DNA from: an uncultured Acidimicrobiaceae bacterium
GTDB taxonomy: Bacteria; Actinomycetota; Acidimicrobiia; Acidimicrobiales; RAAP-2
Assembly: GCA_963754445.1 (NCBI GenBank)
Contig: CAVWFT010000003.1
Coordinates: 76,348 to 140,347, forward strand
Direction of reading: 5' to 3'
DNA length: 64,000 nt
In this document: positions 1 through 64,000 of the stretch, one piece after another
How positions within the stretch are numbered: position 1 is the stretch's first letter
Layout of the letters: every line of letters begins with the position of its first letter
Program-made: the position numbers and the translations under genes
Notes under the pieces: generated by a model
Database searches by the model: none
The model's input: only the letters and a program-made list of their open reading frames with translations
What the model was told of the DNA's origin: nothing

Positions 1-127
1 CGAAGTTGACGTCTTGCGCCGTGTAGTTGGGCGTCTCGTCGTTGGCGATGTTGTTCGCCGTGGTCTGCTGCTGGAGCGAGACCCCGTCGACTGCGAACTG
101 CAGGACGCCCATGATGCCGTCGGACAC
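1..127 (-). CDS. flgB: Flagellar basal-body rod protein FlgB, first 42 codons only (gene runs off the left edge)
   Basis: Absent from the ORF track because it is truncated. Translating from GTG at 127..125 gives VSDGIMGVLQFAVDGVSLQQQTTANNIANDETPNYTAQDVNF, the ANNxAN..TPxY rod-protein N-terminal signature. AAGGGGGAG Shine-Dalgarno lies just upstream. Confidence 0.75.
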   Translation of the reverse strand, partial: MSDGIMGVLQFAVDGVSLQQQTTANNIANDETPNYTAQDVNF

Positions 128-191
128 GATCTCCCCCTTCGGATGTCACTCGGAGCCGGGCACGCATGGCGCGCCTCGACCTCTTCCTCGA

Positions 192-227
192 GCCCATCCT
201 GGGCGATTCATGCCGGCATTCCCTGCC
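192..227 (-). promoter_or_regulatory. flgB leader module with two GGA-loop hairpins, GGCAGGGAAUGCC and GCCCAGGAUGGGC (candidate CsrA sites)
   Basis: Read directly on the minus strand. Nearly identical to the block at 10126..10162 in the fliE leader. Confidence 0.45.
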
Positions 228-238
228 TGGCACTGGAG

Positions 239-266
239 CTATCGGCCTATGCCGGGGTCACCTTTA
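239..266 (-). promoter_or_regulatory. Sigma-28/FliA-type promoter candidate for flgB: TAAA-N16-GCCGATAG
   Basis: Minus strand reads TAAAGGTGACCCCGGCATAGGCCGATAG. The TAAA overlaps the stop codon of the sulfotransferase gene. Known consensus is TAAA-N15-GCCGATAA. Confidence 0.6.
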
Positions 267-1475
267 GTGTTGGCCCGCCGCGCTGCACTGCATCGCCTCC
301 GCCGCGGCGGCCTCCATCACCTCGGCCGAGGCGAGGAGGCCCCACCCCGACGAGCCGAGGTAGCCGGCCAGTCCGTCCAAGAAGTCTTTCTCGCTCCCGA
401 ATCGCTGCGGGACGTCGCCGTAACGACGCACCGCTCGGCGCTTCAAGGCACTACCGAAGTTCTCGGTGCCGGCGCACAGTCCGTCCAGCGCGGATCGCTC
501 GACGGCGACGACACAGGCCGGAGGCCCCCCGTCGTCGGGTGCCGGCGCGCCGAGCATGGCCGGTACGAAACCGTGCACGACGGCGCGGGCCCGCACCTCG
601 TGACCGTCGACCACCCTGATCTCGAGCGTGCCGTCGTCGGTCCGGACGATCGGACCTCCGCCGCTTCCCCACTCGTTGCCGACCAGGTCGTATCCCAGTT
701 GCTTGAGCAGTTGGTTCATGGCGTCACGCACGGGGATGCCCAGTCGTTCGGGCGGGATGCGGGCTCCTCTCCCGATCGACTCGGCGTGGACGGCGCGTGT
801 GTGCCAGATCTTGTAGTCGGCCGGACCCGAGGACTCGTGGGGCTGGGTGAAGGTGTCGACCGTCGACGTCGGGCTGTCGACGCCGAAAAGCTGCCAGACC
901 TCTGCCATGGACGCGTCGGTCCCGGTCACCAGATCTTCGTAACGGAGGCGCAGGCACCGGCCGGGGTGAGCCTGCTCGAAGGCCAACATGGCCGCCGTGC
1001 GCTCGATCCAGTACCCGCAGACGGCCAGCACGGTGTTGTGCGGGCTCATCTGGGCATAGGACCCGAGGCCGAAGCTGTCGAGTCCCCACTCGGACGCCTC
1101 GAGCAGCGACGCCGTCACGTCCATGCAGTGCCGGTGGAGCAGGATGAAGCGGGCCTCGGGCCAGGCCTCGGCGAGCTGCTCGAGCTCAGCGACGTTGGAG
1201 AGCGATTTGTCGCACCACCGTTGCTTCCCGGCGGCTTCGAGGTGGGATGCCATGAGGGTGTCGACCACGGCCCGGGCCCTTGGCAACACGGTGTCGGCGG
1301 CGAGACCGGCGGCGCGGGCTGAACCGGCGTAGGCGGAAACGAGGGTGGCGAGATCGGTCTCGCCCGGACACGAGATCTGCTCGTGCGCGTCGATCAACCA
1401 GCGCAGCAACGTGGAGCCACTGCGGGCGTTGCAGGCCACGAACACGGGTCCCGAGACCGTCATCGACACCGTCAC
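264..1475 (-). CDS. Sulfotransferase-family protein with an extra C-terminal domain of about 120 aa, last gene of the fliE-fliK operon
   Basis: ORF 264..1766 trimmed to GTG 1475, which overlaps the fliK stop as GTGA (alternative ATG at 1463). Has a PAPS-binding-like motif VACNARSGSTLLRW and a RHCMDVTAS region typical of sulfotransferases. Confidence 0.75.
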   Translation of the reverse strand: MTVSMTVSGPVFVACNARSGSTLLRWLIDAHEQISCPGETDLATLVSAYAGSARAAGLAADTVLPRARAVVDTLMASHLEAAGKQRWCDKSLSNVAELEQLAEAWPEARFILLHRHCMDVTASLLEASEWGLDSFGLGSYAQMSPHNTVLAVCGYWIERTAAMLAFEQAHPGRCLRLRYEDLVTGTDASMAEVWQLFGVDSPTSTVDTFTQPHESSGPADYKIWHTRAVHAESIGRGARIPPERLGIPVRDAMNQLLKQLGYDLVGNEWGSGGGPIVRTDDGTLEIRVVDGHEVRARAVVHGFVPAMLGAPAPDDGGPPACVVAVERSALDGLCAGTENFGSALKRRAVRRYGDVPQRFGSEKDFLDGLAGYLGSSGWGLLASAEVMEAAAAEAMQCSAAGQH

Positions 1476-3439
1476 AGCCGGATGTCCACTCGTCGGCCAC
1501 CGTCGAGCTGTTCGCCCGAGATTGCATCGGTCTCGGAGTCGCGGCGCCCATAGTCGGGTGCGATGTGCTCGGCCGAGGACTTGCTGTTTCCCTGGCCCGG
1601 ACTTGCGTGGCCCTGAGGGGTGCGGTCCCCACGTGGATCCGGCTGCGCCGAACCGAAGTCGGCCAGGTCCACGTTCACGCGGCGGTCGGATCCCTCCGTC
1701 AGTTGGCTGTGGAGCTGGTTGATCGTCTGGGAGAGTGCAGCATGACCGGTGGCCGAGTCGGCCCACAGGCTGACCGACACCTCCTCGCCGGCGACAGAGA
1801 CCGTGGCCTGCACGTTGCCCAGGCCCTCGGGTTGCAGAGACATCGTCACCGAGTGACTGCCGTCGTCGCCGGCCCGCAGCGGGGCGAGCACAGTCAGGAC
1901 CTGCTGCGCCACCGGATCATCGGGAGCGACCGTTCCCGCCCCGGCGAAGGACGCCGTCGGCAGCGCAGTGGGTGCGGTTGCTGTGGGCGGCGCAACACCT
2001 GCCAGTGCCACGGGCGCCAGCCCGGCCGTGGTCGCAGCATTCGTCGTTGGCGCCGCACCTGACGTGGTGCCCGCACCCGACGGTGAACCAGCGGGCGTCG
2101 GCGCCGACCCGGGATCGGATCCCGCACTGGTCGATCGAGGCGTTGACCCCGGTGGGGTCGTCGGAACGGTTGGCGACGTCGTGGCAGGCAACCTGGGGTC
2201 GAGGCGCGAAGACGCGGGCGGCGGCGCGCCTCCCCCAGCCGTCGGCTGTTCCGAGCCACTCTGGCCACGATCACGATCGTTCGACCCCGACGCACGGTCG
2301 GCGGAGCCGGGACCGGTCGGCTCCTCGCTCGAGGAAGACCCCGCGGCACCGGTCGCCGGCGCGGCAATCGACCGGAGACGTCCGTCGTCGGCCCGCCTCG
2401 GAGCCGAGGCGGTCGCCGCGCCCGCTTGGACCTCGTTCGCCGGGCGTTGCGCACTCTGCCCGACCTCAGGCTCGGACGAGCCGGGTGCACGTACCGCAGG
2501 CAGCTCCGATCCACGCCCTGACGAGACAGTGCCGGCCGGCGAGTTGTTGCCGGCGCCCTGTTGCGTGCCGCTCGTCGTGTCGGTCCCACCTGAACGGGCC
2601 GGAGCAGATCCCACGGTGCCCTGGACCTCCGGTGCCGGGGCCGACCGGGGCGCTGGCGCTCCCGAGCGCGCCGGGACCGGCGAGTCGGGAGTCGGGTCGA
2701 CCTGCGTCGCCGCCCGACCACTCGCTACAGGCTGGGCCGCCGGCGGCGTCGTTTCCGGTGACACGGTCGACCTCTCGGCAGCGATCGGGACAGCGGACGT
2801 CGAATCGTCCCTGGTTGTCGCCCCAACCGACCCGCCGGAGCTTTCGGCGCTCGTCGTGCCGGCGGGCCACGAAGGGACCCGGGCCAGCGGATCGTCACGC
2901 CCATCGGTCGTCGGGTCGGCCGGTGCTGCGCTCTGCGCGCTGACGTGGGGGTTCGCGTTGGTGGCGAGGAGGGCCGAGGAACCGGCCGATGACGGGAGAT
3001 CGAGGGCGGAGTGGGCGTCGTTGGCGGATCCGCCGCGGGGGTCGAGCACTGCCGTCGCACCAACCGACGGGAGCTGGGCAACGGTCGGCGCAGAGGTCGG
3101 AGTCACCGCCGCACCCGACGGGCTCGTTGACACGGCGCTGGAGGGCGCTGTGCTCACCCGCGTCCCGTGAGACCGGCGCGTCGGGCCCGGCTCGGCACCG
3201 GCGCCATGGGACTCCGACGGGTCGGACCCGTGTGGGCGGCCCTTTTGATCGCCCCGCTGCTGCACGGACGCAGAAGCGACATCGAGTGCGTCGGTGAACG
3301 CAGCCGCGGTCCCCGTGTCCAACGTGGCTTGGCTGTCGGCCGCTGCCGGGGCGCTCTGTGCCGCAGGCGCCGCAGGATCGGGCCGCGCCGGGTGCGGGGC
3401 CACGAGGTTCGCCAGAGCGGATCCCCCGGCCGCCGTCAT
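1472..3439 (-). CDS. fliK: Flagellar hook-length control protein FliK
   Basis: Pro/Ser/Ala-rich, 655 aa. C-terminal hook-length domain (SVTMSLQPEGLGNVQATVSVAGEEVSVSLWADS..). ATGA overlap with the upstream hydrolase gene. Confidence 0.85.
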   Translation of the reverse strand: MTAAGGSALANLVAPHPARPDPAAPAAQSAPAAADSQATLDTGTAAAFTDALDVASASVQQRGDQKGRPHGSDPSESHGAGAEPGPTRRSHGTRVSTAPSSAVSTSPSGAAVTPTSAPTVAQLPSVGATAVLDPRGGSANDAHSALDLPSSAGSSALLATNANPHVSAQSAAPADPTTDGRDDPLARVPSWPAGTTSAESSGGSVGATTRDDSTSAVPIAAERSTVSPETTPPAAQPVASGRAATQVDPTPDSPVPARSGAPAPRSAPAPEVQGTVGSAPARSGGTDTTSGTQQGAGNNSPAGTVSSGRGSELPAVRAPGSSEPEVGQSAQRPANEVQAGAATASAPRRADDGRLRSIAAPATGAAGSSSSEEPTGPGSADRASGSNDRDRGQSGSEQPTAGGGAPPPASSRLDPRLPATTSPTVPTTPPGSTPRSTSAGSDPGSAPTPAGSPSGAGTTSGAAPTTNAATTAGLAPVALAGVAPPTATAPTALPTASFAGAGTVAPDDPVAQQVLTVLAPLRAGDDGSHSVTMSLQPEGLGNVQATVSVAGEEVSVSLWADSATGHAALSQTINQLHSQLTEGSDRRVNVDLADFGSAQPDPRGDRTPQGHASPGQGNSKSSAEHIAPDYGRRDSETDAISGEQLDGGRRVDIRL

Positions 3440-4542
3440 GACGAGCCGCCGATCAGGCCCATGATCGTGTTCACGTAGTTCTGCGTCTCGGCGTAGGGCG
3501 GAATACCTCCGTACCTCTCGACGGCGCCCGCTCCCGCGTTGTAAGCCGCCAGGGCAAGGGGAACCGAGCCGAATTTGGCAATGTCACCCGAGAGGATCTG
3601 TGCGGCGCCGTCGATGGCCTGCTGAGGATCGAACGGGTTCACGCCCAATCCCTGTGCCGTACTCGGCATGATCTGCATGAGTCCTTCGGCTCCGGCCGAG
3701 CTCACGGCCGATGGGTTGAAACCGGATTCCGTCTTGGCCACTGCGGCCAGCAGCGTCGGAGACACCCCGTATGTCGCACCGGCGGAAAGGAAGAGCGGCG
3801 CCAGGTTCGACGGCACGTTGAGGGATCCCGCCACGGAGCCACTGCTCCCGGCGGACGACGACGTGCTCGTGGCCGGGGTCAGGACACGCCTGATGGCCAC
3901 CGGCGTACCCGCGGCCGACACGGACTGGATCTGAACCGACGTCCCGGTGTGCGGTGCGTCGATCATTTGGCCGTTGCCGATGTAAATGCCCACGTGTCCC
4001 GGGGACGAAGCCGTCCCATCACTGCCGGCGAAGAACACCAGGTCTCCTGGTTGGGCCTGCGCCAACGACGGGACCGCCTGCCCGACCGTCGCCTGCTCCT
4101 CGCTCGTACGGGGCAGAGAGACACCGAGCTGCTTGTAGACGTACTGGACGAGGCCCGAGCAGTCGAAACCCGAGGGGCTGGTCCCGCCCCACACGTAGGG
4201 AACACCGATGTACTTCGAGGCGTCCGCCACCACGGAGGCCCCGCTGACCCCACCCGAACCAGAGGAGGAGAAGGCCGAGAGGGCATTGCCTGTTCCCGAT
4301 GCCGCGGTCGAGCCGAACGTGGACAGCGCTGAGGAGGCACTCGAACCCGTGTTGCTGGTCGAGCTCGATGCCTGCCCGGACACGGCGTCTTGGATCGCCG
4401 AGAGGATGCCGGCGAAGTCGCCCTGCTCGGCGTCGGTCTGGATCGTCGGACCCAGACCCTGTACCGCCGATTGCACCGCGGAAGCCTGCTGGACCATCGC
4501 CGGTGTCGGCACCTGGTCGCTGGTCGGAGCAACCGAGGTCAC
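3436..4542 (-). CDS. Bifunctional peptidoglycan hydrolase: NlpC/P60 endopeptidase plus C-terminal SLT lytic transglycosylase
   Basis: ORF 3436..5340 trimmed to GTG 4542 (GTGA overlap with the fliJ stop). NlpC/P60 signature: YVWGGTSPSGFDCSGLV...GHVGIY. SLT signature: AKTESGFNPSAVSSAGAEGLMQIMPSTA...AYNAG. Confidence 0.85.
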   Translation of the reverse strand: MTSVAPTSDQVPTPAMVQQASAVQSAVQGLGPTIQTDAEQGDFAGILSAIQDAVSGQASSSTSNTGSSASSALSTFGSTAASGTGNALSAFSSSGSGGVSGASVVADASKYIGVPYVWGGTSPSGFDCSGLVQYVYKQLGVSLPRTSEEQATVGQAVPSLAQAQPGDLVFFAGSDGTASSPGHVGIYIGNGQMIDAPHTGTSVQIQSVSAAGTPVAIRRVLTPATSTSSSAGSSGSVAGSLNVPSNLAPLFLSAGATYGVSPTLLAAVAKTESGFNPSAVSSAGAEGLMQIMPSTAQGLGVNPFDPQQAIDGAAQILSGDIAKFGSVPLALAAYNAGAGAVERYGGIPPYAETQNYVNTIMGLIGGSS

Positions 4543-4982
4543 GGGGAGAACTCCTGCTCGCCTGCGATGAAGCGGGCCGTGACGATCCCGTCGACCTCGG
4601 TCGCCTCGTGGCGCGCATCTTCGGCGCGCAGCTCCTCGAGCTTGCGCTCCTGCAGTCGCTCCAGCGCCTCGACCCGCTGCGCCGCCTCGCGCCAGCGGCG
4701 CAGGGCGACCGCCGCTTGTGCCTCCGCCAGGGAGAGCTGGGTAGTGGCCTCGACCAGGCTCGCCGCCGCGAGGTCGGCCGATGCACTCTCCCGGTGGAAC
4801 ACCGTGGCGGACACCGGACCGCTCGACACGGGGACCTCTCGGTAGCGCTGAGCCGACTGGTCGCGCGTCTCGGCGGCGGCGTGCACGGTCCGGTTCCCAC
4901 GCGACAGATCGGCGCGCGCAGACTCCTCTTGAGCACGCCGAACCCGCAACACGGTCTCGAGTCGGAAGCTTCGCTTGCTCAC
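4539..4982 (-). CDS. fliJ: Flagellar export chaperone FliJ
   Basis: Coiled-coil protein of 147 aa (FRLETVLRVRRAQEE...). GTG 4982 overlaps the fliI stop as GTGA. Canonical position after fliI. Confidence 0.75.
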   Translation of the reverse strand: MSKRSFRLETVLRVRRAQEESARADLSRGNRTVHAAAETRDQSAQRYREVPVSSGPVSATVFHRESASADLAAASLVEATTQLSLAEAQAAVALRRWREAAQRVEALERLQERKLEELRAEDARHEATEVDGIVTARFIAGEQEFSP

Positions 4983-6322
4983 GATGCCTTCCGCTCGGCC
5001 GAGAGGTCTGGCACCGCGGCATCGAGGAGGGCGCCGAGCAAAGCCCACGAGCGCGCCGCGTCCTCTGTGACCCGGACGTCCTGGCAGAGGAACGCCTCGA
5101 TGAAGTCAGAGAGCGCAACGGCCCGGTCGACCAGAGGATTGGTGCCGGACACGTACGCACCGATCTCAATGAGGTCCTTGGCATCTCGTGCAGCTGCCAG
5201 CAGCCTCCGCAACTCGCGGGCCATGGCACGCCGTTCGGGGGTCGTGATGGCCGGCTCGACCCGGGAGACCGATTCGAGGACCTCGATGCTGGGGAAATGA
5301 CCGGCCGTGGCCAACCGGCGTGACAGCACGATGTGCCCATCGAGCACCGAACGAGCAGCGTCGGCGATGGGCTCGTTCATGTCGTCGCCGTCGACCAGGA
5401 CGGTGTAGAGACCGGTGATGCTGCCCCGGTCGGACGTCCCGGCCCGCTCGAGAAGTTTCGGCAGGAGCGAGAAGACCGACGGCGGGTACCCACGGGTGAC
5501 GGGCGGTTCACCGGCAGAGAGACCGACTTCGCGCTGCGCCATCGCGAAGCGAGTCAGGCTGTCCATCATCAGCACCACGTCGCGACCCTGATCACGAAAC
5601 CACTCGGCGATCCGCGTGGCTGTGAACGCGGCACGAATGCGGACGAGCGCCGGCTCGTCCGAGGTGGCGACCACGACAACAGATCGCTCCAGGCCTTCTT
5701 CACCGAGGTCGTGTCGGATGAACTCGTTCACTTCACGACCGCGCTCGCCCACCAGGGCCAGGACCACGACGGGAGCATCCGTCCCGCGGGCGATCATGGA
5801 GAGGAGGCTCGACTTGCCCACACCCGAACCTGCGAAGATCCCCATTCGCTGACCGCGTCCGCACGGAGTGAGCGTGTCGATGGCGCGCACTCCAAGGGCC
5901 AGCTGGGTCTCGATCATGTCGCGCTTGAGGGGATGCGGTGCACTGCCCTCGACGGTCACGGGCTCCGTGTCTGCGAGTGCAGGGCCGTCGTCGATCGGAC
6001 GTCCCAGACCGTCGAGGACCCGTCCGAGCAGGCTCTGGCCCACGCTGATCGACATCGGCCGCAACATCGCCTCGACCGGCGCCCCGAAGTGCACGCCCTT
6101 GAGGTCCCCGAACGGCATGCAGGCGAGGCTCTCGCCCTGGACGGCGACGACTTCGGCGTCGAGTATCCCGCCATCACGCCAGACACGCACGGCATCACCG
6201 ACCGCCGCTTCGATGCCTTCGACCTCGAGACGGAGCCCGACCAAGCGGCTGACCCGCCCCGTGCGCCTTGGTTGGCAGGCCTGCCGGGCCGCGGACAGGG
6301 CGGACTCGTTCCACCCGCTCAC
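4979..6322 (-). CDS. fliI: Flagellum-specific ATPase FliI
   Basis: Walker A (AGSGVGKSSLL) and Walker B (DVVLMMDSLTRFA). ORF trimmed to GTG 6322, which overlaps the fliH stop as GTGA. Confidence 0.95.
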   Translation of the reverse strand: MSGWNESALSAARQACQPRRTGRVSRLVGLRLEVEGIEAAVGDAVRVWRDGGILDAEVVAVQGESLACMPFGDLKGVHFGAPVEAMLRPMSISVGQSLLGRVLDGLGRPIDDGPALADTEPVTVEGSAPHPLKRDMIETQLALGVRAIDTLTPCGRGQRMGIFAGSGVGKSSLLSMIARGTDAPVVVLALVGERGREVNEFIRHDLGEEGLERSVVVVATSDEPALVRIRAAFTATRIAEWFRDQGRDVVLMMDSLTRFAMAQREVGLSAGEPPVTRGYPPSVFSLLPKLLERAGTSDRGSITGLYTVLVDGDDMNEPIADAARSVLDGHIVLSRRLATAGHFPSIEVLESVSRVEPAITTPERRAMARELRRLLAAARDAKDLIEIGAYVSGTNPLVDRAVALSDFIEAFLCQDVRVTEDAARSWALLGALLDAAVPDLSAERKAS

Positions 6323-7062
6323 GAACGGCCCCTGGCTCGTTCGAGCACCTGCATCGTCGGTGGCGGCTCGGTCACATCGGATCCGTCGGCCGAGCGAGTT
6401 CCCGACGCGGCCAGGAGTGCCCAGCGCACACGCCCGAGGGCAGACTCGATCTGAGCATCGATTCGGCACGGTCCGGCATCGATGACGCAACCGGCCCGCT
6501 GCACGCTCTCGTCCGGGACGACCGTGATGCGGCAATCCGTGACGTAGGCCTGCAACTCGGTGGCCTCGATCACCTCGTCGGGATGGAGTCGGATGACGAG
6601 GTCCTCACCCGGGGCGGTGAGGCGGAGCGCCCGCCGGATGGCCGAGGCCGCGGCGCTGTCGGCAAGGGACAACTCGTGATCCATGAGGGTCCGCGTCAGC
6701 TCGACGGCCAGGTTGGTGGCGTCCTCTTCGACGACGGAGATCGCGTTGCTCCGTCCCGCCTCGATGGCAGCCGCAGCCTGGGTCAGCGCTGCGGCAGCCC
6801 TCTGGACGGCTTCGCTCCGCAGGTCCTCGGCGCCGCCACGAGCGGCGGCCAGGCCTGCGTGGAAGCCCTCGTCGTACGCCTCCTGGCGGGCCGCTTCGAC
6901 CCGCTCCGTCGGCGATTGATGGCGTCGTGGTCGGGGACTCTCTCCCTCGACGTACTCCACGTTGAGAGCGGCCGGTAGAGCGTTTTCGACCGCTCGGCCG
7001 CGCATCACGCGTGCGGTGCGCCCGCTGGCATTCATTGCCCGGGACTCAGACGACAAGGTCAT
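6319..7062 (-). CDS. fliH: Flagellar assembly protein FliH
   Basis: FliH-like C-terminal region, positioned between fliG and fliI. Start chosen at ATG 7062 behind GAGGTGACG; GTG 7068 and ATG 7035 are alternatives. Confidence 0.8.
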   Translation of the reverse strand: MTLSSESRAMNASGRTARVMRGRAVENALPAALNVEYVEGESPRPRRHQSPTERVEAARQEAYDEGFHAGLAAARGGAEDLRSEAVQRAAAALTQAAAAIEAGRSNAISVVEEDATNLAVELTRTLMDHELSLADSAAASAIRRALRLTAPGEDLVIRLHPDEVIEATELQAYVTDCRITVVPDESVQRAGCVIDAGPCRIDAQIESALGRVRWALLAASGTRSADGSDVTEPPPTMQVLERARGRS

Positions 7063-8050
7063 CGTCACCTCGCATCAACACGATCTCTCCGGCTTCCTCC
7101 ATCTCGCGCACCGTCTTCACGAGCTGCATCTGCGCCGATTCAACGGTGGAGAGCCGGGTCGGCCCGAGCATCTCGATCTCCTCGAGCAGATCCTCCGAGG
7201 CCCTCTCGGAGACGTTGCGCAAGAACTTGTCACGCACGTTGTCGTCGACGCCCTTGAGCGCCACGGCAAGATCTTTCGGCACGACATTGCGCAGAACCTT
7301 CTGCAGCGTCCGGTCATCCAACGCCACCACGTCGTCGAAGACGAAGAGCTGATTGCGGATCTTCTCGGCCACCTCGGGATCGAGTTCGTCGAGCTCGGTC
7401 AGAATCAGCTTCTCGGACGCACGGTCGACGTTGTTGAGGATGCTGACCAACGCGGAAACACCGCCGGCGGCCATACGGGTCACGCCGCCAGGTTGGATCA
7501 ACGTGGCAAATTTACGCTCCACGATGGTCGCGATGTCCTGGACCACCTGCGGGTCGATTCGCCCCATGGTGGCGATGCGGTCGGCCACGTCGACCCGCGA
7601 CTTCTCCTCCATCTTTCCGAGGATGTCTGCGGCGTGATCCGACGCCAGATGCACGAGGATGACGGCGACCGTCTGTGGGTGCTCATCGGCCAGAAACGCA
7701 GTGACCTGGATCGGGTCGAGCCTTTGCAGCAAGGTGAGTGGCCCGTCGCCGCCCACGTAGACCTGCTCCATGACCTCGTCGGCCCGATCCGCTCCCAGCC
7801 GCTCCTTGAGCAGCAGGCGGGCTTGTTCGGCTCCTCCCTGCTGGACGGCCACGATGCTGTTCACTCCCTCGAGGAACTCACCGATCACGTCGTTGACAAC
7901 ACTGGCGTCCAGCTGGGGCAGCTTGGCCATCTCGGTCATGAGCATGACCACTTCGGATTCGCTCATGGACTTGAGGGCCTGCGCGGCGCGATGCGTATCC
8001 ATCTGCGCCAGCACGGTGGCTGCCTTCTGTGGTCCGGTCAGGGACGGCAT
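7046..8050 (-). CDS. fliG: Flagellar motor switch protein FliG
   Basis: MPSLTGPQKAATVLAQMD N-terminus and a full-length FliG-like sequence of 334 aa. Confidence 0.95.
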   Translation of the reverse strand: MPSLTGPQKAATVLAQMDTHRAAQALKSMSESEVVMLMTEMAKLPQLDASVVNDVIGEFLEGVNSIVAVQQGGAEQARLLLKERLGADRADEVMEQVYVGGDGPLTLLQRLDPIQVTAFLADEHPQTVAVILVHLASDHAADILGKMEEKSRVDVADRIATMGRIDPQVVQDIATIVERKFATLIQPGGVTRMAAGGVSALVSILNNVDRASEKLILTELDELDPEVAEKIRNQLFVFDDVVALDDRTLQKVLRNVVPKDLAVALKGVDDNVRDKFLRNVSERASEDLLEEIEMLGPTRLSTVESAQMQLVKTVREMEEAGEIVLMRGDDDLVV

Positions 8051-8074
8051 GCTGGAATGACTCCTCAGCCTCGA

Positions 8075-9682
8075 CTACCCGCGGCCAACAGAGGACGTCT
8101 CGCGCTCCTTCGTCCACGACCGCAGTAGCGCCGCCACCTCGGCAGGCTGGGAGTCGATGAACTTGCCCACTTCCGCGGAGCGCTGTTCGCCCACCGCGGG
8201 CCGCTCGGAACCGATGGCCGAGACCTGGGCCGTGGCGTCGGCCGATCCGGGGTCGTAGTCGAGCGCGACCGCCGTAGCCGTCGGAACGAGCATCGGTGTG
8301 CGCCGGGGCACCCGGTTCTTCTTGGCACTGCGCCACAGGAGGAAGAGGACTGCCACAATGATGAGAACGACGACCGCAGTGCGGATGAGGCCGTTCATCG
8401 ATTGTTTCGACTGAGCCGCCTGCGCTGCTGCGGCAGCCTTGTTGGCGGCCGCCTCGGTCGCCGTCGAGAAGGGTGCCTCGCTCATCACCAGGTTGTCGCC
8501 TCTGGTCGCGTTGACGCCGGCGGCAGCCGCAACGCCCTGCTTGAGAGTGGCCAGGCTCACGCCCTTGGGGACGCTCTTGGCATTCACGAGCACGGCGATG
8601 GACTGGTTTTCCAAGGTCCCCGGTGCGTTCTTCTGGGTCTGCGTGACGGTTCCTGTGGAGTAGTTCGTGGACGTCGAGGAGTTCGAGTAGTTGCCCGAAC
8701 CGGTGTTGCCGCCCGCGGTCGTGGCCGACCCGAGGGTTCCGCCGCTCGTGGCACCCCCGGTGGCCGTCTCGGTGCTGGTCTGCGTCTGTGTCGGGACAGA
8801 GACGGGCTTGCCACCCGGATCGGTCTGGAATCCGTTCGTCACGGTCGACACCTGGTTGAAGTTCAGCAGCGCATTCACCTGGATCTCCGCGTTGCCCTGC
8901 CCGAGCACGCTGGCCAGATACGAGGCGATCTTCGCTTGCTGAGAGGCTTCGAACGCGCTGGTCGCCCCGTCGTTGGAACCGGCTGACGTGTCCACCCCAG
9001 GGCCCGAGAGGAGGTCGCCGTTCGAGTCGGCCACCGTGACATTGGACGCGCCCAGCCCTGGCACCGAGCTTGCGACGAGGTGCACGATTGCTTGGACCTC
9101 ACTGCCCGAGAGTGCTTGGCCCTGGGCGGTATCCACCAGCACGGAGGCTCCGGTCGGCGTGGCATTGGTCACGGCGAAGGTGTTCGCCTGGGGCATGGCC
9201 AGGTTCACCTGCGCGCCGGTGACGCCGTGAATCGACTCGATCGTCGACTGCAACTCACCCTGGAGGGCTTGGAGGTAGTCGGCCTGCTGAGTGGCCTGTG
9301 AGGTCGTGATCCCCTCCTTGTCCAGGATCCCGAGGCCGACGTTCGAACTCGCCGCGGGCAGGCCGGCAGAGGCCATGGCGATGCGTTCCTGGTCGACGTC
9401 GTTCTGGGGCACGTAGATGGACGCGCCACCGTCTTGAAGCTGGTACGGCACATGATTGGCCGCCAGCTTCGATGTGATGGAGGCGGCGTCGGCAGGTTGG
9501 AGATTCGTGAAGAGTGGCGCGTAGCTCGGCTTCGACACGAGGTTCATGAAGAAGTAACCGCCGATGACCATGACGGCGACCGCAACCAGTGTCACTGCCT
9601 TCTGCCCGGGAGTGAAGCCGTCGGCAAACCGACGGGCCCCTGCTCGCCAGCGGTCGAAATCTGCTGAGGCGACGAGAGCCAT
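8075..9682 (-). CDS. fliF: Flagellar M-ring protein FliF
   Basis: 535 aa with N- and C-terminal TM segments and a central Ser/Thr/Gly-rich region. One-nt overlap (TGATG) with fliE. Confidence 0.9.
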   Translation of the reverse strand: MALVASADFDRWRAGARRFADGFTPGQKAVTLVAVAVMVIGGYFFMNLVSKPSYAPLFTNLQPADAASITSKLAANHVPYQLQDGGASIYVPQNDVDQERIAMASAGLPAASSNVGLGILDKEGITTSQATQQADYLQALQGELQSTIESIHGVTGAQVNLAMPQANTFAVTNATPTGASVLVDTAQGQALSGSEVQAIVHLVASSVPGLGASNVTVADSNGDLLSGPGVDTSAGSNDGATSAFEASQQAKIASYLASVLGQGNAEIQVNALLNFNQVSTVTNGFQTDPGGKPVSVPTQTQTSTETATGGATSGGTLGSATTAGGNTGSGNYSNSSTSTNYSTGTVTQTQKNAPGTLENQSIAVLVNAKSVPKGVSLATLKQGVAAAAGVNATRGDNLVMSEAPFSTATEAAANKAAAAAQAAQSKQSMNGLIRTAVVVLIIVAVLFLLWRSAKKNRVPRRTPMLVPTATAVALDYDPGSADATAQVSAIGSERPAVGEQRSAEVGKFIDSQPAEVAALLRSWTKERETSSVGRG

Positions 9683-9996
9683 CAGAAGCTCATGCCCATG
9701 ATGGAGTTGAAGGCGTCAACCGCCTTGGTCACCATGGCCGACGTGACCTGCGTGTCGACCGAGGCCTGGGTCGCCGCGATCATGGCATCTCCGATATTCC
9801 CCTGGCCGGCCGCCACCTGGGCGGCCTGACTCGAGGCCGAGGCCTGTGTGCTCTGGAGTTGATCGACCGCATTGAGGATGCTGTTGGAAAAGCCGTCGGA
9901 ACCGGATGCGGCTGCGCCGGCGGAGGTCGCACTCGACGAGCCGGCGGCGGCCGTTGGCGGCGTGGGTGGTGACGGAGGGATTGGCGGGATCACCAT
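9682..9996 (-). CDS. fliE: Flagellar hook-basal body complex protein FliE
   Basis: C-terminal FliE signature (GDAMIAATQASVDTQVTSAMVTKAVDAFNSIMGMSF). ATG 9996 sits behind GGAG. Confidence 0.85.
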   Translation of the reverse strand: MVIPPIPPSPPTPPTAAAGSSSATSAGAAASGSDGFSNSILNAVDQLQSTQASASSQAAQVAAGQGNIGDAMIAATQASVDTQVTSAMVTKAVDAFNSIMGMSF

Positions 9997-10125
9997 GGGC
10001 GAATCTCCAACCAGGCCCGGGCAGCATTTGCCCTGGCACTCCAACTGCGGGACACAGTCACCACCCCTTGGACGTCACGTCGATGGCGTCATCGCGCGTT
10101 GCGCGACGAGCGTCACTCTCACCGT

Positions 10126-10162
10126 GCCCTTCCTGGGCGATCTACCGCTGGCATTCCCTGCC
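10126..10162 (-). promoter_or_regulatory. fliE leader module with hairpins GGCAGGGAAUGCC and GCCCAGGAAGGGC (second copy of the flgB leader module)
   Basis: Read directly on the minus strand and colinear with 192..227. Confidence 0.45.
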
Positions 10163-10172
10163 CGCACCATTT

Positions 10173-10200
10173 GTCTCGGAGGATTGGCAGGCCACCTTTA
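10173..10200 (-). promoter_or_regulatory. Sigma-28-type promoter candidate for the fliE operon: TAAA-N16-TCCGAGAC
   Basis: Minus strand reads TAAAGGTGGCCTGCCAATCCTCCGAGAC. Shares TAAAGGTG with the flgB promoter. Confidence 0.45.
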
Positions 10201-10252
10201 GCTCGCACCAGCCCTCGACGACACCCCGTCTGGGGGGACTGGATCGTGAATG

Positions 10253-10567
10253 TCAGGCCCGAGCGTCGACGTACGCAGCCCGCTGGCGGCGTGGCCGACT
10301 GGCGTGACGGAGCGCCGTCGCCACGGAGGCACGAGCATCGGCGACCTCGCCCTCGAAGGCTCGCGTCGCTCGCAGCAACTCCTGGGCCCGCGGTCGCAAC
10401 GCCTCGGGGAGAGGGCCGAGCTCATCGAGCGGGCTCGGTTCACGAAGAGCTGGTCGTTCCACATCGCGGTAGGAGAAGGCCTCGCGCTGGGCGTTCAGGT
10501 AGGACTCCATGGCGTCGAGCTCGCGAGCCCAGGCGTCGAATGTGCCCCGAGAACCCTTTGTGCTCAC
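10253..10567 (-). CDS. Hypothetical 104-aa protein in the FliT position after fliS
   Basis: GTG 10567 overlaps the fliS stop as GTGA. Helical, acidic sequence (FDAWARELDAMESYLNAQREAF..). No family recognised. Confidence 0.5.
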   Translation of the reverse strand: MSTKGSRGTFDAWARELDAMESYLNAQREAFSYRDVERPALREPSPLDELGPLPEALRPRAQELLRATRAFEGEVADARASVATALRHASRPRRQRAAYVDARA

Positions 10568-10986
10568 GCGCCCGCTCCGGCCGCGCTCGGCGTGAGCCCA
10601 GCCTCCTGCTCGGCCGCCCGACGCCACGCTCCCGCAAGTTCCTGCACCACGCCGAGCACTCGCTGGGCCTGGTTCCGGTCCTTCTTGAGATTGGCCTCGA
10701 GTAGTTCCTTGTAGAGAGCGAAGTACAGCTGCGACAGGTCGTTTGCCGCCTCCCACAAATCCGTACGCAGCGTTCCCCGCAGGGCCAAAAGGATGTCCTG
10801 GGCGCCGCACAGCCCGTCGTTGACCGCCTTGAAGTCTCCACGGTCGAACGCGGCATCGGCCATGCCGAGGTCGAGGATCATCTTGTCAAAGAGCATGTTG
10901 AGACGTGCCGCAGGCGAAGCGGTGATCACCGCTTCGCGCCGATAGCGCTGCTTCATCTCCTCGGCCTTTGCTGCCGCTGACGGCAC
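10564..10986 (-). CDS. fliS: Flagellar export chaperone FliS
   Basis: YRREAVITASPAARLNMLFDKMILDL... is FliS-like. GTG 10986 sits behind GAGGAGAGGGG; ATG 10956 is an alternative. Confidence 0.85.
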   Translation of the reverse strand: MPSAAAKAEEMKQRYRREAVITASPAARLNMLFDKMILDLGMADAAFDRGDFKAVNDGLCGAQDILLALRGTLRTDLWEAANDLSQLYFALYKELLEANLKKDRNQAQRVLGVVQELAGAWRRAAEQEAGLTPSAAGAGA

Positions 10987-11017
10987 GGATCCCCTCTCCT
11001 CTCGTCCGCGATCAGGT

Positions 11018-13558
11018 CTAGGACAGACCCGACAGCGCGCTGGCGAGAGACTGGCTTTGGTTCTTGAGCGTGCCCAACGTGACCTCGAGTTGGCTGAACT
11101 CCTGTTGGAGCGACTTCTGTTCGGACGCAGCCAGTGACTGCTCGAAGGCAATCTCGGTGTTCATGCTGTTGGCCTGCTTGGTCAGGCCCTGTGCCGCCAG
11201 CGTGATCGAGCCGTTCACCGGGTTCGACATGGCGGAGGTCAGGCTGGAGAGACTCTGGGCAATGCCGGGCTGATAATTGAAGGTGCCCAGATCGGTGGCC
11301 GAGGTGATCCCGCTCTCGGTGACCTGGAGCGACAGCCCGCCCAGGGTCGGGTCCGTGACCGGGGCACTCAGGAACTGGCCGCTTCCGGTTGCGGTGACGC
11401 CGTTGATGGTGCCGACAACGTCCGAGCCGCTGAACGAGGCCGCCGTCCCGGCCGTGGCCCCGCCCAATCCGGTCGTCCCCGCACCCGTTGCGCTCGAGGT
11501 CACCGAGAACTGCGCTGCGCTGCCGAAATCCGAAGACGTGAGCTCCAGTTGCTGACCGTTGAGCACCTGGGCTGACAGAGAGATCCCCGCTCCAGCCAGA
11601 GCGGCATTGATCCCGCTGGCCACGTTGGTGAGGCTCTCGCCGGCCGAGGTGGCGAAATTGACGCTCTGCCCACCGGCCGCGATCGTCAACGTTTCCGCCG
11701 TACCGATAGTGCCACCGGTCAGGGTGGAACCAAGGTCCGTGGCCTGCGTGGCCGAGTGCGAGATGTTCACGTCATAGCTGCCGGCCTGCGACGTTGGTGA
11801 GGCGTAGGAGAAGCTCACGGCTCCGTTGTATGTGGCCGAGGCAGGCGAGAAGCCGCCGCCCGAGGTGAAGAGATTGGCCACCTGGGTCGGATTGGCGCTG
11901 AAGGCCGATTCGAATGCCGTCTGATCGAAATTGATCTGCCCGGACGCCAAGGTGACGCCGACACTCTCACCGTTGCCGAGAGTCGACGACCCCGCCGTGG
12001 CGGCAAAGGTGCCGAGGATCTGATTCTGGAGGTTCTGCAGCACGGCCGAGCCCATGAGCGGACCGGCAACCTTGGTCGATTCGTTGTACCCCGCGTACTG
12101 CGTGATGTCCGACAGCACCTGATTCGCCGCCGTGACCATGCTGCCCACTGCGGTCGACATGGCGTTCGCATCGGGGGCGACGCTGACCGTCACCGGGCTC
12201 GAGGTCGTGGAGGCCACCGTCACGGACAGTCCGGGCAGCAGACCGGCGAAAGTGTCGGACTGCGAGCTCAAGGTGTAGCCACCCGTGCCACCTACCTGGA
12301 TCTGGGCGTTCGTCCCGGCCGTTGCGGTCCGCAGCGCTCCGAGGGTCGAGGACGAAAAGGCGGCCGGGTCCACGGACAAGTTCGCCGCAGTCCCGGTCGT
12401 CGACGACGAAAGCTGGAGAATGTACTGGTTCGTACCGGTCTGCACGGCCGAGGCGATGATGCCGGTCCCGGCGCCGTTGATGTTCGACACCAAGTCGGCC
12501 AGAGAGCCGTTGCCGGTCGACACGTTGGTGCCGGTGATCGATCCCGTCGAGAGAAGCGAGCTGTTCACCGTAGGCAACGCGGTCAGCGCGTTCAGTGTGG
12601 CCGAGATCGTGCCGCCACTCCCCGAATTGAGCGTGACCGCCGCTCCGGCGGTGACATCGGTCAGGGTGTTGGCCGTACCGTCGACGGTGATCACGCCGTC
12701 CACACCGGTCGAGGCCGTGGCCTGCGCCGTGAGCCCCAACGTGGCCAACGCCGACCCGCCGGTCACCTGCAGGCTCTGGCTGCTGCCCTGATCGGCGGTC
12801 GAGAGCACGAGATTCCCGTTGGCGTCGTAACCGGCCTGCAGGACTCCCGAGGCGCCGGCCGTGCTGATGGCCGATTGCACGGCGCTGAGCAGACTGGACC
12901 CGGTGTAACCCCCGGTCGGGCTGGCGGCGAGCGTCAGTCCGTAACTGGTGCCGTTGACCGTGACGTTCAGGGTGTTGTTGCCGGCTCCGATGGTGACCGC
13001 AGTCTGGTTCCCGACTCCCCCGGTGCCCACGGCGGATGCGGCTTCAGAGGCCTGCGTGACGGTGATGGAGTGCGATCCCTGCGTGAGGCCGGTGCCGGCG
13101 ACCAAGGTGGCCAGACCGTATTGACCCCCGCCTTGAGCGAGCAGCAGCGATGGGTTGGTGTCGACCACATCGGCGGTCGAGGCCACGCTGCCCGACGAGA
13201 CCAGCGAGTTGGCCGCGGCGAGCGAGAGAACATTGAACGAAACCGACCCCGACGGAGTACCAGAGGTGGCCGTGGCGGTCGCGGCGGCGCTCGACGACGT
13301 GGCCTTGACTGCGCCCCACCCCGATTGCAACGAAAGCGCCTGGGCGGCCGTCTGAAAGGCCAGGAGATCCTTGTTGATCGCCTGGTAGTCCGCGGCCTCC
13401 GAGTTGAATCCGCTCTGCTGGTTCTGCAGATCGGTGATCGGCTCGTTGTAGCTCGTCATCAGCGCCTGGATGATCGAGGCGGTGTTGAGGCCGGAGATGA
13501 TGCCGTTGTCGACGATCGGCGGGCTGGACGTGCTCGAACCCGAAGAGGAGACAGTCAT
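11018..13558 (-). CDS. fliD: Flagellar filament cap protein FliD (unusually long, 846 aa)
   Basis: N-terminal GLNTASIIQALMTSYNEPITDLQNQQ and C-terminal FliD-like heptads. Long Ser/Thr/Gly-rich centre. Confidence 0.9.
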   Translation of the reverse strand: MTVSSSGSSTSSPPIVDNGIISGLNTASIIQALMTSYNEPITDLQNQQSGFNSEAADYQAINKDLLAFQTAAQALSLQSGWGAVKATSSSAAATATATSGTPSGSVSFNVLSLAAANSLVSSGSVASTADVVDTNPSLLLAQGGGQYGLATLVAGTGLTQGSHSITVTQASEAASAVGTGGVGNQTAVTIGAGNNTLNVTVNGTSYGLTLAASPTGGYTGSSLLSAVQSAISTAGASGVLQAGYDANGNLVLSTADQGSSQSLQVTGGSALATLGLTAQATASTGVDGVITVDGTANTLTDVTAGAAVTLNSGSGGTISATLNALTALPTVNSSLLSTGSITGTNVSTGNGSLADLVSNINGAGTGIIASAVQTGTNQYILQLSSSTTGTAANLSVDPAAFSSSTLGALRTATAGTNAQIQVGGTGGYTLSSQSDTFAGLLPGLSVTVASTTSSPVTVSVAPDANAMSTAVGSMVTAANQVLSDITQYAGYNESTKVAGPLMGSAVLQNLQNQILGTFAATAGSSTLGNGESVGVTLASGQINFDQTAFESAFSANPTQVANLFTSGGGFSPASATYNGAVSFSYASPTSQAGSYDVNISHSATQATDLGSTLTGGTIGTAETLTIAAGGQSVNFATSAGESLTNVASGINAALAGAGISLSAQVLNGQQLELTSSDFGSAAQFSVTSSATGAGTTGLGGATAGTAASFSGSDVVGTINGVTATGSGQFLSAPVTDPTLGGLSLQVTESGITSATDLGTFNYQPGIAQSLSSLTSAMSNPVNGSITLAAQGLTKQANSMNTEIAFEQSLAASEQKSLQQEFSQLEVTLGTLKNQSQSLASALSGLS

Positions 13559-13599
13559 GCGCTCGCTCTCCTTTCGTTCGTGCCGGGCCGGGGTAATTC

Positions 13600-13627
13600 G
13601 TGTCGGCTGCCGCCAAGGACAGCCTTA
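13600..13627 (-). promoter_or_regulatory. Sigma-28-type promoter candidate for fliD-fliS: TAAG-N16-GCCGACAC
   Basis: Minus strand reads TAAGGCTGTCCTTGGCGGCAGCCGACAC, about 40 nt upstream of the fliD ATG. Confidence 0.4.
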
Positions 13628-13650
13628 GTACTGCAATGAAGATTGCGCCG

Positions 13651-13695
13651 CGTCCCCGGAAGCGGTCGGGACCACGTGGACCACTTCCAGGGACG
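13651..13695 (-). terminator. Stem-loop after fliC, a candidate terminator or attenuator
   Basis: 12-bp stem CGUCCCUGGAAG/CUUCCGGGGACG. It is complete (one G-U pair) only on the minus-strand RNA. No U-tract follows. Confidence 0.4.
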
Positions 13696-13709
13696 ACGGA
13701 CGCAAACCT

Positions 13710-14546
13710 TTAGCTCAGGAGCTTCAGAACCAGTGAAGGCATCTGCTGCGCCTGCGAAAGCATCGACACACCCGACTGCATCAGGATTTGGTCGGTGCTG
13801 AACTTCGACGTCGCCTGAGCGAAGTTGACGTCGACCAGACCGCTGTAGGCGGCCTGAAGGTTTTGCTGGCCAACGGTGAGGTTGGCCACGATTGCCGTCA
13901 GTTGGTCCTGCGTAGCACCGACGTTGGCCTCGATGGACGCCACCGTGTTGATGGCGGCCTGGACAGCCGAGATCGCAGCCTGAGCGGACACGGCGTTGCC
14001 GACCGCGATCGACCCCGAAGAAACACCCAGGGACGCCGAAGTGGCGGCCTGGATCGTGATCGTCAGCTGCTGGTTGGTGTTGTCGAAGGCGCCGACCTGG
14101 AGAACCTGACCCGAGAACGAGCCGTCAAGCAGGTTGGTGGTACCGAACGACGTGGTGTTGGCAATCTGGTCGATCTGGTTCTGCAGAGCCGCAAACTCCT
14201 GCTGGTTGGCCGACAGCGACTGCGTGCTGTTGGTGGCACCGTTCGAGGAGTTGATGGCCAGCGAGTCCATCGTCTGGAGAAGCGACGAGATCTGGTTGAG
14301 CGCGCCGTTCGCCGTCTGAATCATCGAGACGCCGTTTTGGGCGTTCGACACTGCCTGCTGGTACCCGTTCGACTGGGAAAGGAGGTCCTGAGAGACCACG
14401 TACCCCGACGGGTTGTCGGCAGCGCTTTGGATCTGCAGACCCGACGACAACTGTGAAATGGCCGTCGACATCTGCGAGTCGGTGGCGTTCAAGTTGTTGT
14501 AGGCGTCAATCGCCGCAATGTTTGTGTTGACTACAAGGGAAGACAT
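13710..14546 (-). CDS. fliC: Flagellin (short, 278 aa)
   Basis: N-terminal LVVNTNIAAIDAYNNL...LSSGLQIQSAADNPSG and a conserved C-terminal flagellin domain. Confidence 0.95.
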   Translation of the reverse strand: MSSLVVNTNIAAIDAYNNLNATDSQMSTAISQLSSGLQIQSAADNPSGYVVSQDLLSQSNGYQQAVSNAQNGVSMIQTANGALNQISSLLQTMDSLAINSSNGATNSTQSLSANQQEFAALQNQIDQIANTTSFGTTNLLDGSFSGQVLQVGAFDNTNQQLTITIQAATSASLGVSSGSIAVGNAVSAQAAISAVQAAINTVASIEANVGATQDQLTAIVANLTVGQQNLQAAYSGLVDVNFAQATSKFSTDQILMQSGVSMLSQAQQMPSLVLKLLS

Positions 14547-14550
14547 CCGT

Positions 14551-14578
14551 TCCTCCTGGGTTGTGCCCCATCCATGGG
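14551..14578 (-). promoter_or_regulatory. fliC leader: GGA-loop hairpin CCCAUGGAUGGGG plus SD CAGGAGGA (candidate CsrA binding sites)
   Basis: Minus strand reads ...GUCCCAUGGAUGGGGCACAACCCAGGAGGAACGGAUG. Confidence 0.5.
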
Positions 14579-14657
14579 ACTCTTTTTGTCTGTCTAGGTT
14601 CCCTTCGCCGAGGTATCAGGTTTCCCCCTCCTCACCCGAACCTGGGCACCGTGAATA

Positions 14658-14684
14658 CAGTCGGCTGGCCACCAGCGGGCTTGA
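14658..14684 (-). promoter_or_regulatory. Sigma-28-type promoter candidate for fliC: TCAA-N15-GCCGACTG
   Basis: Read on the minus strand. An alternative perfect -10 GCCGATAG lies at 14722..14715 but has no good -35. Confidence 0.3.
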
Positions 14685-14723
14685 GCAGAGACTTTGGGGT
14701 TGTCTCGGCGTTGTCCTATCGGC

Positions 14724-14751
14724 TCAACCCTCCTGAACAGGCCGCCGATAC
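14724..14751 (+). promoter_or_regulatory. Sigma-28-type promoter candidate: TCAA-N16-GCCGATAC, ending 6 nt before the ATG at 14758
   Basis: Plus strand reads TCAACCCTCCTGAACAGGCCGCCGATACctgatcATG. Confidence 0.5.
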
Positions 14752-14757
14752 CTGATC

Positions 14758-17058
14758 ATGCGCCGTAACCCCGCCACGATCGTGGTGCCGGCCTGGAACG
14801 CCTGGGAACAGACTCAGGCCTGCCTCGAGTCACTTCGCCCAACGCTCGGTGTCCAGGACCAGGTCATCGTCGTCGACAACGGCTCTGTCGACACCACCTC
14901 CACCCGTCTGAAGCTCTTTTCCTGGGCCGAGGTGGTGACCAACCCCTCTAACCTCGGCGTGGCCGAGGCCTACAACCAGGGTGTCAGGCAGGCCCGGCAC
15001 GACATCATCGTCTTCCTCCACAACGACACCGTCGTGACCGGTCATTGGCTCGACGCCCTGCTGATGCCGTTCGAGGACTCCGCAGTGGGCGCCGTCGGAC
15101 CGCGCTCCAACTTCTGTTCGGGCCCTCAGGCGGCCGAGGGTGCGTCCTATCTCGACGACGACACCGCCGGCTTCCGCCAGTTCGCCCGCGACTGGGAACA
15201 AGCGCACCGCACGGAGATCTCCCCGATCGAGCTCCTGAGTCCGTTCTGCCTGGCCGTGCGTCGTTCGGCATTCGACCAAGTCCTCGGCTTCGACGACGAT
15301 GATGCCGCAGCCGGAATCGAAGAGGACGACCTCTGTCGCCGGCTTACCTCGAAGGGTTGGGGGTTGCGGATCGCCCATGGCTCGTTCGTGCACCACGGGG
15401 GTCACCGAACCTTCGAGGCCAACGGTGTCGACTGGTACGCGCGGCGTTCGGCGAATCGCACTCGCTTCGACGATCGCTGGGGCCCGGGTGCACCCCGTGT
15501 GCATCCGCTGATCTCGGCCTGCCTGATCGTCAAGGACGAAGAGGAGAACCTGCCCCGTTGCCTGGCGTCGCTCGAAGGCGTGGCCGACCAAATCGTCATC
15601 TACGACACCGGATCGGGTGACGACACCGTTCGCATCGCCCGGGAATCGGGAGCAACCGTGCTCGAAGGGTTTTGGGACGACGATTTCTCCCGGGCGCGCA
15701 ACACGGCGCTGGCCGCCTGCACCGGGGATTGGATCGCCTGGCTCGATGCGGACGAGGCACTGCGCTGCGAGGACGTTGACGCCCTGCGAGCCCAGCTCGC
15801 CCGGACCCGTTCCGAGGTCGACGGTTACAGCGTGGTCATCGAGAACGCCACCGGAGCCGGCGTGGGGTCGATGTTCGTCCACTCGGCCTGCCGGTTCTTC
15901 CGGCGCGCCCGCTGCGAGTGGGCCGGCCGCCTCCACGAGCAAGTAGCCGGTCGGAGAACACACCGACCTGTCTCGACGGCGGCGCTCGAGGTGACGCGCA
16001 TCCACCACACCGGCTACATGACCGAAGCGATGCACTCACGGGGCAAGGCGGAGCGCAACCTGCGGGTGGCCGAGGCTGAGGTCGAGTCGGACGACGGCTG
16101 GGACAAGGGGTTCTCGCTGACGAGCCTCGGTCGGTCGTACATGACCGCCGGCAAGCCCGAGCAGGCGTTGGAGTACTGCCGCCGCGGGGCGGAGGCGACC
16201 GAGAACATGATCACGCGCCGCTTGGCCTATCGCACGGTGGTGGACGCCCTCGCCGCCATGGGCCGTTTCGACGAGGCGCTGGTCGCCCTTGAGGACCTGC
16301 GCGGGGCCAGCGACAAAATGGTGCTCGTCCAGGTTCTCGAGGCCAATGTGCTGAGGCAACAGGGACGCCACGAGGAGGCGCTCGCCTTGCTCGAGGTGGT
16401 CGACCAGACCCAGTTCGACGACGATGGGTTCGAGTACGACGCCACGATGTTCGCCCAGCAGCGAGCCGAATCCCTGTCGGCTCTTGGTCGCTCCGGTGAA
16501 GCCGCCGACGCCCTGCTCGACGTCCTCACGGAAGACGGGGTCCTCGACTCCCACCTGGGGATCCTCGTCGAGTACCTCGACCGTGCCGGTCGTCCCCTGG
16601 ACCAGGTCGCCGTCGCCCTTCCCGAGGAGCAACTCCCGCAGTTCCTGGCCCAGGTGTTACAGCTGAGAACCGATATCGCCGACCGCGTGCTCGAGGCCTG
16701 CTTCGAGTCTCGACCGGGCGACGTCCTACCGGTGCTGGCGACCGCAGCCACGTTGGCCCGGCGCTTGCCGCTCGAACGTGCACTCCAGTGGTCGGCGCGT
16801 CTCCGGGCGTGTGGGCTCGACGCGTCATGCCCTCTCTTGTTCATCGCTACCGACCCCCAGCGCTCCCCCGTCGAGCGTGCCCGTGCCGTCGCCGCCGGCT
16901 TCAAACTGTTCGGAGACCCCAAGCTCCCCATGTGCTTCGGCGACATTCTCGGCGCAGCGACCGAGGAGCAGCGCCAGACGATCTGCGCCGAGGCAGCCGT
17001 GCTGTGTCCGGCGTTGCTCGAGGAGTCAGGTCTGGCCCTTTCGGCCGAGGTGCGCTGA
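14758..17058 (+). CDS. Tandem family-2 glycosyltransferase with C-terminal TPR repeats (flagellin glycosylation candidate)
   Basis: Two GT2 modules (IVVPAWNAWE...VVDNGSVD and ISACLIVKDEEENL...YDTGSGDDT...DADE). Then a TPR-like helical region. Confidence 0.85.
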   Translation: MRRNPATIVVPAWNAWEQTQACLESLRPTLGVQDQVIVVDNGSVDTTSTRLKLFSWAEVVTNPSNLGVAEAYNQGVRQARHDIIVFLHNDTVVTGHWLDALLMPFEDSAVGAVGPRSNFCSGPQAAEGASYLDDDTAGFRQFARDWEQAHRTEISPIELLSPFCLAVRRSAFDQVLGFDDDDAAAGIEEDDLCRRLTSKGWGLRIAHGSFVHHGGHRTFEANGVDWYARRSANRTRFDDRWGPGAPRVHPLISACLIVKDEEENLPRCLASLEGVADQIVIYDTGSGDDTVRIARESGATVLEGFWDDDFSRARNTALAACTGDWIAWLDADEALRCEDVDALRAQLARTRSEVDGYSVVIENATGAGVGSMFVHSACRFFRRARCEWAGRLHEQVAGRRTHRPVSTAALEVTRIHHTGYMTEAMHSRGKAERNLRVAEAEVESDDGWDKGFSLTSLGRSYMTAGKPEQALEYCRRGAEATENMITRRLAYRTVVDALAAMGRFDEALVALEDLRGASDKMVLVQVLEANVLRQQGRHEEALALLEVVDQTQFDDDGFEYDATMFAQQRAESLSALGRSGEAADALLDVLTEDGVLDSHLGILVEYLDRAGRPLDQVAVALPEEQLPQFLAQVLQLRTDIADRVLEACFESRPGDVLPVLATAATLARRLPLERALQWSARLRACGLDASCPLLFIATDPQRSPVERARAVAAGFKLFGDPKLPMCFGDILGAATEEQRQTICAEAAVLCPALLEESGLALSAEVR

Positions 17059-17188
17059 GGTCGTAGGGTCGACCAAGCCGCGACAGGCGGAGCGATCTCT
17101 TCGTGTCGTCGGCGAGCGACGGAGTGGCGCGCACACCGAGCTGCGCAAGCAGCATTCGTCGGGGTCACGAACCGGGCGCTGGCCCAGG

Positions 17189-19564
17189 TCAGACCGGCGA
17201 AGGGCTCCCCACCAGTCCCTGCAGCCGCCCGGCGACCACTGCCAAGACGTGATTCCAGGTGAATTCAGCCAGGATGCGTCGACGGCCCGCCTCCCCCATC
17301 CCGGAGACGACCGAGGGGTCGTCGACGACGCGGCGCATGATCCCCGCCAGGGCGTCGGCGTTCGGCTCGGCCCACCAGTACCCGATCGAAGAGGGGCCGA
17401 TCTCGGTCATCTCGACCGGTGTCTGCGCGGAGGGGACGAAGAGCGCGTTCTCCGCAGTGCAGAAATCGAGACAGGCGCCGTAGTCGGTGACGATCACCGG
17501 AAGCCCCGAGGCCATCGCCTCGGCGACGGGAAGACCGAATCCCTCGCCGCGGTACGGGTGCACCAGGACATCGCAACTGCGGTAGAGCGCGGCCATGTCG
17601 GCTTCCGTCAGGTCGTCGTCGATGAGTTCGACCTCGGCCGAGAGAGGATCGAGCGCCACGGCTCGGAGCTGGTCGTCGATGGTCGAGCCGCGGTACACGT
17701 GGCCCGATCCGAAGGCCTTGACCACGAGACAGACGTCGTCATCGGGCCCGAACGACTCGAGGTACGAGCGCAGGAGCACATCGACACCCTTGCGGGCGAT
17801 CGTGCCTCCGACGAAGAGGAATTTCGTGGCTTTCGCGGTCCGGAGCTGGTACCCGGGTCCGGTCGGGCTGAACCGATCGGTATCCACACCGTGGGGGACA
17901 ACCGCAACCGATGACTCGGGCACGCCGCTGCGGACGTAGCAATCCCTGACCCAGGACGTCGGGCACCAGACCTCGGCGACGTTGCGGCGGATCTGCGGGA
18001 TCCAGGCCGACGGGATGCCCCCGAATTCCCAGGGCTGGATGAGCACGAGCGGGGCGGATCCGGCCGACGAGAGGTCGGGTGGCCACCGATGGCGGACGAC
18101 GAGGTCGATGTCGTTCCGGTCGCGGTGAGGCGGGAATGACCGCCCGATCCGTTCGACCTCGATCGCCGAATCGACGAAGAACGGCGGCGCCTCCGACGTC
18201 ACCGGTGTGACGGCGGCCAAGCCGGCGACGGCCAGACGGCCGGCCAATGCCCGGTTCACGTGGGCCAGGCTGTGGTGCGCGTAGAAGTCCCCCTCCCAGC
18301 GGATACTGGGTACGGACGGAGATGTCATCGCCGGACCGGACGAATCGAGCGCCCGCCCGCGCTCCCCGTTGCCCACCCCCGCGGACCCAGATCCCGATAT
18401 CGCACCCGGGGATGCGGGCGAGAACACGCCCGTACGGCGCATCCCGGTCCTCTCGGCCAGGGCGTCGATGCGTTCCGCCAGGACGCCCGAGACCTGTTGC
18501 CACTGCCACTTGCGTTCGACGTCGGCCCTCGCCCGGGCGCCGATGCGTGTGCGGTATTCGGCGTCGGCCTCCAGCCGCGTCATGACTTCCACAAGATGTT
18601 CGACGGACGGCTCGGCCCACGAGTGACCCCTGTAGAAGGCGAACTCGGCCCGGCCGTCGATGGCGCGCAGGCCCTCGATATCGAGCAGGACGCTGTTCTC
18701 GTCGTCCATGAACTCGAGGTTCCCGCTCCAGCGGGTGGCCACTGTCGGCAGGCGACAGGCCATCGCCTCGATCATCGGCCGGCCCCACCCCTCACCTCGC
18801 GAGGCGCTCACATACACGTCGGCGGCAGCGTAGAGACGAGGCAGGTCGGTCAGGCTCAACGGGCGGTCGAGCACGATGATCGGAGCCACATCGCGCCGGC
18901 TCTTTCCGATCGACTCCAAGAATGCGTCGATGCGTTCGTTCGGATCGAAGCAGGAGCCCTCGTGAGGTGCTGTGCGCAACACCAACGAAGCATCGTCGTC
19001 GGGCCCGAAGGCTGCCGCCCAGGCCGAGAGGATGACGTCCCATCCCTTGCGGTACGACCACTCGAAGATGGAGAGGAACACGGTGCCGCGCACGCCGTGG
19101 ACGCGCAGGGGACGCAGCCCGGGCCTGAAGAGCGACCCGTCAACACCGCCGGGCACCACCTCGACGGGAACGCTGACGCCAGCCCTGGTGAAGGTCTCCC
19201 GGTTGAAGGAGGCGGGCACCCAGACCTCGTCCATCTGGTTGAGGCGGCCCACCCAATCGGCCGGTATCGAGTCCGTCTCGAACATCGTGCGCATGACATT
19301 TGCCTGCGCGCCCTGGACGGGCGTGGCGCAGTAACCCGGCATGTGTTGCACCGAGACGAACGGGTGGCCGAGAGGGGTCTGGACCGCCTGGTGCAAGGAG
19401 AGCAGGCGACTCGGGGCCGAGGCGGCGAGCTGATCGATGAACTCGGGCACTTCTTGTCCCCAGGCGCGTGCCGTGACGGGATGACCCCGCTTCTGCATGG
19501 CGGTGATCATCGCCCGGCCTTCGTCCCCGTAACCGCTGAAGTTGAAGATCGGGCACTGCCACAT
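17189..19564 (-). CDS. Tandem family-1/4 glycosyltransferase
   Basis: Two GT1 C-terminal signatures (EGWGRPMIEAMACRLP and EGFGLPVAEAMASGLP). Start set at ATG 19564; the upstream 113 codons of the ORF look non-coding. Confidence 0.8.
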   Translation of the reverse strand: MWQCPIFNFSGYGDEGRAMITAMQKRGHPVTARAWGQEVPEFIDQLAASAPSRLLSLHQAVQTPLGHPFVSVQHMPGYCATPVQGAQANVMRTMFETDSIPADWVGRLNQMDEVWVPASFNRETFTRAGVSVPVEVVPGGVDGSLFRPGLRPLRVHGVRGTVFLSIFEWSYRKGWDVILSAWAAAFGPDDDASLVLRTAPHEGSCFDPNERIDAFLESIGKSRRDVAPIIVLDRPLSLTDLPRLYAAADVYVSASRGEGWGRPMIEAMACRLPTVATRWSGNLEFMDDENSVLLDIEGLRAIDGRAEFAFYRGHSWAEPSVEHLVEVMTRLEADAEYRTRIGARARADVERKWQWQQVSGVLAERIDALAERTGMRRTGVFSPASPGAISGSGSAGVGNGERGRALDSSGPAMTSPSVPSIRWEGDFYAHHSLAHVNRALAGRLAVAGLAAVTPVTSEAPPFFVDSAIEVERIGRSFPPHRDRNDIDLVVRHRWPPDLSSAGSAPLVLIQPWEFGGIPSAWIPQIRRNVAEVWCPTSWVRDCYVRSGVPESSVAVVPHGVDTDRFSPTGPGYQLRTAKATKFLFVGGTIARKGVDVLLRSYLESFGPDDDVCLVVKAFGSGHVYRGSTIDDQLRAVALDPLSAEVELIDDDLTEADMAALYRSCDVLVHPYRGEGFGLPVAEAMASGLPVIVTDYGACLDFCTAENALFVPSAQTPVEMTEIGPSSIGYWWAEPNADALAGIMRRVVDDPSVVSGMGEAGRRRILAEFTWNHVLAVVAGRLQGLVGSPSPV

Positions 19565-19830
19565 CAGGGAGATCGGTGCCGCCGCGGTGGCGTGGTCCGA
19601 CGTGCGCCCACCTGCTCCGGGAGCGTGGCGATGGCCCGCGGCGCGCGGCGCGGTGACGCGACCCCCGCCGCCACGAGAGCGACTGCCGGACTTTCGACCT
19701 CCCCGCTGGGGCACGACGTTGATGGTCGTCGCGAAACCGTTCGAAATTGAGCGTTTCTTGATCAAACGACGCGGGCGGACAGGTGCGCCGACGGCTGAGC
19801 GATGCGACCAGAGTTGGTCGGGCGGCACCT

Positions 19831-19890
19831 GTGGGTCGTGCGGTGGGTCGTGCGGTGGTTCGTGCGGTGGTTCGTGCGGTTGGTCGGGCG
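19831..19890. repeat. 12-nt tandem repeat, about 5 copies of gtgg(g/t)tcgtgcg
   Basis: Units at 19831, 19843, 19855 and 19867, plus a degenerate unit at 19879 that is identical to 19813..19824. Confidence 0.85.
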
Positions 19891-19903
19891 GTCCGTCGAT
19901 CAT

Positions 19904-19940
19904 GTCCGCCGGTGACGTCCGCCGGTGACGTCCGCCGGCC
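19904..19940. repeat. 13-nt tandem repeat gtccgccggtgac, about 2.6 copies
   Basis: Read directly. Confidence 0.8.
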
Positions 19941-19975
19941 GGGAATTCCGTGTCGACTCAGGTCAGTGCCACATC

Positions 19976-20003
19976 TCAAGAATCCCTGAAGGTGGGCCGA
20001 TGT
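19976..20003 (+). promoter_or_regulatory. Sigma-28-type promoter candidate for the FkbH-like gene: TCAA-N16-GCCGATGT
   Basis: Plus strand reads TCAAGAATCCCTGAAGGTGGGCCGATGT. Confidence 0.45.
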
Positions 20004-20081
20004 CTGGTTTGAGGTGTTGCGGCCGCCCGAGCGGCAGGGCACGAGAGCAGTTGGCTCTCTCCCACCGAAGGAGGACCCCCG

Positions 20082-22367
20082 TTGCAGTACTTCGTGGCAT
20101 TCCACCAGCTCGATGTGCTCGACGGCATGGAAGGCCGGTGCGTCACGGGGCTGTACCCGCACCTGCGCCTGGTCTCCCTCCTGCCCGCCGACGTCACCGT
20201 GCACGCCGCAGCGAAGCTGCCCCCGCATCTGCGCCAACGCATCATCACGGACCCCGCACCCGAGCTCGTGCGCACCGGCCTGCACGGAGTGCTCAGCGCC
20301 GACAGCATCGAGACCCGCCAGATCCTGACCACCGTCCCGCCCGACGTCATCTTCGACTGGGGCGGCCTCAACGTGGCCTACGAGCGTTGGCTGCACACCG
20401 TCTACCTCCCACACTGCGCCACCACCGCCCTGTACAGCCCCGAGAACCTCTACCCGTCGGACTGGACGACCCAGCCGATGACGATCGACATCGTGGGCAG
20501 TTGCGAGGCCTACTTCATGGAACAGCAGGTGCAGGCGGTCGCCACCCAGCTGGGGGTGCAGATCAGCTCGTACCACACGCTGCAGAACCATCCCGTCGCC
20601 TCGGCGTCCGCCGGGGGGCCCGCCACCGCTCGACTCGTCGTGCCGCCGCTGCGCTACATGCATCCCGACACCCTGGACGACATCGTCGTGCACGCCAACC
20701 ACCTGCGACTCTTCGAGGAGTCGAGGTCCAGGTTGGTGGCGTACCTCGATTCGATCCTGGTCGGCCACGACGACACGCCACAGTTCGTCACCGGGTTCAT
20801 CGAGCCGTGCGTGAATCCGCTGGGTGTTTCCTTCCACGGCGCCGACCTGTCCAACCTCAAATACTTCGTGCGCTGCCTCAACGACGTGATCATCGAGTGG
20901 TGCGACGGTCACGCACAGACCTGGTACATCGACGCCAACGAGACCGCAGCGATGATCGGCAAGAATTACATCGACGACGGCCCCATCGCCCACTACGCGC
21001 ACCGCATCCCGTTCGACCCCTACGACGACTGGGTGGAGCGGGATGATCCGGTGGCCACGCAGCCGCTCCTGCGCAGCTTCGAGATCCGATCGTCCAACTT
21101 CTACGCCGCCGTCATCCGCGAGGTCTGCACCCGCCTGGCCATGCTCACAGGTCGTGACCAGGTCAAGGCGGTGATCGTCGACCTGGACAACACGCTCTGG
21201 CGCGGTCTCGCTTCGGACCAGGCCGTGGGATCGTGGAACGGGCGACCCCAGGGCATCGTGGAGGCGCTCAAGGTGCTCAAGAAGCGCGGTGTCCTCCTTG
21301 CCGTGGCGAGCAAGAACGACGAGGCCTACATCCGGACCCACTGGAACCGCATCCTGCATGAGTACGCGGAGGTGCCGCTGGGCTGCGCGTTGAGCCTGGA
21401 CGACTTCGACAGCGTCCGCATCGACTTCCGCCCGAAGTCGGTCACGGTGGGCGAGATCCTGGCCGAGCTGAACATCCACGCCGACGCCACCGTGTTCGTC
21501 GACGACAACCCTCTCGAGCGCGAGGAGGTCCAGGCCGCCTTTCCCGCCATGCGGGTCCTCGGCGCCGAGCTCAACTACGTGCGCCGCGAGCTCCTGTTCA
21601 GCCCCTTCACCCAGCACGCGCGACTCACTGCGGAGGACGCCACTCGTTCGGCGACCGTGCGCCAGCAGGCCTTGCTCGGCGAGCATCGCGCAGCCGGGAC
21701 GGCTGACGACTTCTTGTCCTCGCTCGGGCTGACCTGCCGGGTGACCGAAGTCGACGATCCCGCCGCGGCCGAGGCGCAACGCGCCGTGCAGCTGATCAAC
21801 AAGACGAACCAGTGGAACCTCAACGGCGGACGTCTCGGCGAGGGCGACCTGCGGCGGGCGCTGGCCGGGGGCCAACGGCTCTTCGTGGCCCACACCAAGG
21901 ACCGCTCGAACGACTACGGGCTGGTGGCGGCCGCGCTGATCGACGAGTCGGCCGAGCGGATCACGCACATGGTGGTCAGCTGCCGGGTGATCGGGATGGG
22001 CATCGACGCAGCACTGGCCCATGCCGTGCTCAGCCGGTTCGGGCCGGCACTGGCCTTCGCCTACGCCGACAGCGGGCGCAACATGGCCGTGCGCAGCTTC
22101 CTGCAGGGCCACCTGCGCCCGAACGGATCGCCCACCGACGGGGGCGGCGGCGACGATGGGGCCGGCGGCAACGGCCTCGAGGCGGGCCCGGTCGTGCTCG
22201 GCGGCGTGGACGCGCCCACGCACATCGAACTGAGCGTCGAGGCACCACGTTCGGCGCCGGAGACGGCACCGTCGGCGCGGCCGGCACCGTCGGGGGGGCC
22301 GGTCGCCGCAGCCGGCGCCGGCGTCCACGGCCGGACCGGGGACGACGCGCGTCCCGTCGCCGGCTAA
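20082..22367 (+). CDS. FkbH-like protein: unknown N-domain, HAD-IIIC phosphatase-like domain and GNAT-like C-domain
   Basis: HAD motif VIVDLDNTLW...ASKN...VDDNP. TTG start behind GAAGGAGG. Confidence 0.8.
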   Translation: MQYFVAFHQLDVLDGMEGRCVTGLYPHLRLVSLLPADVTVHAAAKLPPHLRQRIITDPAPELVRTGLHGVLSADSIETRQILTTVPPDVIFDWGGLNVAYERWLHTVYLPHCATTALYSPENLYPSDWTTQPMTIDIVGSCEAYFMEQQVQAVATQLGVQISSYHTLQNHPVASASAGGPATARLVVPPLRYMHPDTLDDIVVHANHLRLFEESRSRLVAYLDSILVGHDDTPQFVTGFIEPCVNPLGVSFHGADLSNLKYFVRCLNDVIIEWCDGHAQTWYIDANETAAMIGKNYIDDGPIAHYAHRIPFDPYDDWVERDDPVATQPLLRSFEIRSSNFYAAVIREVCTRLAMLTGRDQVKAVIVDLDNTLWRGLASDQAVGSWNGRPQGIVEALKVLKKRGVLLAVASKNDEAYIRTHWNRILHEYAEVPLGCALSLDDFDSVRIDFRPKSVTVGEILAELNIHADATVFVDDNPLEREEVQAAFPAMRVLGAELNYVRRELLFSPFTQHARLTAEDATRSATVRQQALLGEHRAAGTADDFLSSLGLTCRVTEVDDPAAAEAQRAVQLINKTNQWNLNGGRLGEGDLRRALAGGQRLFVAHTKDRSNDYGLVAAALIDESAERITHMVVSCRVIGMGIDAALAHAVLSRFGPALAFAYADSGRNMAVRSFLQGHLRPNGSPTDGGGGDDGAGGNGLEAGPVVLGGVDAPTHIELSVEAPRSAPETAPSARPAPSGGPVAAAGAGVHGRTGDDARPVAG

Positions 22368-22392
22368 AGCCCACCTCGCCCCGCGCCGATAT
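22365..22392 (+). promoter_or_regulatory. Sigma-28-type promoter candidate for flhA: TAAA-N16-GCCGATAT
   Basis: Plus strand reads TAAAGCCCACCTCGCCCCGCGCCGATAT. The TAAA overlaps the stop codon of the FkbH-like gene. Confidence 0.6.
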
Positions 22393-22426
22393 TCCGTTCG
22401 GAGGACGAGCAGCCACCGGACGGCGC

Positions 22427-22472
22427 TCACACCTCGGCCAGGGACCGGCCGACCCCTTTTGGTGAGGTGTGA
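22427..22472 (+). promoter_or_regulatory. flhA leader hairpin that pairs with the SD and start codon, with an inner GGA-loop hairpin
   Basis: UCACACCUC (22427..22435) is perfectly complementary to GAGGUGUGA (22464..22472). Inner hairpin is CGGCC-AGGGACC-GGCCG. Confidence 0.5.
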
Positions 22473-24511
22473 TGACGCGCAATCGGATCGGTTTGATCGG
22501 CATCCCGGCCGGTGTGGTCGGGATCGTCGTCATGCTGATCGTGCCGATGCCGCCGTACCTGCTGGACGTCCTCATCAGCCTGAACATCTCGGCCGCCGTG
22601 ATCGTGATGCTCATGAGCATGCACGTCAGGAAGCCGCTCGACTTCTCGGCCTTCCCCGCCCTCCTCCTCGTGGCCACCATGTTCCGGCTGGCCCTCAACG
22701 TCAGCGCCACCCGCCTCGTCCTCGAGCACGGCTACGCCGGCGCGGTCATCGAGTCGTTCGGTTCCTTCGTCGTGGGCGGCTCCCTCATCGTCGGGCTCGT
22801 CGTCTTCCTGATCCTGATCGTCATCCAGTTCGTCGTCGTGACCGCCGGTGCGGGTCGCGTGGCCGAGGTCGCCGCTCGATTCACCCTCGACGGCATGCCC
22901 GGCAAGCAGATGGCCATCGACGCCGATCTCAACTCGGGCTCCATCAACGAGCAGGAGGCCAAGCGCCGACGGGCGGAGATCTCGAACGAAGCCGACTTCT
23001 ACGGCGCCATGGACGGTGCGTCCAAGTTCGTCCGTGGTGACGCCATCGCGGCCGTCATCATCACCCTGATCAATCTGATCGGCGGGTTCGCTGTCGGGAT
23101 CCTCCAACAGCACCTCTCCCCGAGCGACGCCGTACACACGTACTCGCTCCTCAGCGTGGGTGACGGACTCGTCTCGCAGATCCCGGCCCTGCTCCTGTCG
23201 ATCTCGACCGGCATCATGGTGACCCGGGCCGCCACCGAGGACGACTTCGGGACCGACGTACTCACGCAGCTGCGCCGCCAGCACAACGCGGTGCGGGTGG
23301 CCGGCGTCGTCATGATCGCCCTGGCCCTCATCCCCGGGCTGCCCCACATCGCCTTCCTCATCGTGGGCGGCCTCCTCATGCTGGCCGCCAGCCGCTTCCG
23401 GAGGACTACCAACGCCCCGGCTCCGGCCGAGGAGCTCGTGGAGGCGGCGCCCGAGGTCGACTCCCCCGCCGCGCTGGCCGGCGAGGTCCGCATCGACCCG
23501 CTCGAGCTCGAACTGGCCCTCGACCTCATCGACCTCGTCGGTGACGGCGGCGATCTCCTCGACCGGGTCAAGGGTCTGCGGCGCAAGGTGGCCGGCGACC
23601 TCGGGCTGATCGTGCCGCCGGTGCGCACCCGCGACAACCTCGACCTGGCCCAGGGGACCTACACGATTCTGTTGCACGGCGTCGAGGCCGGGCGGGGCAT
23701 GGCGCCTCCCGGTCGCCTGCTCTGCATCGGTGACGGCATCGATGCCCTGCCGGGCGAGTCGACCGTCGAGCCCGTCTTCGGCCTCGGGGCCAAGTGGGTG
23801 CCGACGGAGTTGCGCCAGCAGGCGCTCATGGCGGGGGCCACCGTCGTCGACCGCTCGTCGGTCATCACGACGCACCTGGGCGAGGTGATCTCGGAGAACG
23901 CCGGACGCCTGCTCTCGACCCAGCAGCTGCGCACGCTGCTCGATCTGGTCAAAGAGCGCGAGCCGGTCGTGATGGAGGAGATGGCCGCGGCCAACCTGGC
24001 CCTGAGCGAGCTCCAGCGCGTCCTGTGCGAGCTTCTCAACGAGGGTGTGCCGATCCGCGACCTGGCCCGCATCACCGAGGCCGTCAGCGAGCGGGCCCGG
24101 GTCAGCAAGGACCCCGACGCGCTGCTCGAGGCGGCGCGCAACGCATTGGGGCCGGCCATCACGGCGCTCTACGCCGAGGACGGGACGCTGTACGTCCTGA
24201 CCATCGAGGCCATGGACGAGCGCATGCTCCTCGACTCGGTGACCGCCGGGGAGTACGGCCTGATGCTGGCCATCGACCCGAGCATGGCCGAGCGCCTGGC
24301 CCAACAGGCCGGCTTCCTGTGCGAGCAGGCCGAGCAGGCCGGCCACCAGCCGGTGCTGCTGTGCTCGTCACGCCTGCGACCGGCGGTCCAGCGGCTGCTC
24401 CACGGCCCGGTGCCGCGCCTGCACGTGATCGGCGTCAACGAAGTCTCTTCCAACGTGAAACTCGAACGACTGGGGACGGTGCAACTTGCCCACGAAATCG
24501 CTGCTGCTTGA
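22469..24511 (+). CDS. flhA: Flagellar export apparatus protein FlhA
   Basis: Canonical FlhA N-terminal TM region and FHIPEP motif (RFTLDGMPGKQMAIDADL). 680 aa. ATG at 22472 is an alternative start. Confidence 0.95.
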   Translation: MMTRNRIGLIGIPAGVVGIVVMLIVPMPPYLLDVLISLNISAAVIVMLMSMHVRKPLDFSAFPALLLVATMFRLALNVSATRLVLEHGYAGAVIESFGSFVVGGSLIVGLVVFLILIVIQFVVVTAGAGRVAEVAARFTLDGMPGKQMAIDADLNSGSINEQEAKRRRAEISNEADFYGAMDGASKFVRGDAIAAVIITLINLIGGFAVGILQQHLSPSDAVHTYSLLSVGDGLVSQIPALLLSISTGIMVTRAATEDDFGTDVLTQLRRQHNAVRVAGVVMIALALIPGLPHIAFLIVGGLLMLAASRFRRTTNAPAPAEELVEAAPEVDSPAALAGEVRIDPLELELALDLIDLVGDGGDLLDRVKGLRRKVAGDLGLIVPPVRTRDNLDLAQGTYTILLHGVEAGRGMAPPGRLLCIGDGIDALPGESTVEPVFGLGAKWVPTELRQQALMAGATVVDRSSVITTHLGEVISENAGRLLSTQQLRTLLDLVKEREPVVMEEMAAANLALSELQRVLCELLNEGVPIRDLARITEAVSERARVSKDPDALLEAARNALGPAITALYAEDGTLYVLTIEAMDERMLLDSVTAGEYGLMLAIDPSMAERLAQQAGFLCEQAEQAGHQPVLLCSSRLRPAVQRLLHGPVPRLHVIGVNEVSSNVKLERLGTVQLAHEIAAA

Positions 24512-26111
24512 CGGACCGGACCTCGAGGAGCTCCTGGCCCGTGCCATGAACGAAGCCGGCCCGGGTGGGCGCGTGGCCAGCGCCGACCGGGTGCGACGGG
24601 GCGGGATCGGCGGATTCTTCGCCCGCGAACACTTCGAAGTGGTGATCGAGATCGACGACTACGAGGAGACCGGCGAGACGTCGCCGGCGGCGGCGTCGTC
24701 GGCTCCGAAGCTGGTCACGTCCTCGACCGGGCGGGCCTCGTCACCTCCTGCCGGGGCCCGCAACTGGACCGACCTGGCTGAAGGGACCGAGGACTTCCTC
24801 GACATCTCCGGTACGACCTCGCCGAGCCCCGAGGCGGAACCGGCATCGCCGGCCGCCCCTGCGGCGCTCGGGTCGGAGGCCCGGATGCCCTCCACCCAGA
24901 AGGCGTCCTTCGCCGCCATGTTGACCGCGATCGCCCGGGACACGGTGGCGGACGAGGACGTGCCCGCCGCCATCGACGCCACCGGCGCCACCGTTCTGGG
25001 CGACGACCCCACGTTGGTCGTCCCGGCGGTGACCGGCCCCGCCGAGACGGCTCCCCCGGCGACGACGCGCCGCCGGCAGACCTTCACGGGGACCACCACC
25101 ACGAGCAGGAGCGGCGCCTGGATCGAGGCCATCGCCGAGGCCCGCCCCGAACCGGAGCCCGCGCCCGCTGCCGAGTCGGCGTCCGCCCACCTGCCGAACC
25201 CGGCCGGCGACGGCATCACCGCCGACGCCCAGACTCCCGTGCTGGCCGCCGAGTTGTTCGCCCACCTCGACGCGGCCGTCACGTCGACGGGCATCGCTGC
25301 GACGGGCGGCAACCGGGCTCCGATCGCGTCGTCGGTCGTGCAGCCGGCTCTGGCCTCGCTCGGCCTGCCGGCCGACCTGTTGCCGGAGGACTCGATCCTG
25401 TCCTGCCTCGAGAAACTGAGCACGACGAACGACGCCCAGACCTACGTGGAGGTCGCGCTGACCTCCGCCCTGCAGCGCCTGCCGGCGCCACCGCAACCGC
25501 CCGACCGGCCCGGCTCCGTCATGGTCATCGTGGGGGACCTCGACCGGGCGCTCGAATGCGCCGCCACGCTGGCCGATCGGGCCGGCATCGACCTCGACAC
25601 CATCGTGGTCGCGTCCCAGGCCCGCCACCGGCGCGGCGTCATGGCCCGACACCGCCTCTCGACCCCCGAAGAGGCGGCGGAGCTGGCCTCTCGCAGCCGG
25701 CGCATGCCGCACCCGGTGATCGTCGCCATGCACGCGCCGGTCTCGGCCGAACCCGACCGTTGGGCCATGCGCCTGCTCGCAGCGCTCTCCCCCGCCGCCG
25801 TGTGGGGCGTCGCCTCGGCGACGCACAAGTGCGAGGACCTGGCGGCATGGGGCGAAGGCCTCGGCGGCCTCGACGCCCTGGCGCTCGAGGATCTGGCGGC
25901 CACCACGAGCCCGGCCGACGCCCTGGCCTCCGGCATCCCCGTCGCCATCCTCGACGGGCAGCACGCCACGCCCGCGCTGTGGGCGGCGCTCATCGCCGCC
26001 CGGCTGCTGATCGCCCGGGTCGCTGCTTCCGCTGCACCGGGCCGGGCCATGACGGCGTCGGCCAACCAGGCCGGACTCGGCTCGACGGTGGGCCGGGCCG
26101 GGACGGTTTGA
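24486..26111 (+). CDS. flhF: FlhF-like protein with degenerate GTPase motifs
   Basis: FlhF-type N-terminus (DLEELLARAMNEAGPGGRV...GGIGGFFAREHFEVVIEID). C-terminal region aligns by eye to the SRP-GTPase fold but reads VMVIVGDLDRAL where the P-loop is expected. No GK[ST] anywhere in the protein. TTG start. Confidence 0.6.
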   Translation: MPTKSLLLDGPDLEELLARAMNEAGPGGRVASADRVRRGGIGGFFAREHFEVVIEIDDYEETGETSPAAASSAPKLVTSSTGRASSPPAGARNWTDLAEGTEDFLDISGTTSPSPEAEPASPAAPAALGSEARMPSTQKASFAAMLTAIARDTVADEDVPAAIDATGATVLGDDPTLVVPAVTGPAETAPPATTRRRQTFTGTTTTSRSGAWIEAIAEARPEPEPAPAAESASAHLPNPAGDGITADAQTPVLAAELFAHLDAAVTSTGIAATGGNRAPIASSVVQPALASLGLPADLLPEDSILSCLEKLSTTNDAQTYVEVALTSALQRLPAPPQPPDRPGSVMVIVGDLDRALECAATLADRAGIDLDTIVVASQARHRRGVMARHRLSTPEEAAELASRSRRMPHPVIVAMHAPVSAEPDRWAMRLLAALSPAAVWGVASATHKCEDLAAWGEGLGGLDALALEDLAATTSPADALASGIPVAILDGQHATPALWAALIAARLLIARVAASAAPGRAMTASANQAGLGSTVGRAGTV

Positions 26112-26113
26112 TC

Positions 26114-26401
26114 ATGGGTGTCCGGCGACCGGAGCTGGTCCTGGGGGCGGCCGTTCTCGTCAGCTTGCCCATGGTGCCCGACATCCTGAGCGGCGCCATC
26201 GACACGACGGCCGCGCTCGTGCGCTTCCTCGGGGCCATCCTCGTCTGCTGGGTGTTGGCCTCGATCGTGCAGTCGGTCGTGGACCGGTACGCCGATGCGG
26301 CCGCCCAGCGCGAGTACGAGGTGCAGTTGGCCCGGGCACGGGCCCAGCACGTGACGGCGTCGGACATCGAAAGTCCCGGAGGTCCCGCGGCACAGGGGTG
26401 A
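26114..26401 (+). CDS. Small membrane protein, 95 aa, two predicted TM helices
   Basis: ATG lies 3 nt after the flhF-like stop. Hydrophobic segments LVLGAAVLVSLPMV and FLGAILVCWVLASIV. Confidence 0.5.
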   Translation: MGVRRPELVLGAAVLVSLPMVPDILSGAIDTTAALVRFLGAILVCWVLASIVQSVVDRYADAAAQREYEVQLARARAQHVTASDIESPGGPAAQG

Positions 26402-26450
26402 GCTGGATCTATACTCGCCGCCTGGTACGAGATCCCCGAGGAGGCGGCCC

Positions 26451-26771
26451 GTGTTGGTCTTGAGCCGCCGGTCCCATGAAAGCATCCGGATCGGTGACAC
26501 CATCGTCATCACCGTGCTCGAGGTCCGAGGCGACCACGTGCGGCTCGGCATCGATGCTCCCCACGACGTCGAAGTCCATCGCCAAGAGGTCTACGACGCC
26601 ATCCAGACGGCGAACGTCTCGGCCGCATCGCCCGCGCCGGTGGCCGTGGCTGCCGCGGCCTCTGCACTACGTCGGGCCATGGGGAACGGGGCCGCGGGGG
26701 ATGCCGCCCCGTCGCCGGATGAGGCGGCGGGTCCTGAGGGTGCCCGCCCTCCTCGAACCGACACCGACTGA
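26451..26771 (+). CDS. csrA: Carbon storage regulator CsrA with a long Ala/Pro-rich C-terminal tail
   Basis: MLVLSRRSHESIRIGDTIVITVLEVRGDHVRLGIDAPHDVEVHRQEVY. GTG start behind GAGGAGG. Confidence 0.9.
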   Translation: MLVLSRRSHESIRIGDTIVITVLEVRGDHVRLGIDAPHDVEVHRQEVYDAIQTANVSAASPAPVAVAAAASALRRAMGNGAAGDAAPSPDEAAGPEGARPPRTDTD

Positions 26772-26790
26772 CGACCGACCGACCGACGGC

Positions 26791-26822
26791 GTGCGGTCGG
26801 ACTGACGATCTGCGGTCCGCAC
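26791..26822. terminator. Hairpin between the convergent csrA and fliW genes (possible bidirectional terminator)
   Basis: GTGCGG...CCGCAC inverted repeat. No U-tract. Confidence 0.3.
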
Positions 26823-26908
26823 GTGTCACGGCCTGAGCGGCCACGGTCGCCGGTGGCCCAGCCCGAAAGGCCCTGCCCGCCAGGCCTCCCCCGAGGACCG
26901 CTCTGGTC

Positions 26909-27403
26909 CTAGCGGGCCGCGCTCGCCACGGCCGGCGGCACCAGGGGCGCCGCCACGTCGTACTCGGAGCCGTGCATCACGACCTGGGCCGCAGCCCCGT
27001 TGCGTCGGTTGACGACGATCGGACCCAGCAGGTTCGCCGTGGGTGAACTGCCGTCCTCGGCCAGGGTCACGATCGAGAGCACGGCGGCATCCTCGGCCTG
27101 TAGCCCGAGCCGCTCCACCGTCTCCTCGTCCACCTCGACCTGGTAGTCGGGGAACAGCAGCCCCGGCGGCACGACGATGAACTCGACGCCCGGCGGTTGG
27201 GTGGCGCGCAGGCGGCAGAACGGCGCCAAGTCTCCGGGCATCGGCTCGATGACGAAGTCACGCAATTCGTCGAAGCCGGGTATCCCGACGGCGAACGTGA
27301 CCTCGAGAACCTCGTCGGTGTCGGTCGTGCGATCGAGCAGTACCGGCGTCGGGCCGGCACCAGTTTCGGCGGGAGGAGTCATGTCTTCACCGGTTCCGCT
27401 CAT
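26909..27403 (-). CDS. fliW: Flagellar assembly factor FliW (CsrA antagonist)
   Basis: FliW-like core (VTFAVGIPGFDELRDFVIEP...FIVVPPGLLFPDYQVEV...ANLLGPIVVNRRN). ATG 27403 overlaps the flgL stop as ATGA. Confidence 0.85.
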   Translation of the reverse strand: MSGTGEDMTPPAETGAGPTPVLLDRTTDTDEVLEVTFAVGIPGFDELRDFVIEPMPGDLAPFCRLRATQPPGVEFIVVPPGLLFPDYQVEVDEETVERLGLQAEDAAVLSIVTLAEDGSSPTANLLGPIVVNRRNGAAAQVVMHGSEYDVAAPLVPPAVASAAR

Positions 27404-28359
27404 CCCGCACCCAAGAACGAAACAAGCGAAGGCTGGACCAAGTTGGCCGTCGCCCACAGCGCCGTTTGGTACGAGTTCTGCTGCTGCGTGAGGTTGGTCA
27501 TCGCCTGGGGCAGGTTGACGCTCTGGATCCCCGACAACTCGGAGTTCAGAGCTGCCTGCGTGCTCGAGGCTTGCGTCGAGAGGGCCTGCATCTGCTGGTA
27601 CTGGGCCCCCAGCTGGGCCGCCTGGTTCTCGACGGTGGCAATGGCGCTGTCGAGATTCTGCAGATCGGTTCCCGACGCGGCCGCCAGCGACGTCGGCGTT
27701 CCCGTCGAGATGTCCTGCGAGATCTGCGCCAGCACACCGAGGCTGCCCGGTGTCGTGCTGAGCAGGCCGGTCGTCCCGGTCCCGAAGACCGAATCACCGG
27801 TCACCGAGATGGCGACCTGGGTCCCCGGGGCCACGGTCCGCACGGGTGCATTGCCGCCCCCGACGTACGTGCCGCTCGAGTCGAAGGCGGTGGTCACGTT
27901 GCCCGTGCCGGCGAAGATCGCCTGGCCGTTGTAGTTGGTGTTGGCCAGGTTGAGCAGGGTCTGCTGGGCCTGGCTGACCTGGTCGGCCAGGGCCGACAGC
28001 CCGGACTGGGAACCCGACAACGTGGCCGAGCTGATGGAGAGCACGTTCTGGCGCACCGACTGCAGCGTGCTGATGATCTCGTTCATGGTGGAGTTGCCCT
28101 GCTGGAGCCAACCGAGACCGTCACTCGCGTTGTTGGAGTACGAGGTCGAGCGGCTCAGCGCCGCATTGATCTGCATGATGTTGGCGGCCAGCGCCGGGTT
28201 GTCCGAGGGCTGGTTCACCACGTTGCCCGTCGACAGCTGCTCCTGGAGCTGCGCGATCGACGTCTCGTCGCTGTTCAGATTGGAGATCATCTCGTCGTTC
28301 ATGACCGACGGGGTGAGTTGGATGGACGGCATGAACGACCCACTCATCGACACGGTCAT
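27400..28359 (-). CDS. flgL: Hook-filament junction protein FlgL
   Basis: Flagellin-like N and C termini (LQEQLSTGNVVNQPSDNPALAA). Follows flgK. Confidence 0.85.
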   Translation of the reverse strand: MTVSMSGSFMPSIQLTPSVMNDEMISNLNSDETSIAQLQEQLSTGNVVNQPSDNPALAANIMQINAALSRSTSYSNNASDGLGWLQQGNSTMNEIISTLQSVRQNVLSISSATLSGSQSGLSALADQVSQAQQTLLNLANTNYNGQAIFAGTGNVTTAFDSSGTYVGGGNAPVRTVAPGTQVAISVTGDSVFGTGTTGLLSTTPGSLGVLAQISQDISTGTPTSLAAASGTDLQNLDSAIATVENQAAQLGAQYQQMQALSTQASSTQAALNSELSGIQSVNLPQAMTNLTQQQNSYQTALWATANLVQPSLVSFLGAG

Positions 28360-28456
28360 CGGATCAAACCCCCACTCCAGCCCGGGTGAACGTGCACGCG
28401 AAATCGTACTGTCCCGGTGTCATCGGTCGGCGTCATCGAAGTGCGGCAGAACTGGT

Positions 28457-29848
28457 TCATGTCGCCGCCAGCAGCGATTGGACCATTGTGTCGATGGTCG
28501 AGATGACCTTCGCCGACGCCTGATAGGCCTGCTGGAACCCGAGCATCTCCACCGTCTGTTGGTCGGTGTTGACGCCTGTCACCGACCCCAGCGAGGCCGA
28601 GAGGGACTGGCTGAGCGATGACTGGGCATTGCTCTGGGCGGTCACCGTCTGCACGTCGGAGCCCACGTTCGTGATGAAGGTCTGGTAGGCCTGGTCCGGT
28701 CCCGTCGGCGAGGTGCCGAGCTCGGCCAGGGCCGATGCGTTCGAGCCGTCGTTCGTGCCGTTGGTGGCCGACGACGCCGCCGCCAGCAGGGCCGGGTTGC
28801 CGACCACGGCCTGGTTGACCGAAATCGTGGCGGCCGCTCCCGACGAGTTCCCGATCACGAAGAGCGGCGCGCTGTTGTTCGGGCCCACCCCTGCTCCGGC
28901 TGCCACGTCGGAGTTCCCCGAGGCGTCGAAGCCCTGCCCCAGCGCACTGTTGACCGTGTTGGCCAGGTTGGTGGCCACCGTGTTCAGTTGCGACTGGTAG
29001 CCCGGGATGCTCACGTTGACCGCAGTCAAGAGGCCGGCCAGTGTGCCGTTGGACACCGGCAGTGTCACGCCGGTGTTGTTCGACACGATCGACACGGACG
29101 GCGGCGAGCCGGTCGACTTCATGGTGAGGGAGTCGGACGTGCCGCCCTGCACGAGCTGGACGCCGCCCACGTAGACGTTGAGGGAGCCGTCGGACTGCGC
29201 ATTGGTCGTGATGCCGATGTCTTGACCGAGCTGACCGACCAGGTTGTTGCGCTGGTCGATCAGCGAGTTCGGTTGCCCGCCCGAGGCCACCGTGGCCACG
29301 ATGGACTTGTTCAGCGCGGCCACCTGGCTCAGCAGGCCGTTGACCTGCGTCACGTCCGAGTTGATCTGCGTCGACGTGTTCTCGGCCGTCTGCGACAACG
29401 AAGTGGACGCCTGGTTCAGGGTGGAGACCATGTTCTCGGCTTGGTTGATGACCTCGGTCCGGGGCGCCGTCTCCGAAGGATTGGTGGCGATGGTGTCCCA
29501 GGACGACCAGAAGGTCGAGAGCTGGGCCGACAAGCCGTTCGATCCCGGCTCGGGGAAGATCGACTCGATGGACGAGAGCGTCTGTTGCAGGGCCGAACTC
29601 CCCGCCGCCGCGCCCGAGGCGGCCAGGTTGTCCGCGCTCAGCACGGCGTCTTGCGCCTGGGCGACGTTCAGCACGGTCACGCCGGCGCCGATGCCGAGGA
29701 CGTCGCCCGATGCCGTGGTGGTCAGCACCGGGGACTCGGCGGCATAGCCGGCCGTGTTCACGTTGGAGAGGTTGTCGGCGATGGTGTCCATCGCGGCTCG
29801 ATCGGCCTCGAGGCCGGACGCGGCGATGGCGAAGCCGGCGTCAGTCAC
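28457..29848 (-). CDS. flgK: Hook-filament junction protein FlgK
   Basis: N-terminal AASGLEADRAAMDTIADNLSNVNTAGY and a conserved C-terminus. GTG start behind GGGAGGGAAGGGGGA. Confidence 0.9.
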   Translation of the reverse strand: MTDAGFAIAASGLEADRAAMDTIADNLSNVNTAGYAAESPVLTTTASGDVLGIGAGVTVLNVAQAQDAVLSADNLAASGAAAGSSALQQTLSSIESIFPEPGSNGLSAQLSTFWSSWDTIATNPSETAPRTEVINQAENMVSTLNQASTSLSQTAENTSTQINSDVTQVNGLLSQVAALNKSIVATVASGGQPNSLIDQRNNLVGQLGQDIGITTNAQSDGSLNVYVGGVQLVQGGTSDSLTMKSTGSPPSVSIVSNNTGVTLPVSNGTLAGLLTAVNVSIPGYQSQLNTVATNLANTVNSALGQGFDASGNSDVAAGAGVGPNNSAPLFVIGNSSGAAATISVNQAVVGNPALLAAASSATNGTNDGSNASALAELGTSPTGPDQAYQTFITNVGSDVQTVTAQSNAQSSLSQSLSASLGSVTGVNTDQQTVEMLGFQQAYQASAKVISTIDTMVQSLLAAT

Positions 29849-29910
29849 GCGTCCCCCTTCCCTCCCGCTCGATCCCCATGTCGATCACGACGTCCACGTC
29901 CCTGCAGTCC

Positions 29911-30399
29911 CTATGCGGTGGCGTTCAACAGCTGCACGCCGGAGCGCCCCCGGCCGGCCCGTCGGCCGGACGCCGCGTAGGCCACGGCCGGCTGCACTCC
30001 GAGGTATGCCAGGGCGTCGGTCGTCGCTGCCATGCGGCGGGCCAGGATCTCGCGGTTCGCCGCCGACACCTTCTCGATCTGTTCGAAGTGGTCGAGCATG
30101 GCCTGACGGTGACCAGCCAGGATCTCGCTCCACGGCTCGGGGGCCGCGGCCACGAGCGCAGCCAAGGTCGGGGCCGAGCCCAGACCAAGTTCCACCCCCA
30201 CCGCGGCGACCGCTTCTTCCCGTTCGGTGTCGGCCAACTCCAGCATCTCCACCACTTGCTCGACCTCGGCTGTGGCGCGGTCGAGCCAACTGTGGTGCCC
30301 GGAGGCGAGGATCAGATGTTCCTCGGCCAACTTGAACCGGAGAAGCTCCAACACACAGCGCTCGCGCCACAGGCGAGTCGACAGCTCGTCGAAACCCAT
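29911..30399 (-). CDS. flgN: FlgN-family flagellar chaperone
   Basis: Helical protein of 162 aa directly upstream of flgK. FlgN-like pattern (LWRERCVLELLRFKLAEEHLIL...). Confidence 0.7.
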   Translation of the reverse strand: MGFDELSTRLWRERCVLELLRFKLAEEHLILASGHHSWLDRATAEVEQVVEMLELADTEREEAVAAVGVELGLGSAPTLAALVAAAPEPWSEILAGHRQAMLDHFEQIEKVSAANREILARRMAATTDALAYLGVQPAVAYAASGRRAGRGRSGVQLLNATA

Positions 30400-30406
30400 A
30401 TGTGCT

Positions 30407-30434
30407 GTATCGGCAGCCCCGCGGACCCGGTAAA
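30407..30434 (-). promoter_or_regulatory. Sigma-28-type -10 GCCGATAC ending 7 nt before the flgN ATG (weak -35 TTTA at N16)
   Basis: Minus strand reads TTTACCGGGTCCGCGGGGCTGCCGATACagcacatATG. Confidence 0.45.
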
Positions 30435-30579
30435 GCTTTTTTGGTCCGGCTGCCCCGCCGGGGGACCGGACCGCTCCCCGGGGTCGCCTCCGTCACCCCG
30501 CCGGGCCGCCCACCCCCGCTCCGCCGGACGATACGGGGGTTGGGGCTGCACCGGTGATGTTGTTCTCCGGCTCAGTGCC

Positions 30580-31098
30580 TCACTGGGTCACGAAGCTGGT
30601 GAGGTAGATGGCGCTGATCTGCTGCGCCCCCTCGGAGGTTCCCGCGATTTTCTGGAAAGCGGCCAGCAGGCTGGCTTGGGCCGCTTCACGCCCGGCCGGG
30701 TTGAGCAGGTCCGGCATGGTGAGTGCACCGAACACATCGATCTCGGCGTTGAGGAATTTGGGATCCTCGTCGGCCAGCGTGCTCGTCTCGGCCGGCGCCG
30801 TCTGCTGCATGGCCACGGTCACCTGCAGCAGGTGGCCGTCGGAGAGGTTGATGGTGTTCTGGGGCAGGCTGACGATCTTGCCGGCCGGCACCTTCTCTCC
30901 CGCCTTGTAGTGCGGCGGGAACAGCATCGGCTGAAGCACCATCGACCAGGCGCCGTAGCCCAGCACCAGGGCGCCCACCAAGATGATGAGCTTCTTCTTC
31001 AGCCCGCCCTTCTTCTTCTCACCGTCCTCTTCGCCTTCGCCCGCGGCCTGCGCTGCGTCCTGCTGCGCCGCGGCCTTTGGTGACATGGTGATCGTCAT
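30580..31098 (-). CDS. fliL: Flagellar basal body-associated protein FliL
   Basis: One TM segment followed by a FliL domain (IVSLPQNTINLSDGHLLQVTVAMQ). ATGA overlap with motB. Confidence 0.8.
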   Translation of the reverse strand: MTITMSPKAAAQQDAAQAAGEGEEDGEKKKGGLKKKLIILVGALVLGYGAWSMVLQPMLFPPHYKAGEKVPAGKIVSLPQNTINLSDGHLLQVTVAMQQTAPAETSTLADEDPKFLNAEIDVFGALTMPDLLNPAGREAAQASLLAAFQKIAGTSEGAQQISAIYLTSFVTQ

Positions 31099-31937
31099 GA
31101 GGTCTCACTCTCCCCTGGTGCCATGATGACGACGTCGACGCGTCGGTTTTCGGCCATGTTCTGGGGGGATGTGTTGGGGGCGGCGGGGCGAGTCTGACCG
31201 AAACCGACGACTGCGAGCCGGTCCGGATTGATGTTGTCCACGCTGGTGAGGCGCTCGACCACGTGGACCGCACGTTCGGCCGAGAGCTCCCAGTTCGAGG
31301 CGTAGGGGCCGCCGTAGATCGCCTGGTCGTCGGTGTAACCCTGGACGGCTGCGTTGTTGGTGTTCGCCGCGAGGACCGAGGCGATCGTGTCGACCACCTT
31401 GTCGCCGACCGTGCCGAGGGAGGCCGAGTCGAGCGTGTAGAAGACCTGGTCGCTGAGGATCGACACCACGAGCTCCGACGTGTTCGGCGCTGTGGGCGAG
31501 GAGGTCTGGTTGATCGAGGCGTCGGAGCCCAGACCCGCGGTGGCCAGGGCCGTCTTGAGCTCGGCCTGGATCTGGTTGAGCGACTGGCTCCCGGCGGGCA
31601 CGGCGGTGCTGGTCGACGAGGAGGAGCCACTGGCTCCCGAGGTGCTGTTCTGGCCCGACGGCTGCTGATGCAGACCCTGCACCTGCCCCGTGTGGTCGAC
31701 CAGGCTGTTGTGCTCGAGCAGGCCCGTATCGTTCTTGACCACCGTGGTGTGTCCCGAAAAGGTGTCGCGCAGGGCCTGGGCCAGCGCGGTGAACTTCTTC
31801 GTGCTGATGGTGCTCAGGGCGAAGAGCACGACGAAGAGCGCCAACAGGAGCGTGATCATGTCGGCGTAGGTGAGGAGCCAACGCTCCATACCGCCCTCCG
31901 CCTCCTCGGGCTCCTCTTGATGCTCCCGCCTGGCCAT
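31095..31937 (-). CDS. motB: Flagellar stator protein MotB
   Basis: WLLTYADMITLLLALFVVLF plug/TM region and an OmpA-like C-terminus (NRRVDVVI). Confidence 0.9.
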   Translation of the reverse strand: MARREHQEEPEEAEGGMERWLLTYADMITLLLALFVVLFALSTISTKKFTALAQALRDTFSGHTTVVKNDTGLLEHNSLVDHTGQVQGLHQQPSGQNSTSGASGSSSSTSTAVPAGSQSLNQIQAELKTALATAGLGSDASINQTSSPTAPNTSELVVSILSDQVFYTLDSASLGTVGDKVVDTIASVLAANTNNAAVQGYTDDQAIYGGPYASNWELSAERAVHVVERLTSVDNINPDRLAVVGFGQTRPAAPNTSPQNMAENRRVDVVIMAPGESETS

Positions 31938-32722
31938 CAGGCTGCTTTCTGCGGCGCGCGGACTTCGTCCCGATCCTTGGGCGGCAGGTAGGACAGCAGC
32001 TTGGACTGCACCATGCGCGGGCTGTTGCCGGCCTGGATGGCCAAGATGCCGTCCATGACGAGGCGGCGCCCCTGTGCTTCCTGTTCACTCGCTCGCTTGA
32101 GCTTGTTCGAGATCGGGAGCCAGAAGAGGTTGGCCGAGAGCACGCCCCACAGCGTGGCGGTGAACGCCTCGGCGATAGCCGGGCCGAGAACCTGCGGGTT
32201 CGACAGGTTGGCCAGCACGTGGATCAGACCGATGACCGTGCCCAAGATGCCGAGGGTGGGGGCGAAGCCGCCCATGTCGGCGAAGAATTTCACGCCCGCC
32301 TTGTGTCGCTGCTGGAGCGAGTGGATCTCGCCGTCGAGGATCTCACGGATCTCCTCGGGGTCGTTGCCATCGACGGTCATCTCGATCCCGCGCTTGAAGA
32401 AGGGATCCTCGACCTCCGCTCCGGCCTTCTCGAGGGCGAGCAAGCCCTCGCGCCGGGCCACCTCGGCCAGCTCGATCAATCGCCCGATGTCCTCGTTCAT
32501 ATCCTTGGGCGTTCCGCCGATGGCCTGCGAGAACGCTCCCTTGAAGCCCTTGACGTCGCTCTTCATGTAGCCGGCCACGGCGACGCACGTGGTGCCGCCG
32601 AAGCAGAGCAACAGGGGCGCCGGCTTGAAGAGCACCATCGGGTTGGAGCCCTCCAAGAACATGGAGACGAAGACGCAGCCAAGGGCACCGAGGATGGCGA
32701 AAAGCGTGAAGCGGTCTTTCAT
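31937..32722 (-). CDS. motA: Flagellar stator protein MotA
   Basis: Four-TM MotA/TolQ/ExbB-type protein of 261 aa. One-nt overlap with motB. Confidence 0.9.
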   Translation of the reverse strand: MKDRFTLFAILGALGCVFVSMFLEGSNPMVLFKPAPLLLCFGGTTCVAVAGYMKSDVKGFKGAFSQAIGGTPKDMNEDIGRLIELAEVARREGLLALEKAGAEVEDPFFKRGIEMTVDGNDPEEIREILDGEIHSLQQRHKAGVKFFADMGGFAPTLGILGTVIGLIHVLANLSNPQVLGPAIAEAFTATLWGVLSANLFWLPISNKLKRASEQEAQGRRLVMDGILAIQAGNSPRMVQSKLLSYLPPKDRDEVRAPQKAA

Positions 32723-32731
32723 GGCTGGGCC

Positions 32732-33187
32732 TCAGACTCCCGGGGTCCGGGCGTCCGGCGACGTCGACTCCGTGTTGGTGGTGGGATCGGAGGCGCCGGC
32801 GTCGGCTCCGTTCGCTGCAGGTTCGATCGGCGCGGCCTCGTCCCCGCGGGCAACCGCGCGCAGGGGAACCGGCCGGGTGGAGCTCATGGCGGTGTGGTCG
32901 TAGACCTCGTGGCGGTCCACGACAGGTCCTTTGGTGGATCCACGCACCACGCGCAGGCGTGATTCGCCTTCGTTGGCGTCTTCCTCGAAGACCAGACGAT
33001 GGGACAGGGCGAGCACGGAGGCCCGGAACAGGCGGATGGCGTCGATCAACTCGTCCACGGACTCGGCCACGACGAACTTGGAGCCGTCGGCCATCGTGAG
33101 CACCACGTCGGGTGTGATGTCGGCGCGCTCGATGCGATCTGGGTTGATCGCGACCTTCTCGCCGTTAAGTCTCGTAAGTGGAATCAT
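32732..33187 (-). CDS. flbD: Flagellar protein FlbD with a C-terminal extension of about 80 aa
   Basis: MIPLTRLNGEKVAINPDRIERADITPDVVLTMADGSKFVVAESVDELIDAI is the FlbD signature. Confidence 0.85.
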   Translation of the reverse strand: MIPLTRLNGEKVAINPDRIERADITPDVVLTMADGSKFVVAESVDELIDAIRLFRASVLALSHRLVFEEDANEGESRLRVVRGSTKGPVVDRHEVYDHTAMSSTRPVPLRAVARGDEAAPIEPAANGADAGASDPTTNTESTSPDARTPGV

Positions 33188-33277
33188 CGCGTCCGTGCCT
33201 GCCTGGTCATGCATCCGTGCCAACCACGGGCAAAGGACCGCTCCCTAACCGAGCGGATGGTCCCTGCCGCTGCCGTG

Positions 33278-33305
33278 GTATCGGAGGCCTGCCAAAGCGA
33301 CTTGA
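33278..33305 (-). promoter_or_regulatory. Sigma-28-type promoter candidate for flbD-motAB-fliL: TCAA-N16-TCCGATAC
   Basis: Minus strand reads TCAAGTCGCTTTGGCAGGCCTCCGATAC, followed 9 nt later by GGCAGGGA. Confidence 0.5.
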
Positions 33306-33436
33306 GGATGCCGCCACGCCAGCGCGAACTGTGACGGCAAATTGTCTGGTGGTTGTGACCTTCGGCACAAAAAGAGTCCAATGGCCCCCTCGGAATGGCC
33401 GTAGGTCCCTACCGCCCGGCACACAGCTGAGTCACA

Positions 33437-36193
33437 ATGAGGCAACTCGAATTCGTTCGACGGGGGACTACGTCCAGGATGTCCATAGATACCGGCGGCC
33501 CGCGGGTACGCCAGCGTGCGGACGGAAGCCATTGGCCGCTCGTCGGTCGAGCGCGTGAGATCTCCCTACTGAGGGAGGCCATATCGGACCGGCGCGGCGC
33601 GGTGATCAGCGGACCGGCCGGCGTCGGCAAGACCGCCCTGGCCTCGGTGGGTGTGGCCTTCGCACGGGACCAGGGCATGGCGGTCACCGCCGTTGCCGGG
33701 ACGAGGTCCTCGCGCCCATATCCCTTCGGTGCCTTCGGATCCCTGCTGGCCCACGAATCGGCTCCTCGGGCCGTCGGCCCCGAATCCTTCGCCGAGCTGC
33801 TGCGTCATTACACGCGCCAGCTGCTCGAAGATGCCGATGGCCGTCCGTTGCTGGTCTTCGTCGACGACGCTCACCTGCTCGACGACGGTTCGGCCATGCT
33901 CGTCCACCAGCTCTCGCAGACCGGTTCGGCCACCATCCTGGCCTGCATTCTCACGGCCGGCCGGGCGCGGCCTCCGGCGGCGGATTCGATGGTCGTGCTG
34001 TGGAAGGACCACCTGGCCCGACGCATCGAGCTGGTGCCGCTCGACGAGCAGGCGATGGAGGATCTCCTCCTGACGGTGCTCGGCGGACCGGTCGACGCGT
34101 TGAGCATGCGCCAGATCGCCGGGCGCTCGCAGGGCGATCCGCTCATCCTGCGCGAGCTGGTCGAAGGGGCCGTCGCCGCCGGCACCCTCCTCGATGAGAA
34201 CGGGGTGTGGCGTCAGCGCGGACCGCTGCAACCGACTGCCCGGCTGGGTGAGCTGGTCGCCATGCGGTTGGGCGAGGTCACCGAGGACGAGCGCCACGTC
34301 CTCGAGCTCACGGCGCTCGGAGAGCCCCTGGCCCAACCGGCCCTCGACGAGCTGGCCGACGCCGCCGCCGTGGAGTCGCTCGAGGACCGGGGCATTCTCA
34401 CCAGCCGGATGGACGGGCGCCGTCTCCAGGTGCGTCTGGCCCACCCGGTCTACGGCGACGTCATCCGACAGGGCATCAGTCCTCGGCGGGAGCGGGCCCT
34501 GGCCCGGGCCCTGGCTGAGGCGTCGGGCGGACGCCGCCAAGAGGACACTCTCCTCCTGGCATCGCTGCGCCTCGTCGGCGGCGGCGGCAGCCCCGAATTG
34601 CTCCTGGCCGGAGCCCAGGCGGCACGCGCCCGGCGTGACTTCGAGCTGACCGAGCGCATGGCCCGGGCTGCCATCGAGAGCGGCGCGGGGTTCGATGCCC
34701 GGTTGCTGGCCGCCGAAGCGGCGCACAACAGGGGCCGACACGCCCAGGCCGAGACGGAGCTGGCGACCCTGGCCTTGGGGGCGGAGACGGTCTCGGAGTC
34801 CGTCCGCGTCGCTCTCATGCGCTTCGACCACGAGTTCTTCAGCACGGGCACGGCTGATGTCTCGACGATCGAGGACCTCTTGTTGACCGACATCGAGCCC
34901 ACGTGGCGCGACGAGCTGCTGGCCCGCCGGCTGATCCTCGACGGTCTCCAACGCGGTCCGCGTGCCGTCATCGAGGCCGTGCCGTTTCCGCTCGAGCGCG
35001 CCCCCGGCGAACCGCGGACCAGCCTCCATGCCGTCCTGGGCGACAGCCTGACCCGCGCCGGCACGTTGACCCGGGCCCTGCGCCTCCTGGCCCCGACCAC
35101 CCCGGTACTTCCGGGGTCGGCGTCCGGCGGCGGACTCAGCGACGGCACCGATCCGGCCGGTCAGCAGGCCCGCTCGGAAATGTGGGGATCGTTCGGCACC
35201 CACGGTCTCGCCCTGATCGGACTGGGCCGCCTGCGCGAGGTCGAAGAACTGTTGGCCTCTGCCCGGGACGAAATGGCCTTCAATCCCGGTTCGCTCGAAA
35301 GTGCGGTGGTCGCGGCGAACCTCGCAGCGTTGCGTCTCGAGCAGGGTCGGGTTCAGAGCTCCTTCCTGCAGGCGACGAGTGCCTCCGCCATCTTCATGGA
35401 CCTCGACCTCCCCGTCTCCGCTCGCTGGTGCTTCGCCCACACGGCGTTGGCCCTGGCGCTGGCCGGTGTCGCCGGCAAGGCCGCCGAGACCCTGGCCGAA
35501 CTCGACGCCCTCCGTCTGCCCACGGACATGGAGTACGAGGTCGAGGTCCTCCAGGCGCGGGCCTGGGCCTGGGCCGCTGCAGGCGACATGGGCACGGCCC
35601 GAAAGAACCTCGAAGTGGCCGTTGAGCTGGGGCGGGAGGTGGGCGACCTCCTCGGCGCCACCAAGGCGCTGCACGGACTGGCCCGGGTGGGACGGGCCCG
35701 TCAGGTCGCCGACCAGATGGGTGAGCTGGCCGAACAGGTCGAGGGTGACTTCACCCAGGCTCGCTTCGCGTACACCCTGGCCGCAGCAGCCAAGGACAGC
35801 CGCTCCCTCGAGGACGCCGCCGGCCGCTTCGAGGATCTCGGCGCCCTCCTCTACGCCGCCGAAGCCCTCGGCGAGTCGGCGGTCCATTCCCGCCGTGACG
35901 GCAAGACCCGAGAAGCAGCTGCGTCCCAGCAGCGCGCCGCCCGACTGCTCTCCCGGTGCGAGGGGGCCGTGACCCCGTTCGTTCGGGCCATCGGCGCCCG
36001 GGCGCAGCTCACCCCCGCCGAACTGGACACGGCTTTGCAGGCGGCGACCGGGAGCACCGACAAGCAGATTGCCGAGATGATGCATCTCTCGGTCCGGACG
36101 GTCGAGAACCGCCTCCACCGGGCCTACCAAAAACTCGGCCTCTCGCATCGGCGCGAGCTGGCCGACGCCCTGCGCGATCTGCCCGGCACGTGA
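33437..36193 (+). CDS. Large ATP-binding LuxR-family (LAL/MalT-like) transcriptional regulator
   Basis: Walker A (GPAGVGKTAL), a long helical/TPR-like middle and a C-terminal LuxR HTH (DKQIAEMMHLSVRTVENRLHRAYQKLG). Start uncertain; ATG 33479 is an alternative. Confidence 0.85.
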   Translation: MRQLEFVRRGTTSRMSIDTGGPRVRQRADGSHWPLVGRAREISLLREAISDRRGAVISGPAGVGKTALASVGVAFARDQGMAVTAVAGTRSSRPYPFGAFGSLLAHESAPRAVGPESFAELLRHYTRQLLEDADGRPLLVFVDDAHLLDDGSAMLVHQLSQTGSATILACILTAGRARPPAADSMVVLWKDHLARRIELVPLDEQAMEDLLLTVLGGPVDALSMRQIAGRSQGDPLILRELVEGAVAAGTLLDENGVWRQRGPLQPTARLGELVAMRLGEVTEDERHVLELTALGEPLAQPALDELADAAAVESLEDRGILTSRMDGRRLQVRLAHPVYGDVIRQGISPRRERALARALAEASGGRRQEDTLLLASLRLVGGGGSPELLLAGAQAARARRDFELTERMARAAIESGAGFDARLLAAEAAHNRGRHAQAETELATLALGAETVSESVRVALMRFDHEFFSTGTADVSTIEDLLLTDIEPTWRDELLARRLILDGLQRGPRAVIEAVPFPLERAPGEPRTSLHAVLGDSLTRAGTLTRALRLLAPTTPVLPGSASGGGLSDGTDPAGQQARSEMWGSFGTHGLALIGLGRLREVEELLASARDEMAFNPGSLESAVVAANLAALRLEQGRVQSSFLQATSASAIFMDLDLPVSARWCFAHTALALALAGVAGKAAETLAELDALRLPTDMEYEVEVLQARAWAWAAAGDMGTARKNLEVAVELGREVGDLLGATKALHGLARVGRARQVADQMGELAEQVEGDFTQARFAYTLAAAAKDSRSLEDAAGRFEDLGALLYAAEALGESAVHSRRDGKTREAAASQQRAARLLSRCEGAVTPFVRAIGARAQLTPAELDTALQAATGSTDKQIAEMMHLSVRTVENRLHRAYQKLGLSHRRELADALRDLPGT

Positions 36194-36236
36194 AGCCCGC
36201 TGAGAGCAGCCCTCGAACGGTCATGCGAAAACGAGA

Positions 36237-36254
36237 ACGTGTTGCAAAACACGT
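36237..36254. promoter_or_regulatory. Inverted repeat ACGTGTT-gcaa-AACACGT upstream of the MarR/GbsR-type gene (operator candidate)
   Basis: Perfect 7-bp arms read directly. Confidence 0.4.
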
Positions 36255-36263
36255 GCGGTTCGC

Positions 36264-36851
36264 ATGCCCTACGATCCCGTTGTACTTTCACTGGATACTG
36301 AAATCTGTGGGTACTCCCCGTTGACCGAATCCCCGAATGAGTTGGATTGGCGCCACCGCTTTGTCGAGGACATGGGCGGTCTGGTCCTCGTCCATGGCGC
36401 ACCGAGGGCGCTCATGCGCGTCCTCGGTTGGATGGTCGTGTGTGAGCCGGCCGAGCAGACGGCGACGGACGTCCAGGACACCCTGGGCCTTTCCGCCGGG
36501 AGCGTGTCGACCGCGCTGCGCCTCCTCGGCGAGATCGGCCTGACCGAGCGGGTGAATCGGCCCGGCGATCGACGGATCTTCTACCAGTTGAGCACCGAAG
36601 GCTGGGAGCTCGTCCTCCAGCAGCGCTTCCGGGCCTTCACCGAGATCCGGGAAGTGGCCGACAAGGCCATCGCCGCCAGCGGACCCGACGCCAACGACCG
36701 GCTGCACGAAATGCGCGACACCTGGGCCTTCATGGAGTCGAGTGGCACCCAGCTGCTCGCCGCCAGCCGGGCCCGCCGCAACGGCCCCCCGGCGCCCCAG
36801 CAACAAGCGGCCTCGTCGTCCACCATGACGCAACCGCAGACCGAGGCCTGA
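36264..36851 (+). CDS. GbsR/MarR-family transcriptional regulator
   Basis: Winged-helix region (TATDVQDTLGLSAGSVSTALRLLGEIGLTERV). The first ~20 codons have AT-rich third positions, so the true start may be TTG 36321 or 36342. Confidence 0.7.
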   Translation: MPYDPVVLSLDTEICGYSPLTESPNELDWRHRFVEDMGGLVLVHGAPRALMRVLGWMVVCEPAEQTATDVQDTLGLSAGSVSTALRLLGEIGLTERVNRPGDRRIFYQLSTEGWELVLQQRFRAFTEIREVADKAIAASGPDANDRLHEMRDTWAFMESSGTQLLAASRARRNGPPAPQQQAASSSTMTQPQTEA

Positions 36852-36858
36852 GTCCCGA

Positions 36859-37443
36859 CTAGCGCGTCGCCTCCCAGGCCGCCCAGCCCGCCAGAGCGAA
36901 CAGGATGACCGCCGTGGCGATGCGAATGGTTGCGATGTTCACCAGCCGCAGAATGCTCTGCCCGCTGACGACGGCGAGCCCGGCAACCGCCCACAGAGCC
37001 AGCACGGCACCCACCGCCACCGACAGTGGGTCGTGGTAGTGGGCGGCCAGGTTGGCAGTCAGGATCTGGGTCAGGTCACCCCACTCGGCCAGGAAGATGA
37101 CGAGGAAGGCCGTCATTGCCACGCGATGGTGCGATCCGGCCTCCTTCTCCACCAGCTCCTCCTCCTGGCGCTCCTTGACGGCTTCGCGCAGAGCGAGGAC
37201 GGCGCCGATGGCGAACATCACGGCGACGATGATCTCGAGAGCACGATGCGGCAGCAGGTGGAAGAGGGCGACACCGATCGTCACCGCGATCACGACGTGG
37301 ATTGCGAAGCCGGCTGCGGCCCCGAGCCAGACCATCAAGGGTTTCCCGCGGGTCGACAGCACCAGAGAGGCGAACATCGTCTTGTCGGGCAGCTCGCCCA
37401 GGAAGATGATCGGAAAGACGGCGAGGATGACACCGATTTGCAA
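36859..37443 (-). CDS. UPF0016/GDT1/TMEM165-family cation (Mn/Ca) transporter
   Basis: Two E-x-G-D-(K/L)-T motifs (GELPDKT, AEWGDLT) and six TM segments. TTG 37443 start. Confidence 0.8.
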   Translation of the reverse strand: MQIGVILAVFPIIFLGELPDKTMFASLVLSTRGKPLMVWLGAAAGFAIHVVIAVTIGVALFHLLPHRALEIIVAVMFAIGAVLALREAVKERQEEELVEKEAGSHHRVAMTAFLVIFLAEWGDLTQILTANLAAHYHDPLSVAVGAVLALWAVAGLAVVSGQSILRLVNIATIRIATAVILFALAGWAAWEATR

Positions 37444-37561
37444 CGGGGGCCTTTCTGTCGGGATCGAACGTACCGCGCCGGCCGGTCGGTCCGACCGTCG
37501 GCGCTCCTCGATCCGCGCTGATTCAGTGCACGATCGACCCTGGCGGCACGAGTGAAGCGGA

Positions 37562-38389
37562 TTACTCCCCGGCGGTGGTGGCGTCGAGCAGGGAACGACC
37601 TGTGAGCTCGTAGACGGTCTCGTCGTCCGAGTGCCGCCACAGTTCGAGCAGTTCGTAGGAGACCGGATCGCATCCGTACCGCATCGGACCGGCATGATCG
37701 AGCACCGCATCGACGATGTCGTTCGCCGCCTCGCCCGCAGCGACCACGCGGGGGTCGGCGTACTCCTTGCGGAGCCGGTCGGCCGTGGCGCTGAGTGCCC
37801 GGTAGTGCTCGAAGCGTGCGGCGTCCCCCTCCCCCGTGCTGAGGCGGAACATGTCTGTATCGATCGGCCCCGGCAGGATCTCGACGACTCGGATGCCGAA
37901 CGGGGCGACTTCGGTGCGCAGCGTGTCGTCGAAGGCGGACACCGCCGCCTTGGAGGCCCGGTACGCGGAGAAGAAGGGGACGGACGCGAAGATCGACGAC
38001 GAACTGACCGTGCAGACCACGGCGGGCGCATTCGCCCGCAACAGGGGAATCGCCGCCGAGGTCAGGGCGACGACACCGAAGACGTTCGTCTCGAACATCC
38101 GGCGCCAGTCGTCGACGTTGGCATGCTCCACGGGGAGATAGTCGGTGTCGATGCCGGCGTTGTTGACCAGGACGGTCAGGTCCTCGGGTAACTCGAACGT
38201 GGAGGGATCCGTGACGTCGAGACGCCGGACCTCGAGAGCGCCTTTGGCCTCGGCCAGCATGGACTCGCCCGCCGCCGGATCACGCATGGTGGCCACGGTC
38301 CTGAATCCCCGGGCCGCCAGCTCGAGTGCCACCGCCCGACCGATGCCCCGACTGGCCCCGGTGACGAGGGCGCTGCCGTGCACATCCAT
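37562..38389 (-). CDS. Short-chain dehydrogenase/reductase
   Basis: TGASRGIG cofactor motif and YRASK catalytic motif. Confidence 0.9.
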   Translation of the reverse strand: MDVHGSALVTGASRGIGRAVALELAARGFRTVATMRDPAAGESMLAEAKGALEVRRLDVTDPSTFELPEDLTVLVNNAGIDTDYLPVEHANVDDWRRMFETNVFGVVALTSAAIPLLRANAPAVVCTVSSSSIFASVPFFSAYRASKAAVSAFDDTLRTEVAPFGIRVVEILPGPIDTDMFRLSTGEGDAARFEHYRALSATADRLRKEYADPRVVAAGEAANDIVDAVLDHAGPMRYGCDPVSYELLELWRHSDDETVYELTGRSLLDATTAGE

Positions 38390-38403
38390 GGCCGCACCCG
38401 TGC

Positions 38404-38757
38404 TCACAGGTCGTACGCCGTGGCGTGTCGCGGCTCGTAGAGCAGGACCGTGCCGGCACCGGGCACCTTGAGGCCGATGCCACGCCCGAAGCCACGGCTC
38501 TCGATGTCCCCGTCGAACTGTGCTCCCTTCGTCACGAGCTCGGCCACCGTCTCCTCGATGTCGTCGCACATGAACGAGAGCTCGTGGTGCTCGCCTTCGC
38601 CGCCGGTCGGGTGGACGCCCAGCTCCGAGGGTCCCGTACGGAAGATCAGCCAGCCGTCGTGGCTGTCGACATAGGGCCAGTCGAGGACATCGCGGAAGAA
38701 GGCGCGGGCCGCGTCCGCGTCGTCTGCATGGAGCAGGGCATGCACGCCAGTGATCAT
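38404..38757 (-). CDS. Glyoxalase/VOC-family protein
   Basis: 117 aa with a VOC-like fold pattern (FFRDVLDWPYVDSHDGWLIF...). Confidence 0.8.
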   Translation of the reverse strand: MITGVHALLHADDADAARAFFRDVLDWPYVDSHDGWLIFRTGPSELGVHPTGGEGEHHELSFMCDDIEETVAELVTKGAQFDGDIESRGFGRGIGLKVPGAGTVLLYEPRHATAYDL

Positions 38758-38767
38758 GGTCGAGACA

Positions 38768-40123
38768 CTAGGCCGCGTTCTCGATCTCCTCGTCGGCCAG
38801 GGCCGGCGTCCGGCCGAGGAGATGACGCAGGCATGCCTCGAGCGTGCGGTGCCGGAACGGTTGCCCGGCGTCGATGAGTCGAGCGGGGACGACGCGCTGG
38901 CCGGCCAGGGCGAATTCGTGTGCTGCCTCCCCGCCCAGGAGGAGTCGAGGTCCGATCGACGGCACGGGTAGCAGGGCCGGACGACGAAGGACGCGGGCCA
39001 GCGTCTGCGCGTACTCGCTGTTGCGCACAGGGTTCGGTGCTACGGCATTCACAGGCCCCTCGAGTTCGGCATCCGCGGCACAGCGAGCGATGACGTTGAC
39101 CACGTCGTCGATGCCGATCCACGGCACCCATTGTCGGCCGCCACCGACGGGACCGCCGAGGCCCGAAGCGAACAGCGGCCGGAAGGCGCGCAGGAGCCCG
39201 CCTCTCGGGGACTGCACGATGCCGTTTCGGACGTGCACGACCCGGATCCCCGCCGCGGCGGCCGGTGCCGTTGCCTCCTCCCAGTCGCGTACCAGATCCG
39301 CAAGAAATCCAGACCCCCCGACGCTGTCCTCAGTCAAGAGCTCGTCGCCACGATCCGGTCCGTAGTAACCGACAGCCGAGGCCGTGACCAGAATCCGCGG
39401 TCCGTCCGACATCCCCGCCATGAGCCGGGCCAAGCGACGGGTCGGTTCGACCCGGCTCGAGTGCACGTGCTTCTTGTGTGCCTCGCTGAAGCGACCGGCG
39501 ATGGAGGCACCCGCCAGATGCACCACCGCGTCGACGCCCTCGAGCGAACGGGCATCGGGGGCGTCCGGTTCCCAGCGTCGCTCGCCGGGACCGCTGGGTG
39601 CCTGGCGGACCAGCCGGACCACGTCGTGCCCGCCCGTGCTCAAGAAGGCACAGAGCGCAGCACCGATCAAACCGGACGAGCCGGTCACGGCCACCGTCAT
39701 CGGGTTCGGGCGAAACCGGCTCAGGTGCCGATGCGCGGCGAGATCGCCGGCGAGCTGACGCTGGCGGTAGTGGAACATGTCGTCCAGGAAGGTCGACGGC
39801 AACGGCGTGTCCACGACATCGGTCACCGTGGTCAGTGCCTCGGACAAGGCCTTGAACTCGTGGCGATGCCGCCAGTGCAGGGGCAACGAGACCAACTCGT
39901 CGATGAACAGATGCGGCGGCTCGCACGCCACGTGCTGCGCCACCCAACGCACGCCGCCGGGCAGTCGGAGAACGGCCCGTCCATCACGCAACGAGGTGGC
40001 TTCCTGGACCACCCGCACGGGCTGCCAGGGAGGAGACAACCGATGGATGGCACCTGGTCGCCCGTGCCAGGCGAAGACCTCGTCGATCGGCGAGTCGACC
40101 GTCTGCGATGCACGCAGTCCCAT
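38768..40123 (-). CDS. SRPBCC-domain plus NAD-dependent epimerase-like (TIGR01777/DUF1731-type) fusion protein
   Basis: VAVTGSSGLIGAAL Rossmann motif preceded by a cyclase/SRPBCC-like N-domain. Confidence 0.75.
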   Translation of the reverse strand: MGLRASQTVDSPIDEVFAWHGRPGAIHRLSPPWQPVRVVQEATSLRDGRAVLRLPGGVRWVAQHVACEPPHLFIDELVSLPLHWRHRHEFKALSEALTTVTDVVDTPLPSTFLDDMFHYRQRQLAGDLAAHRHLSRFRPNPMTVAVTGSSGLIGAALCAFLSTGGHDVVRLVRQAPSGPGERRWEPDAPDARSLEGVDAVVHLAGASIAGRFSEAHKKHVHSSRVEPTRRLARLMAGMSDGPRILVTASAVGYYGPDRGDELLTEDSVGGSGFLADLVRDWEEATAPAAAAGIRVVHVRNGIVQSPRGGLLRAFRPLFASGLGGPVGGGRQWVPWIGIDDVVNVIARCAADAELEGPVNAVAPNPVRNSEYAQTLARVLRRPALLPVPSIGPRLLLGGEAAHEFALAGQRVVPARLIDAGQPFRHRTLEACLRHLLGRTPALADEEIENAA

Positions 40124-40130
40124 GCTGGAC

Positions 40131-41480
40131 CTACTCCCTTCCCCAGAGGGGATCCGGATATCCGAGAGACTCGCGCCGCTCCGGGGGCAGGCGCCATGGC
40201 TGATGCACCGCCGGGCCCTCGATTCCGGCGAGTTCGGGCACATAGCGGCGCACGTACGACCCGTCCGGATCATGGCGCAGGGCCTGTCGGAGAAGGTTGA
40301 AGCGGCGGTTCGGCCTGGTGTCGTTGCCCGTTCCGGCGATCCACTGCCAGTTGCCCGAGTTGTTGGCCACGTCGGCATCGGTCAGCCAATTCATGAAGTG
40401 GGCGGCGCCGAGACGCCAGTCGAGACCCAGGTCCTTGACGAGGTACGCCGCAGCCAGCATCCGGGCCCGGTTGTGCATGAACCCTTCCCGCACGAGTTGA
40501 CGCATCGCTGCATCGACCACCGGGATTCCCGTCCGGCCCCGCTGCCAGGCTTCGAGCGCCGCCGGCTCGTGACGCCAGCGGTGGCGCCGGGGGCGGTAGT
40601 CCTGACTCGCCAGGGCAGGGAACGCGGCATTGACCTGGAGATGAAAATCTCTCCAGCACAGTTGACGGACGAACGGATCATGGCTCTCTGCCCGATGTGC
40701 CAGCTCGAGAGGGGACAGGCAACCGAAGTGCAAGTAGGCGCTCAGTCGCGACGTGTGGTCCCCGGCCAGGTCGTCGTGGATTTCCTCGTACTGTCCGGCC
40801 CAGCGCCTGACCCAGCGGGCTGCAAGAGCTCGCCCGAGCGTCTCGCCACCACGCTGACGCGCGGGCGAGATGTGAGGACCGCCGGCCGCTTTCTTGACCG
40901 CGAGCGAACCGCGAGCCACTCCCTGAGGCACCACGACGCGAGCCGGTGCCCGCACCGGGTCGCGCCAGGCGTGCGCGTGCCAGCGCAGCCAGTAGGGCGT
41001 GAAGACCGCATAATGATCCTTGCCGGCGGGCACCAGCTCGCCCGGGGGCACCACGGCGACTCCGGGAAACGTGCGGAACGAGCGGCCCACCTCGGCACAC
41101 GCCGCCGCGAGTCGCTCCTGGCGCTCCCGGGCGATCGGGCCGACGTCGTCGCTGGCCCAGACTCCTGACGCATGCACCCGATCGGCGAGAGCCGTCGTCT
41201 CCTCGACGACATCACCGCGGCGCACGAAGAGTTCACCTCCTCGCCCCCTGAGGGAGCGGCGCAGATCGGCCAGCGACTCGGAGAGGAAGGTCTCCCGGTT
41301 GGCCGACTCCAGAGAGCGCCCGATGACGGGATCGAGCACGAAGAGGGGCACCACCCGGCGAGCCTCCCTGGAGGCGGCGGCCAGGGCCGGATGGTCGTGA
41401 ATCCGCAGGTCACGGTTGAACAGCACCACCACGGTGCCCTCCCCGGTCGCTCGACCCCTGCGTCCCTTCGTGTCCGTCAC
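40131..41480 (-). CDS. phr: Deoxyribodipyrimidine photolyase/cryptochrome family protein
   Basis: FAD-binding signature TGIPVVDAAMRQL...GFMHNRARM...NSGNWQW. GTG 41480 lies directly after an AT-rich box, so the mRNA may be leaderless. Confidence 0.9.
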   Translation of the reverse strand: MTDTKGRRGRATGEGTVVVLFNRDLRIHDHPALAAASREARRVVPLFVLDPVIGRSLESANRETFLSESLADLRRSLRGRGGELFVRRGDVVEETTALADRVHASGVWASDDVGPIARERQERLAAACAEVGRSFRTFPGVAVVPPGELVPAGKDHYAVFTPYWLRWHAHAWRDPVRAPARVVVPQGVARGSLAVKKAAGGPHISPARQRGGETLGRALAARWVRRWAGQYEEIHDDLAGDHTSRLSAYLHFGCLSPLELAHRAESHDPFVRQLCWRDFHLQVNAAFPALASQDYRPRRHRWRHEPAALEAWQRGRTGIPVVDAAMRQLVREGFMHNRARMLAAAYLVKDLGLDWRLGAAHFMNWLTDADVANNSGNWQWIAGTGNDTRPNRRFNLLRQALRHDPDGSYVRRYVPELAGIEGPAVHQPWRLPPERRESLGYPDPLWGRE

Positions 41481-41685
41481 GGAACCTAATTTAGTGCTAA
41501 AAGAGCCGTCCCGACCGCACACCGAGAGCCCCCGGGAGGGGCGGGTCGGGCTCGGCGCCAACTCGATCGACGCCGAGATCCGCAACCCGGTGCAGGTCCC
41601 TGGACGGGACCGACGGGCGGCGAAGTTCGCTCGGCCCCGGGCAACTGGGAAATGATGAGCCCAGTCCGACCAAGGAGATCTGCTC

Positions 41686-42498
41686 ATGTCCACGCTCGTG
41701 GTCGATCACGCGCGTGAAGGCGTGACCGTCATCACGCTGAATCGGCCCGATCGACTCAACGCCATGAACGCGGAGTTGATCGGCGACCTCCACGACGCGC
41801 TGTCGGACCTCGGTTCTGATACCTCGTGTCGCGTCGTCGTCCTCACCGGTGCCGGGCGTGGATTTTGCGCCGGAATCGACCTGGCCGGATACGGAGCGCC
41901 ACCTGGGACGACGGGTCGAGGGCGCGTGGAGGACACCTTCGCCATTCAGACGCACATTGCCGCACTGGTCCCTCGACTCCGGGGGCTCCCCCAGCCGGTG
42001 ATCTCTGCGGTCAACGGTCCGGCTGCCGGGGGTGGTCTCGCGCTGGCGTTGGCCAGCGATATTCGCATCGCCAGCGCGTCGGCCCGGTTCAATGTGGCCT
42101 TCGTGCGTCTGGGCATCTCGGGCTGCGATATCGGTGTGAGCTGGCTCCTGCCCCGGCTGATCGGTGCCTCGCGCGCCTGGGAGCTGATGCTGACCGGTCG
42201 CCTCATCGACGCCGAAGAAGCCGATCGGATCGGATTGGTCCTGCGCGTCGTTCCCGACGCCGATCTTCTGCCGACGGCGCTCGAGACCGCGGGACTGATC
42301 GCCGCCAACAGCCCCTGGGGCATCCGCATGACCAAGGAGGTCATGTGGTCGCAACTCGAGATGGGTTCCCTCCAAGCAGGTATCGATCTCGAGAATCGGA
42401 CCCAGGTCCTCTCGTCGATGACCGGCGACATGGCCGAAGCAGTGGCTGCGTTCTTGGAGAAGCGGCCGCCACGCTACGGAGCATCAGAGGAGGTCTGA
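41686..42498 (+). CDS. Enoyl-CoA hydratase/isomerase family protein
   Basis: VVVLTGAGRGFCAGIDL crotonase motif. Confidence 0.9.
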   Translation: MSTLVVDHAREGVTVITLNRPDRLNAMNAELIGDLHDALSDLGSDTSCRVVVLTGAGRGFCAGIDLAGYGAPPGTTGRGRVEDTFAIQTHIAALVPRLRGLPQPVISAVNGPAAGGGLALALASDIRIASASARFNVAFVRLGISGCDIGVSWLLPRLIGASRAWELMLTGRLIDAEEADRIGLVLRVVPDADLLPTALETAGLIAANSPWGIRMTKEVMWSQLEMGSLQAGIDLENRTQVLSSMTGDMAEAVAAFLEKRPPRYGASEEV

Positions 42499-42563
42499 CC
42501 TCGCAGGAGTCCGGCGAGGCGATGCCGGGCGGTCGATGGGGATGAGTACCTTTAGACCTTCTC

Positions 42564-44042
42564 ATGCGGGCCTCCCAACTCATGCCCGGAGCGGCGAAGC
42601 GCTCCTGGGCGATCGCCGCCATCGCACTCGTCGCGGTGTCATGCGCCGCCTGCGCCGAGACGCCGCAGACCCCGCTCGCACTGGGAAACCCTCCGAGCTC
42701 CGTCGCCCCGAGCCCCGACTACGCGGCGGTCTGCGCACCGTTGGGCGTGGACACGAGCAGCGGGTGCCTTCGTGTCACTCTCGATGCCATCGATACGGCG
42801 CGGGCCCACGAGGGTCTCAAGCCCATGGCGCTCCCCTCCGACTTCGCACACTTGAGCGTTCCGGAACAGGTCTTCGTCGCCGTGGACCGGGAACGAGTGG
42901 ACCGCGGTCTCGCCCCGTTTCCCGGCCTTTCGCCCACCCTCGACCGAGAGGCCCAGCAGGCGGCGGGAGCAGCGCGACTGCCGCCACGACCCGGCCGGAG
43001 CTACTCCGACGTGAACCAAGAGTGGATCGGGGCGGTCGCCAACGGGCTCGATGCCGACTATCAGTGGATGTACTACGACGGGCCCAATAGCGGAGTTCCA
43101 CAGTGCTCCGACTCGCAGACGTCCGGCTGCTGGGCCGATCGCTCCATCGTGCTCAACCGCTTCGGGTCCGGACACCTGGCCGTGGGCATCGGCTACGACG
43201 CATCGGGTGACGATGCTCCCGGCGATCACGGTGGATCGTCGTTGACGGCCACGCTGGCTCATGTGACCGGGGACGGTCAGCGTTATGCGTACACCTGGAG
43301 ACAAGCGCTCGCCGCGACAGCGAGGGGAATACTGAAGCCCCTTCGCGACATTCCCGCGTCCGAATCCGACACCGGTATACGCAACCCCGCCTCCAACATC
43401 GATCCCGTGCCGGACTACACGCGCGTCTGCGCGCCGAGCGGCCTCGACAACTCGACGACGTGCATCGATGCCGTGCTGGCCGCCGTCAATCACGCCCACA
43501 TGATCGAGGGTGTTCGCCCCATGGTGCTTCCGCCGGACTTCGCCCATCTCGACGTCCCGGATCAGCTCTTCGTCGCCGTCAACCTCGAACGGGTCGACCG
43601 CAACCTCGCCCCTTTCGTCGGCCTGACGTCAGCTCTCGACGCGAATGCCCAACGGGGCGCGGACGATGCCAACGACCCGCCGGATCCGGGCAACCACTAC
43701 GTGCTCGACGACGCAGAATGGGCCGGCGGATCGTCCAACGGACTCGACGCGGTGTATGGGTGGATGTACGACGACGGCTACAACAGCGGGAACCTCGATT
43801 GCGTCCGGCGCGATGCAAGCGGGTGTTGGGGTCACCGCAAAGGCATCCTCGACGACTTCGGGTCGGGATCCAACCTTGTGATGGGTGCCGCAATCGACAA
43901 CACCGGCGACATGCACGATGGTGACAACGGAGGAACGTCGATGGCGGTGACACTGGCCGTGGCGGCGGCACCCGTCCGTTCCCTCGCCTACTCGTGGACC
44001 CAGGTCCTGGCCTCCCTCGCGCAGGCCACCTTGTCGTCGTAA
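42564..44042 (+). CDS. Secreted protein or lipoprotein with two tandem Cys-containing domains of about 200 aa (CAP/SCP-like by eye)
   Basis: Signal peptide with AVSC lipobox-like site. Internal repeat: PDYAAVCAPLGVD...FAHLSVPEQVFVAVDRERVDRGLAPF versus PDYTRVCAPSGLD...FAHLDVPDQLFVAVNLERVDRNLAPF. Confidence 0.7.
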   Translation: MRASQLMPGAAKRSWAIAAIALVAVSCAACAETPQTPLALGNPPSSVAPSPDYAAVCAPLGVDTSSGCLRVTLDAIDTARAHEGLKPMALPSDFAHLSVPEQVFVAVDRERVDRGLAPFPGLSPTLDREAQQAAGAARLPPRPGRSYSDVNQEWIGAVANGLDADYQWMYYDGPNSGVPQCSDSQTSGCWADRSIVLNRFGSGHLAVGIGYDASGDDAPGDHGGSSLTATLAHVTGDGQRYAYTWRQALAATARGILKPLRDIPASESDTGIRNPASNIDPVPDYTRVCAPSGLDNSTTCIDAVLAAVNHAHMIEGVRPMVLPPDFAHLDVPDQLFVAVNLERVDRNLAPFVGLTSALDANAQRGADDANDPPDPGNHYVLDDAEWAGGSSNGLDAVYGWMYDDGYNSGNLDCVRRDASGCWGHRKGILDDFGSGSNLVMGAAIDNTGDMHDGDNGGTSMAVTLAVAAAPVRSLAYSWTQVLASLAQATLSS

Positions 44043-44052
44043 GGTGCCGAAG

Positions 44053-44397
44053 ATGCAGTCCCAGCTCTACTTCAACCCATCGTGTTCGAAATGCCGGGGG
44101 GCCCGGGCCCTGCTCGTCGAGCACGGCATCGAGGTGGACGTTGTGCGCTACCTGGAAGTGACGCCGACGCGTGGTGATCTCCAACGCCTGATGGAGCTCC
44201 TCGGTTTCGACGATCCCCGCCTGATGATGCGAACCGGCGAGAGCGTCTACGAGGAGCTGAAGCTCGACACCCAGTCAGGGGTCGCGCTGCTCGATGCCAT
44301 CGTGGCCAACCCGATCCTTTTGGAGCGCCCCATCCTCGTGCGTGGTGAGAGGGCAGTCATCGGCCGCCCTCCGGAGCGGGTCCTCGAACTGCTCTGA
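44053..44397 (+). CDS. ArsC/Spx-family reductase-like protein
   Basis: LYFNPSCSKCR...LLERPILV is the ArsC-family pattern. Confidence 0.8.
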   Translation: MQSQLYFNPSCSKCRGARALLVEHGIEVDVVRYLEVTPTRGDLQRLMELLGFDDPRLMMRTGESVYEELKLDTQSGVALLDAIVANPILLERPILVRGERAVIGRPPERVLELL

Positions 44398-44489
44398 CGC
44401 CGAGCTGCGCACATTCCGAGCCGGGAACCCCGGGGTGCCTTAGGGTGAGTTTTCGATCGGCCGAACCTGGCTGATCGAAAGGGGGAGGG

Positions 44490-44954
44490 ATGACCTCGCA
44501 GCTGTTGATCTTCGGGATACTCGGCATCGCCAGCACGGCCGTCGCATTTTGGGCCAACCGCCATCTCTTCGAGAACGGCCGGGCCGGAAGAGTGAGCGTG
44601 CTCGAGGGGACGTACTACGTCGTCGGGGTGTGCTCCATCGGTCTCGGTTGGTATTTCAACGTCCGCTACACCCACCTGTATCCAAACGCCAGCTACATCA
44701 ACTACACCAAGATGCTCTTCAACAACTGGGCTGCCGACTCCGCGGCCCAGGACTACATCATCGTCAACGTGGTGTTGCTGCCTCTCTGGACGATCGTGGA
44801 GGGAACGCGGCGCGGCCTGCGCTGGGCGTGGATCTTCTTCGTGATCAGCCTCTTCACGAGCTTGGCCTTCTCCGTTGCGCTCTACCTCGCCTTCATGGAG
44901 CGCCAGTTCCGCTACAGCCGAGCGGATGTCTCCGTTCCTTCGAGCACGGCGTAG
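44490..44954 (+). CDS. Small integral membrane protein (DUF2834-like)
   Basis: Four hydrophobic segments. The 3' end overlaps the convergent oxidoreductase gene by 43 nt. Confidence 0.65.
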   Translation: MTSQLLIFGILGIASTAVAFWANRHLFENGRAGRVSVLEGTYYVVGVCSIGLGWYFNVRYTHLYPNASYINYTKMLFNNWAADSAAQDYIIVNVVLLPLWTIVEGTRRGLRWAWIFFVISLFTSLAFSVALYLAFMERQFRYSRADVSVPSSTA

Positions 44955-46483
44955 CCGCAGTTGTAGCCCGGAATGAAGGTGACGCCGGGGCCGCCGTGGC
45001 AGCCTGCTCCGCACAGGTACAAGCCCTCGACCGGCACCGGGTTGTCCGGCCAGCCGCGTGGCCCGGGCCTGAAGGGACCCATGAACTCGGGCTGCAACAG
45101 CCCATGACAGAAATCACCCCCCGTGCATCCGAACATCAGCTCGTAGGTGAACGCCGGGTAGTTGAGTTGGCGGTCGATCAGGTCGGGGAAATTCGGGGCG
45201 ACCGAGGCGATCTTGGCCACCATGCGGTCTGCCATTTCGTCGCGCAGCCGGTTCTGGGTCTCACGGTCGTTCGCCACCGGGAGGTAGAAGGCGAAACTGC
45301 TCGCGGCGTGCATGCCCTCCGGAGCCAGACTCGGCTCGTCGAGTGAGGGTATCTGCAGGTTGAACGATGGTGACTGGGGCACCAGGCCCCGGACACATCC
45401 CTCGAAGTCCCGTTGCATCTCCTCTGCGGTACCGAAGAAGGTGACGTTCCGGCCGAACGTGGTGCCGTTGAGCTCCTCGTAGGGGCTGCGGTACTCCGGG
45501 AGTCCCGACAGCGCGAAGTGCGCCTGAAAGTACGCGGCGCGGTGATCGATGGAGCCGACACGCCGGGCAAAACCGTCCGGCAGGGATTCGGGATCGATGA
45601 GCTGGGTGAAGGTGGCAGTCGGATCGAGGTTCGACACCACGACCGGGGCGGTCGCCACCGTGCCGTCGGTGAACTCCACACCGCGTACCGCGCCGGCATC
45701 CACCACGATGCGCGCCACCTTGACGTGGCGGCGCAACTGACCTCCGCTTCGTTCGAACAATCCACACAGGTGATCGGCCATGGTGCCGAGCCCGCCGCGC
45801 ACCTTCGACATGGTGGCCGTGCCCGGGGACGCCAGGGCAAAGGCGAGGCAGAGCGCACTGCCCGGCGTCGATGGCCCGCGGAACGTCGAGTTGACCGACA
45901 GGAAGCTCAGCATGCTGCGTACCGGTGCGTGTTTGACCTTGTCGGGTAGGAAGCGGTCGATGACATCCATGACGCTCCCGAAGTACGCCACCTGCAACGC
46001 CTCGCGTTCGTTCTCGTTGGTGGCGCACGCCCACATCTCGTCGAGCGAGCGCGGCGGCCGTCGAACGTCGAACCGACCGATCGCCCGGGCGGGCGCTTCG
46101 GCCCACGCTGCGACCTCGGCCATCCCCAACACGGCTTCGATGCCCAAGCTCTCGCCGAGGTGCTCGAGCAGCCGTTCCGGATCCGAGTACAAGAAGAGCG
46201 GTGGCTCGTCTCCACCGCTGATGGACGCCGACTGCACCTCGGGTTCGTAGATCGGGCAGGAGCCGAAGTCGAGGTCCTCGAAGATCTCATTGGGTACGGG
46301 GAATTGGATCGAACCGGCCAACTCGAAGCGATAGCCCCGAATCAGCTCCACCGTGGAGGCCATGCCCCCGATGAAGTGGTTCTTCTCCACGCACAGGACG
46401 CGCAAGCCACCCCGAGCCATGACGGCCGCCGCCGTCAAGCCGTTGTGACCTGCGCCAATGACGATCGCGTCGTAGTCGGGCAT
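44912..46483 (-). CDS. FAD-dependent oxidoreductase of the phytoene desaturase (CrtI-like) family
   Basis: YDAIVIGAGHNGLTAA dinucleotide-binding motif. 523 aa. Confidence 0.85.
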   Translation of the reverse strand: MPDYDAIVIGAGHNGLTAAAVMARGGLRVLCVEKNHFIGGMASTVELIRGYRFELAGSIQFPVPNEIFEDLDFGSCPIYEPEVQSASISGGDEPPLFLYSDPERLLEHLGESLGIEAVLGMAEVAAWAEAPARAIGRFDVRRPPRSLDEMWACATNENEREALQVAYFGSVMDVIDRFLPDKVKHAPVRSMLSFLSVNSTFRGPSTPGSALCLAFALASPGTATMSKVRGGLGTMADHLCGLFERSGGQLRRHVKVARIVVDAGAVRGVEFTDGTVATAPVVVSNLDPTATFTQLIDPESLPDGFARRVGSIDHRAAYFQAHFALSGLPEYRSPYEELNGTTFGRNVTFFGTAEEMQRDFEGCVRGLVPQSPSFNLQIPSLDEPSLAPEGMHAASSFAFYLPVANDRETQNRLRDEMADRMVAKIASVAPNFPDLIDRQLNYPAFTYELMFGCTGGDFCHGLLQPEFMGPFRPGPRGWPDNPVPVEGLYLCGAGCHGGPGVTFIPGYNCGYAVLEGTETSARL

Positions 46484-46715
46484 TGGCACGGGACTGTACT
46501 GATCGCACAATCCGAGCGCCCGGGATACGGATCGGCCCAGGTCGATCCGGTCTTTTGCCCCTGAAACCGGTCGAGGCGCCGAGGTCCCGGTCCGGCCATC
46601 GACTCGTTCCTCGTACGCAGAGCGACGACCTTTCCTCCCACCGACCGACGTGGAGACGACGTCTCGACGCCGCTGGGGGCGACGCGACACCGATGCCGCC
46701 GCACCTCATGCGGGC

Positions 46716-46782
46716 ACTGTCTTCAGTACGAATCACAACTGTCTTCAGTTACCAATCACAACTGTCTTCAGTACGAATCACA
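46716..46782. repeat. Three tandem direct repeats of 22-23 bp, ACTGTCTTCAGT(A/TA)C(G/C)AATCACA
   Basis: Copies at 46716..46737, 46738..46760 and 46761..46782. Copies 1 and 3 are identical. This is a local low-GC island. Confidence 0.9.
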
Positions 46783-46878
46783 ATTGTTAGACAACGAGTG
46801 CCAGGGTTTCCGGGGACGCAGAGCAACGGACCAGGTTGCTCGCTCCGACAGCGGAAGTGAGGCCGGTACGCTCCGCCC

Positions 46879-49524
46879 GTGCCGACGACTCAGCCTCTGG
46901 TGGGGCGCGACAGCGAGCTCGCGTTGATCGCCGGCGCGTTGGCCGACGAGGCCTCGGGCGGGGTCGCCCTGATTGGACCGGCAGGTGTCGGCAAGAGCGC
47001 CCTCGCACGGCAGGCCACCGAGCTGGCCACGCAACAGGGACTGCGGACATCGGTGATCCGGGCGACGTCGAGTGCTTCGCAGGTGCCTTTTGCCGCACTC
47101 GCTCCGCTGCTCTCGCTCCTCGACGTGCAACTCGAGGGGGAGCGAACGATCTTTGGTGCGGTCACGCGTGCACTGAAGGCGTGGGAAGGAAAACGACTCG
47201 TCGTGGTCGTCGACGACGCCCATGAGCTCGACGACGCGTCGGTCGCGCTGCTGGACCAGATGGTCGACACCGAATTGATCTTCGTGATTCTCACGGTGCG
47301 ACTGGGTGCGCAATCCGGTTCGGGGACGCTGGACATGTGGAAGGACCTCCGGGTCGGGCGGGTACAGGTTGACCCGTTGCCCGATCCGGCGATGCGAGAG
47401 ATCGCCTCGAGGAACCTCGGTGGGACGGTCGACGCAGCCACGCTGCGGCAACTGGTCTCGGCAAGCGCCGGCAACGTGCTCTTCCTGCGCGAGCTCATTC
47501 AAGGAGCCCTCGAAGCCGGACTCCTGAAGGCCCACTACGGGGTGTGGCGCCTGGAGGGATCCCTGGCCTCGTCGGCTCGCCTGCGCGACCTCATCGAGGC
47601 CAGGCTCGCCGGCCTGACCGAAGAGGAGAGGACCGCGCTCGAGCTGGTGGCCATCGGCGAGCCGCTCCTTTTGTCCGTGCTCGAGACGGTCGTCCCGGTC
47701 ACCGCGGTCGAGCAGCTCGAGGAGCGAAGCCTGCTCGAAGCGTGGACGGAGGGCATCGACCCCGAGCTTCGCCTGGCCCATCCGCTCTACGGGGAGATCG
47801 TCCGGGCCACGCTGCCCAGAGTCCGGCGGGCGCGGTTGAGCCGGGCCCTGGCCGACGCCGTCGAGAGTGACGGCGATGTCACCGGTTCCGACGTGCTCCG
47901 GGTCGCGGTCTGGCGGCTCGACGGCGGGGGTGGCCGACCAGAATCCATCGCCGCCGCTGCGCGCCGTGCGTTCCGGGCGGAGGACTACGGGTTGGCCGAA
48001 CGGCTGGGCCGTGCCGGCTGGGAAGGCTGGCAAAGAGCCGATGCGGCCCTCGTGCTGGGTGAGGCGCTCGACCTGCTGGGACGGGCGAAGGAAGCGGACG
48101 TGATCCTCAACGATGCGTTGCCGCGGGCAGCCAACGACCAGGAGAGGACGAGCCTGGCCGTGCGCCGCGCCTCGCTGCTCTTTCGCACCCTCAACCGCGC
48201 CGAGGACGCGCAGAGAGTCGTCGACGAGGCGACGGCGGTCGTCACGGACGAATCGTGCCTGCGTGAACTGCACGCGCTCGAAGGCGACCACTTGTTGCTG
48301 GCCGGTGACGTCGCCCGGGCCATCGAGGTGGATCAGCCCCTGCTGCGCGGGCCGACGGACGCCGCGTTCGCTCAGGCCTCACTCGACGTCGGGACGGCGC
48401 TCGCGTTGGCCGGGCGCACCACCGAGGCCCTCGAGCACACCGAGGCTGCGCTGGCTGTTCGGCTCGATCTCGACGACGAGCTCCAGCTCTCGCGCACCGG
48501 CGTCTACGTCGTTGCGCACACCTTGGCAATGGCCTATGCCGGCCGACTGGACGAGGCTGCTGCTCTTGCCGCCTCCGGCTACGACGTGGCGGTCGAGCGC
48601 GGCATCGTGGACGGCCAGGCCTGGCTGGGTTCGGTGCTCGCCAGCATCCGGCTCATGCAGGGCGACTTGCGCGCCGCGGTCAATCTGTTCCGCGAAGTGG
48701 CCGGGCTGTTCGGCCAGCTCAATCATCCGGGGAAACGCTGGGGACTGGCCGGCATCGCGCTGGCCGCAGGCCAGATGGGCGACCGGGCCACCAGTGAGTC
48801 GGCCGTCGCAGAACTGACCACGATGCCCGTGCCCTCGGTCCGGCTCATGGACGTCAATGTGATGCGGGGCCGGGCTTGGGCCTCGGTCGCCTCCGGCGAT
48901 CTCGTCGCGGCGCGGGAGGAACTCTGGGCCGCCAGGCGACTGGCGGAGGGCTGGGGACAGCTGGCCGGCGCTGCCGATGCCCTCTTCGATCTCGTGCGGA
49001 TCGGCGAGAAGGAAGCCGTCGACGAACTGCGCTCGCTGGCCGGTCGGATGGATGGTTCTCTCATGGCGGCCCGGGTCACCCATGCCGAGGCGGTGGCCAC
49101 CCAGGATCCGGCTGTGGCCGGTCGCGCCGCCGAGGAGTTCGAGGCAATGGGTGCCCTGCTGATGGCGGCCGAGTCAGCGGCCCTGGACGACCAGCTCTCC
49201 CGACAACGCGGCCTGCACCGGCGGGCCGCATCCGCCACGGCCACGGCGGAACGGCTGGCCGCGCAGTGTGAGGGGGCTCGCACTCCCGCGCTCTCGCTGT
49301 CCCAGGATTCCGAACGCCTTTCCGCACGCGAGCGTGAGGTCGCGCTGTTGGCCGCCACGGGCCTGACCAGTCGAGAAATGGCCGGGCGACTCTTCCTCTC
49401 GAAGCGGACAGTGGACAATCACCTCCAGCGCATCTACACCAAGCTGGGTGTGACCGGTCGCCACGAGCTCGCTGACCGGCTGCACGATGCGCCGGGCGAA
49501 CGAAACGGCGAACCGGAGGGGTAG
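46879..49524 (+). CDS. Second large ATP-binding LuxR-family (LAL) transcriptional regulator
   Basis: Walker A (GPAGVGKSAL) and C-terminal LuxR HTH (SREMAGRLFLSKRTVDNHLQRIYTKLG). GTG start. Confidence 0.85.
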   Translation: MPTTQPLVGRDSELALIAGALADEASGGVALIGPAGVGKSALARQATELATQQGLRTSVIRATSSASQVPFAALAPLLSLLDVQLEGERTIFGAVTRALKAWEGKRLVVVVDDAHELDDASVALLDQMVDTELIFVILTVRLGAQSGSGTLDMWKDLRVGRVQVDPLPDPAMREIASRNLGGTVDAATLRQLVSASAGNVLFLRELIQGALEAGLLKAHYGVWRLEGSLASSARLRDLIEARLAGLTEEERTALELVAIGEPLLLSVLETVVPVTAVEQLEERSLLEAWTEGIDPELRLAHPLYGEIVRATLPRVRRARLSRALADAVESDGDVTGSDVLRVAVWRLDGGGGRPESIAAAARRAFRAEDYGLAERLGRAGWEGWQRADAALVLGEALDLLGRAKEADVILNDALPRAANDQERTSLAVRRASLLFRTLNRAEDAQRVVDEATAVVTDESCLRELHALEGDHLLLAGDVARAIEVDQPLLRGPTDAAFAQASLDVGTALALAGRTTEALEHTEAALAVRLDLDDELQLSRTGVYVVAHTLAMAYAGRLDEAAALAASGYDVAVERGIVDGQAWLGSVLASIRLMQGDLRAAVNLFREVAGLFGQLNHPGKRWGLAGIALAAGQMGDRATSESAVAELTTMPVPSVRLMDVNVMRGRAWASVASGDLVAAREELWAARRLAEGWGQLAGAADALFDLVRIGEKEAVDELRSLAGRMDGSLMAARVTHAEAVATQDPAVAGRAAEEFEAMGALLMAAESAALDDQLSRQRGLHRRAASATATAERLAAQCEGARTPALSLSQDSERLSAREREVALLAATGLTSREMAGRLFLSKRTVDNHLQRIYTKLGVTGRHELADRLHDAPGERNGEPEG

Positions 49525-49661
49525 ACCACCCCTCCGGGCTCGCCGCCGTACACGCCTCTTGCAGCCGACTCCGCCGTCGGCGTGCACCTCCCACGCACGC
49601 CCTTCGGCGTGCCGCGGCCGGCCGGCCCCGCCTGAAGACCGGCCGGCAGCGGATCCGGCCG

Positions 49662-50073
49662 TTAGGCCGGAGTGGACCAGTCCAGTGCGAGCGCGTTCGG
49701 ATTCGACGCGCTCGAATCTGACTGGAATTGTGACACCGGGTGCCAGCCGGTGTGTGTGCGCCCTGGGCACGACGATGGACGTCGACACCCGACGCGGTGT
49801 GCCACCTGGTTGAAAGATCAGCAGTTCGACGGGGATGATGGGGTTGTTGTTCAGCGTGCCCGTACCAGACCCGAGCGACACCACCTGCGCCGTCGCGGTG
49901 ATGGCGTCACCGGGGGGTGCGGACAGTGCTGCGTTCATCTGAGCCAGCTGTTCGTTCACGGCCTGTGTTGTGGCCATGCCGTCGAGCATCGACTGGCTCG
50001 GATCCCACTCTTCCGAGATCCCCTTCGACTGCTTACTTGCCGCCTTGATATCCCTGAAGAACCCCACCGTCAT
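49662..50073 (-). CDS. Hypothetical protein, apparently frameshifted near 49715..49722
   Basis: ATG 50073 overlaps the upstream stop as ATGA. The track ORF then runs 350 nt antisense into the LuxR gene. A +1 shift gives ...DSSASNPNALALDWSTPA and a stop at 49664..49662. Confidence 0.4.
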
Positions 50074-50462
50074 GCCGCCGTGTACAGCGCGCTGAAGCGC
50101 TGACCCACATGCGGATTGGAACGCAGCCGGGACCTCCATCCCTCCGCGGCCCTGCTCCAGTCCGACCTCGTGATGCCCATTGACGCAGCAACATCTGCCG
50201 CCTTGGACTGGTCGTGGTTGCACGCCGCAAGACTCTTTGACACATCGACGTACCGTTCGAGGCTGACCCCGGCGATCGGTTCGAAATCGGGTTCTTCATC
50301 CCCTTCTCCATGAGCCCGCCACGCATGATCCGCCGCGTGCCGGGCCGACTGGTTGGTGCTCGACGCGGGGTGATGCCGGCTTCCGAGTTGACTCGCCAAG
50401 TCCGTCATCTCGGGGGCCGTGACCGACGCCTTCAATTCCTTCACTTGCTTGAAAATGCCCAT
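50070..50462 (-). CDS. Hypothetical 130-aa protein
   Basis: ATG 50462 sits behind GAGGAGGGG. Its N-terminus (MGIFKQVKELKA) resembles that of the next gene (MTVGFFRDIKAA). Confidence 0.55.
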   Translation of the reverse strand: MGIFKQVKELKASVTAPEMTDLASQLGSRHHPASSTNQSARHAADHAWRAHGEGDEEPDFEPIAGVSLERYVDVSKSLAACNHDQSKAADVAASMGITRSDWSRAAEGWRSRLRSNPHVGQRFSALYTAA

Positions 50463-50735
50463 CACCCCTCCTCTTGCACTCCACTCGCGGCAGCGCCCCC
50501 GCGGACCGGGGGATTCCAGGGGGACGAGCCAACACCAGGATCGGCGAAGTCGATGCCGTTGTCGTGAGTACCTGGTGCTCATTCCCGCCTCCCGCTGCCC
50601 GGCCTTCCTCGGGTCGTGAAGGGCCGGCCATCATCCACAGCAATCCCTCAGGCTCGCCACCCCGTACTACCCATGTCACGCGGGTCCCCGCGTCGTCGTG
50701 CGCGGGGACGGGAACCACACCTCAAGGAGGTCGTT

Positions 50736-51890
50736 ATGACTGGTAGGGCCCTGTCCTGTTGTCTCGCTCGTCACGGAACCGCACTGCTCGCGGTGGCCGG
50801 CCTCGGAACACTGGGCGCCGCAGGAGTGGCCGCCGATCCGGCCGGCGCCGCCCCGACCCCGTTCCTGGCCCAGTTCTCAACCGTCACGAATGTGGCCTCC
50901 ACCGTGCCGAGCGACGGAGACGTCAACCCCTACGGCATCGTCTCCGTTCCGACGACCACCGGGAACCTCGTCGCCGGCGACACGCTGGTCTCGAACTTCA
51001 ACGATCGCTCGAACGTGCAGGGCACCGGCACCACGATCGTCCAGATCTCGCCCTCGGGAACGCAGACCCTCTTCGCCAACATCCAGCGCAACCAGCTCGG
51101 GGGACGCTGCCCCGGCGGCGTCGGCCTGACCACCGGTCTCACCGTCTTGAGCGATGGCTACGTGGTGGTCGGCAGCCTGCCGGCCAAGAACGCCGGGGCC
51201 GGACCACCCGAAGCCGGATGTCTCATCGTGCTCAACAGCGCGGGGCAGAGCGTCGAGACCTGGGCCAGCAGCCAGTTGATCGACGGCCCCTGGGATCTGT
51301 CGTCGAGCAAAGTCGGCAACATCGACGAGATCTTCGTGACCAACGTGCTCAACGGGACGGTGGCGGCGAACGGTCAGCCGGTGAACGGGGGCACCGTGGT
51401 GCGCCTCGACGTCACGCTCCCGACCGGGAAGGCGCCGGTGCTGATCAGCGGAACCACCGTTGCGAAGGGCTTCACCGAGGAACTGAACCAAGCCGCCCTG
51501 GTTCTCGGCCCCACCGGTGACGCCCTCGGCAAGAACGGCACGCTCTACGTCGCCGACACGGTCAACAACCGCATCGCCATGGTGCCCGACGCCACTACCC
51601 GGACCCAGCCCATCCACGGCGGGGGCGTGACACTGACGTCGGGTGGAACGCTCAATGCACCCCTGGGGATGACCTTGGCCCCGAATGGCGACATCATCAC
51701 GGCCAACGGTGGCGACGGGAATGCCGTGGAGACCACGCCGGCGGGTCACCAGATCGACACCGTGCAGATGGACCCACTCAACGCGGGTGGAGATCTCTTC
51801 GGTCTGATCGTGGCGCCGAACGCGAACGGCATCCTGTTCGTCGACGACGGGGACAACACCCTGAAACTGTTCGGGCCGCCCGCGACCTGA
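50736..51890 (+). CDS. Secreted NHL/beta-propeller repeat protein
   Basis: ATG 50736 sits behind AAGGAGG. Signal peptide present. Repeated motifs such as LYVADTVNNRIAMV and GILFVDDGDNTL. Confidence 0.7.
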   Translation: MTGRALSCCLARHGTALLAVAGLGTLGAAGVAADPAGAAPTPFLAQFSTVTNVASTVPSDGDVNPYGIVSVPTTTGNLVAGDTLVSNFNDRSNVQGTGTTIVQISPSGTQTLFANIQRNQLGGRCPGGVGLTTGLTVLSDGYVVVGSLPAKNAGAGPPEAGCLIVLNSAGQSVETWASSQLIDGPWDLSSSKVGNIDEIFVTNVLNGTVAANGQPVNGGTVVRLDVTLPTGKAPVLISGTTVAKGFTEELNQAALVLGPTGDALGKNGTLYVADTVNNRIAMVPDATTRTQPIHGGGVTLTSGGTLNAPLGMTLAPNGDIITANGGDGNAVETTPAGHQIDTVQMDPLNAGGDLFGLIVAPNANGILFVDDGDNTLKLFGPPAT

Positions 51891-51918
51891 TCCCGCGCCC
51901 GGTGCGGCGGGGGCCGTG

Positions 51919-52668
51919 CTACGTCGAGTCCGGCCTCCATGCCGCTCCCGAGCCAGCCCCCGCTCCGGACCCATCGGGACCGACCACCAGCCCGTGGCGC
52001 TGCGCATAGAGCGCCGCCTGCGCCCGATCCCGGCTCTGGGTCTTGGCGAAGATCCGGTTGATGTGTGTCTTCACCGTGGTCTCGGCCACAAAGAGACGTT
52101 CGGCGATCTCGGTGTTCGACAAGCCTTCGGCGACGAGCGCGAGCACCTCGACCTCTCGCTCGGTGAGGCCGTCGGGAAGCTGCTGCGGGCGGCCGCCAAG
52201 CGGTTCGACACCGTGCCCGCCCGGTCGTGACTCGCCGGGTCGTCGCTCGCCGGCGCGCTCCGCAGCCCGAAGGAGGGTGGCCTGCACGCCCGCATCGAGG
52301 ACCGTCTGCCCGGCGACCGCCGCATCGAGCGCGCGCCGGATGTCCTCACGACCCGCGTCCTTCGTCAGGTATCCGGCGGCGCCGGCCGACAACGCGGCCA
52401 GGATCGATTCGTCGTCGGCATAGGTCGTGAGCACGACGACGGAGACCCCCGGGTATTGGGCGCGAATGGCTCTGGTCGCCTCCACGCCGTCGAGGCGCGG
52501 CATGCGCAGATCCATCAAGACGACATCGGGGGCATGGCTCCCGACCAGCTCGACGGCCTCGACGCCGTCCCCGGCCAGCCCCACCACCACCGTGGCGGGG
52601 AACCCCTCGACGATGGTGGCCAGACCCTCCCGCACGACCCTCTGATCATCGGCGATCAGCACCTTCAT
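51919..52668 (-). CDS. NarL/LuxR-family response regulator
   Basis: MKVLIADDQ...VVLMDLRMP receiver domain and LTEREVEVLALVAEGLSNTEIA HTH. ATGA overlap with the kinase gene. Confidence 0.9.
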   Translation of the reverse strand: MKVLIADDQRVVREGLATIVEGFPATVVVGLAGDGVEAVELVGSHAPDVVLMDLRMPRLDGVEATRAIRAQYPGVSVVVLTTYADDESILAALSAGAAGYLTKDAGREDIRRALDAAVAGQTVLDAGVQATLLRAAERAGERRPGESRPGGHGVEPLGGRPQQLPDGLTEREVEVLALVAEGLSNTEIAERLFVAETTVKTHINRIFAKTQSRDRAQAALYAQRHGLVVGPDGSGAGAGSGAAWRPDST

Positions 52669-54188
52669 CCCGACACCGCCCTGTCGATCCTCCTGACACC
52701 GCCGTCGGTGCCCGCACTGCCGGCACTGCCGTAGGTGCCGGCAGTGTCGTGGGTGCCGGCGTTCCCTCCGCTCCCGCGTGAACCCGTCGGCTCCGCCGAA
52801 CCCGCGGCGGAGGCCAATGGCACGACAGCCCTCACTCGCCAACCGTCCGGTGTCGGGCCCACCTCCACCTCACCCCCGAGAAGGGCCACCCGCTCGGCGA
52901 TGCCACGCAGCCCGTAACCGCCGCCACTCGTGGCGAGGAACTCCAGCGGCCGCTGCGGACGGCCCGAACCGGTCCCGGTGCCGGAGCTCGTCCCGGGACG
53001 GTCGGCCCGCTCCCCTGCCCCTGCCCCCGCCGCTGCCCCCGCCTCCGTACCGGCCGTCGGCTCCGCCCCTGCCCCCGCCTCCGCCCCCGCCTCCGCACCT
53101 GCCCCCCCTGCTGGTGCTGCCGCCGACGCCACGTTGTCCACGCACAACGACACCGACCCCGTCCCGAACGCCAACACCACCGACGTCGGCGTCCCCGGGG
53201 CGTGCTTCATCACGTTGGTCAATGCCTCCTGCGCCACTCGATACAGGCTCATGACCACCGGCGCGGGCAAGCGTTGCAGGTCTCCGGCCACGGTGAACGC
53301 AGCCTCGTGGCGCCCGGCGAGGCGGCGGAGCTGGTCGTCGAGGGGAGCGGCGTCGTCACGGAGCGCCTGCACGGCTCCGCGCGACTCGTTCAACCCTTCG
53401 CGCACGAGTTGCTTGGTCTTCTCGAGCTGGGCCCGCACCGCCGTGCTCGTCTGGGGCTCGCCATCGACCACGGTGGCGAAGGCCTCGAGCTGGAGCGAGA
53501 GCGCGGCCAGCGTGTGGGCCAGCACGTCGTGGATCTCGCGGGCGAGGTGGTTGCGCTCGCCGAGGAGCTCGGCCCGGGCCCGCTCCACCTCTCCCTTGGC
53601 CATCTCGACTTCCATCTGCGCCGCTTGCTCCGTGCGCTCGACCGTCTGGCGACGGGTGAAACCGATGAGCGCCCCGGCCAGGATGGCGGCCAGGCCACCC
53701 CATGCGATGGCGAACGAATGGTCCGACGCCAGGACGGCGATCACCATGGCCAGCCATCCGGCCGTCCCGATCGCCGCCGCGGCCCGGAGCCGCCATGCCG
53801 TCGCCGCCCCCAAGGTCGCCACCGCCGGGAAGACCATGCCCACCGGGGCGAAGGCGGCCAAGGCCCCGCCCGCCAGGGAGACGATGACCAGAACCGGGGC
53901 GGTGGCCCACCCGATCGAGCCCCGGACGAGGACCCAGACCAGCCAGGCCGCGCCGGCGATCCCCAACAGCACGAACGCCGCGGTGCGATCCGCCCCGTGC
54001 TCGTAGTGGCGGGCGTAGCTGAACGCACCCCAGGCCAGGAGGCCGAGCGAGACCACGGCGATCCCGTCGGCCAGCGTCGTGCGCGGGATCGGCAGCGGAT
54101 CGGGCTGCTGACTCACGGTGCCCCTCAGGGTGCGGGAGGCAGGTGACCGGCCCCAGAGCGGGTCGGGCTGCTGATTCACGCCGCCCAT
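52665..54188 (-). CDS. Sensor histidine kinase, HisKA_3/NarX-DesK type
   Basis: H-box REIHDVLAHTLAAL. Multi-TM N-terminus. ATPase domain interrupted by an Ala/Gly/Glu-rich insert. The 1168-aa track ORF was trimmed to ATG 54188. Confidence 0.8.
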   Translation of the reverse strand: MGGVNQQPDPLWGRSPASRTLRGTVSQQPDPLPIPRTTLADGIAVVSLGLLAWGAFSYARHYEHGADRTAAFVLLGIAGAAWLVWVLVRGSIGWATAPVLVIVSLAGGALAAFAPVGMVFPAVATLGAATAWRLRAAAAIGTAGWLAMVIAVLASDHSFAIAWGGLAAILAGALIGFTRRQTVERTEQAAQMEVEMAKGEVERARAELLGERNHLAREIHDVLAHTLAALSLQLEAFATVVDGEPQTSTAVRAQLEKTKQLVREGLNESRGAVQALRDDAAPLDDQLRRLAGRHEAAFTVAGDLQRLPAPVVMSLYRVAQEALTNVMKHAPGTPTSVVLAFGTGSVSLCVDNVASAAAPAGGAGAEAGAEAGAGAEPTAGTEAGAAAGAGAGERADRPGTSSGTGTGSGRPQRPLEFLATSGGGYGLRGIAERVALLGGEVEVGPTPDGWRVRAVVPLASAAGSAEPTGSRGSGGNAGTHDTAGTYGSAGSAGTDGGVRRIDRAVSG

Positions 54189-54322
54189 GATGGTCCCTGG
54201 CGCAACACGACGGGCGGGCGCGGCCGGGCGGCCCGGGCGTGGAGGTGTCCGGGCCGCCCGTGGGGGGCGCCGCTCGTCGGGAGAACGGTCGTCATCGCGA
54301 GGGTTTCGGCGCCGGCTCGGGA

Positions 54323-54886
54323 CTAGGCCGCCATCTCGGCCGTCAACGGGTCGTCGAAGGTCGACGACCCGTTCGACGCCAGTGCGAGGGCGTGGTCCCG
54401 CTGCACCCTGTGCCCCCGCCAGGCCAGGACGCCGGTGCGCACGAGCGCCTCGCTGAGGGCCATCAGGATGAGGGCGGCGGTCCAGGCCGTGGCGGCGGTG
54501 ATGGCGTGTGCCGCCGAGAAGCGCTCGATGGCCGCCCCGCCGCCGTGCGTGGCATAGAGCTGGAAGGCCAGGCGGCAGCCGGTGCCGAGGATCCAGAGGC
54601 CGGCGGCGACGAGTCCGGCCTTGGCGATCGGGATGCCGTCGGCCCCGGGCCGCACTCTGGTGAAGTGACCGGCCAGGCCGCCGAGCGTCGCCCCGATCAG
54701 GGCGCAACCGACCACGATGTAGAGGTCGTTGCCCGACGTCGGCACCGTCTTGAGGTACTTGACGGCCACGTAGGCCACGATCGCCACCGGGAGCAGCAGG
54801 GCCTTGGTGGTGAGCTTCCGCCCGCGGACCTGGAAGAGCACGATGGCGATGAGGCTGATGTCGATGAGGTAGTCGGAAAAGGTCAT
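54323..54886 (-). CDS. Small integral membrane protein, 187 aa
   Basis: Four or five hydrophobic helices. ATG 54886. Confidence 0.6.
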   Translation of the reverse strand: MTFSDYLIDISLIAIVLFQVRGRKLTTKALLLPVAIVAYVAVKYLKTVPTSGNDLYIVVGCALIGATLGGLAGHFTRVRPGADGIPIAKAGLVAAGLWILGTGCRLAFQLYATHGGGAAIERFSAAHAITAATAWTAALILMALSEALVRTGVLAWRGHRVQRDHALALASNGSSTFDDPLTAEMAA

Positions 54887-54929
54887 GCCTCCAGTGTCCG
54901 CATCGAGGCCCGCGGCGGCGTCCACCCAC

Positions 54930-54960
54930 GGGTGGAACGACGGGTGGAACGACGGGTGGA
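54930..54960. repeat. 12-nt tandem repeat gggtggaacgac, about 2.6 copies, in a divergent intergenic region
   Basis: Read directly. Confidence 0.7.
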
Positions 54961-55007
54961 GGGGCAGGTGGAGGGCCCGAACGGGTGCCCCTCCTACGCT
55001 GTGCCCC

Positions 55008-56132
55008 ATGGCGATGGGGAACCGGCCCGACGTCGAGACCGCCCAGGCTCCCGTCGCCGCCCTCGACGTGGTCCTGCTGGCCCAGCAGCTTGGCGCCGCC
55101 CTCCTGCGGGTGCCCTTCCGACGCCCCCTGCGCCAGGGCGGCTCCAACCCCGCCGCCAACCTGGGCATCTCCGTGACGCGCGAGGTCATCCGCAGCTTCA
55201 TGGGCTACACGTCGTCGCTGCCCGTTCCCGAATTTCGCAGCATCGAGCTCGTCCTCGATGACATCTGCAAGGTCATCATGCCCCCCGTCGTGCGCTCGCT
55301 CGACGTGCTCGGGCAGCCCGTCTCCCTCGGCGGCGTCCCCGGCATCCTCTACCGGCCCCGCCGGAGCCACCCCCTCGGCGTCGTCCTGTACCTGCACGGC
55401 GGCGGCTACATCGGCACCTCGCCCCAGATGTACGCCTTCTTCACCGCCCGGGTGTGCAAGGAGACCGGCTGTGCGGTGTTCGTGGCCGACTACCGGCTGG
55501 CCCCCGAGTTCCCCTACCCGGCCGGGGCGGTCGACGCCACGGCGGCCTATCGGGCGCTCATCGACCTCGGCATCCCGCGCCAGCGCCTCTTCCTCGGCGG
55601 CGATTCGGGCGGAGGCGGCCTGGCCAACTCCATGCTTTTGGCCTGTCCCGACGGCCTCGAACCGCTCGACCCGGCCGGCCTGCTCCTCTTCTCCCCCGAA
55701 GTGGACCTGCGCCTCGACGAGCCCTCGGTGACCGAGAACGCCCACCTCGACATCCTTCCCTGGAACATCCCGACGGCGAGCTACCTGCACGGCGAGGACG
55801 CATCGAGCGTGTCGATCTCCCCCCTGACGGCGGACCTCGACGCCTTCCCGCCCGCCTTCGTCTGCTGGGGCGGCGACGAGATGTTCCGCGATCCCATCCG
55901 GCGCTACATCGACCGCCTGCGCGCCGCCGGTGTGCAGACCCACGCCCACGAGTTCGACGGCATGTTCCACGTCTTCCCGATCCTCATGCCCTGGGCCGAC
56001 AAGAGCCGGCTGGTCTTCGCCCACCTCCAGACGTTCGTGCGCACGCTGGTGGCCGACGCCCCGACGTTCGACCCTGCCGTGCTGCAGCACCTGCCCGCCT
56101 TGTCCCGCCCGGGGCCGCCTGGCGGCGACTGA
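55008..56132 (+). CDS. Alpha/beta hydrolase of the hormone-sensitive-lipase-like esterase family
   Basis: HGGG oxyanion motif (LYLHGGGY) and GDSGGG nucleophile elbow. Confidence 0.85.
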   Translation: MAMGNRPDVETAQAPVAALDVVLLAQQLGAALLRVPFRRPLRQGGSNPAANLGISVTREVIRSFMGYTSSLPVPEFRSIELVLDDICKVIMPPVVRSLDVLGQPVSLGGVPGILYRPRRSHPLGVVLYLHGGGYIGTSPQMYAFFTARVCKETGCAVFVADYRLAPEFPYPAGAVDATAAYRALIDLGIPRQRLFLGGDSGGGGLANSMLLACPDGLEPLDPAGLLLFSPEVDLRLDEPSVTENAHLDILPWNIPTASYLHGEDASSVSISPLTADLDAFPPAFVCWGGDEMFRDPIRRYIDRLRAAGVQTHAHEFDGMFHVFPILMPWADKSRLVFAHLQTFVRTLVADAPTFDPAVLQHLPALSRPGPPGGD

Positions 56133-56210
56133 CCCCGTCGTCCCGCCCCCGCCGCTCCGGGGGGCACCCACAACTGGAATCTCCCATTCCGCTTCTGCTA
56201 GGAATCAGCG

Positions 56211-57680
56211 GTGAGCGAGACACGCACCCACTACGGCGTGACCTTCGCCGTCCTGGCCACGGCGGCCCTTGCCTTCAGCCTGTTGCAGTCGCTGATCATC
56301 CCGGCCATCCCCCAGCTCGAGCAGACGCTGCACACCACCGAGTCGGGGGCCAGCTGGCTGCTGACGGCCTACCTGCTGAGCGCGGCCATCGCCACGCCCG
56401 TCCTGGGCCGGCTCGGCGACACCCTCGGCAAGGAGAAGGTCATCGTCGCCGTCCTGATCGCGCTGACCGTCGGCACCTTCATCAGCGCTCTCGGGACCAC
56501 GCTGGGCGTGATCCTGATCGGCCGGGTGATCCAGGGCGTGGCCGGCTCCATCTTCCCGCTCGCCTTCGGCATCATCCGCGACGAGTTCCCACCCGAGCGC
56601 GTGGCCGGGGCCATCGGATTCATGTCCGCCATCCTCGGTGTCGGATCGGGCGCGGGCATCGTCCTGGCCGGACCGATCCTGGTGCACCTCAACTACCACT
56701 GGCTCTTCTGGATCCCGCTCGTGATGTCGGCTGCCGCAACCGTGGCCACGTTCCTCGTCGTGCCCGAATCCCCGGTGCGGGCGAAGTCCGGCATCAACTG
56801 GACCGGCGCCGTGCTCATGTCGGGCTGGCTCACCACCGGACTGATCGCCATCTCCTACGGCCCCAGCTGGGGTTGGCTCAGCGCGACCGTCGTGCTGCTC
56901 TACGCCGCCACCGTCGTCTTCCTCGTCTTGTGGGTCGTGTCCGAGATGCGCTCGAAGTCCCCCCTGGTCGACATGAAGGTGATGCGCATACGTGCCGTGT
57001 GGGCCACCAACCTGGCCGCGCTCCTCTACGGCTTCGGCATGTTCGCCATGTTCATCACGGTGCCCCAGTTCGCCCAGACGCCCACCAGCGCGGGCTACGG
57101 CTTCGGCGCCTCGGTCACCCAGTCGGGGCTCTACCTGCTGCCGTTCGCGCTGGCCATGGTGGTGGTGGCGCCCTTCACCGGGTGGCTGGCGCTCCGCGTC
57201 GGCTCGAAGGTCGTGCTGATCGCCGGCTCGCTCGTCTCGGCCAGCTCCTACCTGGTCCTCGTGATCGACCACAGCCAGTCGTGGTCCATCTACTTGGCTT
57301 CGGGTCTGCTGGGCATGGGCCTGGCGCCCGCCTTCGCCTCGCTGGCCAACCTGATCATCGAGGCGGTGCCGCCGGATCAGACCGGTGTGGCCACCGGGAT
57401 GAACACCAACATCCGCACCATCGGGCAGGCGCTGGGGGCGGGCATCGCCACCAGCCTGGTCGTCAGTGAGCTGCTCCCGAGCGGCTACCCCAAAGAGTCC
57501 GGCTATGTGCTGGCCTTCGCCGCGAGCGGCATCGGTCTGGTCGTGGCGGCATTGGCCGCCTGCCTCATCCCGACCAGGGGCACCGAGTCGGTCGTGCGGG
57601 GCGAAGCCCACCCCGGCCTCGTCGCCGAGGGCGAGGCCATCGTGGGCGCCATCGCCTACGTACCCGACGAGGGCGCATGA
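56211..57680 (+). CDS. MFS transporter, DHA2/EmrB-like with 14 TM segments
   Basis: LGRLGDTLGKEKV MFS motif A. 489 aa. Confidence 0.9.
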   Translation: MSETRTHYGVTFAVLATAALAFSLLQSLIIPAIPQLEQTLHTTESGASWLLTAYLLSAAIATPVLGRLGDTLGKEKVIVAVLIALTVGTFISALGTTLGVILIGRVIQGVAGSIFPLAFGIIRDEFPPERVAGAIGFMSAILGVGSGAGIVLAGPILVHLNYHWLFWIPLVMSAAATVATFLVVPESPVRAKSGINWTGAVLMSGWLTTGLIAISYGPSWGWLSATVVLLYAATVVFLVLWVVSEMRSKSPLVDMKVMRIRAVWATNLAALLYGFGMFAMFITVPQFAQTPTSAGYGFGASVTQSGLYLLPFALAMVVVAPFTGWLALRVGSKVVLIAGSLVSASSYLVLVIDHSQSWSIYLASGLLGMGLAPAFASLANLIIEAVPPDQTGVATGMNTNIRTIGQALGAGIATSLVVSELLPSGYPKESGYVLAFAASGIGLVVAALAACLIPTRGTESVVRGEAHPGLVAEGEAIVGAIAYVPDEGA

Positions 57681-58315
57681 CCAGGGCCTTGGCCGCCGAA
57701 CGGCGCCCGTTGCGCCGCGACGCCGAGATCAACCTGGCCCGCATCCTGACCGCGGCGCGCCAGGTCTTCGCCGAGCAGGGCTACGGGGCCTCCATGGAGA
57801 CGATCGCCGAGCGGGCCGAGGTCGGCGTGGGCACCCTCTACCGGCGCTTCCCGCACAAGGCGGAGCTCTTCGAGGCGGTGGTCGACGAGGCCAAGCGGCG
57901 CAACCTCGAGATCGCCCAGATCGTCCTGGCCGAGGTGCCCGACGCCGACGCCGTCTTCGAATTCGTGCGGCGCTGCGTGGCCTCGCCCAGCTGCTGGCGG
58001 GCCATGATCGAGGCGCCACCGTGGCGTTCCGCCGGCACCGGGCTCGACGCCCTGGCCCCGCTGCTCACCCAGATCCTCGAGCGTGGTCAGCGGGCCGGCA
58101 CGGTGCGGAGCGACCTGGCGGTGACAGACCTGGTGGTGGCGCTGCTCTCGGTGCGCTCCATCGCCGATGTGTGCGACACCCGCACGTCGTCACCGTCGCT
58201 GCGCTTTCTCGAGCTGGTCCTCGACGGCTTGCGGCCCGGGGCGGCGGGCGGTGGGCCACCCGACAAGGCCGCGCTGAGTGTGGCCCAGCTCGACCGGTTG
58301 CTGCGCCAGCGCTGA
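57677..58315 (+). CDS. TetR-family transcriptional regulator
   Basis: TetR HTH (SMETIAERAEVGVGTLYRRFPHK). ATGA overlap with the MFS gene. Confidence 0.9.
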   Translation: MTRALAAERRPLRRDAEINLARILTAARQVFAEQGYGASMETIAERAEVGVGTLYRRFPHKAELFEAVVDEAKRRNLEIAQIVLAEVPDADAVFEFVRRCVASPSCWRAMIEAPPWRSAGTGLDALAPLLTQILERGQRAGTVRSDLAVTDLVVALLSVRSIADVCDTRTSSPSLRFLELVLDGLRPGAAGGGPPDKAALSVAQLDRLLRQR

Positions 58316-58328
58316 GGCCGCACCGACC

Positions 58329-59693
58329 TCAGTTGCCGAGGATGCCCAGCCGATCGTCGGATCGGCCCTTGGCCCGCGACTCGGCGAACTGCTCGAGCCA
58401 CTCGCGCATCTCCACGCTGCCCGTCTCCTCGGCCCAGCGCCGCGGCATGGCCGGGAACGAGTAGCCGGCGGGGAGGGAGGGCGGTGGTGGCTGGGCCGCC
58501 TTGCGGGCCAGGGCGTCGTCGAGGGCCGGGGCCAGCCGGTCGCGCTTGGCCTTGACCCGTGCCTCGTCGCGATCCTTGAAGGCGGGCAGGACCTCGCGGC
58601 CGAAGAGCTCGAGCGACTCGCAGATGTCCTCGTGACGGTTGTTGCCGGCCTGGAGCACGAAGATCACCTGGTCCACCCCGGCCTCCTCGAAGCGCTCGAG
58701 GTAGGCGCGCACCTGCTCGGGGGTGCCCGTGGCCCCGCGCAGGCCGGTGCGATCACCGGCGGCCAGCCGGGCGCCGAGACGCTCCTGGCGCAACGCCGCC
58801 TCCACCTCGGGCGAGTACCCGTGGTCGCCCCGGCGGTCGAGAAACTCGGCCCACACGTCGGTCGCCCCCGGCCGGTGCTCGCCGAAGACGTAGTAGTGGC
58901 CGAGGGAGTAACCGAAGAAGTTGCCGCCTTCGAGACCGCGGGCCAGCGCCTCCTCCTCGTCGGGATGCACCATCATCTGGGTCACGCAGGCGATGCTCGG
59001 GTTGACGCTCTCGCCGACGGGGACGCACGACTCGGCCAGGGTCCGCTCGTAGTCCGACACCCACTGCATCGCTTCCTCGGGATCGATGAAGGCGAAGGTG
59101 AGGGCGCCGATGCCTTTCTCCGCCGCCAACAGGATGGTGTCGCGCCGCGAGCACGCCACCCACAGGGGCGGGTGCGGCTTCTGCATCGGCTTGGGCACCA
59201 CGTTGCGCGGCGGCATCTTGACGAAGGTGCCGTCGACCCCGCGGAACGGTGTCTCGGTCATACAGCGCACGACGACCTCGAGGCCCTCGAGCCAGGCCTC
59301 GCGCTTGGTCGCCGGGTCGACCAGGAAGCCGCCCAGCTCGGCCTCGGACCCCGACTCTCCCGAGCCGAACTCGACCCGGCCCCCCGAGACCAGGTCCAGG
59401 GTCGCCACCCGTTCAGCCGTGCGGGCGGGGTGGTTGTAACCCGGCGCCGTCTGGATGATCCCGTGTCCGAGCCGGATGTCCTTCGTCCGCTGGCTGCAGG
59501 CACCGAGGAACACCTCGGGCGCGGAGGAGTGGCTGTACTCCTCGAGGAAGTGATGCTCGACCTCCCAGACCACGTCGAAGCCGAGCCGGTCGGCCAGCTC
59601 CACCTGTTCGAGCGCGTCCTGAAGCAACCGGTACTCGCTCCCCTCCTCCCACGGGCGGGGCAGCTGGTGCTCGTAGAAGATGCCGAACTTCAT
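58329..59693 (-). CDS. Luciferase-like (LLM-class) flavin-dependent monooxygenase
   Basis: MKFGIFYEHQLPRPW...VWEVEHHF is the LLM pattern. ATGA overlap with the upstream gene. Confidence 0.85.
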   Translation of the reverse strand: MKFGIFYEHQLPRPWEEGSEYRLLQDALEQVELADRLGFDVVWEVEHHFLEEYSHSSAPEVFLGACSQRTKDIRLGHGIIQTAPGYNHPARTAERVATLDLVSGGRVEFGSGESGSEAELGGFLVDPATKREAWLEGLEVVVRCMTETPFRGVDGTFVKMPPRNVVPKPMQKPHPPLWVACSRRDTILLAAEKGIGALTFAFIDPEEAMQWVSDYERTLAESCVPVGESVNPSIACVTQMMVHPDEEEALARGLEGGNFFGYSLGHYYVFGEHRPGATDVWAEFLDRRGDHGYSPEVEAALRQERLGARLAAGDRTGLRGATGTPEQVRAYLERFEEAGVDQVIFVLQAGNNRHEDICESLELFGREVLPAFKDRDEARVKAKRDRLAPALDDALARKAAQPPPPSLPAGYSFPAMPRRWAEETGSVEMREWLEQFAESRAKGRSDDRLGILGN

Positions 59694-60724
59694 GCCTGGC
59701 CCAGCGCGTTGAACTCGGCCAGGATGTCGGCGCCGTTGGAGCGCTGGGCGCACCAGTGCTCGACCTCGGCCCGGGTGGCCCGCTGACCTTCCGAGCGGGC
59801 CGGGCCGAGGCTCTGGGCCAACAGCGGCTCCCAGATGCGACCGATCATCTCGTGGCCCGGGTGGTGCCTGCCGTGCTCGCCGATCCAGGTGCGGTCGCGC
59901 ATTTCGCTCAGGGCGGTGCGCAGGTAGCCGACGTGCGGCGTCTCGTCGGCCCGGATGTAGCGCACGAGGTCGGCCGCCGCACCGGCACCGGCCACGAGGT
60001 CGGTGTCGGACATCCACGCCTCGGCCCAGGCGAAGGTGTGGAAGGCGGAGATCTCGATGAAGAGCACACGCACCATGAGGCTGACCATCGTTTCGAGGTC
60101 GGGCGCGATGTCGTCGGGCAGGAGGCGGGCGGTCGTCGCCCCCGGCTCCTTGGGCCCGAAGCCCATGCGGGCCAGCATGGCGTCGATGTCGAGCTCGTCG
60201 ACGGGACGCTCGAAGGCGATGTCACGAGCGGCGAACCACATGTCGCGATGCCCGGCCTCCTCCTCCCAGCCGGCCTCGTCGCGTCCGTGAGCTTCGAACA
60301 GGCCGCCACCGAGATGGTCGATCGCCGTGCCGCGCACGTCCTCGACGAAGAAGCGCTGCATGTCCTTGGGCTTGAGCAGGCGGATGTTGGCGCCGTAACC
60401 CTCGACGGTTCCGATCCGGGTCAGGGTGGCCATGAGCGGCTCGGGCACCCCGGCCCCGATGAGATAGCGGGCCTGCTCCACACTCGGGTACGAACGCTCC
60501 CACCACTCGAGGGGCACCTCGACGATCGATGTGCCGAAGCGTGCGCAATTCTGCTCGGCCCAGGCCGCGATGGCCGGCGCCCGATGCCGCGTGCGGGGCG
60601 ACACGTAGGTGCCGGTGGCGTCGAAGCCACCGTGGCAGCGCACGCCGCCGGCGATGAGCGGCTCGGTGACCACCAGGTCGCTCAGGAGCTCCGCCTCGGT
60701 GAACTCCACCTGTGCCGTGCCCAT
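59690..60724 (-). CDS. Hypothetical protein with ferritin-like/di-iron-type ExxH motifs
   Basis: EEAGH and ETPH motifs in a helical context. ATG 60724 sits behind GGGGAGGAGA. Confidence 0.55.
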   Translation of the reverse strand: MGTAQVEFTEAELLSDLVVTEPLIAGGVRCHGGFDATGTYVSPRTRHRAPAIAAWAEQNCARFGTSIVEVPLEWWERSYPSVEQARYLIGAGVPEPLMATLTRIGTVEGYGANIRLLKPKDMQRFFVEDVRGTAIDHLGGGLFEAHGRDEAGWEEEAGHRDMWFAARDIAFERPVDELDIDAMLARMGFGPKEPGATTARLLPDDIAPDLETMVSLMVRVLFIEISAFHTFAWAEAWMSDTDLVAGAGAAADLVRYIRADETPHVGYLRTALSEMRDRTWIGEHGRHHPGHEMIGRIWEPLLAQSLGPARSEGQRATRAEVEHWCAQRSNGADILAEFNALGQA

Positions 60725-60744
60725 GGGCCGTCTCCTCCCCTTCG

Positions 60745-61365
60745 GTGTGCACTGCCGAGTGTACACTCGCACGTATACAAGTCGAGAGCAAGCTCCTCCC
60801 CCGGGCCGAACGCCGGGCCGCCATCCTCGAGGGGGCGGCGCGCGCCTTCGCCTCGGCCGGATTCGCCGCCACCTCCATGGACGACGTGGCCGCCGAGTGC
60901 GGCGTGACCAAGCTCATCGTCTACCGGCACTTCGAGTCGAAGGAGGAGCTCTACCGCGCCGTCCTCCAGCAGGTCTTCGAGCATCTGGGCCAGGAATTGC
61001 GCACCGAGCTGGCCGAGCCCAGCCATCGGGGTCTGGGTCCCCGGACCCTGCTCACGGTGGCCCGGCACGATCCGGCCGCCTTCACCCTGCTCTGGCGGCA
61101 CGCGGCGCGCGAACCCCAATTCGCCGCCTACGCCGGTGACCTGCGGGCCGTGTCGGTCGACGTCGTGCGCCAGCTGACCGGTCTGGGCACGAGTGACGAG
61201 GTGCTCGACTCCTGGCGGGCCGAGGCGCTCTTCGCCTGGCTCGTCGAGGCGACCTTGTTGTGGCTCGACCGCGGCCTGGCCGCCTACGACGAGGAATTCG
61301 TGCTCCGGACCTCGGCCGGGCTCCGGGCCCTGCGCCAGGCGCTCAGCTCCGAACCGGTGGCCTGA
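60745..61365 (+). CDS. TetR-family transcriptional regulator
   Basis: TetR HTH (SMDDVAAECGVTKLIVYRHFESK). Start is either GTG 60745 or GTG 60712. Confidence 0.85.
   Translation: MCTAECTLARIQVESKLLPRAERRAAILEGAARAFASAGFAATSMDDVAAECGVTKLIVYRHFESKEELYRAVLQQVFEHLGQELRTELAEPSHRGLGPRTLLTVARHDPAAFTLLWRHAAREPQFAAYAGDLRAVSVDVVRQLTGLGTSDEVLDSWRAEALFAWLVEATLLWLDRGLAAYDEEFVLRTSAGLRALRQALSSEPVA
60756..60769. promoter_or_regulatory. Perfect 14-bp palindrome CGAGTGTACACTCG between divergent genes (TetR operator candidate)
   Basis: Read directly. Confidence 0.55.
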
Positions 61366-61390
61366 GCCGCCGTCCGGCCCGTCGCCTGCC

Positions 61391-62212
61391 CTACTTCGGG
61401 CTGGGTCGACGAGGGTCGAGTTTGTGGGCGACCCGGGAAAAGGTCCGGGACGCACCCAACGCCGTCTTCGTGCCCAGCAGGCGCGCCCTGTCCAGCGACG
61501 TGGCCGAGGCCAGGCTGCCCTCCTCGTACCAGCGAGGCCAGCGCTCCCGGGTGACCACGTCGTCCGCCTCGACGGAGTAGTAGTACAGCCCGATGGTGCG
61601 ACGCGGCGCGGCCGAATCCGAAATCGGCTCCACGCTGTGGACGGACCACTGGTCGGTGTTGAAGACCACGCAAGTGCCGAACCTGGGTGAGATCGACACC
61701 GACGGCGTGTCGTCGCCCACGGCGAAGAGGCTCAGCTCGCCCCCGTCGCCCGGACGCCAATCGGGATTGAGGTAGACGAGGACGTTGACCCGGCGACACA
61801 TGGGCAAGGTCGGGTGGAACGGGAAATCGGTATGAGGGATCTGCTTGCCACCGCGCGCCCACCACTGCAGTCCGCCGCCGTGCAGGAACGGGTCGGGCAG
61901 CAGGTTCTCGTACCCGCTGAGCGCGCTGAGGGCCCGCAAGAACCGCGGCTCGTTGAGCTCGTGGACCATGTCTCGGAGGAGCGGCGGCATGAGCTCGATC
62001 CGGCGACAGCTCGACTTGGCCGGCTGGAATTCGGAGGAACGGTCCGCCCAGTTCTCCCATTCAGGACCGGGGAAGGCCCCGGCCACGTCACTCGCCGACG
62101 CCAGGACGAAGTCGTCCAGCACGAGGTGTGGGAAGGGCCGGGCCGCCTTGTACTGGCTGCTCAACGCCGAGATCGCCGGCTCGGAAAGTCGGTCCAGGTC
62201 GAAACAGGACAC
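61391..62212 (-). CDS. 2OG-Fe(II) oxygenase family protein
   Basis: HTD...H facial triad context (IPHTDFPFH...WSVHSV). GTG 62212. Confidence 0.75.
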   Translation of the reverse strand: MSCFDLDRLSEPAISALSSQYKAARPFPHLVLDDFVLASASDVAGAFPGPEWENWADRSSEFQPAKSSCRRIELMPPLLRDMVHELNEPRFLRALSALSGYENLLPDPFLHGGGLQWWARGGKQIPHTDFPFHPTLPMCRRVNVLVYLNPDWRPGDGGELSLFAVGDDTPSVSISPRFGTCVVFNTDQWSVHSVEPISDSAAPRRTIGLYYYSVEADDVVTRERWPRWYEEGSLASATSLDRARLLGTKTALGASRTFSRVAHKLDPRRPSPK

Positions 62213-62311
62213 GGGTGTAACTATTGCATGGCCGTTCCGACCCCTCTTTCGGTGGTGTGGGGGGGCCGTGTGACTGCACTCTGGGCGCAAGGAATGGCCG
62301 TCCCGGATGGG

Positions 62312-62920
62312 TCAGGGGGACGTCCGACCGGTCTTCGAGGGGCGCGACGAGGACCCCGCCAGCCACGCGGCGACGAACTCGGCCACGGCGGCCTCGCTCT
62401 TGCGCAGCCCGTGATCGCCTTCGACGAATTCGAGGGTGACCGGGCCGGGGATCGCTGCGGTCTCGCGCTCGAGCTCTTCGGGGGACGCAAAGGCGTCCCG
62501 TCGCCCCGAGACGAAGAGGCACGGGAGCGCCAGCTGGGCGAAGTGCTCCGTACGCAGGCGCTCGGGCTTGCCCGGCGGGTGGAGCGGGTAACTCACAAGG
62601 ACCAACGCGGCGACCCGCAACCCGCCCGCCGCGGCCAGAGAGCACATGCGTCCGCCGAAGGAACGGCCACCGATGGCGATGCGCCCCGGCGGCACCGTGA
62701 GCCGCTGCGCCAGCGCCGCCGTCGCCTGCGTCACCGTCTCGATGCAGACTGCGGGCGGGTCGGTCCGGCGTTTCCCTGCGGCCTGGGACGGGAACTCGAC
62801 CCGGTCGACAGCGAGGCCGCGCGCCGTCACGGCCCGGTCGATGGTCACGAGTCCCGACTGGTCGCGTCGGGCGCTGGCCCCTGGGGTGAGAACGAGTCCG
62901 GCCGGACGACGCGCCGCCAT
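62312..62920 (-). CDS. Alpha/beta hydrolase, dienelactone-hydrolase-like
   Basis: GGRSFGG nucleophile motif. 202 aa. Confidence 0.75.
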   Translation of the reverse strand: MAARRPAGLVLTPGASARRDQSGLVTIDRAVTARGLAVDRVEFPSQAAGKRRTDPPAVCIETVTQATAALAQRLTVPPGRIAIGGRSFGGRMCSLAAAGGLRVAALVLVSYPLHPPGKPERLRTEHFAQLALPCLFVSGRRDAFASPEELERETAAIPGPVTLEFVEGDHGLRKSEAAVAEFVAAWLAGSSSRPSKTGRTSP

Positions 62921-62970
62921 GGTGCCATTCTGCTCGACCAGAACCAGATGCGAGAGGGCCCGGTGCGAGA

Positions 62971-63783
62971 GTGACCGGCGCTGCGCCGGCGACGGATCCG
63001 GCCGACTGGGTGGCACGGGTGGCTGCGGTCGCCGGGCCGACCCGCTCGCCGCGGCCGCTGGGCGGACGCGCCCACCTGCTCGAGGCGGGCGGCCGGATGC
63101 TCGTGGTCAAGCCCGGACCGGGCGCCTCCGACGAAGCCGAGGGCATCAGGCGGCTCGCCGCCGTGCCCGATGCTCCCCCCGTCCCCGAGATCGTCCTGGC
63201 CGAGCCGGACCTCCTCGTCACCACGGCGGTCGCCCAGGCCCCACGGACGCCCGGGCACGACGAGGCATTGGGCCGAAGCCTGGCGGGGCTGCACGCCCAT
63301 CGAGCCGATCGGTGGGGTGGCGGGTCCTCGTGGATCGGAGCCTGTCCGGTCGAGCCCGCCCCGGCCGCAGACGCCAGCACGTTCTACGGAGCCCGGTTGC
63401 TCGATCTGAGCCGACGATGTGGCCTCGAGAGCACGCTGGCACCGGTGGTCGAACGGCTCGACGAACTTCTTCCTCCCGGCGCTCCGGTCGTGCTCCACGG
63501 GGACCTGTGGTGGGGCAACGTGCTCTTCGCAGCCGACGGGCGGGCGTGGCTCATCGATCCGTCCGTCCACGGAGGCCTCCCCGAAGAGGACCTGGCCATG
63601 CTGGCGCTCTTCGGGCCGGTGCCCGAACGTACCCGCCGGGCCTACGACGAGGTCCTGGCGCCGCTGCCCGGTGCCGACCGGCGCGTCGGCCTGTTCCAGT
63701 TGATCCCGCTCCTGGTGCACACCGTGCTCTTCGGTGGTTCGTACGGAGCCCAGGCGCAAGAAGTGGCCGGGCGCTACCGCTGA
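62971..63783 (+). CDS. Fructosamine/aminoglycoside-kinase-family phosphotransferase
   Basis: HGDLWWGNV...IDPSV catalytic-loop pattern. Confidence 0.8.
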   Translation: MTGAAPATDPADWVARVAAVAGPTRSPRPLGGRAHLLEAGGRMLVVKPGPGASDEAEGIRRLAAVPDAPPVPEIVLAEPDLLVTTAVAQAPRTPGHDEALGRSLAGLHAHRADRWGGGSSWIGACPVEPAPAADASTFYGARLLDLSRRCGLESTLAPVVERLDELLPPGAPVVLHGDLWWGNVLFAADGRAWLIDPSVHGGLPEEDLAMLALFGPVPERTRRAYDEVLAPLPGADRRVGLFQLIPLLVHTVLFGGSYGAQAQEVAGRYR

Positions 63784-63899
63784 TCGGGCTCACCCCGTGT
63801 CGCCGGCCACCTTGTCGGTGAAGGCATCGTCGGCCGTGGGCCGTGCAGCGGCCGCACGATCGCCGGCAGCGCCGGCGGACTGAACCCTGTGCGGCGGCT

Positions 63900-64000
63900 T
63901 CAGGTGTGCTCGGCCCCGTCCACGAACTCCACTGGCGGTTCGAACACGGCCCGGTTGGCGGCGCGACGCAGGGCGGCCAGAACCGGCCGACCGAGCACCA
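63900..64000 (-). CDS. 3' end of an unidentified gene running off the right edge
   Basis: Open minus-strand frame ending ...FEPPVEFVDGAEHT with a stop at 63900..63902. Confidence 0.3.
   Translation of the reverse strand, partial: VLGRPVLAALRRAANRAVFEPPVEFVDGAEHT

Follow-up and report, generated by a model that had tools for sequence, protein, structure and literature searches.

FliW-type CsrA systems are known mainly as flagellin-homeostasis devices, built on a partner switch of CsrA, FliW and flagellin. The leaders of hag in B. subtilis and of flaA in C. jejuni, in which a CsrA site overlaps the SD or start codon, belong to this switch. C. jejuni CsrA also binds many flagellar mRNAs other than that of flagellin, with flgB (1.6x) and fliE (2.4x) not enriched with CsrA by RIP-seq (PMC4894983). 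Two further cases come from E. coli. In the flhDC leader, as described in PMC7652899, CsrA occupies a pair of sites near the 5' end and blocks RNase E there (Yakhnin et al. 2013), while at ymdA it opens an SD-sequestering hairpin and so activates translation (PMC7492729, PMC7652899). One CsrA dimer bridges sites that lie 10-63 nt apart (PMC7652899). In Actinoplanes, the sole actinobacterium studied, all flagellar genes have FliA-type promoters, and the authors suspect a post-transcriptional layer of control (PMC13083903).

In the 64,000-nt stretch of DNA analysed here (the window), the leaders of flgB and of the fliE operon each contain two short hairpins with GGA in the loop. As in E. coli flhDC, two CsrA-type sites would lie at the very start of a flagellar transcript, well 5' of the SD, and a positive outcome is expected. 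Unlike flhDC, which encodes a master regulator, the target is a structural rod/MS-ring operon. It belongs to an actinobacterium in which the antagonist of CsrA is of the FliW type rather than an sRNA sponge, and each site is the loop of a hairpin with a co-varying stem, in a module that is antisense to the start region. With ymdA the leaders share a predicted SD-masking structure with CsrA-type sites on the masking strand, so that CsrA binding and SD masking would be mutually exclusive; unlike in ymdA, the masking strand can refold into two local GGA hairpins, and the masking, predicted in silico and conserved in 9 of 15 clades, is long-range, over 60-70 nt. The hag/flaA comparison holds for the proteins encoded in the locus and for the type of hairpin, a GGA loop closed by a short G/C stem, but neither GGA of the twin module overlaps the SD, and the target is an early operon rather than flagellin. 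The pairs of adjacent GGA-loop hairpins in RsmZ, RsmY and CsrB, about 20 nt apart and clamping one RsmE/CsrA dimer, are arranged alike, and the present module would likewise act as a bivalent site; it differs in lying within an mRNA leader, as a single pair and without a following terminator. The locus thus offers a concrete candidate for the missing post-transcriptional layer: the earliest flagellar operon bears a CsrA-type element that is conserved, with co-variation, throughout an uncultured lineage.

The twin hairpin module and its promoters

The features of the two leaders, hp1 and hp2 being the first and second hairpin, are as follows.

266..261, minus strand: flgB promoter, -35-like element TAAAGG
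245..239, minus strand: flgB promoter, -10-like element CCGATAG of sigma-28/WhiG type; hp1 begins 11 nt downstream
227..215, minus strand: flgB-leader hp1, GGCA (227..224), GGGAA (223..219), TGCC (218..215), GGA in the loop
Between hp1 and hp2 of the flgB leader: spacer ggcatgaATC
204..192, minus strand: flgB-leader hp2, GCCC (204..201), AGGAT (200..196), GGGC (195..192), GGA in the loop
153..125, minus strand: flgB translation start region, CCGAGUGACAUCCGAAGGGGGAGAUC-GUG
127..1, minus strand: flgB, GTG start at 127..125, running past the window edge, N-terminus VSDGIMGVLQFAVDG...
10200..10195, minus strand: fliE-operon promoter, -35-like element TAAAGG
10179..10173, minus strand: fliE-operon promoter, -10-like element CCGAGAC; hp1 begins 10 nt downstream
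10162..10150, minus strand: fliE-leader hp1, GGCA-GGGAA-UGCC
10138..10126, minus strand: fliE-leader hp2, GCCC-AGGAA-GGGC, loop AGGAA
10082..10053, minus strand: fliE-operon translation start region, CGACGUGACGUCCAAGGGGUGGUGACU-GUG, which derives from the flgB leader of the ancestor
10055..9990, minus strand: conserved small ORF of 21 codons, VSRSWSARANAARAWLEIRPW and stop
9996..9682, minus strand: fliE, 104 aa from the ATG at 9996

The two blocks (227..192 for flgB and 10162..10126 for fliE, minus strand) have exactly the coordinates and sequences given in the initial annotation, and the module that it described as common to both leaders is indeed an exact duplicate behind twin promoters, conserved in relatives. 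The 13-mer and the 16-mer of the two blocks have zero-mismatch matches at just these two leaders in the 64 kb searched, and TAAAGG-N15-CCGA has two exact matches in the window (266..242 and 10200..10176), each preceding a module. The two GGA triplets are 23 and 24 nt apart in the window copies, and a nascent RNA of 36-43 nt has the twin hairpin as its minimum-free-energy fold in six of eight lineages. By a loose definition (stems of 4 bp or more, G-U pairs included, loops of 4-8), the two strands carry 50 and 57 twin GGA-loop hairpins. Since they are this common by chance in a G+C-rich window (68.5%), a single occurrence has little weight, and the significance of the module derives from its conservation in orthologous leaders. 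The twin GGA module is an RNA motif absent from Rfam: the whole window has zero matches to Rfam 15 at the gathering score, and either leader has nothing relevant at E<=10.

Judged by their match to the consensus, the promoters of both leaders are of the sigma-28/FliA/WhiG type (TAAA-N15-GCCGATAA-like), and those of the relatives read CTAAAG or CTCAAG, N16, (C/T)CGA(T/A)A. A search of the flgB leader for a sigma-70-type promoter found none. Across the window and the relatives, hp1 starts 7-12 nt past the -10-like element, and it is therefore probably 5'-terminal in the transcript. The search for a terminator or attenuator gave no U-tract and zero terminator matches on the minus strand, so that read-through from upstream genes is possible. 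We also considered GGCA-N5-TGCC as a sigma-54 element and rejected it, the GG-to-GC spacing being 8 nt where 10 are required. The TAA that opens the flgB -35-like element is at the same time the stop codon with which the sulfotransferase ORF upstream ends.

Conservation and covariation in orthologous leaders

Orthologous leaders were gathered via FliG and FlgB rather than via the motif. They come from uncultured Acidimicrobiia-like Actinomycetota, and all of the FlgB relatives are MAGs. The two hairpins are retained down to approximately 35% FlgB identity. The twin is present in 29 of the 33 leaders (3.0 expected from shuffles); with one representative per lineage it is present in 11 of 14 (1.1 expected), a count that was reached in 0 of 2,000,000 simulations. 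In each of the 33 leaders 21-29 nt separate the two GGA triplets, and GGA is invariant in both loops (29/29 distinct sequences). The stems around it are not constant, as the relatives contain 10 distinct stems for hp1 and 8 for hp2, with GGA always in a loop of 4-7 nt, mainly of the form AGGAN, (A)GGGAM or ANGGAN. Several stems have just 3-4 bp. Between hp2 and the start codon, by contrast with the GGA spacing, lie anywhere from 23 to 74 nt.

In an alignment built independently of the structure, 79.7% of the cells are paired, compared to 71.4% in shuffles (0/500 reach the observed value), and the covariation score is 0.176, compared to 0.082 (again 0/500); controls in which the partner was slid are at most 46% paired. 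A second count returned identical figures. Several stems contain G-U pairs (GGUC/GGCU, GGGUC/GGCUC, GGGCC/GGUCC; L048 versus L049), which identifies the module as RNA of the minus strand. For hp2, which is nearly invariant (GCCC/GGGC) across most clades, the covariation rests on the deeper lineages. Re-alignment with a covariance model retained the MAFFT register and left the larger-looped L014-19 and L026-30 out of register, so that the pair counts of the tool are conservative; the stem and loop counts given above were taken instead from a per-sequence table of hairpins. What had been read from a single stretch as two short RNA hairpins with GGA about 20 nt apart is thus borne out by stems that change in a compensatory way or to G-U pairs, with GGA and its spacing fixed, and the check that had been proposed, alignment of relatives' leaders for covariation, found the block conserved and covariation above that of 500/500 shuffles. 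Taken together, the module is very probably a functional RNA element.

Predicted pairing with the translation start region, and the split of the operon

The same nucleotides that form the hairpins are complementary to the start region of the leader in which they occur, which would give the leader two alternative forms. In the flgB leader the complementarity is between hp2 with its flanking bases and the start region (GCUC:GAGU, GGAUG:CAUCC, CCC:GGG), with a module/start-region duplex of -23.3 kcal/mol (z -3.8, 0/200 shuffles). The fliE-leader start region is complementary to AUCGCCC and to the GGA of hp2. Folding with RNAfold and RNAalifold predicts this pairing of module and start region for both window leaders and for two alignments. 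When start regions were swapped among clades, the leader's own start region ranked best of 15 in four clades (P=0.015) and within the top three in 9 of 15 (P=0.0008; Wilcoxon overall p=0.084), and the pairing is absent in four clades (L010, L020, L022 and L032). The bases that flank GGA co-vary with the start region (GGAUGG:CCAUCC and CCCAGGA:UCCUGGG, and also CACGGAUAG:CUAUCCGUG and CACGGACG:CGUCCGUG), and shuffle tests of hp2 against the SD alone, and of hp1 against the start region alone, are significant in some clades only. Forcing the hairpins to form raises the predicted accessibility of the SD, which in the window clade is 0.28 without and 0.45 with this constraint, a modest change, calculated without an arbitrary-hairpin control and not seen in every lineage. 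Complementarity to the leader's own start region in 9 of 15 clades, both window copies included, suggests a two-state leader in these models: in the closed form the module would mask the SD and start codon, and in the open form the twin hairpins would be folded and the start region free.

More distant relatives have a single copy of the module, upstream of flgB. In the clade of the window the operon has been split and its promoter and leader duplicated, and the two window copies are paralogues that arose from the split of an ancestral flgB-flgC-fliE-fliF-fliG operon. In the resulting arrangement, fliE is followed by fliF, fliG, fliH, fliI, an NlpC/P60+SLT gene, fliK and a sulfotransferase gene, in that order. 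As read from the sequence, the fliE copy retains the ancestral SD and GUG, and ribosomes would reach fliE by way of the coupled small ORF. The stop codon of this ORF overlaps the fliE start (AUGGUGA), and its frame is retained in L001-3 and L009, with indels in-frame. The module with its two copies is a clean case of a regulatory leader that was duplicated along with its start region during an operon split. A leader peptide was also considered for the flgB leader (ATG at 211, 21-codon frame) and discarded, both the frame and the start codon being lost in L002.

CsrA as the candidate ligand, and competing readings

The genes for CsrA and FliW are both encoded in the locus, as had been pointed out initially, and the flagellin leader provides a comparison site.

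26451..26771, plus strand: csrA, 106 aa, with an Ala/Pro-rich C-terminal extension
27457..26909, minus strand: fliW
14580..14565, minus strand: flagellin leader hairpin, GUCCC-AUGGAU-GGGGC, the comparison site, of hag BS1 type
14556..14551, minus strand: flagellin SD GGAGGA, its GGA 19 nt past the hairpin GGA

The csrA product matches the Pfam CsrA family (6.7e-26). Aligned to 5DMB, 2JPP and 1Y00, it keeps L2, L4, R6, R7 and R44, as well as N55, and its closest solved relative is the Geobacillus CsrA-FliW complex. This comparison covers the window genome; the loci fetched from the other genomes are short and contained neither csrA nor fliW. The module has both features of a CsrA site, a GGA core (preferably A(N)GGA) and its placement in the loop of a short hairpin, and the spacing of its GGA triplets (21-29 nt) is within the 10-63 nt bridging range of PMC7652899. 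In the same genomes, the flagellin leaders have a G/C stem with an AxGGAx loop, followed 17-19 nt on by the SD GGAGGA, and fit the hag/flaA family exactly. The SD-overlapping CsrA site typical of that family is present in the flagellin leader and absent from the twin leaders of the window, where the SDs lie 50-60 nt past hp2 and that of the fliE leader (AAGGGGUGG) lacks GGA. We consider CsrA the best candidate, and probably the actual ligand, of the module. If CsrA binds, basal-body genes, and not flagellin alone, could come under its control. The initial annotation regarded CsrA control of rod and MS-ring operon leaders as new, a view to be qualified by the non-flagellin flagellar mRNAs that CsrA binds in C. 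jejuni and by the flhDC mRNA of E. coli.

The reading that we favor treats the module as a cis-acting RNA element with which the mRNAs of early (rod/MS-ring/export) flagellar operons would begin, give or take a few nucleotides. One CsrA dimer would clamp both GGA loops and keep the leader open, allowing translation of flgB in one case and of the small ORF and fliE in the other; the latter effect, from clamped loops to translation, is the weakest step. CsrA may additionally shield the 5' end of the mRNA. Before completion of the hook-basal body, free CsrA would turn the rod/MS-ring/export operon on and block the flagellin SD. Once the hook-basal body exports flagellin, FliW would be freed and would capture CsrA, whereupon the early operons would close and flagellin translation would open. 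The complete chain, from RNA element through CsrA and an open leader to activation, is a possibility that we rate somewhat short of even, and activation as the net effect of CsrA is equally tentative, if not slightly more so. A single class of sigma-28-type promoter appears to serve the early flagellar operons as well as the late ones, in which case CsrA and FliW would supply the hierarchy after transcription; that they act as a reciprocal early/late switch, imposing the order of assembly post-transcriptionally, is nevertheless the more doubtful part of this proposal.

CsrA might also bind the twin hairpins and repress, as it does at hag/flaA: from the hairpins as high-affinity anchors, the dimer or a second one would reach a weaker site at the SD or start codon and block the ribosome. 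Repression is the commonest CsrA mechanism (PMC7652899). In the deeper clades the SD reads GGAGG or GGAGGA and is 23-34 nt past hp2, within bridging range, so that for these clades a bridge from hp2 to the SD is equally feasible, and some flgB SDs of the window clade contain GGA (GGGGGAGA and GGGGGAUGA). In the window clade and in L005-8, however, the SD is 50-60 nt past hp2 and often lacks GGA (AAGGGGUGG, GAGGUGG), and two hairpins so close together would fill both faces of one dimer. Moreover, by the usual FliW logic CsrA would be free before completion, when blocking the basal-body genes would serve little purpose. On balance we regard repression as unlikely.

A leader that works without CsrA appears to us no more probable than repression. 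Here the masking of the start region would be self-inhibitory, the 5' hairpins would guard against 5'-end-dependent RNases or set folding kinetics, and the GGA triplets would be SD-like (AGGA) standby sites for the 30S subunit or partners of UCC near the start. The probable location of hp1 at the 5' end, 7-12 nt past the -10 element, and the complementarity of the module to the start region are as expected from this, and AGGA belongs to the SD consensus. Pairing alone, however, would let GGA:UCC drift, whereas GGA is invariant in 29/29 sequences while its flanks change. The local stems co-vary, which indicates that the hairpin state itself is selected, and the fixed spacing of GGA across a linker of free sequence points to a bivalent reader. 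A like hairpin in the flagellin leaders, and the proximity of csrA and fliW, also argue for CsrA.

It is still less probable that the leaders are mainly decoys, abundant early transcripts that soak up CsrA and so tune flagellin translation. The twin architecture does resemble the sponge units of RsmZ and CsrB, and the flaA leader of C. jejuni titrates CsrA (PMC4894983), but each transcript here offers one dimer site, and the module co-varies with its own start region, which was retained after the duplication; both of these point to an effect in cis. A DNA operator, raised as an alternative when the module was first described and in which a repressor or activator would bind two palindromes just downstream of the promoter, is highly improbable: the position (about +1 to +40), the inverted repeats GGCA-N5-TGCC and GCCC-N5-GGGC and the nearby regulator genes (LuxR-type, 33437..36193; MarR-like, 36264..36851) would suit it, but the two palindromes are unlike each other, the arms change between lineages around a fixed, asymmetric GGA center (the opposite of a dimeric operator), and several stems hold G-U pairs, which exist only in RNA and are mismatches in DNA.

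The flbD leader had been proposed as a third copy on the basis of the 8-mer GGCAGGGA, which does occur at 33268..33261 as described. This 8-mer is found five times in the window, compared to 4.3 expected, and the covariance model has no match in the flbD leader, so the proposal is withdrawn. The leader adopts a different fold, in which GGA is in or at the stem. The flbD promoter is of the same type as the flgB and fliE promoters.

Twin hairpins in two flagellar leaders and their relatives

The flgB and fliE leaders each contain two hairpins (hp1 and hp2) with GGA in the loop, and on re-reading the minus strand both blocks are exactly as the initial annotation wrote them:

227..215, minus strand: hp1 of the flgB leader, GGCA-GGGAA-UGCC, read from the sequence
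204..192, minus strand: hp2 of the flgB leader, GCCC-AGGAU-GGGC, after a 10-nt spacer
10162..10150, minus strand: hp1 of the fliE leader, GGCA-GGGAA-UGCC, identical to that of flgB
10138..10126, minus strand: hp2 of the fliE leader, GCCC-AGGAA-GGGC, after an 11-nt spacer

In the 64 kb searched, the 13-mer and 16-mer of the module have exact copies at the two leaders only. The pattern TAAAGG-N15-CCGA, which precedes each block, likewise matches exactly at only these two sites in the window, and a covariance model (E<=0.01) finds no further window match beyond the module copies. Pfam supports the gene names of the flagellar locus, whose minus-strand order is fliE, fliF, fliG, fliH, fliI, an NlpC/P60+SLT gene, fliK, a sulfotransferase gene, the flgB promoter and flgB, which is truncated by the window edge. 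Flagellin, fliD and fliS lie upstream of fliE, and flbD, motA, motB, fliL, flgN, flgK, flgL and fliW are farther along. The flbD leader, once counted as a third carrier, was rejected as a copy. It has a promoter of the same type but folds differently, forming a long 5' hairpin (GGCAGGG...CCUUUGCC round CCGCUC-GGUUAGG-GAGCGG) in which GGA loops are absent:

33305..33180, minus strand: flbD leader, beginning with GGCAGGGA; promoter CTCAAG-N16-CCGATAC

By permissive criteria (stems of 4 bp or more, G-U pairs accepted, loops of 4-8), the two strands of the window (G+C 68.5%) hold 50 and 57 pairs of GGA-loop hairpins, and about 10% of shuffled 150-nt leaders contain such a pair. A single occurrence of twin hairpins in the window is therefore no more than chance, and the case depends on comparison with relatives. 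A FliG scan with one genome per species gave ten actinobacterial loci, all from uncultured Acidimicrobiaceae, Acidimicrobiales or 'Actinomycetes' MAGs (FliG identity 92-50%), the eleventh match being a spirochaete. A metagenome scan with a FlgB profile added 35 loci, and FlgB homologues another four. The motif played no part in choosing any of these related loci (the L handles below).

In a MAFFT alignment of 33 leaders (29 distinct modules), GGA is invariant in both loops and the stems vary between lineages. The hp1 stems are GGCA/UGCC, GGC/GCC, GGUC/GGCU, GGUC/GGCC, GGGUC/GGCUC, CGCC/GGCG, GGGCC/GGUCC, AUGCU/GGCAU, GAGC/GCUC and GC/GC, with a longer form in L048 and L049 (GCGG(U)GGC...GCC(U)CGC) in which a G-U pair of one locus is G-C in the other. 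Those of hp2 are GCCC/GGGC, CCC/GGG, GCCA/UGGC, CGCCA/UGGCG, GCCG/CGGC, GCCGA/UCGGC, GCC/GGC and CCA/UGG. The distance between the two GGAs is 21-29 nt in all leaders, while the start codon lies anywhere from 23 to 74 nt past hp2. Pairs were counted on an alignment not fitted to structure, with 500 shuffles and slid partners as controls: 79.7% of cells are paired, versus 71.4% in shuffles (reached by 0/500) and at most 46% with slid partners, and the covariation score is 0.176 versus 0.082 in shuffles (again 0/500). The covariance-model alignment left the pair numbers unchanged; because it left larger-loop lineages out of register, the counts are conservative. Taking one representative each, 11 of 14 lineages have a twin whose stems reach 4 bp or more, where 1.1 would be expected (simulation P<5e-7). 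In six of the eight lineages tried, the 36-43 nt RNA folded by itself, the first stretch that RNA polymerase would make, has the twin hairpin as its minimum-free-energy structure. For loci held out of the covariance model, the best match was the flgB leader (4e-6 for L047; weak, 0.16-0.8, for L048, L049 and L050). The module has no match in Rfam. The initial interpretation is borne out in part: RNA hairpins with CsrA-like geometry are well supported by the covarying stems, the invariant GGA and the spacing.

Predicted pairing between the module and the start region

A -10-like element (xCGAxA) lies 7-12 nt before hp1 in every lineage, which would place hp1 at or just past the probable start of a predicted sigma-28-type transcript. 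No sigma-70-type promoter is predicted around either leader, and no minus-strand terminator around either leader or between the fliE and flgB operons. The flgB -35 element TAAAGG (261..266, minus strand) begins with the TAA stop (264..266) of the sulfotransferase ORF that closes the fliE operon; given this overlap and the lack of a predicted terminator, read-through transcripts with the module in their interior are possible.

When the full flgB leader is folded with RNAfold (-53.3 kcal/mol, z -4.0), hp1 is kept and the hp2 region pairs with the SD and start region (GCUC:GAGU, GGAUG:CAUCC and CCC:GGG). In the fliE leader, AUCGCCC pairs with GGGGUGGU, and GGA with UCC. RNAalifold of 15 leaders (the window clade and L005-8) gives a local hp2, with hp1 bound to the SD sequence and GUG through positions that are all invariant and hence show no covariation. 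In the L014-21 group, CCCAGGA pairs with UCCUGGG in 8/8 sequences, and in the pairing of the hp1 3' arm and linker with the SD-AUG spacer some changes are compensatory. The flanks of GGA also track the start region, as CACGGAUAG:CUAUCCGUG in L026, L029 and L030 and as CACGGACG:CGUCCGUG in L048 and L049, both pairings ending inside the start codon. In a swap test over 15 clades, each module was matched with its native start region and, for comparison, with the start regions of the other 14. The native region ranks best of 15 in four clades (P=0.015) and in the top three in 9/15 (P=0.0008); four clades (L010, L020, L022, L032) show no such preference, and over all 15 the Wilcoxon p is 0.084.

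At equilibrium, hp2 is predicted to be unformed in most full-length leaders, and forcing both hairpins has a predicted cost of 4-15 kcal/mol. Forcing modestly raises SD accessibility (0.28 to 0.45 in the window clade, a figure without an arbitrary-hairpin control). Local hairpins that are conserved and covarying but are not the predicted ground state are the expected picture for a switch that a ligand or the kinetics of folding would keep in one of its forms.

CsrA as the candidate ligand

26451..26771, plus strand: csrA (Pfam)
27457..26909, minus strand: fliW (Pfam)
14580..14544, minus strand: flagellin leader hairpin GUCCC-AUGGAU-GGGGC, then a GGAGGA SD

The best alignments of CsrA are with 5DMB, the Geobacillus CsrA in complex with FliW, and with RsmE and CsrA (2JPP, 1Y00), and R44 and N55 are conserved. 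Flagellin leaders of the window and of L001-3, L005-9, L013 and L047 have a hairpin with a G/C stem and the loop AxGGAx and, 17-19 nt past it, GGAGGA as SD sequence. This hag-type arrangement is canonical for CsrA-repressed flagellin, so these lineages evidently have CsrA-style control of flagellin. The hp2 hairpin looks like that of flagellin. According to published work, a single CsrA dimer spans two sites separated by 10-63 nt (PMC7652899), and the module spacing falls in that range. Together with the presence of csrA and fliW in the window and the likeness of CsrA to known members, these features make CsrA the probable ligand of the twin module.

CsrA, of 106 aa, extends about 50 aa past the conserved fold as an Ala/Pro-rich tail. 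The genes csrA and fliW are convergent, not co-directional, and a small plus-strand ORF precedes csrA. The sulfotransferase gene (264..1766) lies within the flagellar operon, and glycosyltransferases adjoin flagellin, with large multi-domain genes at 14758..17058 and 17189..19903 (similarly arranged in L047); this placement suggests that flagellin may be glycosylated or sulfated.

We propose that one CsrA dimer would clamp both loops of the nascent leader and so stop the module from masking the start region, allowing translation of the early operon; the clamp may also shield the 5' end. Sequestration of CsrA by FliW would then close the leader. Net activation by CsrA is a tentative direction. 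It would mirror flagellin repression, the unmasking resembles that of ymdA, and the 5' position resembles the sites of flhDC. Alternatively, CsrA might repress by bridging to the SD sequence, the leader might be CsrA-independent and self-inhibiting, with SD-like loops, or the leaders might act as decoys. A palindromic DNA operator, also raised in the initial annotation, is excluded by stems that depend on G-U pairs and by arms that vary round an invariant asymmetric centre, which also fix the RNA strand.

In B. subtilis, hag is the mRNA target described. CsrA of C. jejuni binds many flagellar mRNAs, though not flgB (1.6x) or fliE (2.4x) (PMC4894983), and E. coli CsrA acts on flhDC (PMC7652899). 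We found no study of CsrA targets in the literature on actinobacteria; in Actinoplanes, FliA-type promoters precede all flagellar genes and post-transcriptional control is suspected (PMC13083903). The element would thus represent CsrA-type dual hairpin sites with a new target, in a new phylum, and with a built-in anti-start-region function.

Operon history and small ORFs

The module occurs in both leaders in L001-3, L009 and L012. L005-8, L010 and all more distant loci have a single copy, placed before flgB in an operon flgB-flgC-fliE-fliF-fliG. The window clade therefore split an ancestral operon and duplicated its promoter and leader. In the fliE copy the linker (AGCGG..) and the SD-GUG region are still those of the ancestor. 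The flgB copy has changed in its linker and farther downstream, and the two hairpins are present in both. Retention of the original SD sequence and GUG by the fliE copy after the split suggests that leader and start region work as a unit.

In L050 (FlgB 52% identity; 3935..3980), one clear GGA hairpin is left, GCGGU-ACGAGGAUC-ACCGC, and the second GGA is unstructured and adjoins the -10 element, which indicates that the twin module is not universal. The L040 and L041 leaders, about 150 nt upstream of distant flgB genes (26-27% identity, lower G+C), have GGCA-GAUAC-UGCC (without GGA) and CCC-AGGAC-GGG, a likeness that may be convergence or chance.

A small ORF lies between the leader and fliE:

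10055..9990, minus strand: small ORF, VSRSWSARANAARAWLEIRPW*

It is conserved after the fliE-leader module in L001-3 and L009 (VSPxSxRRANDDARTxxExxxW*; 21-22 codons, with in-frame indels between relatives) and starts at the old ancestral flgB SD sequence and GUG. Its stop overlaps the fliE start (AUGGUGA or GUGGUAA), which looks like translational coupling. In L025, L028, L032 and L033, ORFs of 11-14 codons with a strong GGAGG SD lie between the twin module and flgB, their stop codon overlapping the flgB start (ATGA or GTGA). In L025 and L033 the product is MYSARANR... The SARAN of these short ORFs recurs in the small ORF of the window, in different codons, a likeness that may be homology or chance.

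Follow-up and report, generated by a model that had tools for sequence, protein, structure and literature searches.

In the enterobacterial and Bacillus schemes sigma-28 is reserved for late genes, early flagellar operons are transcribed under FlhDC with sigma-70, or by sigma-A, and the export of FlgM couples late transcription to completion of the hook. In the actinobacterium Actinoplanes missouriensis, 11 of 11 flagellar transcription units are under FliA1/FliA2 promoters (Jang et al. 2016, Hashiguchi et al. 2020, as summarised in PMC13083903), and flagellar transcription there has no hook-basal-body checkpoint (PMC13083903). Denis et al. (2026; PMC13595943, Fig. 6) predicted WhiG1 promoters in the flagellar clusters of Actinoplanes, Cellulomonas and Geodermatophilus by searching for the actinobacterial WhiG1/2 consensus, XT(C/A)AX-N16-GCCGA, no more than 200 bp from a start codon; the Acidimicrobiia are not mentioned in that work. 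The flagellar sigma consensus itself has been given as TAAA at -35 and GCCGATAA at -10 (PMC8325347).

The window, the whole 64-kb stretch of DNA analysed here, contains the flagellar gene cluster of a member of the Acidimicrobiaceae (Actinomycetota), except for its left-hand third. A preliminary description had listed nine sites in it as fitting T(A/C)AA-N16-(G/T)CCGA(T/C)A. Each of the nine strings occurs at the coordinates and on the strand given below, upstream of the named gene and oriented toward it. The gene names were verified by Pfam/NCBIfam, with the FkbH domain of the FkbH-like/HAD gene assigned by TIGR01686. Scores are from a position weight matrix (PWM) built from the nine sites and scanned over the window.

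127, minus strand: GTG start of flgB, a gene that runs past the window edge
239..266, minus strand: flgB operon promoter, cTAAAG-N16-GCCGATAG, strict match, PWM 19.2
10173..10200, minus strand: fliE operon promoter, cTAAAG-N16-TCCGAGAC, PWM 16.6
13600..13627, minus strand: proposed fliD promoter, TAAG-N16-GCCGACAC, at coding background (leave-one-out 12.1)
14658..14684, minus strand: fliC (flagellin) promoter, cTCAAG-N15-GCCGACTG, weak (PWM 12.4), position conserved
14724..14751, plus strand: promoter of the GT2-TPR glycosyltransferase gene, cTCAAC-N16-GCCGATAC, strict match, PWM 19.3
19976..20003, plus strand: promoter of the FkbH-domain/HAD gene, cTCAAG-N16-GCCGATGT, PWM 15.9
22365..22392, plus strand: flhA unit promoter, cTAAAG-N16-GCCGATAT, strict match, top PWM score (20.0)
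30407..30434, minus strand: flgN-flgK-flgL-fliW promoter, TTTA-N16-GCCGATAC, PWM 15.9
33278..33305, minus strand: flbD-motA-motB-fliL promoter, cTCAAG-N16-TCCGATAC, strict match, PWM 18.6

The fliE operon consists of fliE-fliF-fliG-fliH-fliI-fliJ, a lytA-like gene, fliK and a sulfotransferase gene, and the flhA unit of flhA, an FlhF-like gene, a gene for a small membrane protein, and csrA. The flgN unit is flgN-flgK-flgL-fliW, and the flbD unit is flbD-motA-motB-fliL. A sigma-28-type promoter precedes eight of the 10 transcription units in the window; the GT4 gene has no sigma-28 site.

The cluster resembles that of A. missouriensis in several respects. Both are Gram-positive-type flagellar clusters from Actinomycetota, both have a CTCA/TAAA, spacer, GCCGA motif before early as well as late operons, and both contain a lytA-like NlpC/P60-SLT gene with no FlgM detected. 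The organisms differ in that Actinoplanes is a sporangium-forming member of the Micromonosporaceae whose regulon was shown experimentally, whereas here the organism is a unicellular member of the Acidimicrobiia and the regulon is predicted from sequence. No TcrA-type activator is evident here, and the Acidimicrobiaceae cluster additionally has csrA and fliW, with GGA hairpins in its early leaders (discussed below). The sites in the window have the same form as the WhiG1/2 pattern of Denis et al. (PMC13595943), and as in their clusters there are several per cluster. Flagellin and flbD, their commonest targets, are targets here too. They read their sites as serving mainly late-stage control, whereas the best matches here include those before flgB and flhA. 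With enterobacterial class 3 and B. subtilis sigma-D promoters the locus shares the consensus TAAA-N15-GCCGATAA and the placement of sigma-28 sites over flagellin, flgKL and motAB. It departs from those systems in that the early operons also bear the motif and FlgM is not found in the window; among early operons the closest parallel is PD-3, a minor promoter of the B. subtilis fla/che operon.

The proposed consensus describes only four of the nine sites (flgB, GT2, flhA and flbD). The others deviate at one or more positions: GAGA in fliE, TAAG in fliD, N15 and GACT in fliC, GATG in FkbH, and TTTA in flgN. Those four are the only strict matches in the window, all intergenic, against 0.11 expected, and none of 100 shuffles reached four. 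In the weight-matrix scan, ranks 1 to 8 (14.5 to 20.0 bits) were all intergenic, oriented toward a gene, and identical with eight of the nine sites, which thus outscore the best coding match (13.6); the fliC site (12.4) falls inside the coding background. Leave-one-out scores were 18.7 for flhA, 18.5 for GT2, 17.9 for flgB, 17.2 for flbD, 14.1 for fliE, 13.4 for FkbH, 12.1 for fliD, 11.5 for flgN and 9.9 for fliC. The flgB and fliE sites are not independent, because each belongs to a promoter-and-leader unit that is a paralogue of the other.

Loci of relatives are designated L001 and so on. L001 is syntenic with the window; its six top-scoring PWM matches are the six orthologous sites, no coding match reaches 12.5, and both boxes are retained while spacers and flanks have diverged. 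The enrichment extends across the order: in 20 more distantly related loci of Acidimicrobiales (389 kb), scores of at least 13.5 occurred 12 times in 45 kb of intergenic DNA versus five times in 344 kb of coding DNA, an 18-fold difference (Fisher p = 2e-8). Sigma-28-like boxes recur in relatives before flgB, fliC, GT2, flhA, flbD and fliM, down to about 50% protein identity, and the cultured strain Acidiferrimicrobium sp. IK (L091) has them before flhA, the fliM operon, GT2, fliC and flgB.

Every relative examined has a sigma-28-like promoter at the flgB operon, over a range of FliF identity from 83% to about 50% (18.5 in L085/L086, 19.6 in L087/L088, 17.5 in L084, 12.4 in L083, 12.7 in L090, and weaker versions in L089, L091 and L092). 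The fliE promoter aligns collinearly with that of flgB, leader included, and is a copy with a decayed -10 box, TCCGA(G/A)A in three of three genomes of the clade; it reads TAAAG-N16-TCCGAAAA in L086 and TAAAG-N16-TCCGAAGT in L085. Back-to-back with the fliC promoter, the GT2 site is kept in L001 and L086 (15.8 each), L087 (19.3), L088 (18.2), L089 (15.9), L090 (18.1) and L091 (13.5). The flhA site is kept in L001 (20.2), and sigma-28-like sites lie 86-88 nt upstream of flhA in L010 (13.8) and L091 (14.9). The flbD site is kept in L001 (18.6), and TCAA-N16-(G/T)CCGTTA(C/T) occurs 39-48 nt upstream of flbD in L002, L003, L007 and L008 and is intergenic in L011. The FkbH site aligns in L001 with TCAAG-N16-GTCGATAG (14.4) between diverged flanks.

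For the fliC and flgN sites the argument is conservation. The fliC site is TCAAG-N15-GCCGAG in L001/L085 and TTCAG-N15-GACGATAA in L087/L088, and strong sites precede fliC in L083 (15.8), L084 (18.2), L089 (18.2) and L090 (17.2). The flgN site has both boxes unchanged and five spacer substitutions in L001, its one close relative for comparison, since flgN lies within an operon in more distant relatives. The ATG lies 7 nt past the -10 box in GT2 and 8 nt past it in flgN, and therefore both mRNAs are probably leaderless. The fliD site is doubtful as a sigma-28 promoter. It scores at coding background and is conserved nowhere among the relatives examined: L001 has no aligned site, only a shifted TCAT-N16-GCCGACGC, and none precedes fliD in L083, L084 or L087 to L091.

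The score, position and orientation of the sites, the conservation of their boxes despite diverged spacers, and their recurrence at the same genes give good support to a sigma-28/FliA-type identity for all of them but fliD, including the early flgB, fliE and flhA sites. The earlier attribution is supported in part, with fliD as the exception, and transcription of fliD probably occurs together with fliC or by read-through from it. The GT4 gene would be under some other promoter. We propose, with a probability of about 0.8, that these eight units form a one-tier regulon directly transcribed from sigma-28-class promoters of the FliA/SigD/WhiG form (cT(A/C)AAG, a 15-16 nt spacer and (G/T)CCGA(T/C)A). 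A holoenzyme with a FliA/WhiG1-type sigma encoded outside the window would directly transcribe the rod, MS-ring and export operons (flgB, fliE-fliK and flhA), the stator operon flbD-motAB-fliL, the hook-junction operon flgN-flgKL-fliW, flagellin, and the flagellin-modification genes GT2 and FkbH-like. Gene annotation confirmed that neither fliA nor flgM lies within the window. In L011 a sigma gene adjoins csrA beside the cluster; its best NCBIfam match is TIGR02479 FliA_WhiG, with a score of 157 against a curated cut-off of 189.6 bits. Homologs named FliA by JGI are abundant. The sequences show the sites themselves, their placement, their excess over chance and their conservation across the order; we infer which sigma reads the sites, where transcription starts, and that there is no other tier. 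The flat hierarchy put forward earlier is a reasonable reading that fits the A. missouriensis experiments (PMC13083903), although sequence by itself cannot establish it, since read-through and unrecognised housekeeping promoters may contribute. It is not a novel design, as had been implied, having been described in Actinomycetota (Actinoplanes); the Acidimicrobiia would be a new lineage for it.

A hierarchy could persist if flgB, fliE and flhA were expressed mainly from housekeeping-sigma promoters or by read-through, with secondary, feedback-boosting sigma-28 sites. Read-through is plausible, because in all three of these TAAA-type sites the TAA of the -35 box also ends the gene ahead of it on the same strand, with no terminator in between; another source of transcription would also make the decayed fliE -10 box tolerable. 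Enterobacterial operons with class 2 and class 3 promoters together offer a precedent, as does the sigma-D-dependent PD-3 promoter upstream of the B. subtilis fla/che operon, reportedly described by West and coworkers in 2000. We nevertheless consider such a hierarchy unlikely. In L087 to L090 the gene upstream of flgB is a divergently oriented methyltransferase gene, so that read-through would not reach flgB (and the TAAAGGT -35 box of L087 and L088 is accordingly not a stop codon); the sigma-28-type promoter is the only recognisable one there and the best in the L087/L088 locus. No sigma-70-like site was found in the 37 kb scanned, a weak test given that housekeeping promoters of high-GC Actinomycetota are too degenerate for recognition. 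Moreover, a fliQ mutation in A. missouriensis leaves flagellar transcript levels unchanged (PMC13083903).

It is less probable still that the boxes are read by sigma-28-family paralogues with different control logic, either a WhiG2-type sigma sequestered by RsiG, an anti-sigma armed by c-di-GMP, or several FliA paralogues splitting the operons, as with Actinoplanes FliA1, FliA2 and FliA3. WhiG1 and WhiG2 recognise similar promoters (PMC13595943), the regulons of the A. missouriensis paralogues partly overlap (PMC13595943, PMC13083903), and the -35 boxes in the window split into a TAAAG group (flgB, fliE, flhA) and a CTCAAG group (fliC, GT2, FkbH, flbD). This split is not conserved, flgB having TCAAG in L083, L084 and L092, and the early group has only two independent members, since the flgB and fliE sites derive from one promoter. 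That the matches arose by chance, or as a side effect of base composition and gene-end stop codons, is already disfavoured and very improbable. The loose published pattern T[CA]A-N17-xxCGA gives 10 matches in 5.5 kb of intergenic DNA versus 46 in 58.5 kb of coding DNA, only about 2.3-fold denser, three TAAA boxes double as stop codons, and fliC, fliD and flgN lie within the coding background on leave-one-out. The weak enrichment of the loose pattern places the signal in the full -10 box, and the strict-match excess, the 18-fold enrichment in independent relatives, the boxes kept while spacers changed, and the presence of sites at the same genes despite about 50% protein divergence all argue against chance.

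Four further features of the window concern the RNA leaders, csrA and fliW.

183..240, minus strand: flgB 5' leader RNA element (covariance model R1, 63.6 bits)
10117..10175, minus strand: fliE leader, a copy of the flgB element (R1, 66 bits; alignments)
26451..26771, plus strand: csrA, last gene of the flhA unit (Pfam CsrA PF02599, E = 6.7e-26)
26909..27457, minus strand: fliW, last gene of the flgN unit (Pfam FliW PF02623, E = 1.7e-31)

The flgB leader contains a P1 hairpin with GGGAA in its loop and a P2 hairpin, GCCCAGGAUGGGC, which in the predicted whole-leader fold pairs with the Shine-Dalgarno region. Both hairpins are present in 15 of 15 flgB/fliE leaders of relatives, and the element has no Rfam match. 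Past the fliE leader lies what remains of a flgB-type ribosome-binding site and start (GTGTCC at 10055), with its GTG out of frame with fliE. In Bacillus-type systems FliW is a CsrA antagonist. The folded two-hairpin GGA-loop leader is a candidate CsrA target, with the csrA product as candidate trans-acting partner. As in Hag-FliW-CsrA of B. subtilis and in the CsrA-FliW control of flaA in Campylobacter jejuni (PMC4894983), csrA and fliW are at hand, here within the cluster. Here it is the early flgB and fliE mRNAs, and not flagellin alone, that carry the strongest GGA elements, and the second candidate site is predicted to pair with the ribosome-binding site rather than to be it. The two GGA-loop hairpins of the flgB and fliE leaders are 5-11 nt apart. 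In the fliC leader there is one GGA-loop hairpin (14565-14580), and the ribosome-binding site contains GGA as well.

A FliA-type promoter precedes eight of the ten flagellar transcription units in the window; that of fliD is doubtful, no sigma-28 site was found before the GT4 gene, and the left part of the cluster lies outside the window. Genes were taken from self-trained calls and named from Pfam and NCBIfam scans, which place a Gram-positive-type flagellar cluster between position 1 and about 33,300. To the right of it the window, which has a G+C content of 68%, contains only unrelated housekeeping genes and regulators.

Flagellar transcription units in the window
GTG start at 127, minus strand: flgB unit, continuing past the left end of the window
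10044 down to 264, minus strand: fliE-fliF-fliG-fliH-fliI-fliJ, an NlpC/P60 and SLT hydrolase, fliK and a sulfotransferase
minus strand: fliD-fliS and a small ORF
minus strand: fliC
plus strand: GT2-TPR glycosyltransferase
minus strand: GT4 glycosyltransferase
plus strand: FkbH-domain protein
plus strand: flhA, an FlhF-like protein, a small membrane protein and csrA
minus strand: flgN-flgK-flgL-fliW
minus strand: flbD-motA-motB-fliL

The preliminary description proposed nine sigma-28 promoters, before flgB, fliE, fliD, fliC, the GT2 gene, the FkbH gene, flhA, flgN and flbD, and summarized them as T(A/C)AA-N16-(G/T)CCGA(T/C)A. All nine strings are present at their assigned positions, each facing a gene at a distance of 7 to about 130 nt, but only four of them fit that pattern. 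Those four compare with 0.11 matches expected from dinucleotide-preserving shuffles of the window, and all four are intergenic. The flagellar sigma factor consensus has TAAA at -35 and GCCGATAA at -10 (PMC8325347), and that of actinobacterial WhiG1/2 is XT(C/A)AX-N16-GCCGA (PMC13595943); the boxes and spacing in the window agree with both. The sigma-28 promoter class is defined by a -35 box TAAA (T[C/A]A in actinobacteria), a -10 box GCCGATAA with the core CCGA and 15-16 nt between them, and four of the sites conform to it strictly. The published actinobacterial pattern is matched at N16 by seven of the nine and at N15 by the fliC site, while the flgN site departs from it at the -35 box.

The bare heptamer GCCGATA shows no significant excess in the window (6 found against 3.2 expected), and intergenic DNA exceeds coding DNA in density of the loose published pattern by a factor of only about 2.3. 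When coding occurrences were assessed, as the preliminary description had asked, a weight matrix trained on the nine sites placed eight of them in ranks 1-8 in the window (14.5-20.0 bits), above every coding match (best 13.6); the fliC site, at 12.4 bits, falls inside the coding background. Leave-one-out scores remain strong for flhA, GT2, flgB and flbD (17-19) and moderate for fliE (14.1) and FkbH (13.4), and are too low for the score to suffice for fliD (12.1), flgN (11.5) and fliC (9.9). Sigma-28-like sites also occur within coding DNA, one at the 3' end of fliG before fliH in the related locus L082 (5926-5953, plus strand; 18.2) and a weaker one at the fliI/fliJ junction of the window (4906-4932, minus strand; 13.6); both may be internal promoters. 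In GT2 and flgN the start codon comes 7 nt and 8 nt, respectively, past the -10 box (14751-14760, plus strand, and 30397-30407, minus strand), and judging by this distance from -10 box to ATG the two mRNAs are probably leaderless.

The nearest public relatives are metagenome-assembled genomes of Acidimicrobiaceae and Acidimicrobiales. The closest locus, L001, has the same gene order as the window and 90% FlhA identity, and 17 further relatives are at 55-62% identity. Intergenic identity between the window and L001 is only 53-69%, and while spacers and flanks have changed, the -35 and -10 boxes of flhA, flbD, flgN, GT2, fliC and FkbH are kept. These six orthologous sites are the six top matches of the weight matrix in L001, where every coding match scores below 12.5. 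In 20 more distant loci that had no part in the training (389 kb), a score of at least 13.5 is reached 12 times in 45 kb of intergenic DNA and 5 times in 344 kb of coding DNA, an 18-fold enrichment (Fisher p = 2e-8, an optimistic value given that the loci are interrelated).

In loci of intermediate distance, gathered through FliF homologs, a sigma-28-like promoter precedes the flgB operon in every case. It reads TAAAG-N16-TCCGATAG/C (18.5-19.6) at 83% and 70% identity and TCAAG-N16-TCCGATAG (17.5) at 50% identity, and is elsewhere weaker yet recognizable. For fliC, L083, L084, L089 and L090 have strong sites, and L087 and L088 one of the CGATAA type. The GT2 site is present in seven relatives, and a TCAA-N16-CCGTTA site precedes flbD in five loci. 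Both L010 and a cultured strain, Acidiferrimicrobium sp. IK (L091), carry a flhA site 86-88 nt upstream of the gene, and L091 has a sigma-28-like site before its fliM operon as well. Thus the orthologous sites of flgB, fliC, GT2, FkbH, flhA, flgN and flbD persist amid diverging non-coding DNA; the fliD site does not, being unconserved in L001 and without a counterpart in any relative examined.

Most relatives keep the order flgB-flgC-fliE-fliF, which is ancestral. Only in the clade of the window (the window, L085 and L086) have flgB and flgC been relocated behind fliK and the sulfotransferase, and in these three the same promoter and leader now stand before both flgB and fliE (in the window at 120-266 and 10045-10200, both minus strand). 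In the fliE copy the -10 box has decayed to TCCGA(G/A)A, and remnants of the flgB ribosome-binding site and of its GTGTCC start (10055), which is not in the fliE frame, can still be recognized. These two "early" sites thus represent a single promoter, counted twice. Global identity of the two upstream regions does not discriminate (66%, against 58-64% for unrelated intergenic DNA), and the score of a covariance model of the leader is the better gauge of their relatedness. We considered a division into TAAAG (early) and CTCAAG (late) promoter classes and rejected it, since the flgB promoter is TCAAG in L083, L084 and L092; that flgB and fliE carry copies of one promoter undercuts it further.

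The sequence data are most likely explained by a single FliA/WhiG1-type holoenzyme, which would start transcription at eight of the ten units, the early operons for basal body and export included. In the three-tier enterobacterial and two-tier Bacillus hierarchies, early operons depend on sigma-70 or sigma-A and lack sigma-28 promoters, whereas here they have them: the flgB, fliE and flhA sites are conserved and rank with the best of the window, so that the early-operon arrangement of those systems is not found. Extra housekeeping promoters or read-through may also feed the early operons. The TAA of all three TAAA-type -35 boxes is the stop codon of the upstream ORF on the same strand (264-266, 10198-10200 and 22365-22367), and since these promoters abut the preceding gene, read-through into flgB, fliE and flhA could occur. 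A consensus scan for sigma-70 promoters and terminators found nothing above chance, a result that is uninformative at 68% GC. The overlap with a stop codon does not account for the conservation of the box through coding constraint, because the gene that precedes the same TAAAGGT box in L087 and L088 is on the opposite strand.

The one-tier design has precedent. The flat or differently wired hierarchy suggested in the preliminary description is partly supported, in that the early operons carry conserved sites, but as a design it was already known in Actinoplanes; the sites are real and conserved across the order, and the design is one already known from another actinobacterial class. Actinoplanes missouriensis has 11 flagellar transcription units, and its flagellar transcripts are unchanged on loss of FliQ, from which it was concluded that the hook-basal-body checkpoint "appears to be not functioning"; post-transcriptional control is suspected there (PMC13083903). 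Several predicted WhiG1 sites per flagellar cluster were described in Actinoplanes, Cellulomonas and Geodermatophilus by Denis et al. (2026), who remark on the absence of FlgM and do not mention the Acidimicrobiia (PMC13595943). Our results would extend one-tier, sigma-28-only wiring from Actinoplanes to the Acidimicrobiia, a deep and mostly uncultured class. This suggests that the one-tier design may be old in the lineage that lost FlgM, rather than an adaptation of zoospores. The promoter model T(A/C)AAG-N15/16-(G/T)CCGA(T/C)A can be used to annotate motility regulons in metagenome-assembled genomes of Acidimicrobiia.

As the preliminary description had noted, neither fliA nor flgM is present in the window: Pfam and NCBIfam scans reveal neither, and tblastn with an approximate E. 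coli FliA query detects no sigma factor there. The same query found one sigma gene, in the related locus L011 (17173-17964, minus strand), directly after csrA. Its best family match is TIGR02479 (FliA/WhiG), at 157 bits, under the cut-off of 189.6. Homologs of this protein are common in similar metagenomes; no cluster from the 271,974-bp contig of the window is among the best 120 listed. The 300-nt region upstream of the L011 gene is unusually AT-rich and contains no convincing sigma-28 box; the gene is probably not autoregulated. Zhu et al. (2023) report flagella to be common among Acidimicrobiia, and FlgM and FlhF to be absent from the class (PMC10746217).

In all Acidimicrobiales loci examined flhA is followed by a 541-aa protein (window 24486-26111, plus strand), in which only an N-terminal FlhF motif was detected (TIGR03499, E = 1e-4, residues 10-75) and no GTPase domain is recognizable. 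Downstream of it lies a 97-aa two-helix membrane protein (26108-26401, plus strand). We considered this small ORF as a candidate FlgM and rejected it, as the protein is hydrophobic and has no FlgM match in Pfam or NCBIfam. Its counterpart in distant relatives precedes flgN-flgK-flgL-fliW-csrA, the position that flgM has in Bacillus.

The part of this cluster most deserving follow-up is the leader RNA. Past the flgB promoter, and likewise past the copy before fliE, there is a two-part element conserved across Acidimicrobiales (183-240 and 10117-10175, both minus strand), which also occurs upstream of flgB in L082-L092. The first part, P1, forms a hairpin close to the mRNA 5' end, its apical loop containing GGA; the second, P2, is an invariant GCCCAGGAYGGGC that begins 5-11 nt past P1 and, in the flgB leader, lies about 60 nt before the ribosome-binding site. 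Both parts occur in all 15 flgB and fliE leaders examined, and in predicted folds of the whole leader the P2 region pairs with the ribosome-binding site. The P1 stems vary by lineage (ggca/tgcc, ggcga/tcgcc, ggct/agcc, cccgcca/tggcggg) and have at least 6 base pairs in eight of nine lineages, compared with 15% of shuffles. The covariance model, trained on 11 leaders, recovered the untrained leaders of L089 (30.8 bits) and L090 (29 bits) and, weakly, the flhA leader of L011; a search of 556 kb gave no other strong match. Rfam had no match to the whole window at the gathering score, or to the flgB leader at E <= 1. A covariation count on the model-made alignment, in which the three most divergent leaders are out of register, gave no double changes; support for compensatory stems therefore comes from inspection anchored on the loops and from the shuffle control.

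CsrA-type leaders are expected to present at least two GGA motifs in hairpin loops 10-60 nt apart, and the flgB and fliE leaders conform to this; with csrA and fliW both encoded in the cluster, the obvious ligand to propose is CsrA. The element is thus a candidate target of CsrA-FliW or a candidate new cis-regulatory RNA, and would have been copied to fliE when the flgB operon split. One tentative proposal, which we regard as rather unlikely, is that the structured leader acts as a CsrA-FliW translational switch on the early operons, imposing assembly order or homeostasis post-transcriptionally in a one-tier regulon that lacks FlgM. If true, this would add a new cis-regulatory RNA motif and widen CsrA-FliW control from flagellin to basal-body genes. 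The GGA-hairpin leader is also a candidate for the post-transcriptional control suspected, and not yet located, in the Actinoplanes work.

The window, L001 and L010 also show weaker GGA-loop hairpins in their flhA leaders. In the fliC leader, a CCCA-UGGA-UGGG hairpin (14565-14580, minus strand) is followed after about 20 nt by an AGGAGGA ribosome-binding site (about 14550-14560), a layout resembling the two CsrA sites of Bacillus hag; the hairpin is kept in relatives, as CCCCA-CGGA-CGGGG in L087 and L088. At the other end of the gene, just past the fliC stop codon, is a long GC-rich hairpin without a U-tract (about 13647-13697, minus strand), near-identical in L001, that may be a terminator or stabilizer tuning read-through into fliD.

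A flagellin-modification island (14758-22367 and 264-1475) comprises the GT2-TPR, GT4 and FkbH/HAD-domain proteins and the sulfotransferase that ends the fliE operon; two of its genes have their own sigma-28-type promoters and the GT4 gene does not. Also encoded in the window are two large regulators of the LuxR family that contain AAA/STAND ATPase domains (33437-36193 and 46879-49524, both plus strand). The former is divergent from the flbD promoter, a placement kept in L001, and could act upstream of the regulon.

Follow-up and report, generated by a model that had tools for sequence, protein, structure and literature searches.

Introduction

Sulfation in bacteria is rare, and little of it has been charted. 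The sulfotransferase domains of the CurM type use a glutamate as the base; they sit in PKS megasynthases, adjoin a thioesterase and act on beta-hydroxyacyl-ACP. The Nod-factor sulfotransferases NoeE and NodH act on a lipo-oligosaccharide. In the RaxST-RaxX pair, the sulfated tyrosine of RaxX follows an aspartate (DY context). RaxST of Xanthomonas is a bacterial, cytoplasmic enzyme resembling the tyrosylprotein sulfotransferases (TPSTs), and the Negishi motifs consist of a 5'-phosphosulfate-binding (5'-PSB) loop with a basic residue and a 3'-phosphate-binding (3'-PB) motif with an invariant serine (PMC6637879). TPSTs need an unfolded acceptor, in which Asp at position -1 is a main determinant, and TPST1 recognises the acidic residues flanking the acceptor tyrosine through R102, R106, R123 and R285 (PMC5562738). 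As for motility structures, the only documented case that we found of sulfotransferases modifying a filament glycoprotein is that of Agl30 and Agl31 of Halobacterium, which act on the N-glycan decorating the archaellins (PMC11980604).

Here we describe a sulfotransferase gene in a flagellar operon of a soil actinobacterium of the class Acidimicrobiia. The window, that is, the whole stretch of DNA analysed, is 64,000 nt long. An earlier note on this DNA had drawn attention to the gene and stated that no characterised sulfotransferase was known from bacterial flagellar operons. Our literature searches agree with this: neither a flagellar-operon sulfotransferase nor a sulfated bacterial flagellin glycan was found described.

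Gene organisation

The early flagellar unit fliF-G-H-I-J-hydrolase-fliK belongs to the operon for the flagellar base and hook; the gene forms its final cistron, and its surroundings are as follows.

264-1475, minus strand: sulfotransferase gene, 403 aa from the GTG at 1475; stop codon TAA at 264-266
1472-1475, minus strand: GTGA start/stop overlap of fliK and the sulfotransferase gene, GTG 1475-1473 on TGA 1474-1472
1472-3439, minus strand: fliK (655 aa), with a Flg_hook domain at aa 525-582 and a long Pro/Ser/Thr/Ala-rich N-terminal part
3436-4542, minus strand: flagellar peptidoglycan hydrolase (NlpC/P60 and SLT fusion), with 4-nt overlaps on both sides

The GTGA junction with fliK is the fifth consecutive 4-nt overlap counted from fliH, after GTGA at fliH/fliI, fliI/fliJ and fliJ/hydrolase and ATGA at hydrolase/fliK. 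The earlier note had read both the overlap of the GTG with the fliK stop and the repetition of this coupling along fliH/fliI/fliJ/hydrolase/fliK correctly, with ATGA as the variant at the last of these junctions. Since the start codon overlaps the fliK stop, the sulfotransferase is placed so that termination-reinitiation could couple its synthesis to that of FliK. In public data, the identical protein (P0001) is annotated with 399 aa, from the alternative ATG at 1463.

Catalytic domain

The following features of the catalytic domain were assigned.

666-1448, minus strand: catalytic sulfotransferase domain (aa ~10-270), from Pfam, Foldseek and phmmer
1401-1427, minus strand: 5'-phosphosulfate-binding loop ARSGSTLLR (aa 17-25), from the alignment with TPST2 and from 43 homologs
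1359-1361, minus strand: Glu39 of the invariant CPGE motif, predicted catalytic base from the TPST2 alignment
1107-1133, minus strand: 3'-phosphate-binding motif RHCMDVTAS (R115...D119...S123), aligned to RDGRASVHS of TPST2

Residues 10-200 matched Pfam Sulfotransfer_3 (PF13469) with 95 bits against a cut-off of 27 (E 1e-26). The AF2 model of the protein had a pLDDT of 89 and a pTM of 0.87, and all 37 PDB matches of this model in Foldseek at E <= 1e-3 were sulfotransferase-fold proteins (prob 1.0), with CurM-ST and TPST1/2 at the top. The ORF of about 400 aa that the earlier note had assigned to the sulfotransferase family, and for which it had proposed HMM and structure-based classification, thus retains this assignment on profile and predicted fold alike. 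The residues R18, E39, K90, R115 and S123 align with R78, E99, K158, R183 and S191 of TPST2, as numbered by our own count along the TPST2 sequence, and Glu39 falls on the second Glu of the GEET motif of TPST2. Glu39 also lies in the stretch bounded by the two PAPS motifs, where enzymes of this family carry a His or Glu as base. Among the 43 homologs, E39, K90, R115, D119 and S123 are invariant and R18 is nearly so, as is the motif A-RSGSTLLRW at aa 17-26, within which the earlier note had rightly picked out RSGSTLLRW (aa 18-26) as PAPS-binding. Both Negishi-type PAPS motifs are present, with R18 in ARSGST and with R115 and S123 in RHCMDVTAS. We conclude that the gene encodes an intact, cytoplasmic, predicted PAPS-dependent O-sulfotransferase without a signal peptide; judging from the motifs and the model, the protein is almost certainly an active sulfotransferase. 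By alignment, its catalytic domain is of the Arg/Glu type common to TPSTs and CurM-ST. A search of the window for PAPS-synthesis genes gave none.

The likeness to TPSTs extends from sequence to fold. In phmmer, the best matches among solved structures were TPSTs (TPST1/TPST2, PDB 3AP1 and 5WRJ; tick TPST, 8W5Z; E 5e-6 to 7e-5); they belong to the same Pfam family, gave a Foldseek TM(target) of 0.65-0.72 with an rmsd of ~4 A, and share the constellation of Arg (5'-PSB), Glu base, Lys and Arg/Ser (3'-PB). On the other hand, identity is ~20%, the window enzyme is bacterial and cytoplasmic whereas TPSTs are Golgi-lumenal, and it carries an extra SCP2-like domain. It also has D41 and L45 where R102 and R106 of TPST1 (R101 and R105 of TPST2) bind acidic acceptor residues. 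The top Foldseek match was to the sulfotransferase domains of CurM and olefin synthase (PDB 4GBM, 4GOX; E 2e-10), which have a Sulfotransfer_3-type fold; in contrast to CurM, the window protein stands alone, with fliK and flgB as neighbours and no ACP, PKS or thioesterase nearby. NoeE was the only NCBIfam model matched (NF052394, E 5.6e-8), but at 31.9 bits against a cut-off of 500 the window protein is not a member, and there is no nod context. Agl30 and Agl31 are comparable by description, as sulfotransferases that modify a motility-filament glycoprotein; they are archaeal, serve an N-linked glycan and are not encoded in a motility operon, and the filament in question, the archaellum, has no relationship to bacterial flagella.

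C-terminal domain

Behind the catalytic domain, the last ~120 aa are predicted to form an SCP2-like domain.

267-635, minus strand: SCP2-like C-terminal domain (aa ~281-403), beta-beta-beta-alpha-alpha-beta plus a long helix, from AF2 and Foldseek

AF2 on this domain alone gave a pLDDT of 86, and each of the top 43 PDB matches in Foldseek was an SCP2, a UbiJ-SCP2 or the C-domain of an alkylsulfatase (prob up to 1.0; best E 6e-4, TM ~0.45). Among these matches, SCP2, including UbiJ-SCP2 and the C-terminal domain of the alkylsulfatase SdsA1, was the sole fold family. Unlike canonical SCP2, the domain lacks the N-terminal helices, and a Pfam scan of aa 276-403 returned no family at E <= 5, hence no SCP2 profile match. 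SCP2 domains bind lipids, and the predicted fold suggests a hydrophobic ligand. In actinobacterial enzymes, however, an SCP2-like domain is not always a lipid binder, as in the Eis acetyltransferase. The earlier note had not mentioned this domain. Literature searches found no report of a sulfotransferase-SCP2 fusion.

Distribution and probable recruitment

The order fliK-sulfotransferase-flgB was found in six lineages (the window with L001; L002; L003; L004/L005; L008; L037), at identities down to 54%. The L037 locus, in which the arrangement was confirmed, came from a metagenome scan with a FlgB alignment that returned six loci; another of these, L038 (contig Ga0307373_10000653), has the ancestral order flgB-flgC-fliE. 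A scan of a genome collection with the protein gave one close relative (L008, an Acidimicrobiaceae MAG) and paralogs of ~40% identity in Streptosporangiaceae and other actinomycete MAGs, without a match to the C-terminal domain and without flagellar neighbours. In the NJ tree, the flagellar-context sequences form one clade. The dN/dS of the sulfotransferase gene is 0.23-0.41, similar to that of the adjacent flagellar genes. In the relatives, the first in-frame start lies 2-4 nt past the fliK stop, and across the lineages the start is kept within -4 to +4 nt of that stop, though the junction sequence differs. In one clade of soil Acidimicrobiia, the gene is thus kept at the exact position under purifying selection; the synteny survey that the earlier note had proposed finds it present in, and not absent from, the flagellar loci of relatives. 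A more distant relative (L045/L046) has the ancestral order fliK-flgD without a sulfotransferase gene. Because six lineages have the gene but L045/L046 lacks it, we regard the sulfotransferase as clade-specific and accessory, not core.

Outside the clade of 54% identity and above, all six homologs examined (42-52% identity) share the two-domain architecture and lie in non-flagellar neighbourhoods, which are priA/metK, an ECF sigma factor with lipoproteins, Clp_N/GH3, WbsX-GT/DUF2079, GtrA and DUF3298/M48; these share no theme naming a substrate. A search for catalytic changes peculiar to the flagellar clade, which would point to a new acceptor, found none in the active site. The flagellar clade is set apart by only four residues (M190, C321, F340 and P356), none of which lies in the catalytic core, so the type of acceptor probably did not change on recruitment. 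We infer a single entry into the locus, from a family of stand-alone actinobacterial sulfotransferases. The point of entry would be the junction made when a module of promoter, flgB and flgC moved from before fliE to behind fliK.

Some public copies of the gene are broken. In L008, the sulfotransferase gene has several frameshifts, as do adjacent genes. Since neighbouring genes are frameshifted too, the broken copies are likely sequencing errors, if these are long-read assemblies as we assume. Apparent FliK-sulfotransferase fusions (P0137, P0048) were considered as Rosetta-stone evidence and rejected; their FliK tails are read out of frame, and they are therefore frameshift artefacts.

FliK tail tyrosine

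Next to the sulfotransferase start, the end of fliK encodes a candidate acceptor.

1550-1552, minus strand: FliK Tyr630, a candidate sulfation site and the sole tyrosine of FliK, with the C-terminus 25 residues away; sequence context APDYGRRDSETD

The tail segment of the window FliK bearing this tyrosine is EHIAPDYGRRDSETD. The C-terminal tail is acidic and probably disordered. Each FliK of the sulfotransferase-bearing lineages has a single tail tyrosine, 20-26 residues from the C-terminus, preceded in most cases by D or E at -1 (PDY, HDY, IEY). The FliK tail of the sulfotransferase-less L045/L046 has no tyrosine. Within 120 diverse FliK representatives, a tyrosine 18-28 residues from the end occurs in only six. 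D/E precedes it in five of these, three being the closest relatives. Among FliKs not sorted by presence of the sulfotransferase, P0265, P0299 and P0341 have a D-Y tail, and tails without tyrosine are found in P0139 and P0141-P0143 as well as in the closely related FliKs P0266 and P0268-P0270. The co-distribution of the FliK tyrosine and the sulfotransferase is essentially one phylogenetic contrast.

Flagellar and non-flagellar acceptors

The conservation of the gene in this position hints at an undescribed modification with a tie to flagella, and flagellum-linked sulfation is plausible. The explanation that we tentatively prefer, rating it a shade below even as a whole, is that an operon enzyme recruited once sulfates an acceptor of the rod/hook stage: it would transfer sulfate to a hydroxyl of some molecule that is synthesised or exported then, in the cytoplasm and ahead of export via the flagellar type III system. 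That the function is tied to the flagellum at all we consider evenly balanced. Neutral insertions are tolerated most readily at places such as the one that the gene occupies, the end of an operon and a rearrangement junction, and this was counted against a flagellar function, as were the non-flagellar homologs, the few residues marking the flagellar clade, D41 and L45 in place of the basic pair of TPSTs, the absence of PAPS-synthesis genes from the window and the SCP2-like domain, which a peptide acceptor does not explain. The lead candidate acceptor would be Tyr630 in the D/E-Y motif of the FliK tail, by comparison with RaxST acting on neighbour-encoded RaxX before export. In both cases the enzyme is encoded beside a secreted protein, here a FliK with a D/E-Y tail, a likeness by description; RaxX is exported by a type I system, whereas FliK leaves through the flagellar type III system. 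A sulfate ~25 residues from the FliK C-terminal motif could, speculatively, tune the switch of hook length and substrate specificity. In favour of the FliK tail, TPSTs are the nearest relatives of the enzyme by sequence among solved structures, and they require unfolded acceptors with Asp at -1 as a main determinant. We hold it unlikely that the acceptor is the tail tyrosine of FliK. The full proposal of a cytoplasmic tyrosine sulfotransferase that is coupled to the hook-length ruler FliK, sulfates its D/E-Y tyrosine before export and tunes the hook-to-filament switch is quite unlikely.

The earlier note had connected the gene with a set of glycosylation genes next to fliC.

13710-22367, strands as given: glycosylation island (context), with fliC at 13710-14546 (minus), GT2+TPR at 14758-17058 (plus), GT4 at 17189-19903 (minus) and an FkbH-domain protein at 20082-22367 (plus)

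The island does adjoin fliC, and its FkbH-domain protein matches TIGR01686 (181 bits against a cut-off of 147); the connection with the sulfotransferase, by which it would sulfate an O-glycan placed on flagellin or hook proteins by GT2-TPR, GT4 and FkbH, is not supported, and we consider this acceptor improbable. Sulfated glycans on a motility filament are documented in archaea (PMC11980604), but the gene lies outside the island, at a distance of 12 kb; it belongs to the early fliF-fliK unit, a transcription unit other than that of fliC and the island. A GT2-TPR homolog probably shares the contig with the sulfotransferase in the window genome and three relatives, to judge by contigs of equal length in the two sets of matches; one is probably also on the contig of the tyrosine-less FliK P0139, where no sulfotransferase match is listed. 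Such co-location is suggestive, and absences in it are unreliable because error-prone assemblies split genes. GT2-TPR homologs, with 537 matches at E <= 1e-20, are abundant across Acidimicrobiales and far outnumber the flagellar sulfotransferase clade, and the enzyme has no above-threshold similarity to carbohydrate sulfotransferase models.

A non-flagellar acceptor is a more serious rival to the preferred explanation, and we regard it as possible, if on balance doubtful. The enzyme would work as its stand-alone relatives in Actinomycetota do, having landed at the 3' end of the fliF-fliK operon with the transposition of flgBC and been kept there; its co-expression with flagellar genes would be incidental or only loosely adaptive. 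The same architecture and invariant residues in the six homologs at non-flagellar loci, the lack of catalytic residues among the four that mark the flagellar clade, and the fliK-flgD order without the gene in L045/L046 all fit this, but at least six lineages retain the position although their synonymous divergence has reached saturation (dS ~1), and despite turnover of the junction sequence, the distance between the fliK stop and the start codon does not exceed 4 nt. The acceptor could be a lipid, a lipid-linked glycan or another hydrophobic envelope or metabolic molecule held by the SCP2-like domain. The alkylsulfatase C-domains among the structural matches of that domain, the action of the top structural match CurM-ST on acyl-ACP and the weak similarity to NoeE, annotated as a nodulation protein, point in this direction; against them stand the Eis case, the lack of lipid or envelope biosynthesis genes nearby in the window and the lack of a common theme in the non-flagellar neighbourhoods. 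That the ORF is a chance one, a decaying pseudogene or an inactive sulfotransferase-like scaffold is very improbable: broken copies do occur in public data (the L008 frameshifts, the P0137 and P0048 fusions), but they sit in assemblies with frameshifted neighbours, whereas intact copies are present in the window and in other assemblies, and the dN/dS, the invariant or nearly invariant PAPS-binding and catalytic residues and the confidently predicted fold all argue for a working enzyme.

With a clear enzyme identity, a fixed operon wiring and a conserved candidate acceptor, the question is directly testable. A flagellar acceptor would mean a new post-translational chemistry in flagellar assembly, possibly at the hook-length switch; if FliK were sulfated on its tyrosine, this would have no reported precedent as a covalent modification of a type III secretion ruler protein, and it would be the first case of tyrosine sulfation both in Actinomycetota and for a substrate of type III export. 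A non-flagellar acceptor would instead reveal a widespread, uncharacterised actinobacterial sulfotransferase-SCP2 family in need of a substrate, and would caution against taking conserved operon membership by itself as proof of a shared function.

Promoter and leader of flgB

Downstream of the sulfotransferase gene, the window ends within flgB.

240-266, minus strand: sigma-28 (FliA/SigD/WhiG)-type promoter motif TAAA-N17-CCGATA, preceding flgB
128-239, minus strand: conserved flgB 5' leader with two hairpins and an SD sequence
1-127, minus strand: 5' part of flgB (GTG at 127; ANNIAN rod motif), running off the window

The TAA of the promoter motif is the stop codon of the sulfotransferase gene; the gene lies between fliK and the flgB promoter, as the earlier note had placed it. 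The motif occurs twice in the window against 0.02 matches expected, and it is kept in L002, L003, L004 and L008. It also precedes flgB in L038, a 14-kb locus that ends before fliK; there is no sulfotransferase gene in that stretch. A terminator scan found no terminator-like site in the interval between the sulfotransferase gene and flgB, and an Rfam scan of 1-1600 gave no match. The leader hairpins are GGCA-GGGAA-UGCC (215-227) and GCCCA-GGA-UGGGC (192-204), followed by the SD sequence at 131-140. In L001, the genes continue as flgB-flgC-flgD-flgE.

The sulfotransferase and its C-terminal domain

The genes and motifs considered first are as follows.

240–266 (−): TAAA-N17-CCGATA promoter motif, opening the sulfotransferase–flgB spacer and preceding flgB
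264–1475 (−): sulfotransferase; stop TAA 264–266; candidate starts GTG 1475, GTG 1469 and ATG 1463
1472–3439 (−): fliK, directly upstream of the sulfotransferase; Flg_hook domain at aa 525–582
1550–1552 (−): codon of FliK Tyr630, in a D/E-Y acidic motif
22365–22391 (+): second TAAA-N17-CCGATA, starting on the TAA stop of the FkbH-domain gene and preceding flhA

The ORF between fliK and flgB encodes a member of a known superfamily, the sulfotransferases, as the earlier note had proposed. Read from GTG 1475, the product has 403 aa; the identical public protein P0001 (399 aa) is called from ATG 1463. Residues 10–200 scored 95 bits with Pfam Sulfotransfer_3 (cut-off 27; E 1e-26), and the sole NCBIfam match, NoeE, was below threshold. 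The RSGSTLLRW motif (aa 18–26) noticed earlier is the 5'-phosphosulfate-binding loop. The top sequence matches among solved structures were tyrosylprotein sulfotransferases (TPSTs; tick TPST, E 5e-6; human TPST2, E 6e-5), in which R18 aligned to the arginine of PRSG, E39 to the second Glu of GEET, K90 to the lysine of CNKD, and R115 and S123 to the RDGRASVHS motif. An alignment of 43 family members showed E39, K90, R115, D119 and S123 to be invariant and the ARSGSTLLR loop to be kept in at least 90% of sequences. Sulfotransferases generally need a basic 5'-PSB residue, a 3'-PB Ser and a His/Glu base between them (PMC6637879); R18, S123 and E39 thus represent the three kinds of residue. The AlphaFold2 model was confident (pLDDT 89, pTM 0.87), and the structures nearest to it in PDB have the sulfotransferase fold, with CurM-ST, TPST1/2 and an olefin-synthase ST at the top (E 2e-10 to 5e-8; target TM 0.64–0.72). 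No N-terminal signal sequence was found in sequence or model, and the fold begins at residue 10. Pairwise dN/dS among four orthologs was 0.23–0.41, within the range of flgB, flgC, flgD and the hydrolase gene. The product is very probably an active, cytoplasmic, PAPS-dependent sulfotransferase.

Residues ~281–403, on which the earlier note was silent, are conserved family-wide in the same alignment and matched no Pfam model. Modelled alone (pLDDT 86), they folded into a beta-beta-beta-alpha-alpha-beta unit, after which comes a long helix. The best 43 PDB matches were all SCP2-type (probability up to 1.0, with TM only ~0.45), including SCP2, MFE-2 SCP2L, mosquito SCP2, UbiJ-SCP2 and an alkylsulfatase C-terminal domain, so the domain is predicted to be SCP2-like. 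SCP2 domains usually carry lipids or other hydrophobic tails, and some actinobacterial enzymes, such as Eis, employ the fold structurally. No report of a sulfotransferase–SCP2 fusion was found in the literature searched, where the arrangement appears undescribed.

Operon wiring and the flgB promoter

The chain of coupling proposed from fliH to the sulfotransferase was borne out when all five junctions were read: 4-nt overlaps throughout, GTGA at fliH/fliI, fliI/fliJ, fliJ/hydrolase (NlpC/P60 + SLT) and fliK/sulfotransferase, and ATGA at hydrolase/fliK. Downstream, flgB starts at GTG 127, and locus L001 continues with flgB-flgC-flgD-flgE. The 137-nt spacer has a mean nucleotide identity of 79% across five lineages, which exceeds the conservation of the sulfotransferase itself. 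It opens with TAAA-N17-CCGATA, which we take to be of sigma-28/SigD/WhiG type; its TAA is the sulfotransferase stop codon, which places the gene between fliK and the flgB promoter, as first described. The motif occurs twice in the window (0.02 expected) and also precedes flgB in loci L002, L003, L004, L008 and L038 of related genomes. A terminator scan of the sulfotransferase–flgB interval found no terminator-like site. With the overlapping junctions and the promoter on the stop codon, this makes the sulfotransferase the last cistron of the fliF…fliK series, abutting the flgB promoter.

Both copies of the motif start exactly on the TAA that ends an accessory gene, ahead of a core flagellar gene. 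The flgB 5' leader, 128–239 (−), shows high conservation in five lineages and a favourable fold (z = −3.7). Its hairpins GGCA-GGGAA-UGCC and GCCCA-GGA-UGGGC present GGA in the loop, like CsrA binding sites. Judged by eye, the flhA leader, 22392–22468 (+), seems to hold a similar hairpin, and a csrA gene lies inside 26355–26771 (+) within the flagellar cluster. The flgB leader had no Rfam match; it may be a CsrA-controlled rod/export-gate leader.

Conservation and proposed origin of the gene order

The window has 68.5% G+C. Among its named relatives, a MAG labelled as uncultured Acidimicrobiaceae is the nearest, and other homologs are labelled Acidimicrobiia/Acidimicrobiales. The order fliF-G-H-I-J-hydrolase-fliK-sulfotransferase-flgB-flgC-flgD-flgE is shared with L002, L003, L004/L005, L008 (a frameshifted assembly) and L037 (a fragment), with sulfotransferase protein identities to the window of 69% (L002), 68% (L003) and 54% (L004/L005). 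In relatives, the first in-frame sulfotransferase start lies 2–4 nt past the fliK stop, in differing sequences (TAA-CC-GTG, TGA-AC-ATG, TGA-CC-ATG, TGA-CGCC-ATG), indicating that a tight junction is kept while its sequence turns over. Frameshifts through fliK and the sulfotransferase in several MAG assemblies (L008 5300–7500; P0137, P0048) are artefacts, and the resulting FliK–sulfotransferase fusion ORFs and split genes are neither real fusions nor pseudogenes.

In a neighbour-joining tree, the flagellar-context sulfotransferases formed one clade with P0035 as sister. All six homologs examined outside it (P0030 52%, P0035 50%, P0045 48%, P0032 46%, P0054 44%, P0056 42%) have the same length and both domains in unrelated neighbourhoods. 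A FlgB-like N-terminus at L036 1–155 (−) lies ~6 kb from P0045; at least this one 'non-flagellar' member may be near a flagellar cluster after all.

The more distant L045/L046 has the same hydrolase, a FliK domain ~51–55% identical and the canonical order fliE-F-G-H-I-J-hydrolase-fliK-flgD-flgE, without the sulfotransferase; in L038, flgB-flgC stands ahead of fliE-fliF with the same sigma-28-like motif upstream. Compared with these loci, the gene order of the window's clade (window 1–10040) is rearranged: flgB-flgC, with its own promoter and leader, stands after fliK and not ahead of fliE-fliF. The simplest explanation would be one event, or two linked events, in the ancestor of this clade, with relocation of the promoter-flgB-flgC module to a place behind fliK and capture of a stand-alone sulfotransferase between them. 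L038, whose gene order is ancestral, carries another accessory modifying enzyme at an Acidimicrobiia flagellar operon boundary: a SAM-dependent methyltransferase, 5832–6716 (−), which occupies the space from fliD/fliS to flgB and lies immediately ahead of the flgB promoter.

The acceptor

The observations of the earlier note thus stood in all particulars, and its interpretation is supported in part. The sulfotransferase is genuine, under selection, embedded in the operon and conserved clade-specifically in flagellar loci, and its presence in a flagellar operon seems undescribed in the literature searched. We regard a function tied to the flagellum as an even call. The best single acceptor candidate is a tyrosine in the FliK tail. 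The FliK of each sulfotransferase-bearing lineage has exactly one Tyr in 477–655 residues, placed 20–26 residues before the C-terminus where the tail otherwise varies, usually with Asp/Glu before it and acidic residues after (APDYGRRDSETD, HDYVPDDEQ, HDYLSDDDQ, IEYSP). The FliK of L045/L046, whose locus lacks the sulfotransferase, has no Tyr there. Taken without regard to the sulfotransferase, the FliKs P0139 and P0141–P0143 also lack it. Among 120 diverse FliK representatives with a canonical C-terminus, Tyr makes up 0.35% of tail residues and occurs 18–28 residues from the end in six, five of them with D/E at −1 and three being the nearest relatives of the window's clade. TPST acceptors must be unfolded, with Asp at −1 a main determinant (PMC5562738), and the Xanthomonas RaxST gene adjoins that of its substrate RaxX (PMC6637879). 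Sulfation of this Tyr is a coherent, testable lead drawn from essentially one phylogenetic contrast, and taken singly we hold it unlikely. TPST2 R101 and R105, which bind acidic acceptor residues, are replaced by D41 and L45, and only four residues (M190, C321, F340, P356), none in the catalytic core, set the flagellar clade apart. These two points, the SCP2-like domain, CurM-ST as top structural neighbour and the non-flagellar neighbourhoods of family homologs would fit an enzyme acting on a non-flagellar, possibly hydrophobic molecule and captured at a rearrangement junction, a serious possibility to which we give somewhat less weight than to a flagellar role.

A flagellar glycan, suggested earlier through the genes next to fliC, seems to us the least probable of these acceptors. 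That island is real and encodes FliC, a GT2+TPR protein, a double GT4 and a protein with an FkbH domain, but it stands 12 kb away as a unit of its own, and the GT2-TPR enzyme has a very wide distribution across Acidimicrobiales (537 matches at E ≤ 1e-20). A homolog of it probably lies on a contig with a Tyr-less FliK; among the sulfotransferase matches listed, none falls on that contig. No evidence connects the sulfotransferase with the island, and this part of the earlier interpretation is not supported. The acceptor question is directly testable and therefore of moderate to high interest.

Other genes of the cluster

FliK has 655 aa, of which the ~480-aa N-terminal part is low-complexity and rich in Pro/Ser/Thr/Ala. 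Public gene calls often retain only its C-terminal 130–210 aa (e.g. P0121, 139 aa), with the result that annotations of these MAGs widely show a shortened FliK. Further genes were observed as follows.

3436–4542 (−): peptidoglycan hydrolase with two domains, NlpC/P60 and SLT, encoded after fliJ and before fliK in the flagellar operon and conserved in all relatives; presumably substitutes for FlgJ in these monoderms
11018–13558 (−): FliD, unusually long (846 aa)
13710–14546 (−): minimal flagellin (278 aa, D0/D1 only), divergently transcribed relative to the GT2+TPR glycosyltransferase
24486–26111 (+): 541-aa ORF directly after flhA; no Pfam match and only a faint resemblance to the N-terminus of FlhF (E 1e-4); possibly FlhF in a very divergent form, or else an unknown flagellar protein
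33437–36193 (+) and 46861–49524 (+): two large regulators of the LuxR family that carry AAA_16 (STAND-like) ATPase domains; the flagellar cluster ends near 33.2 kb, and both lie just outside it
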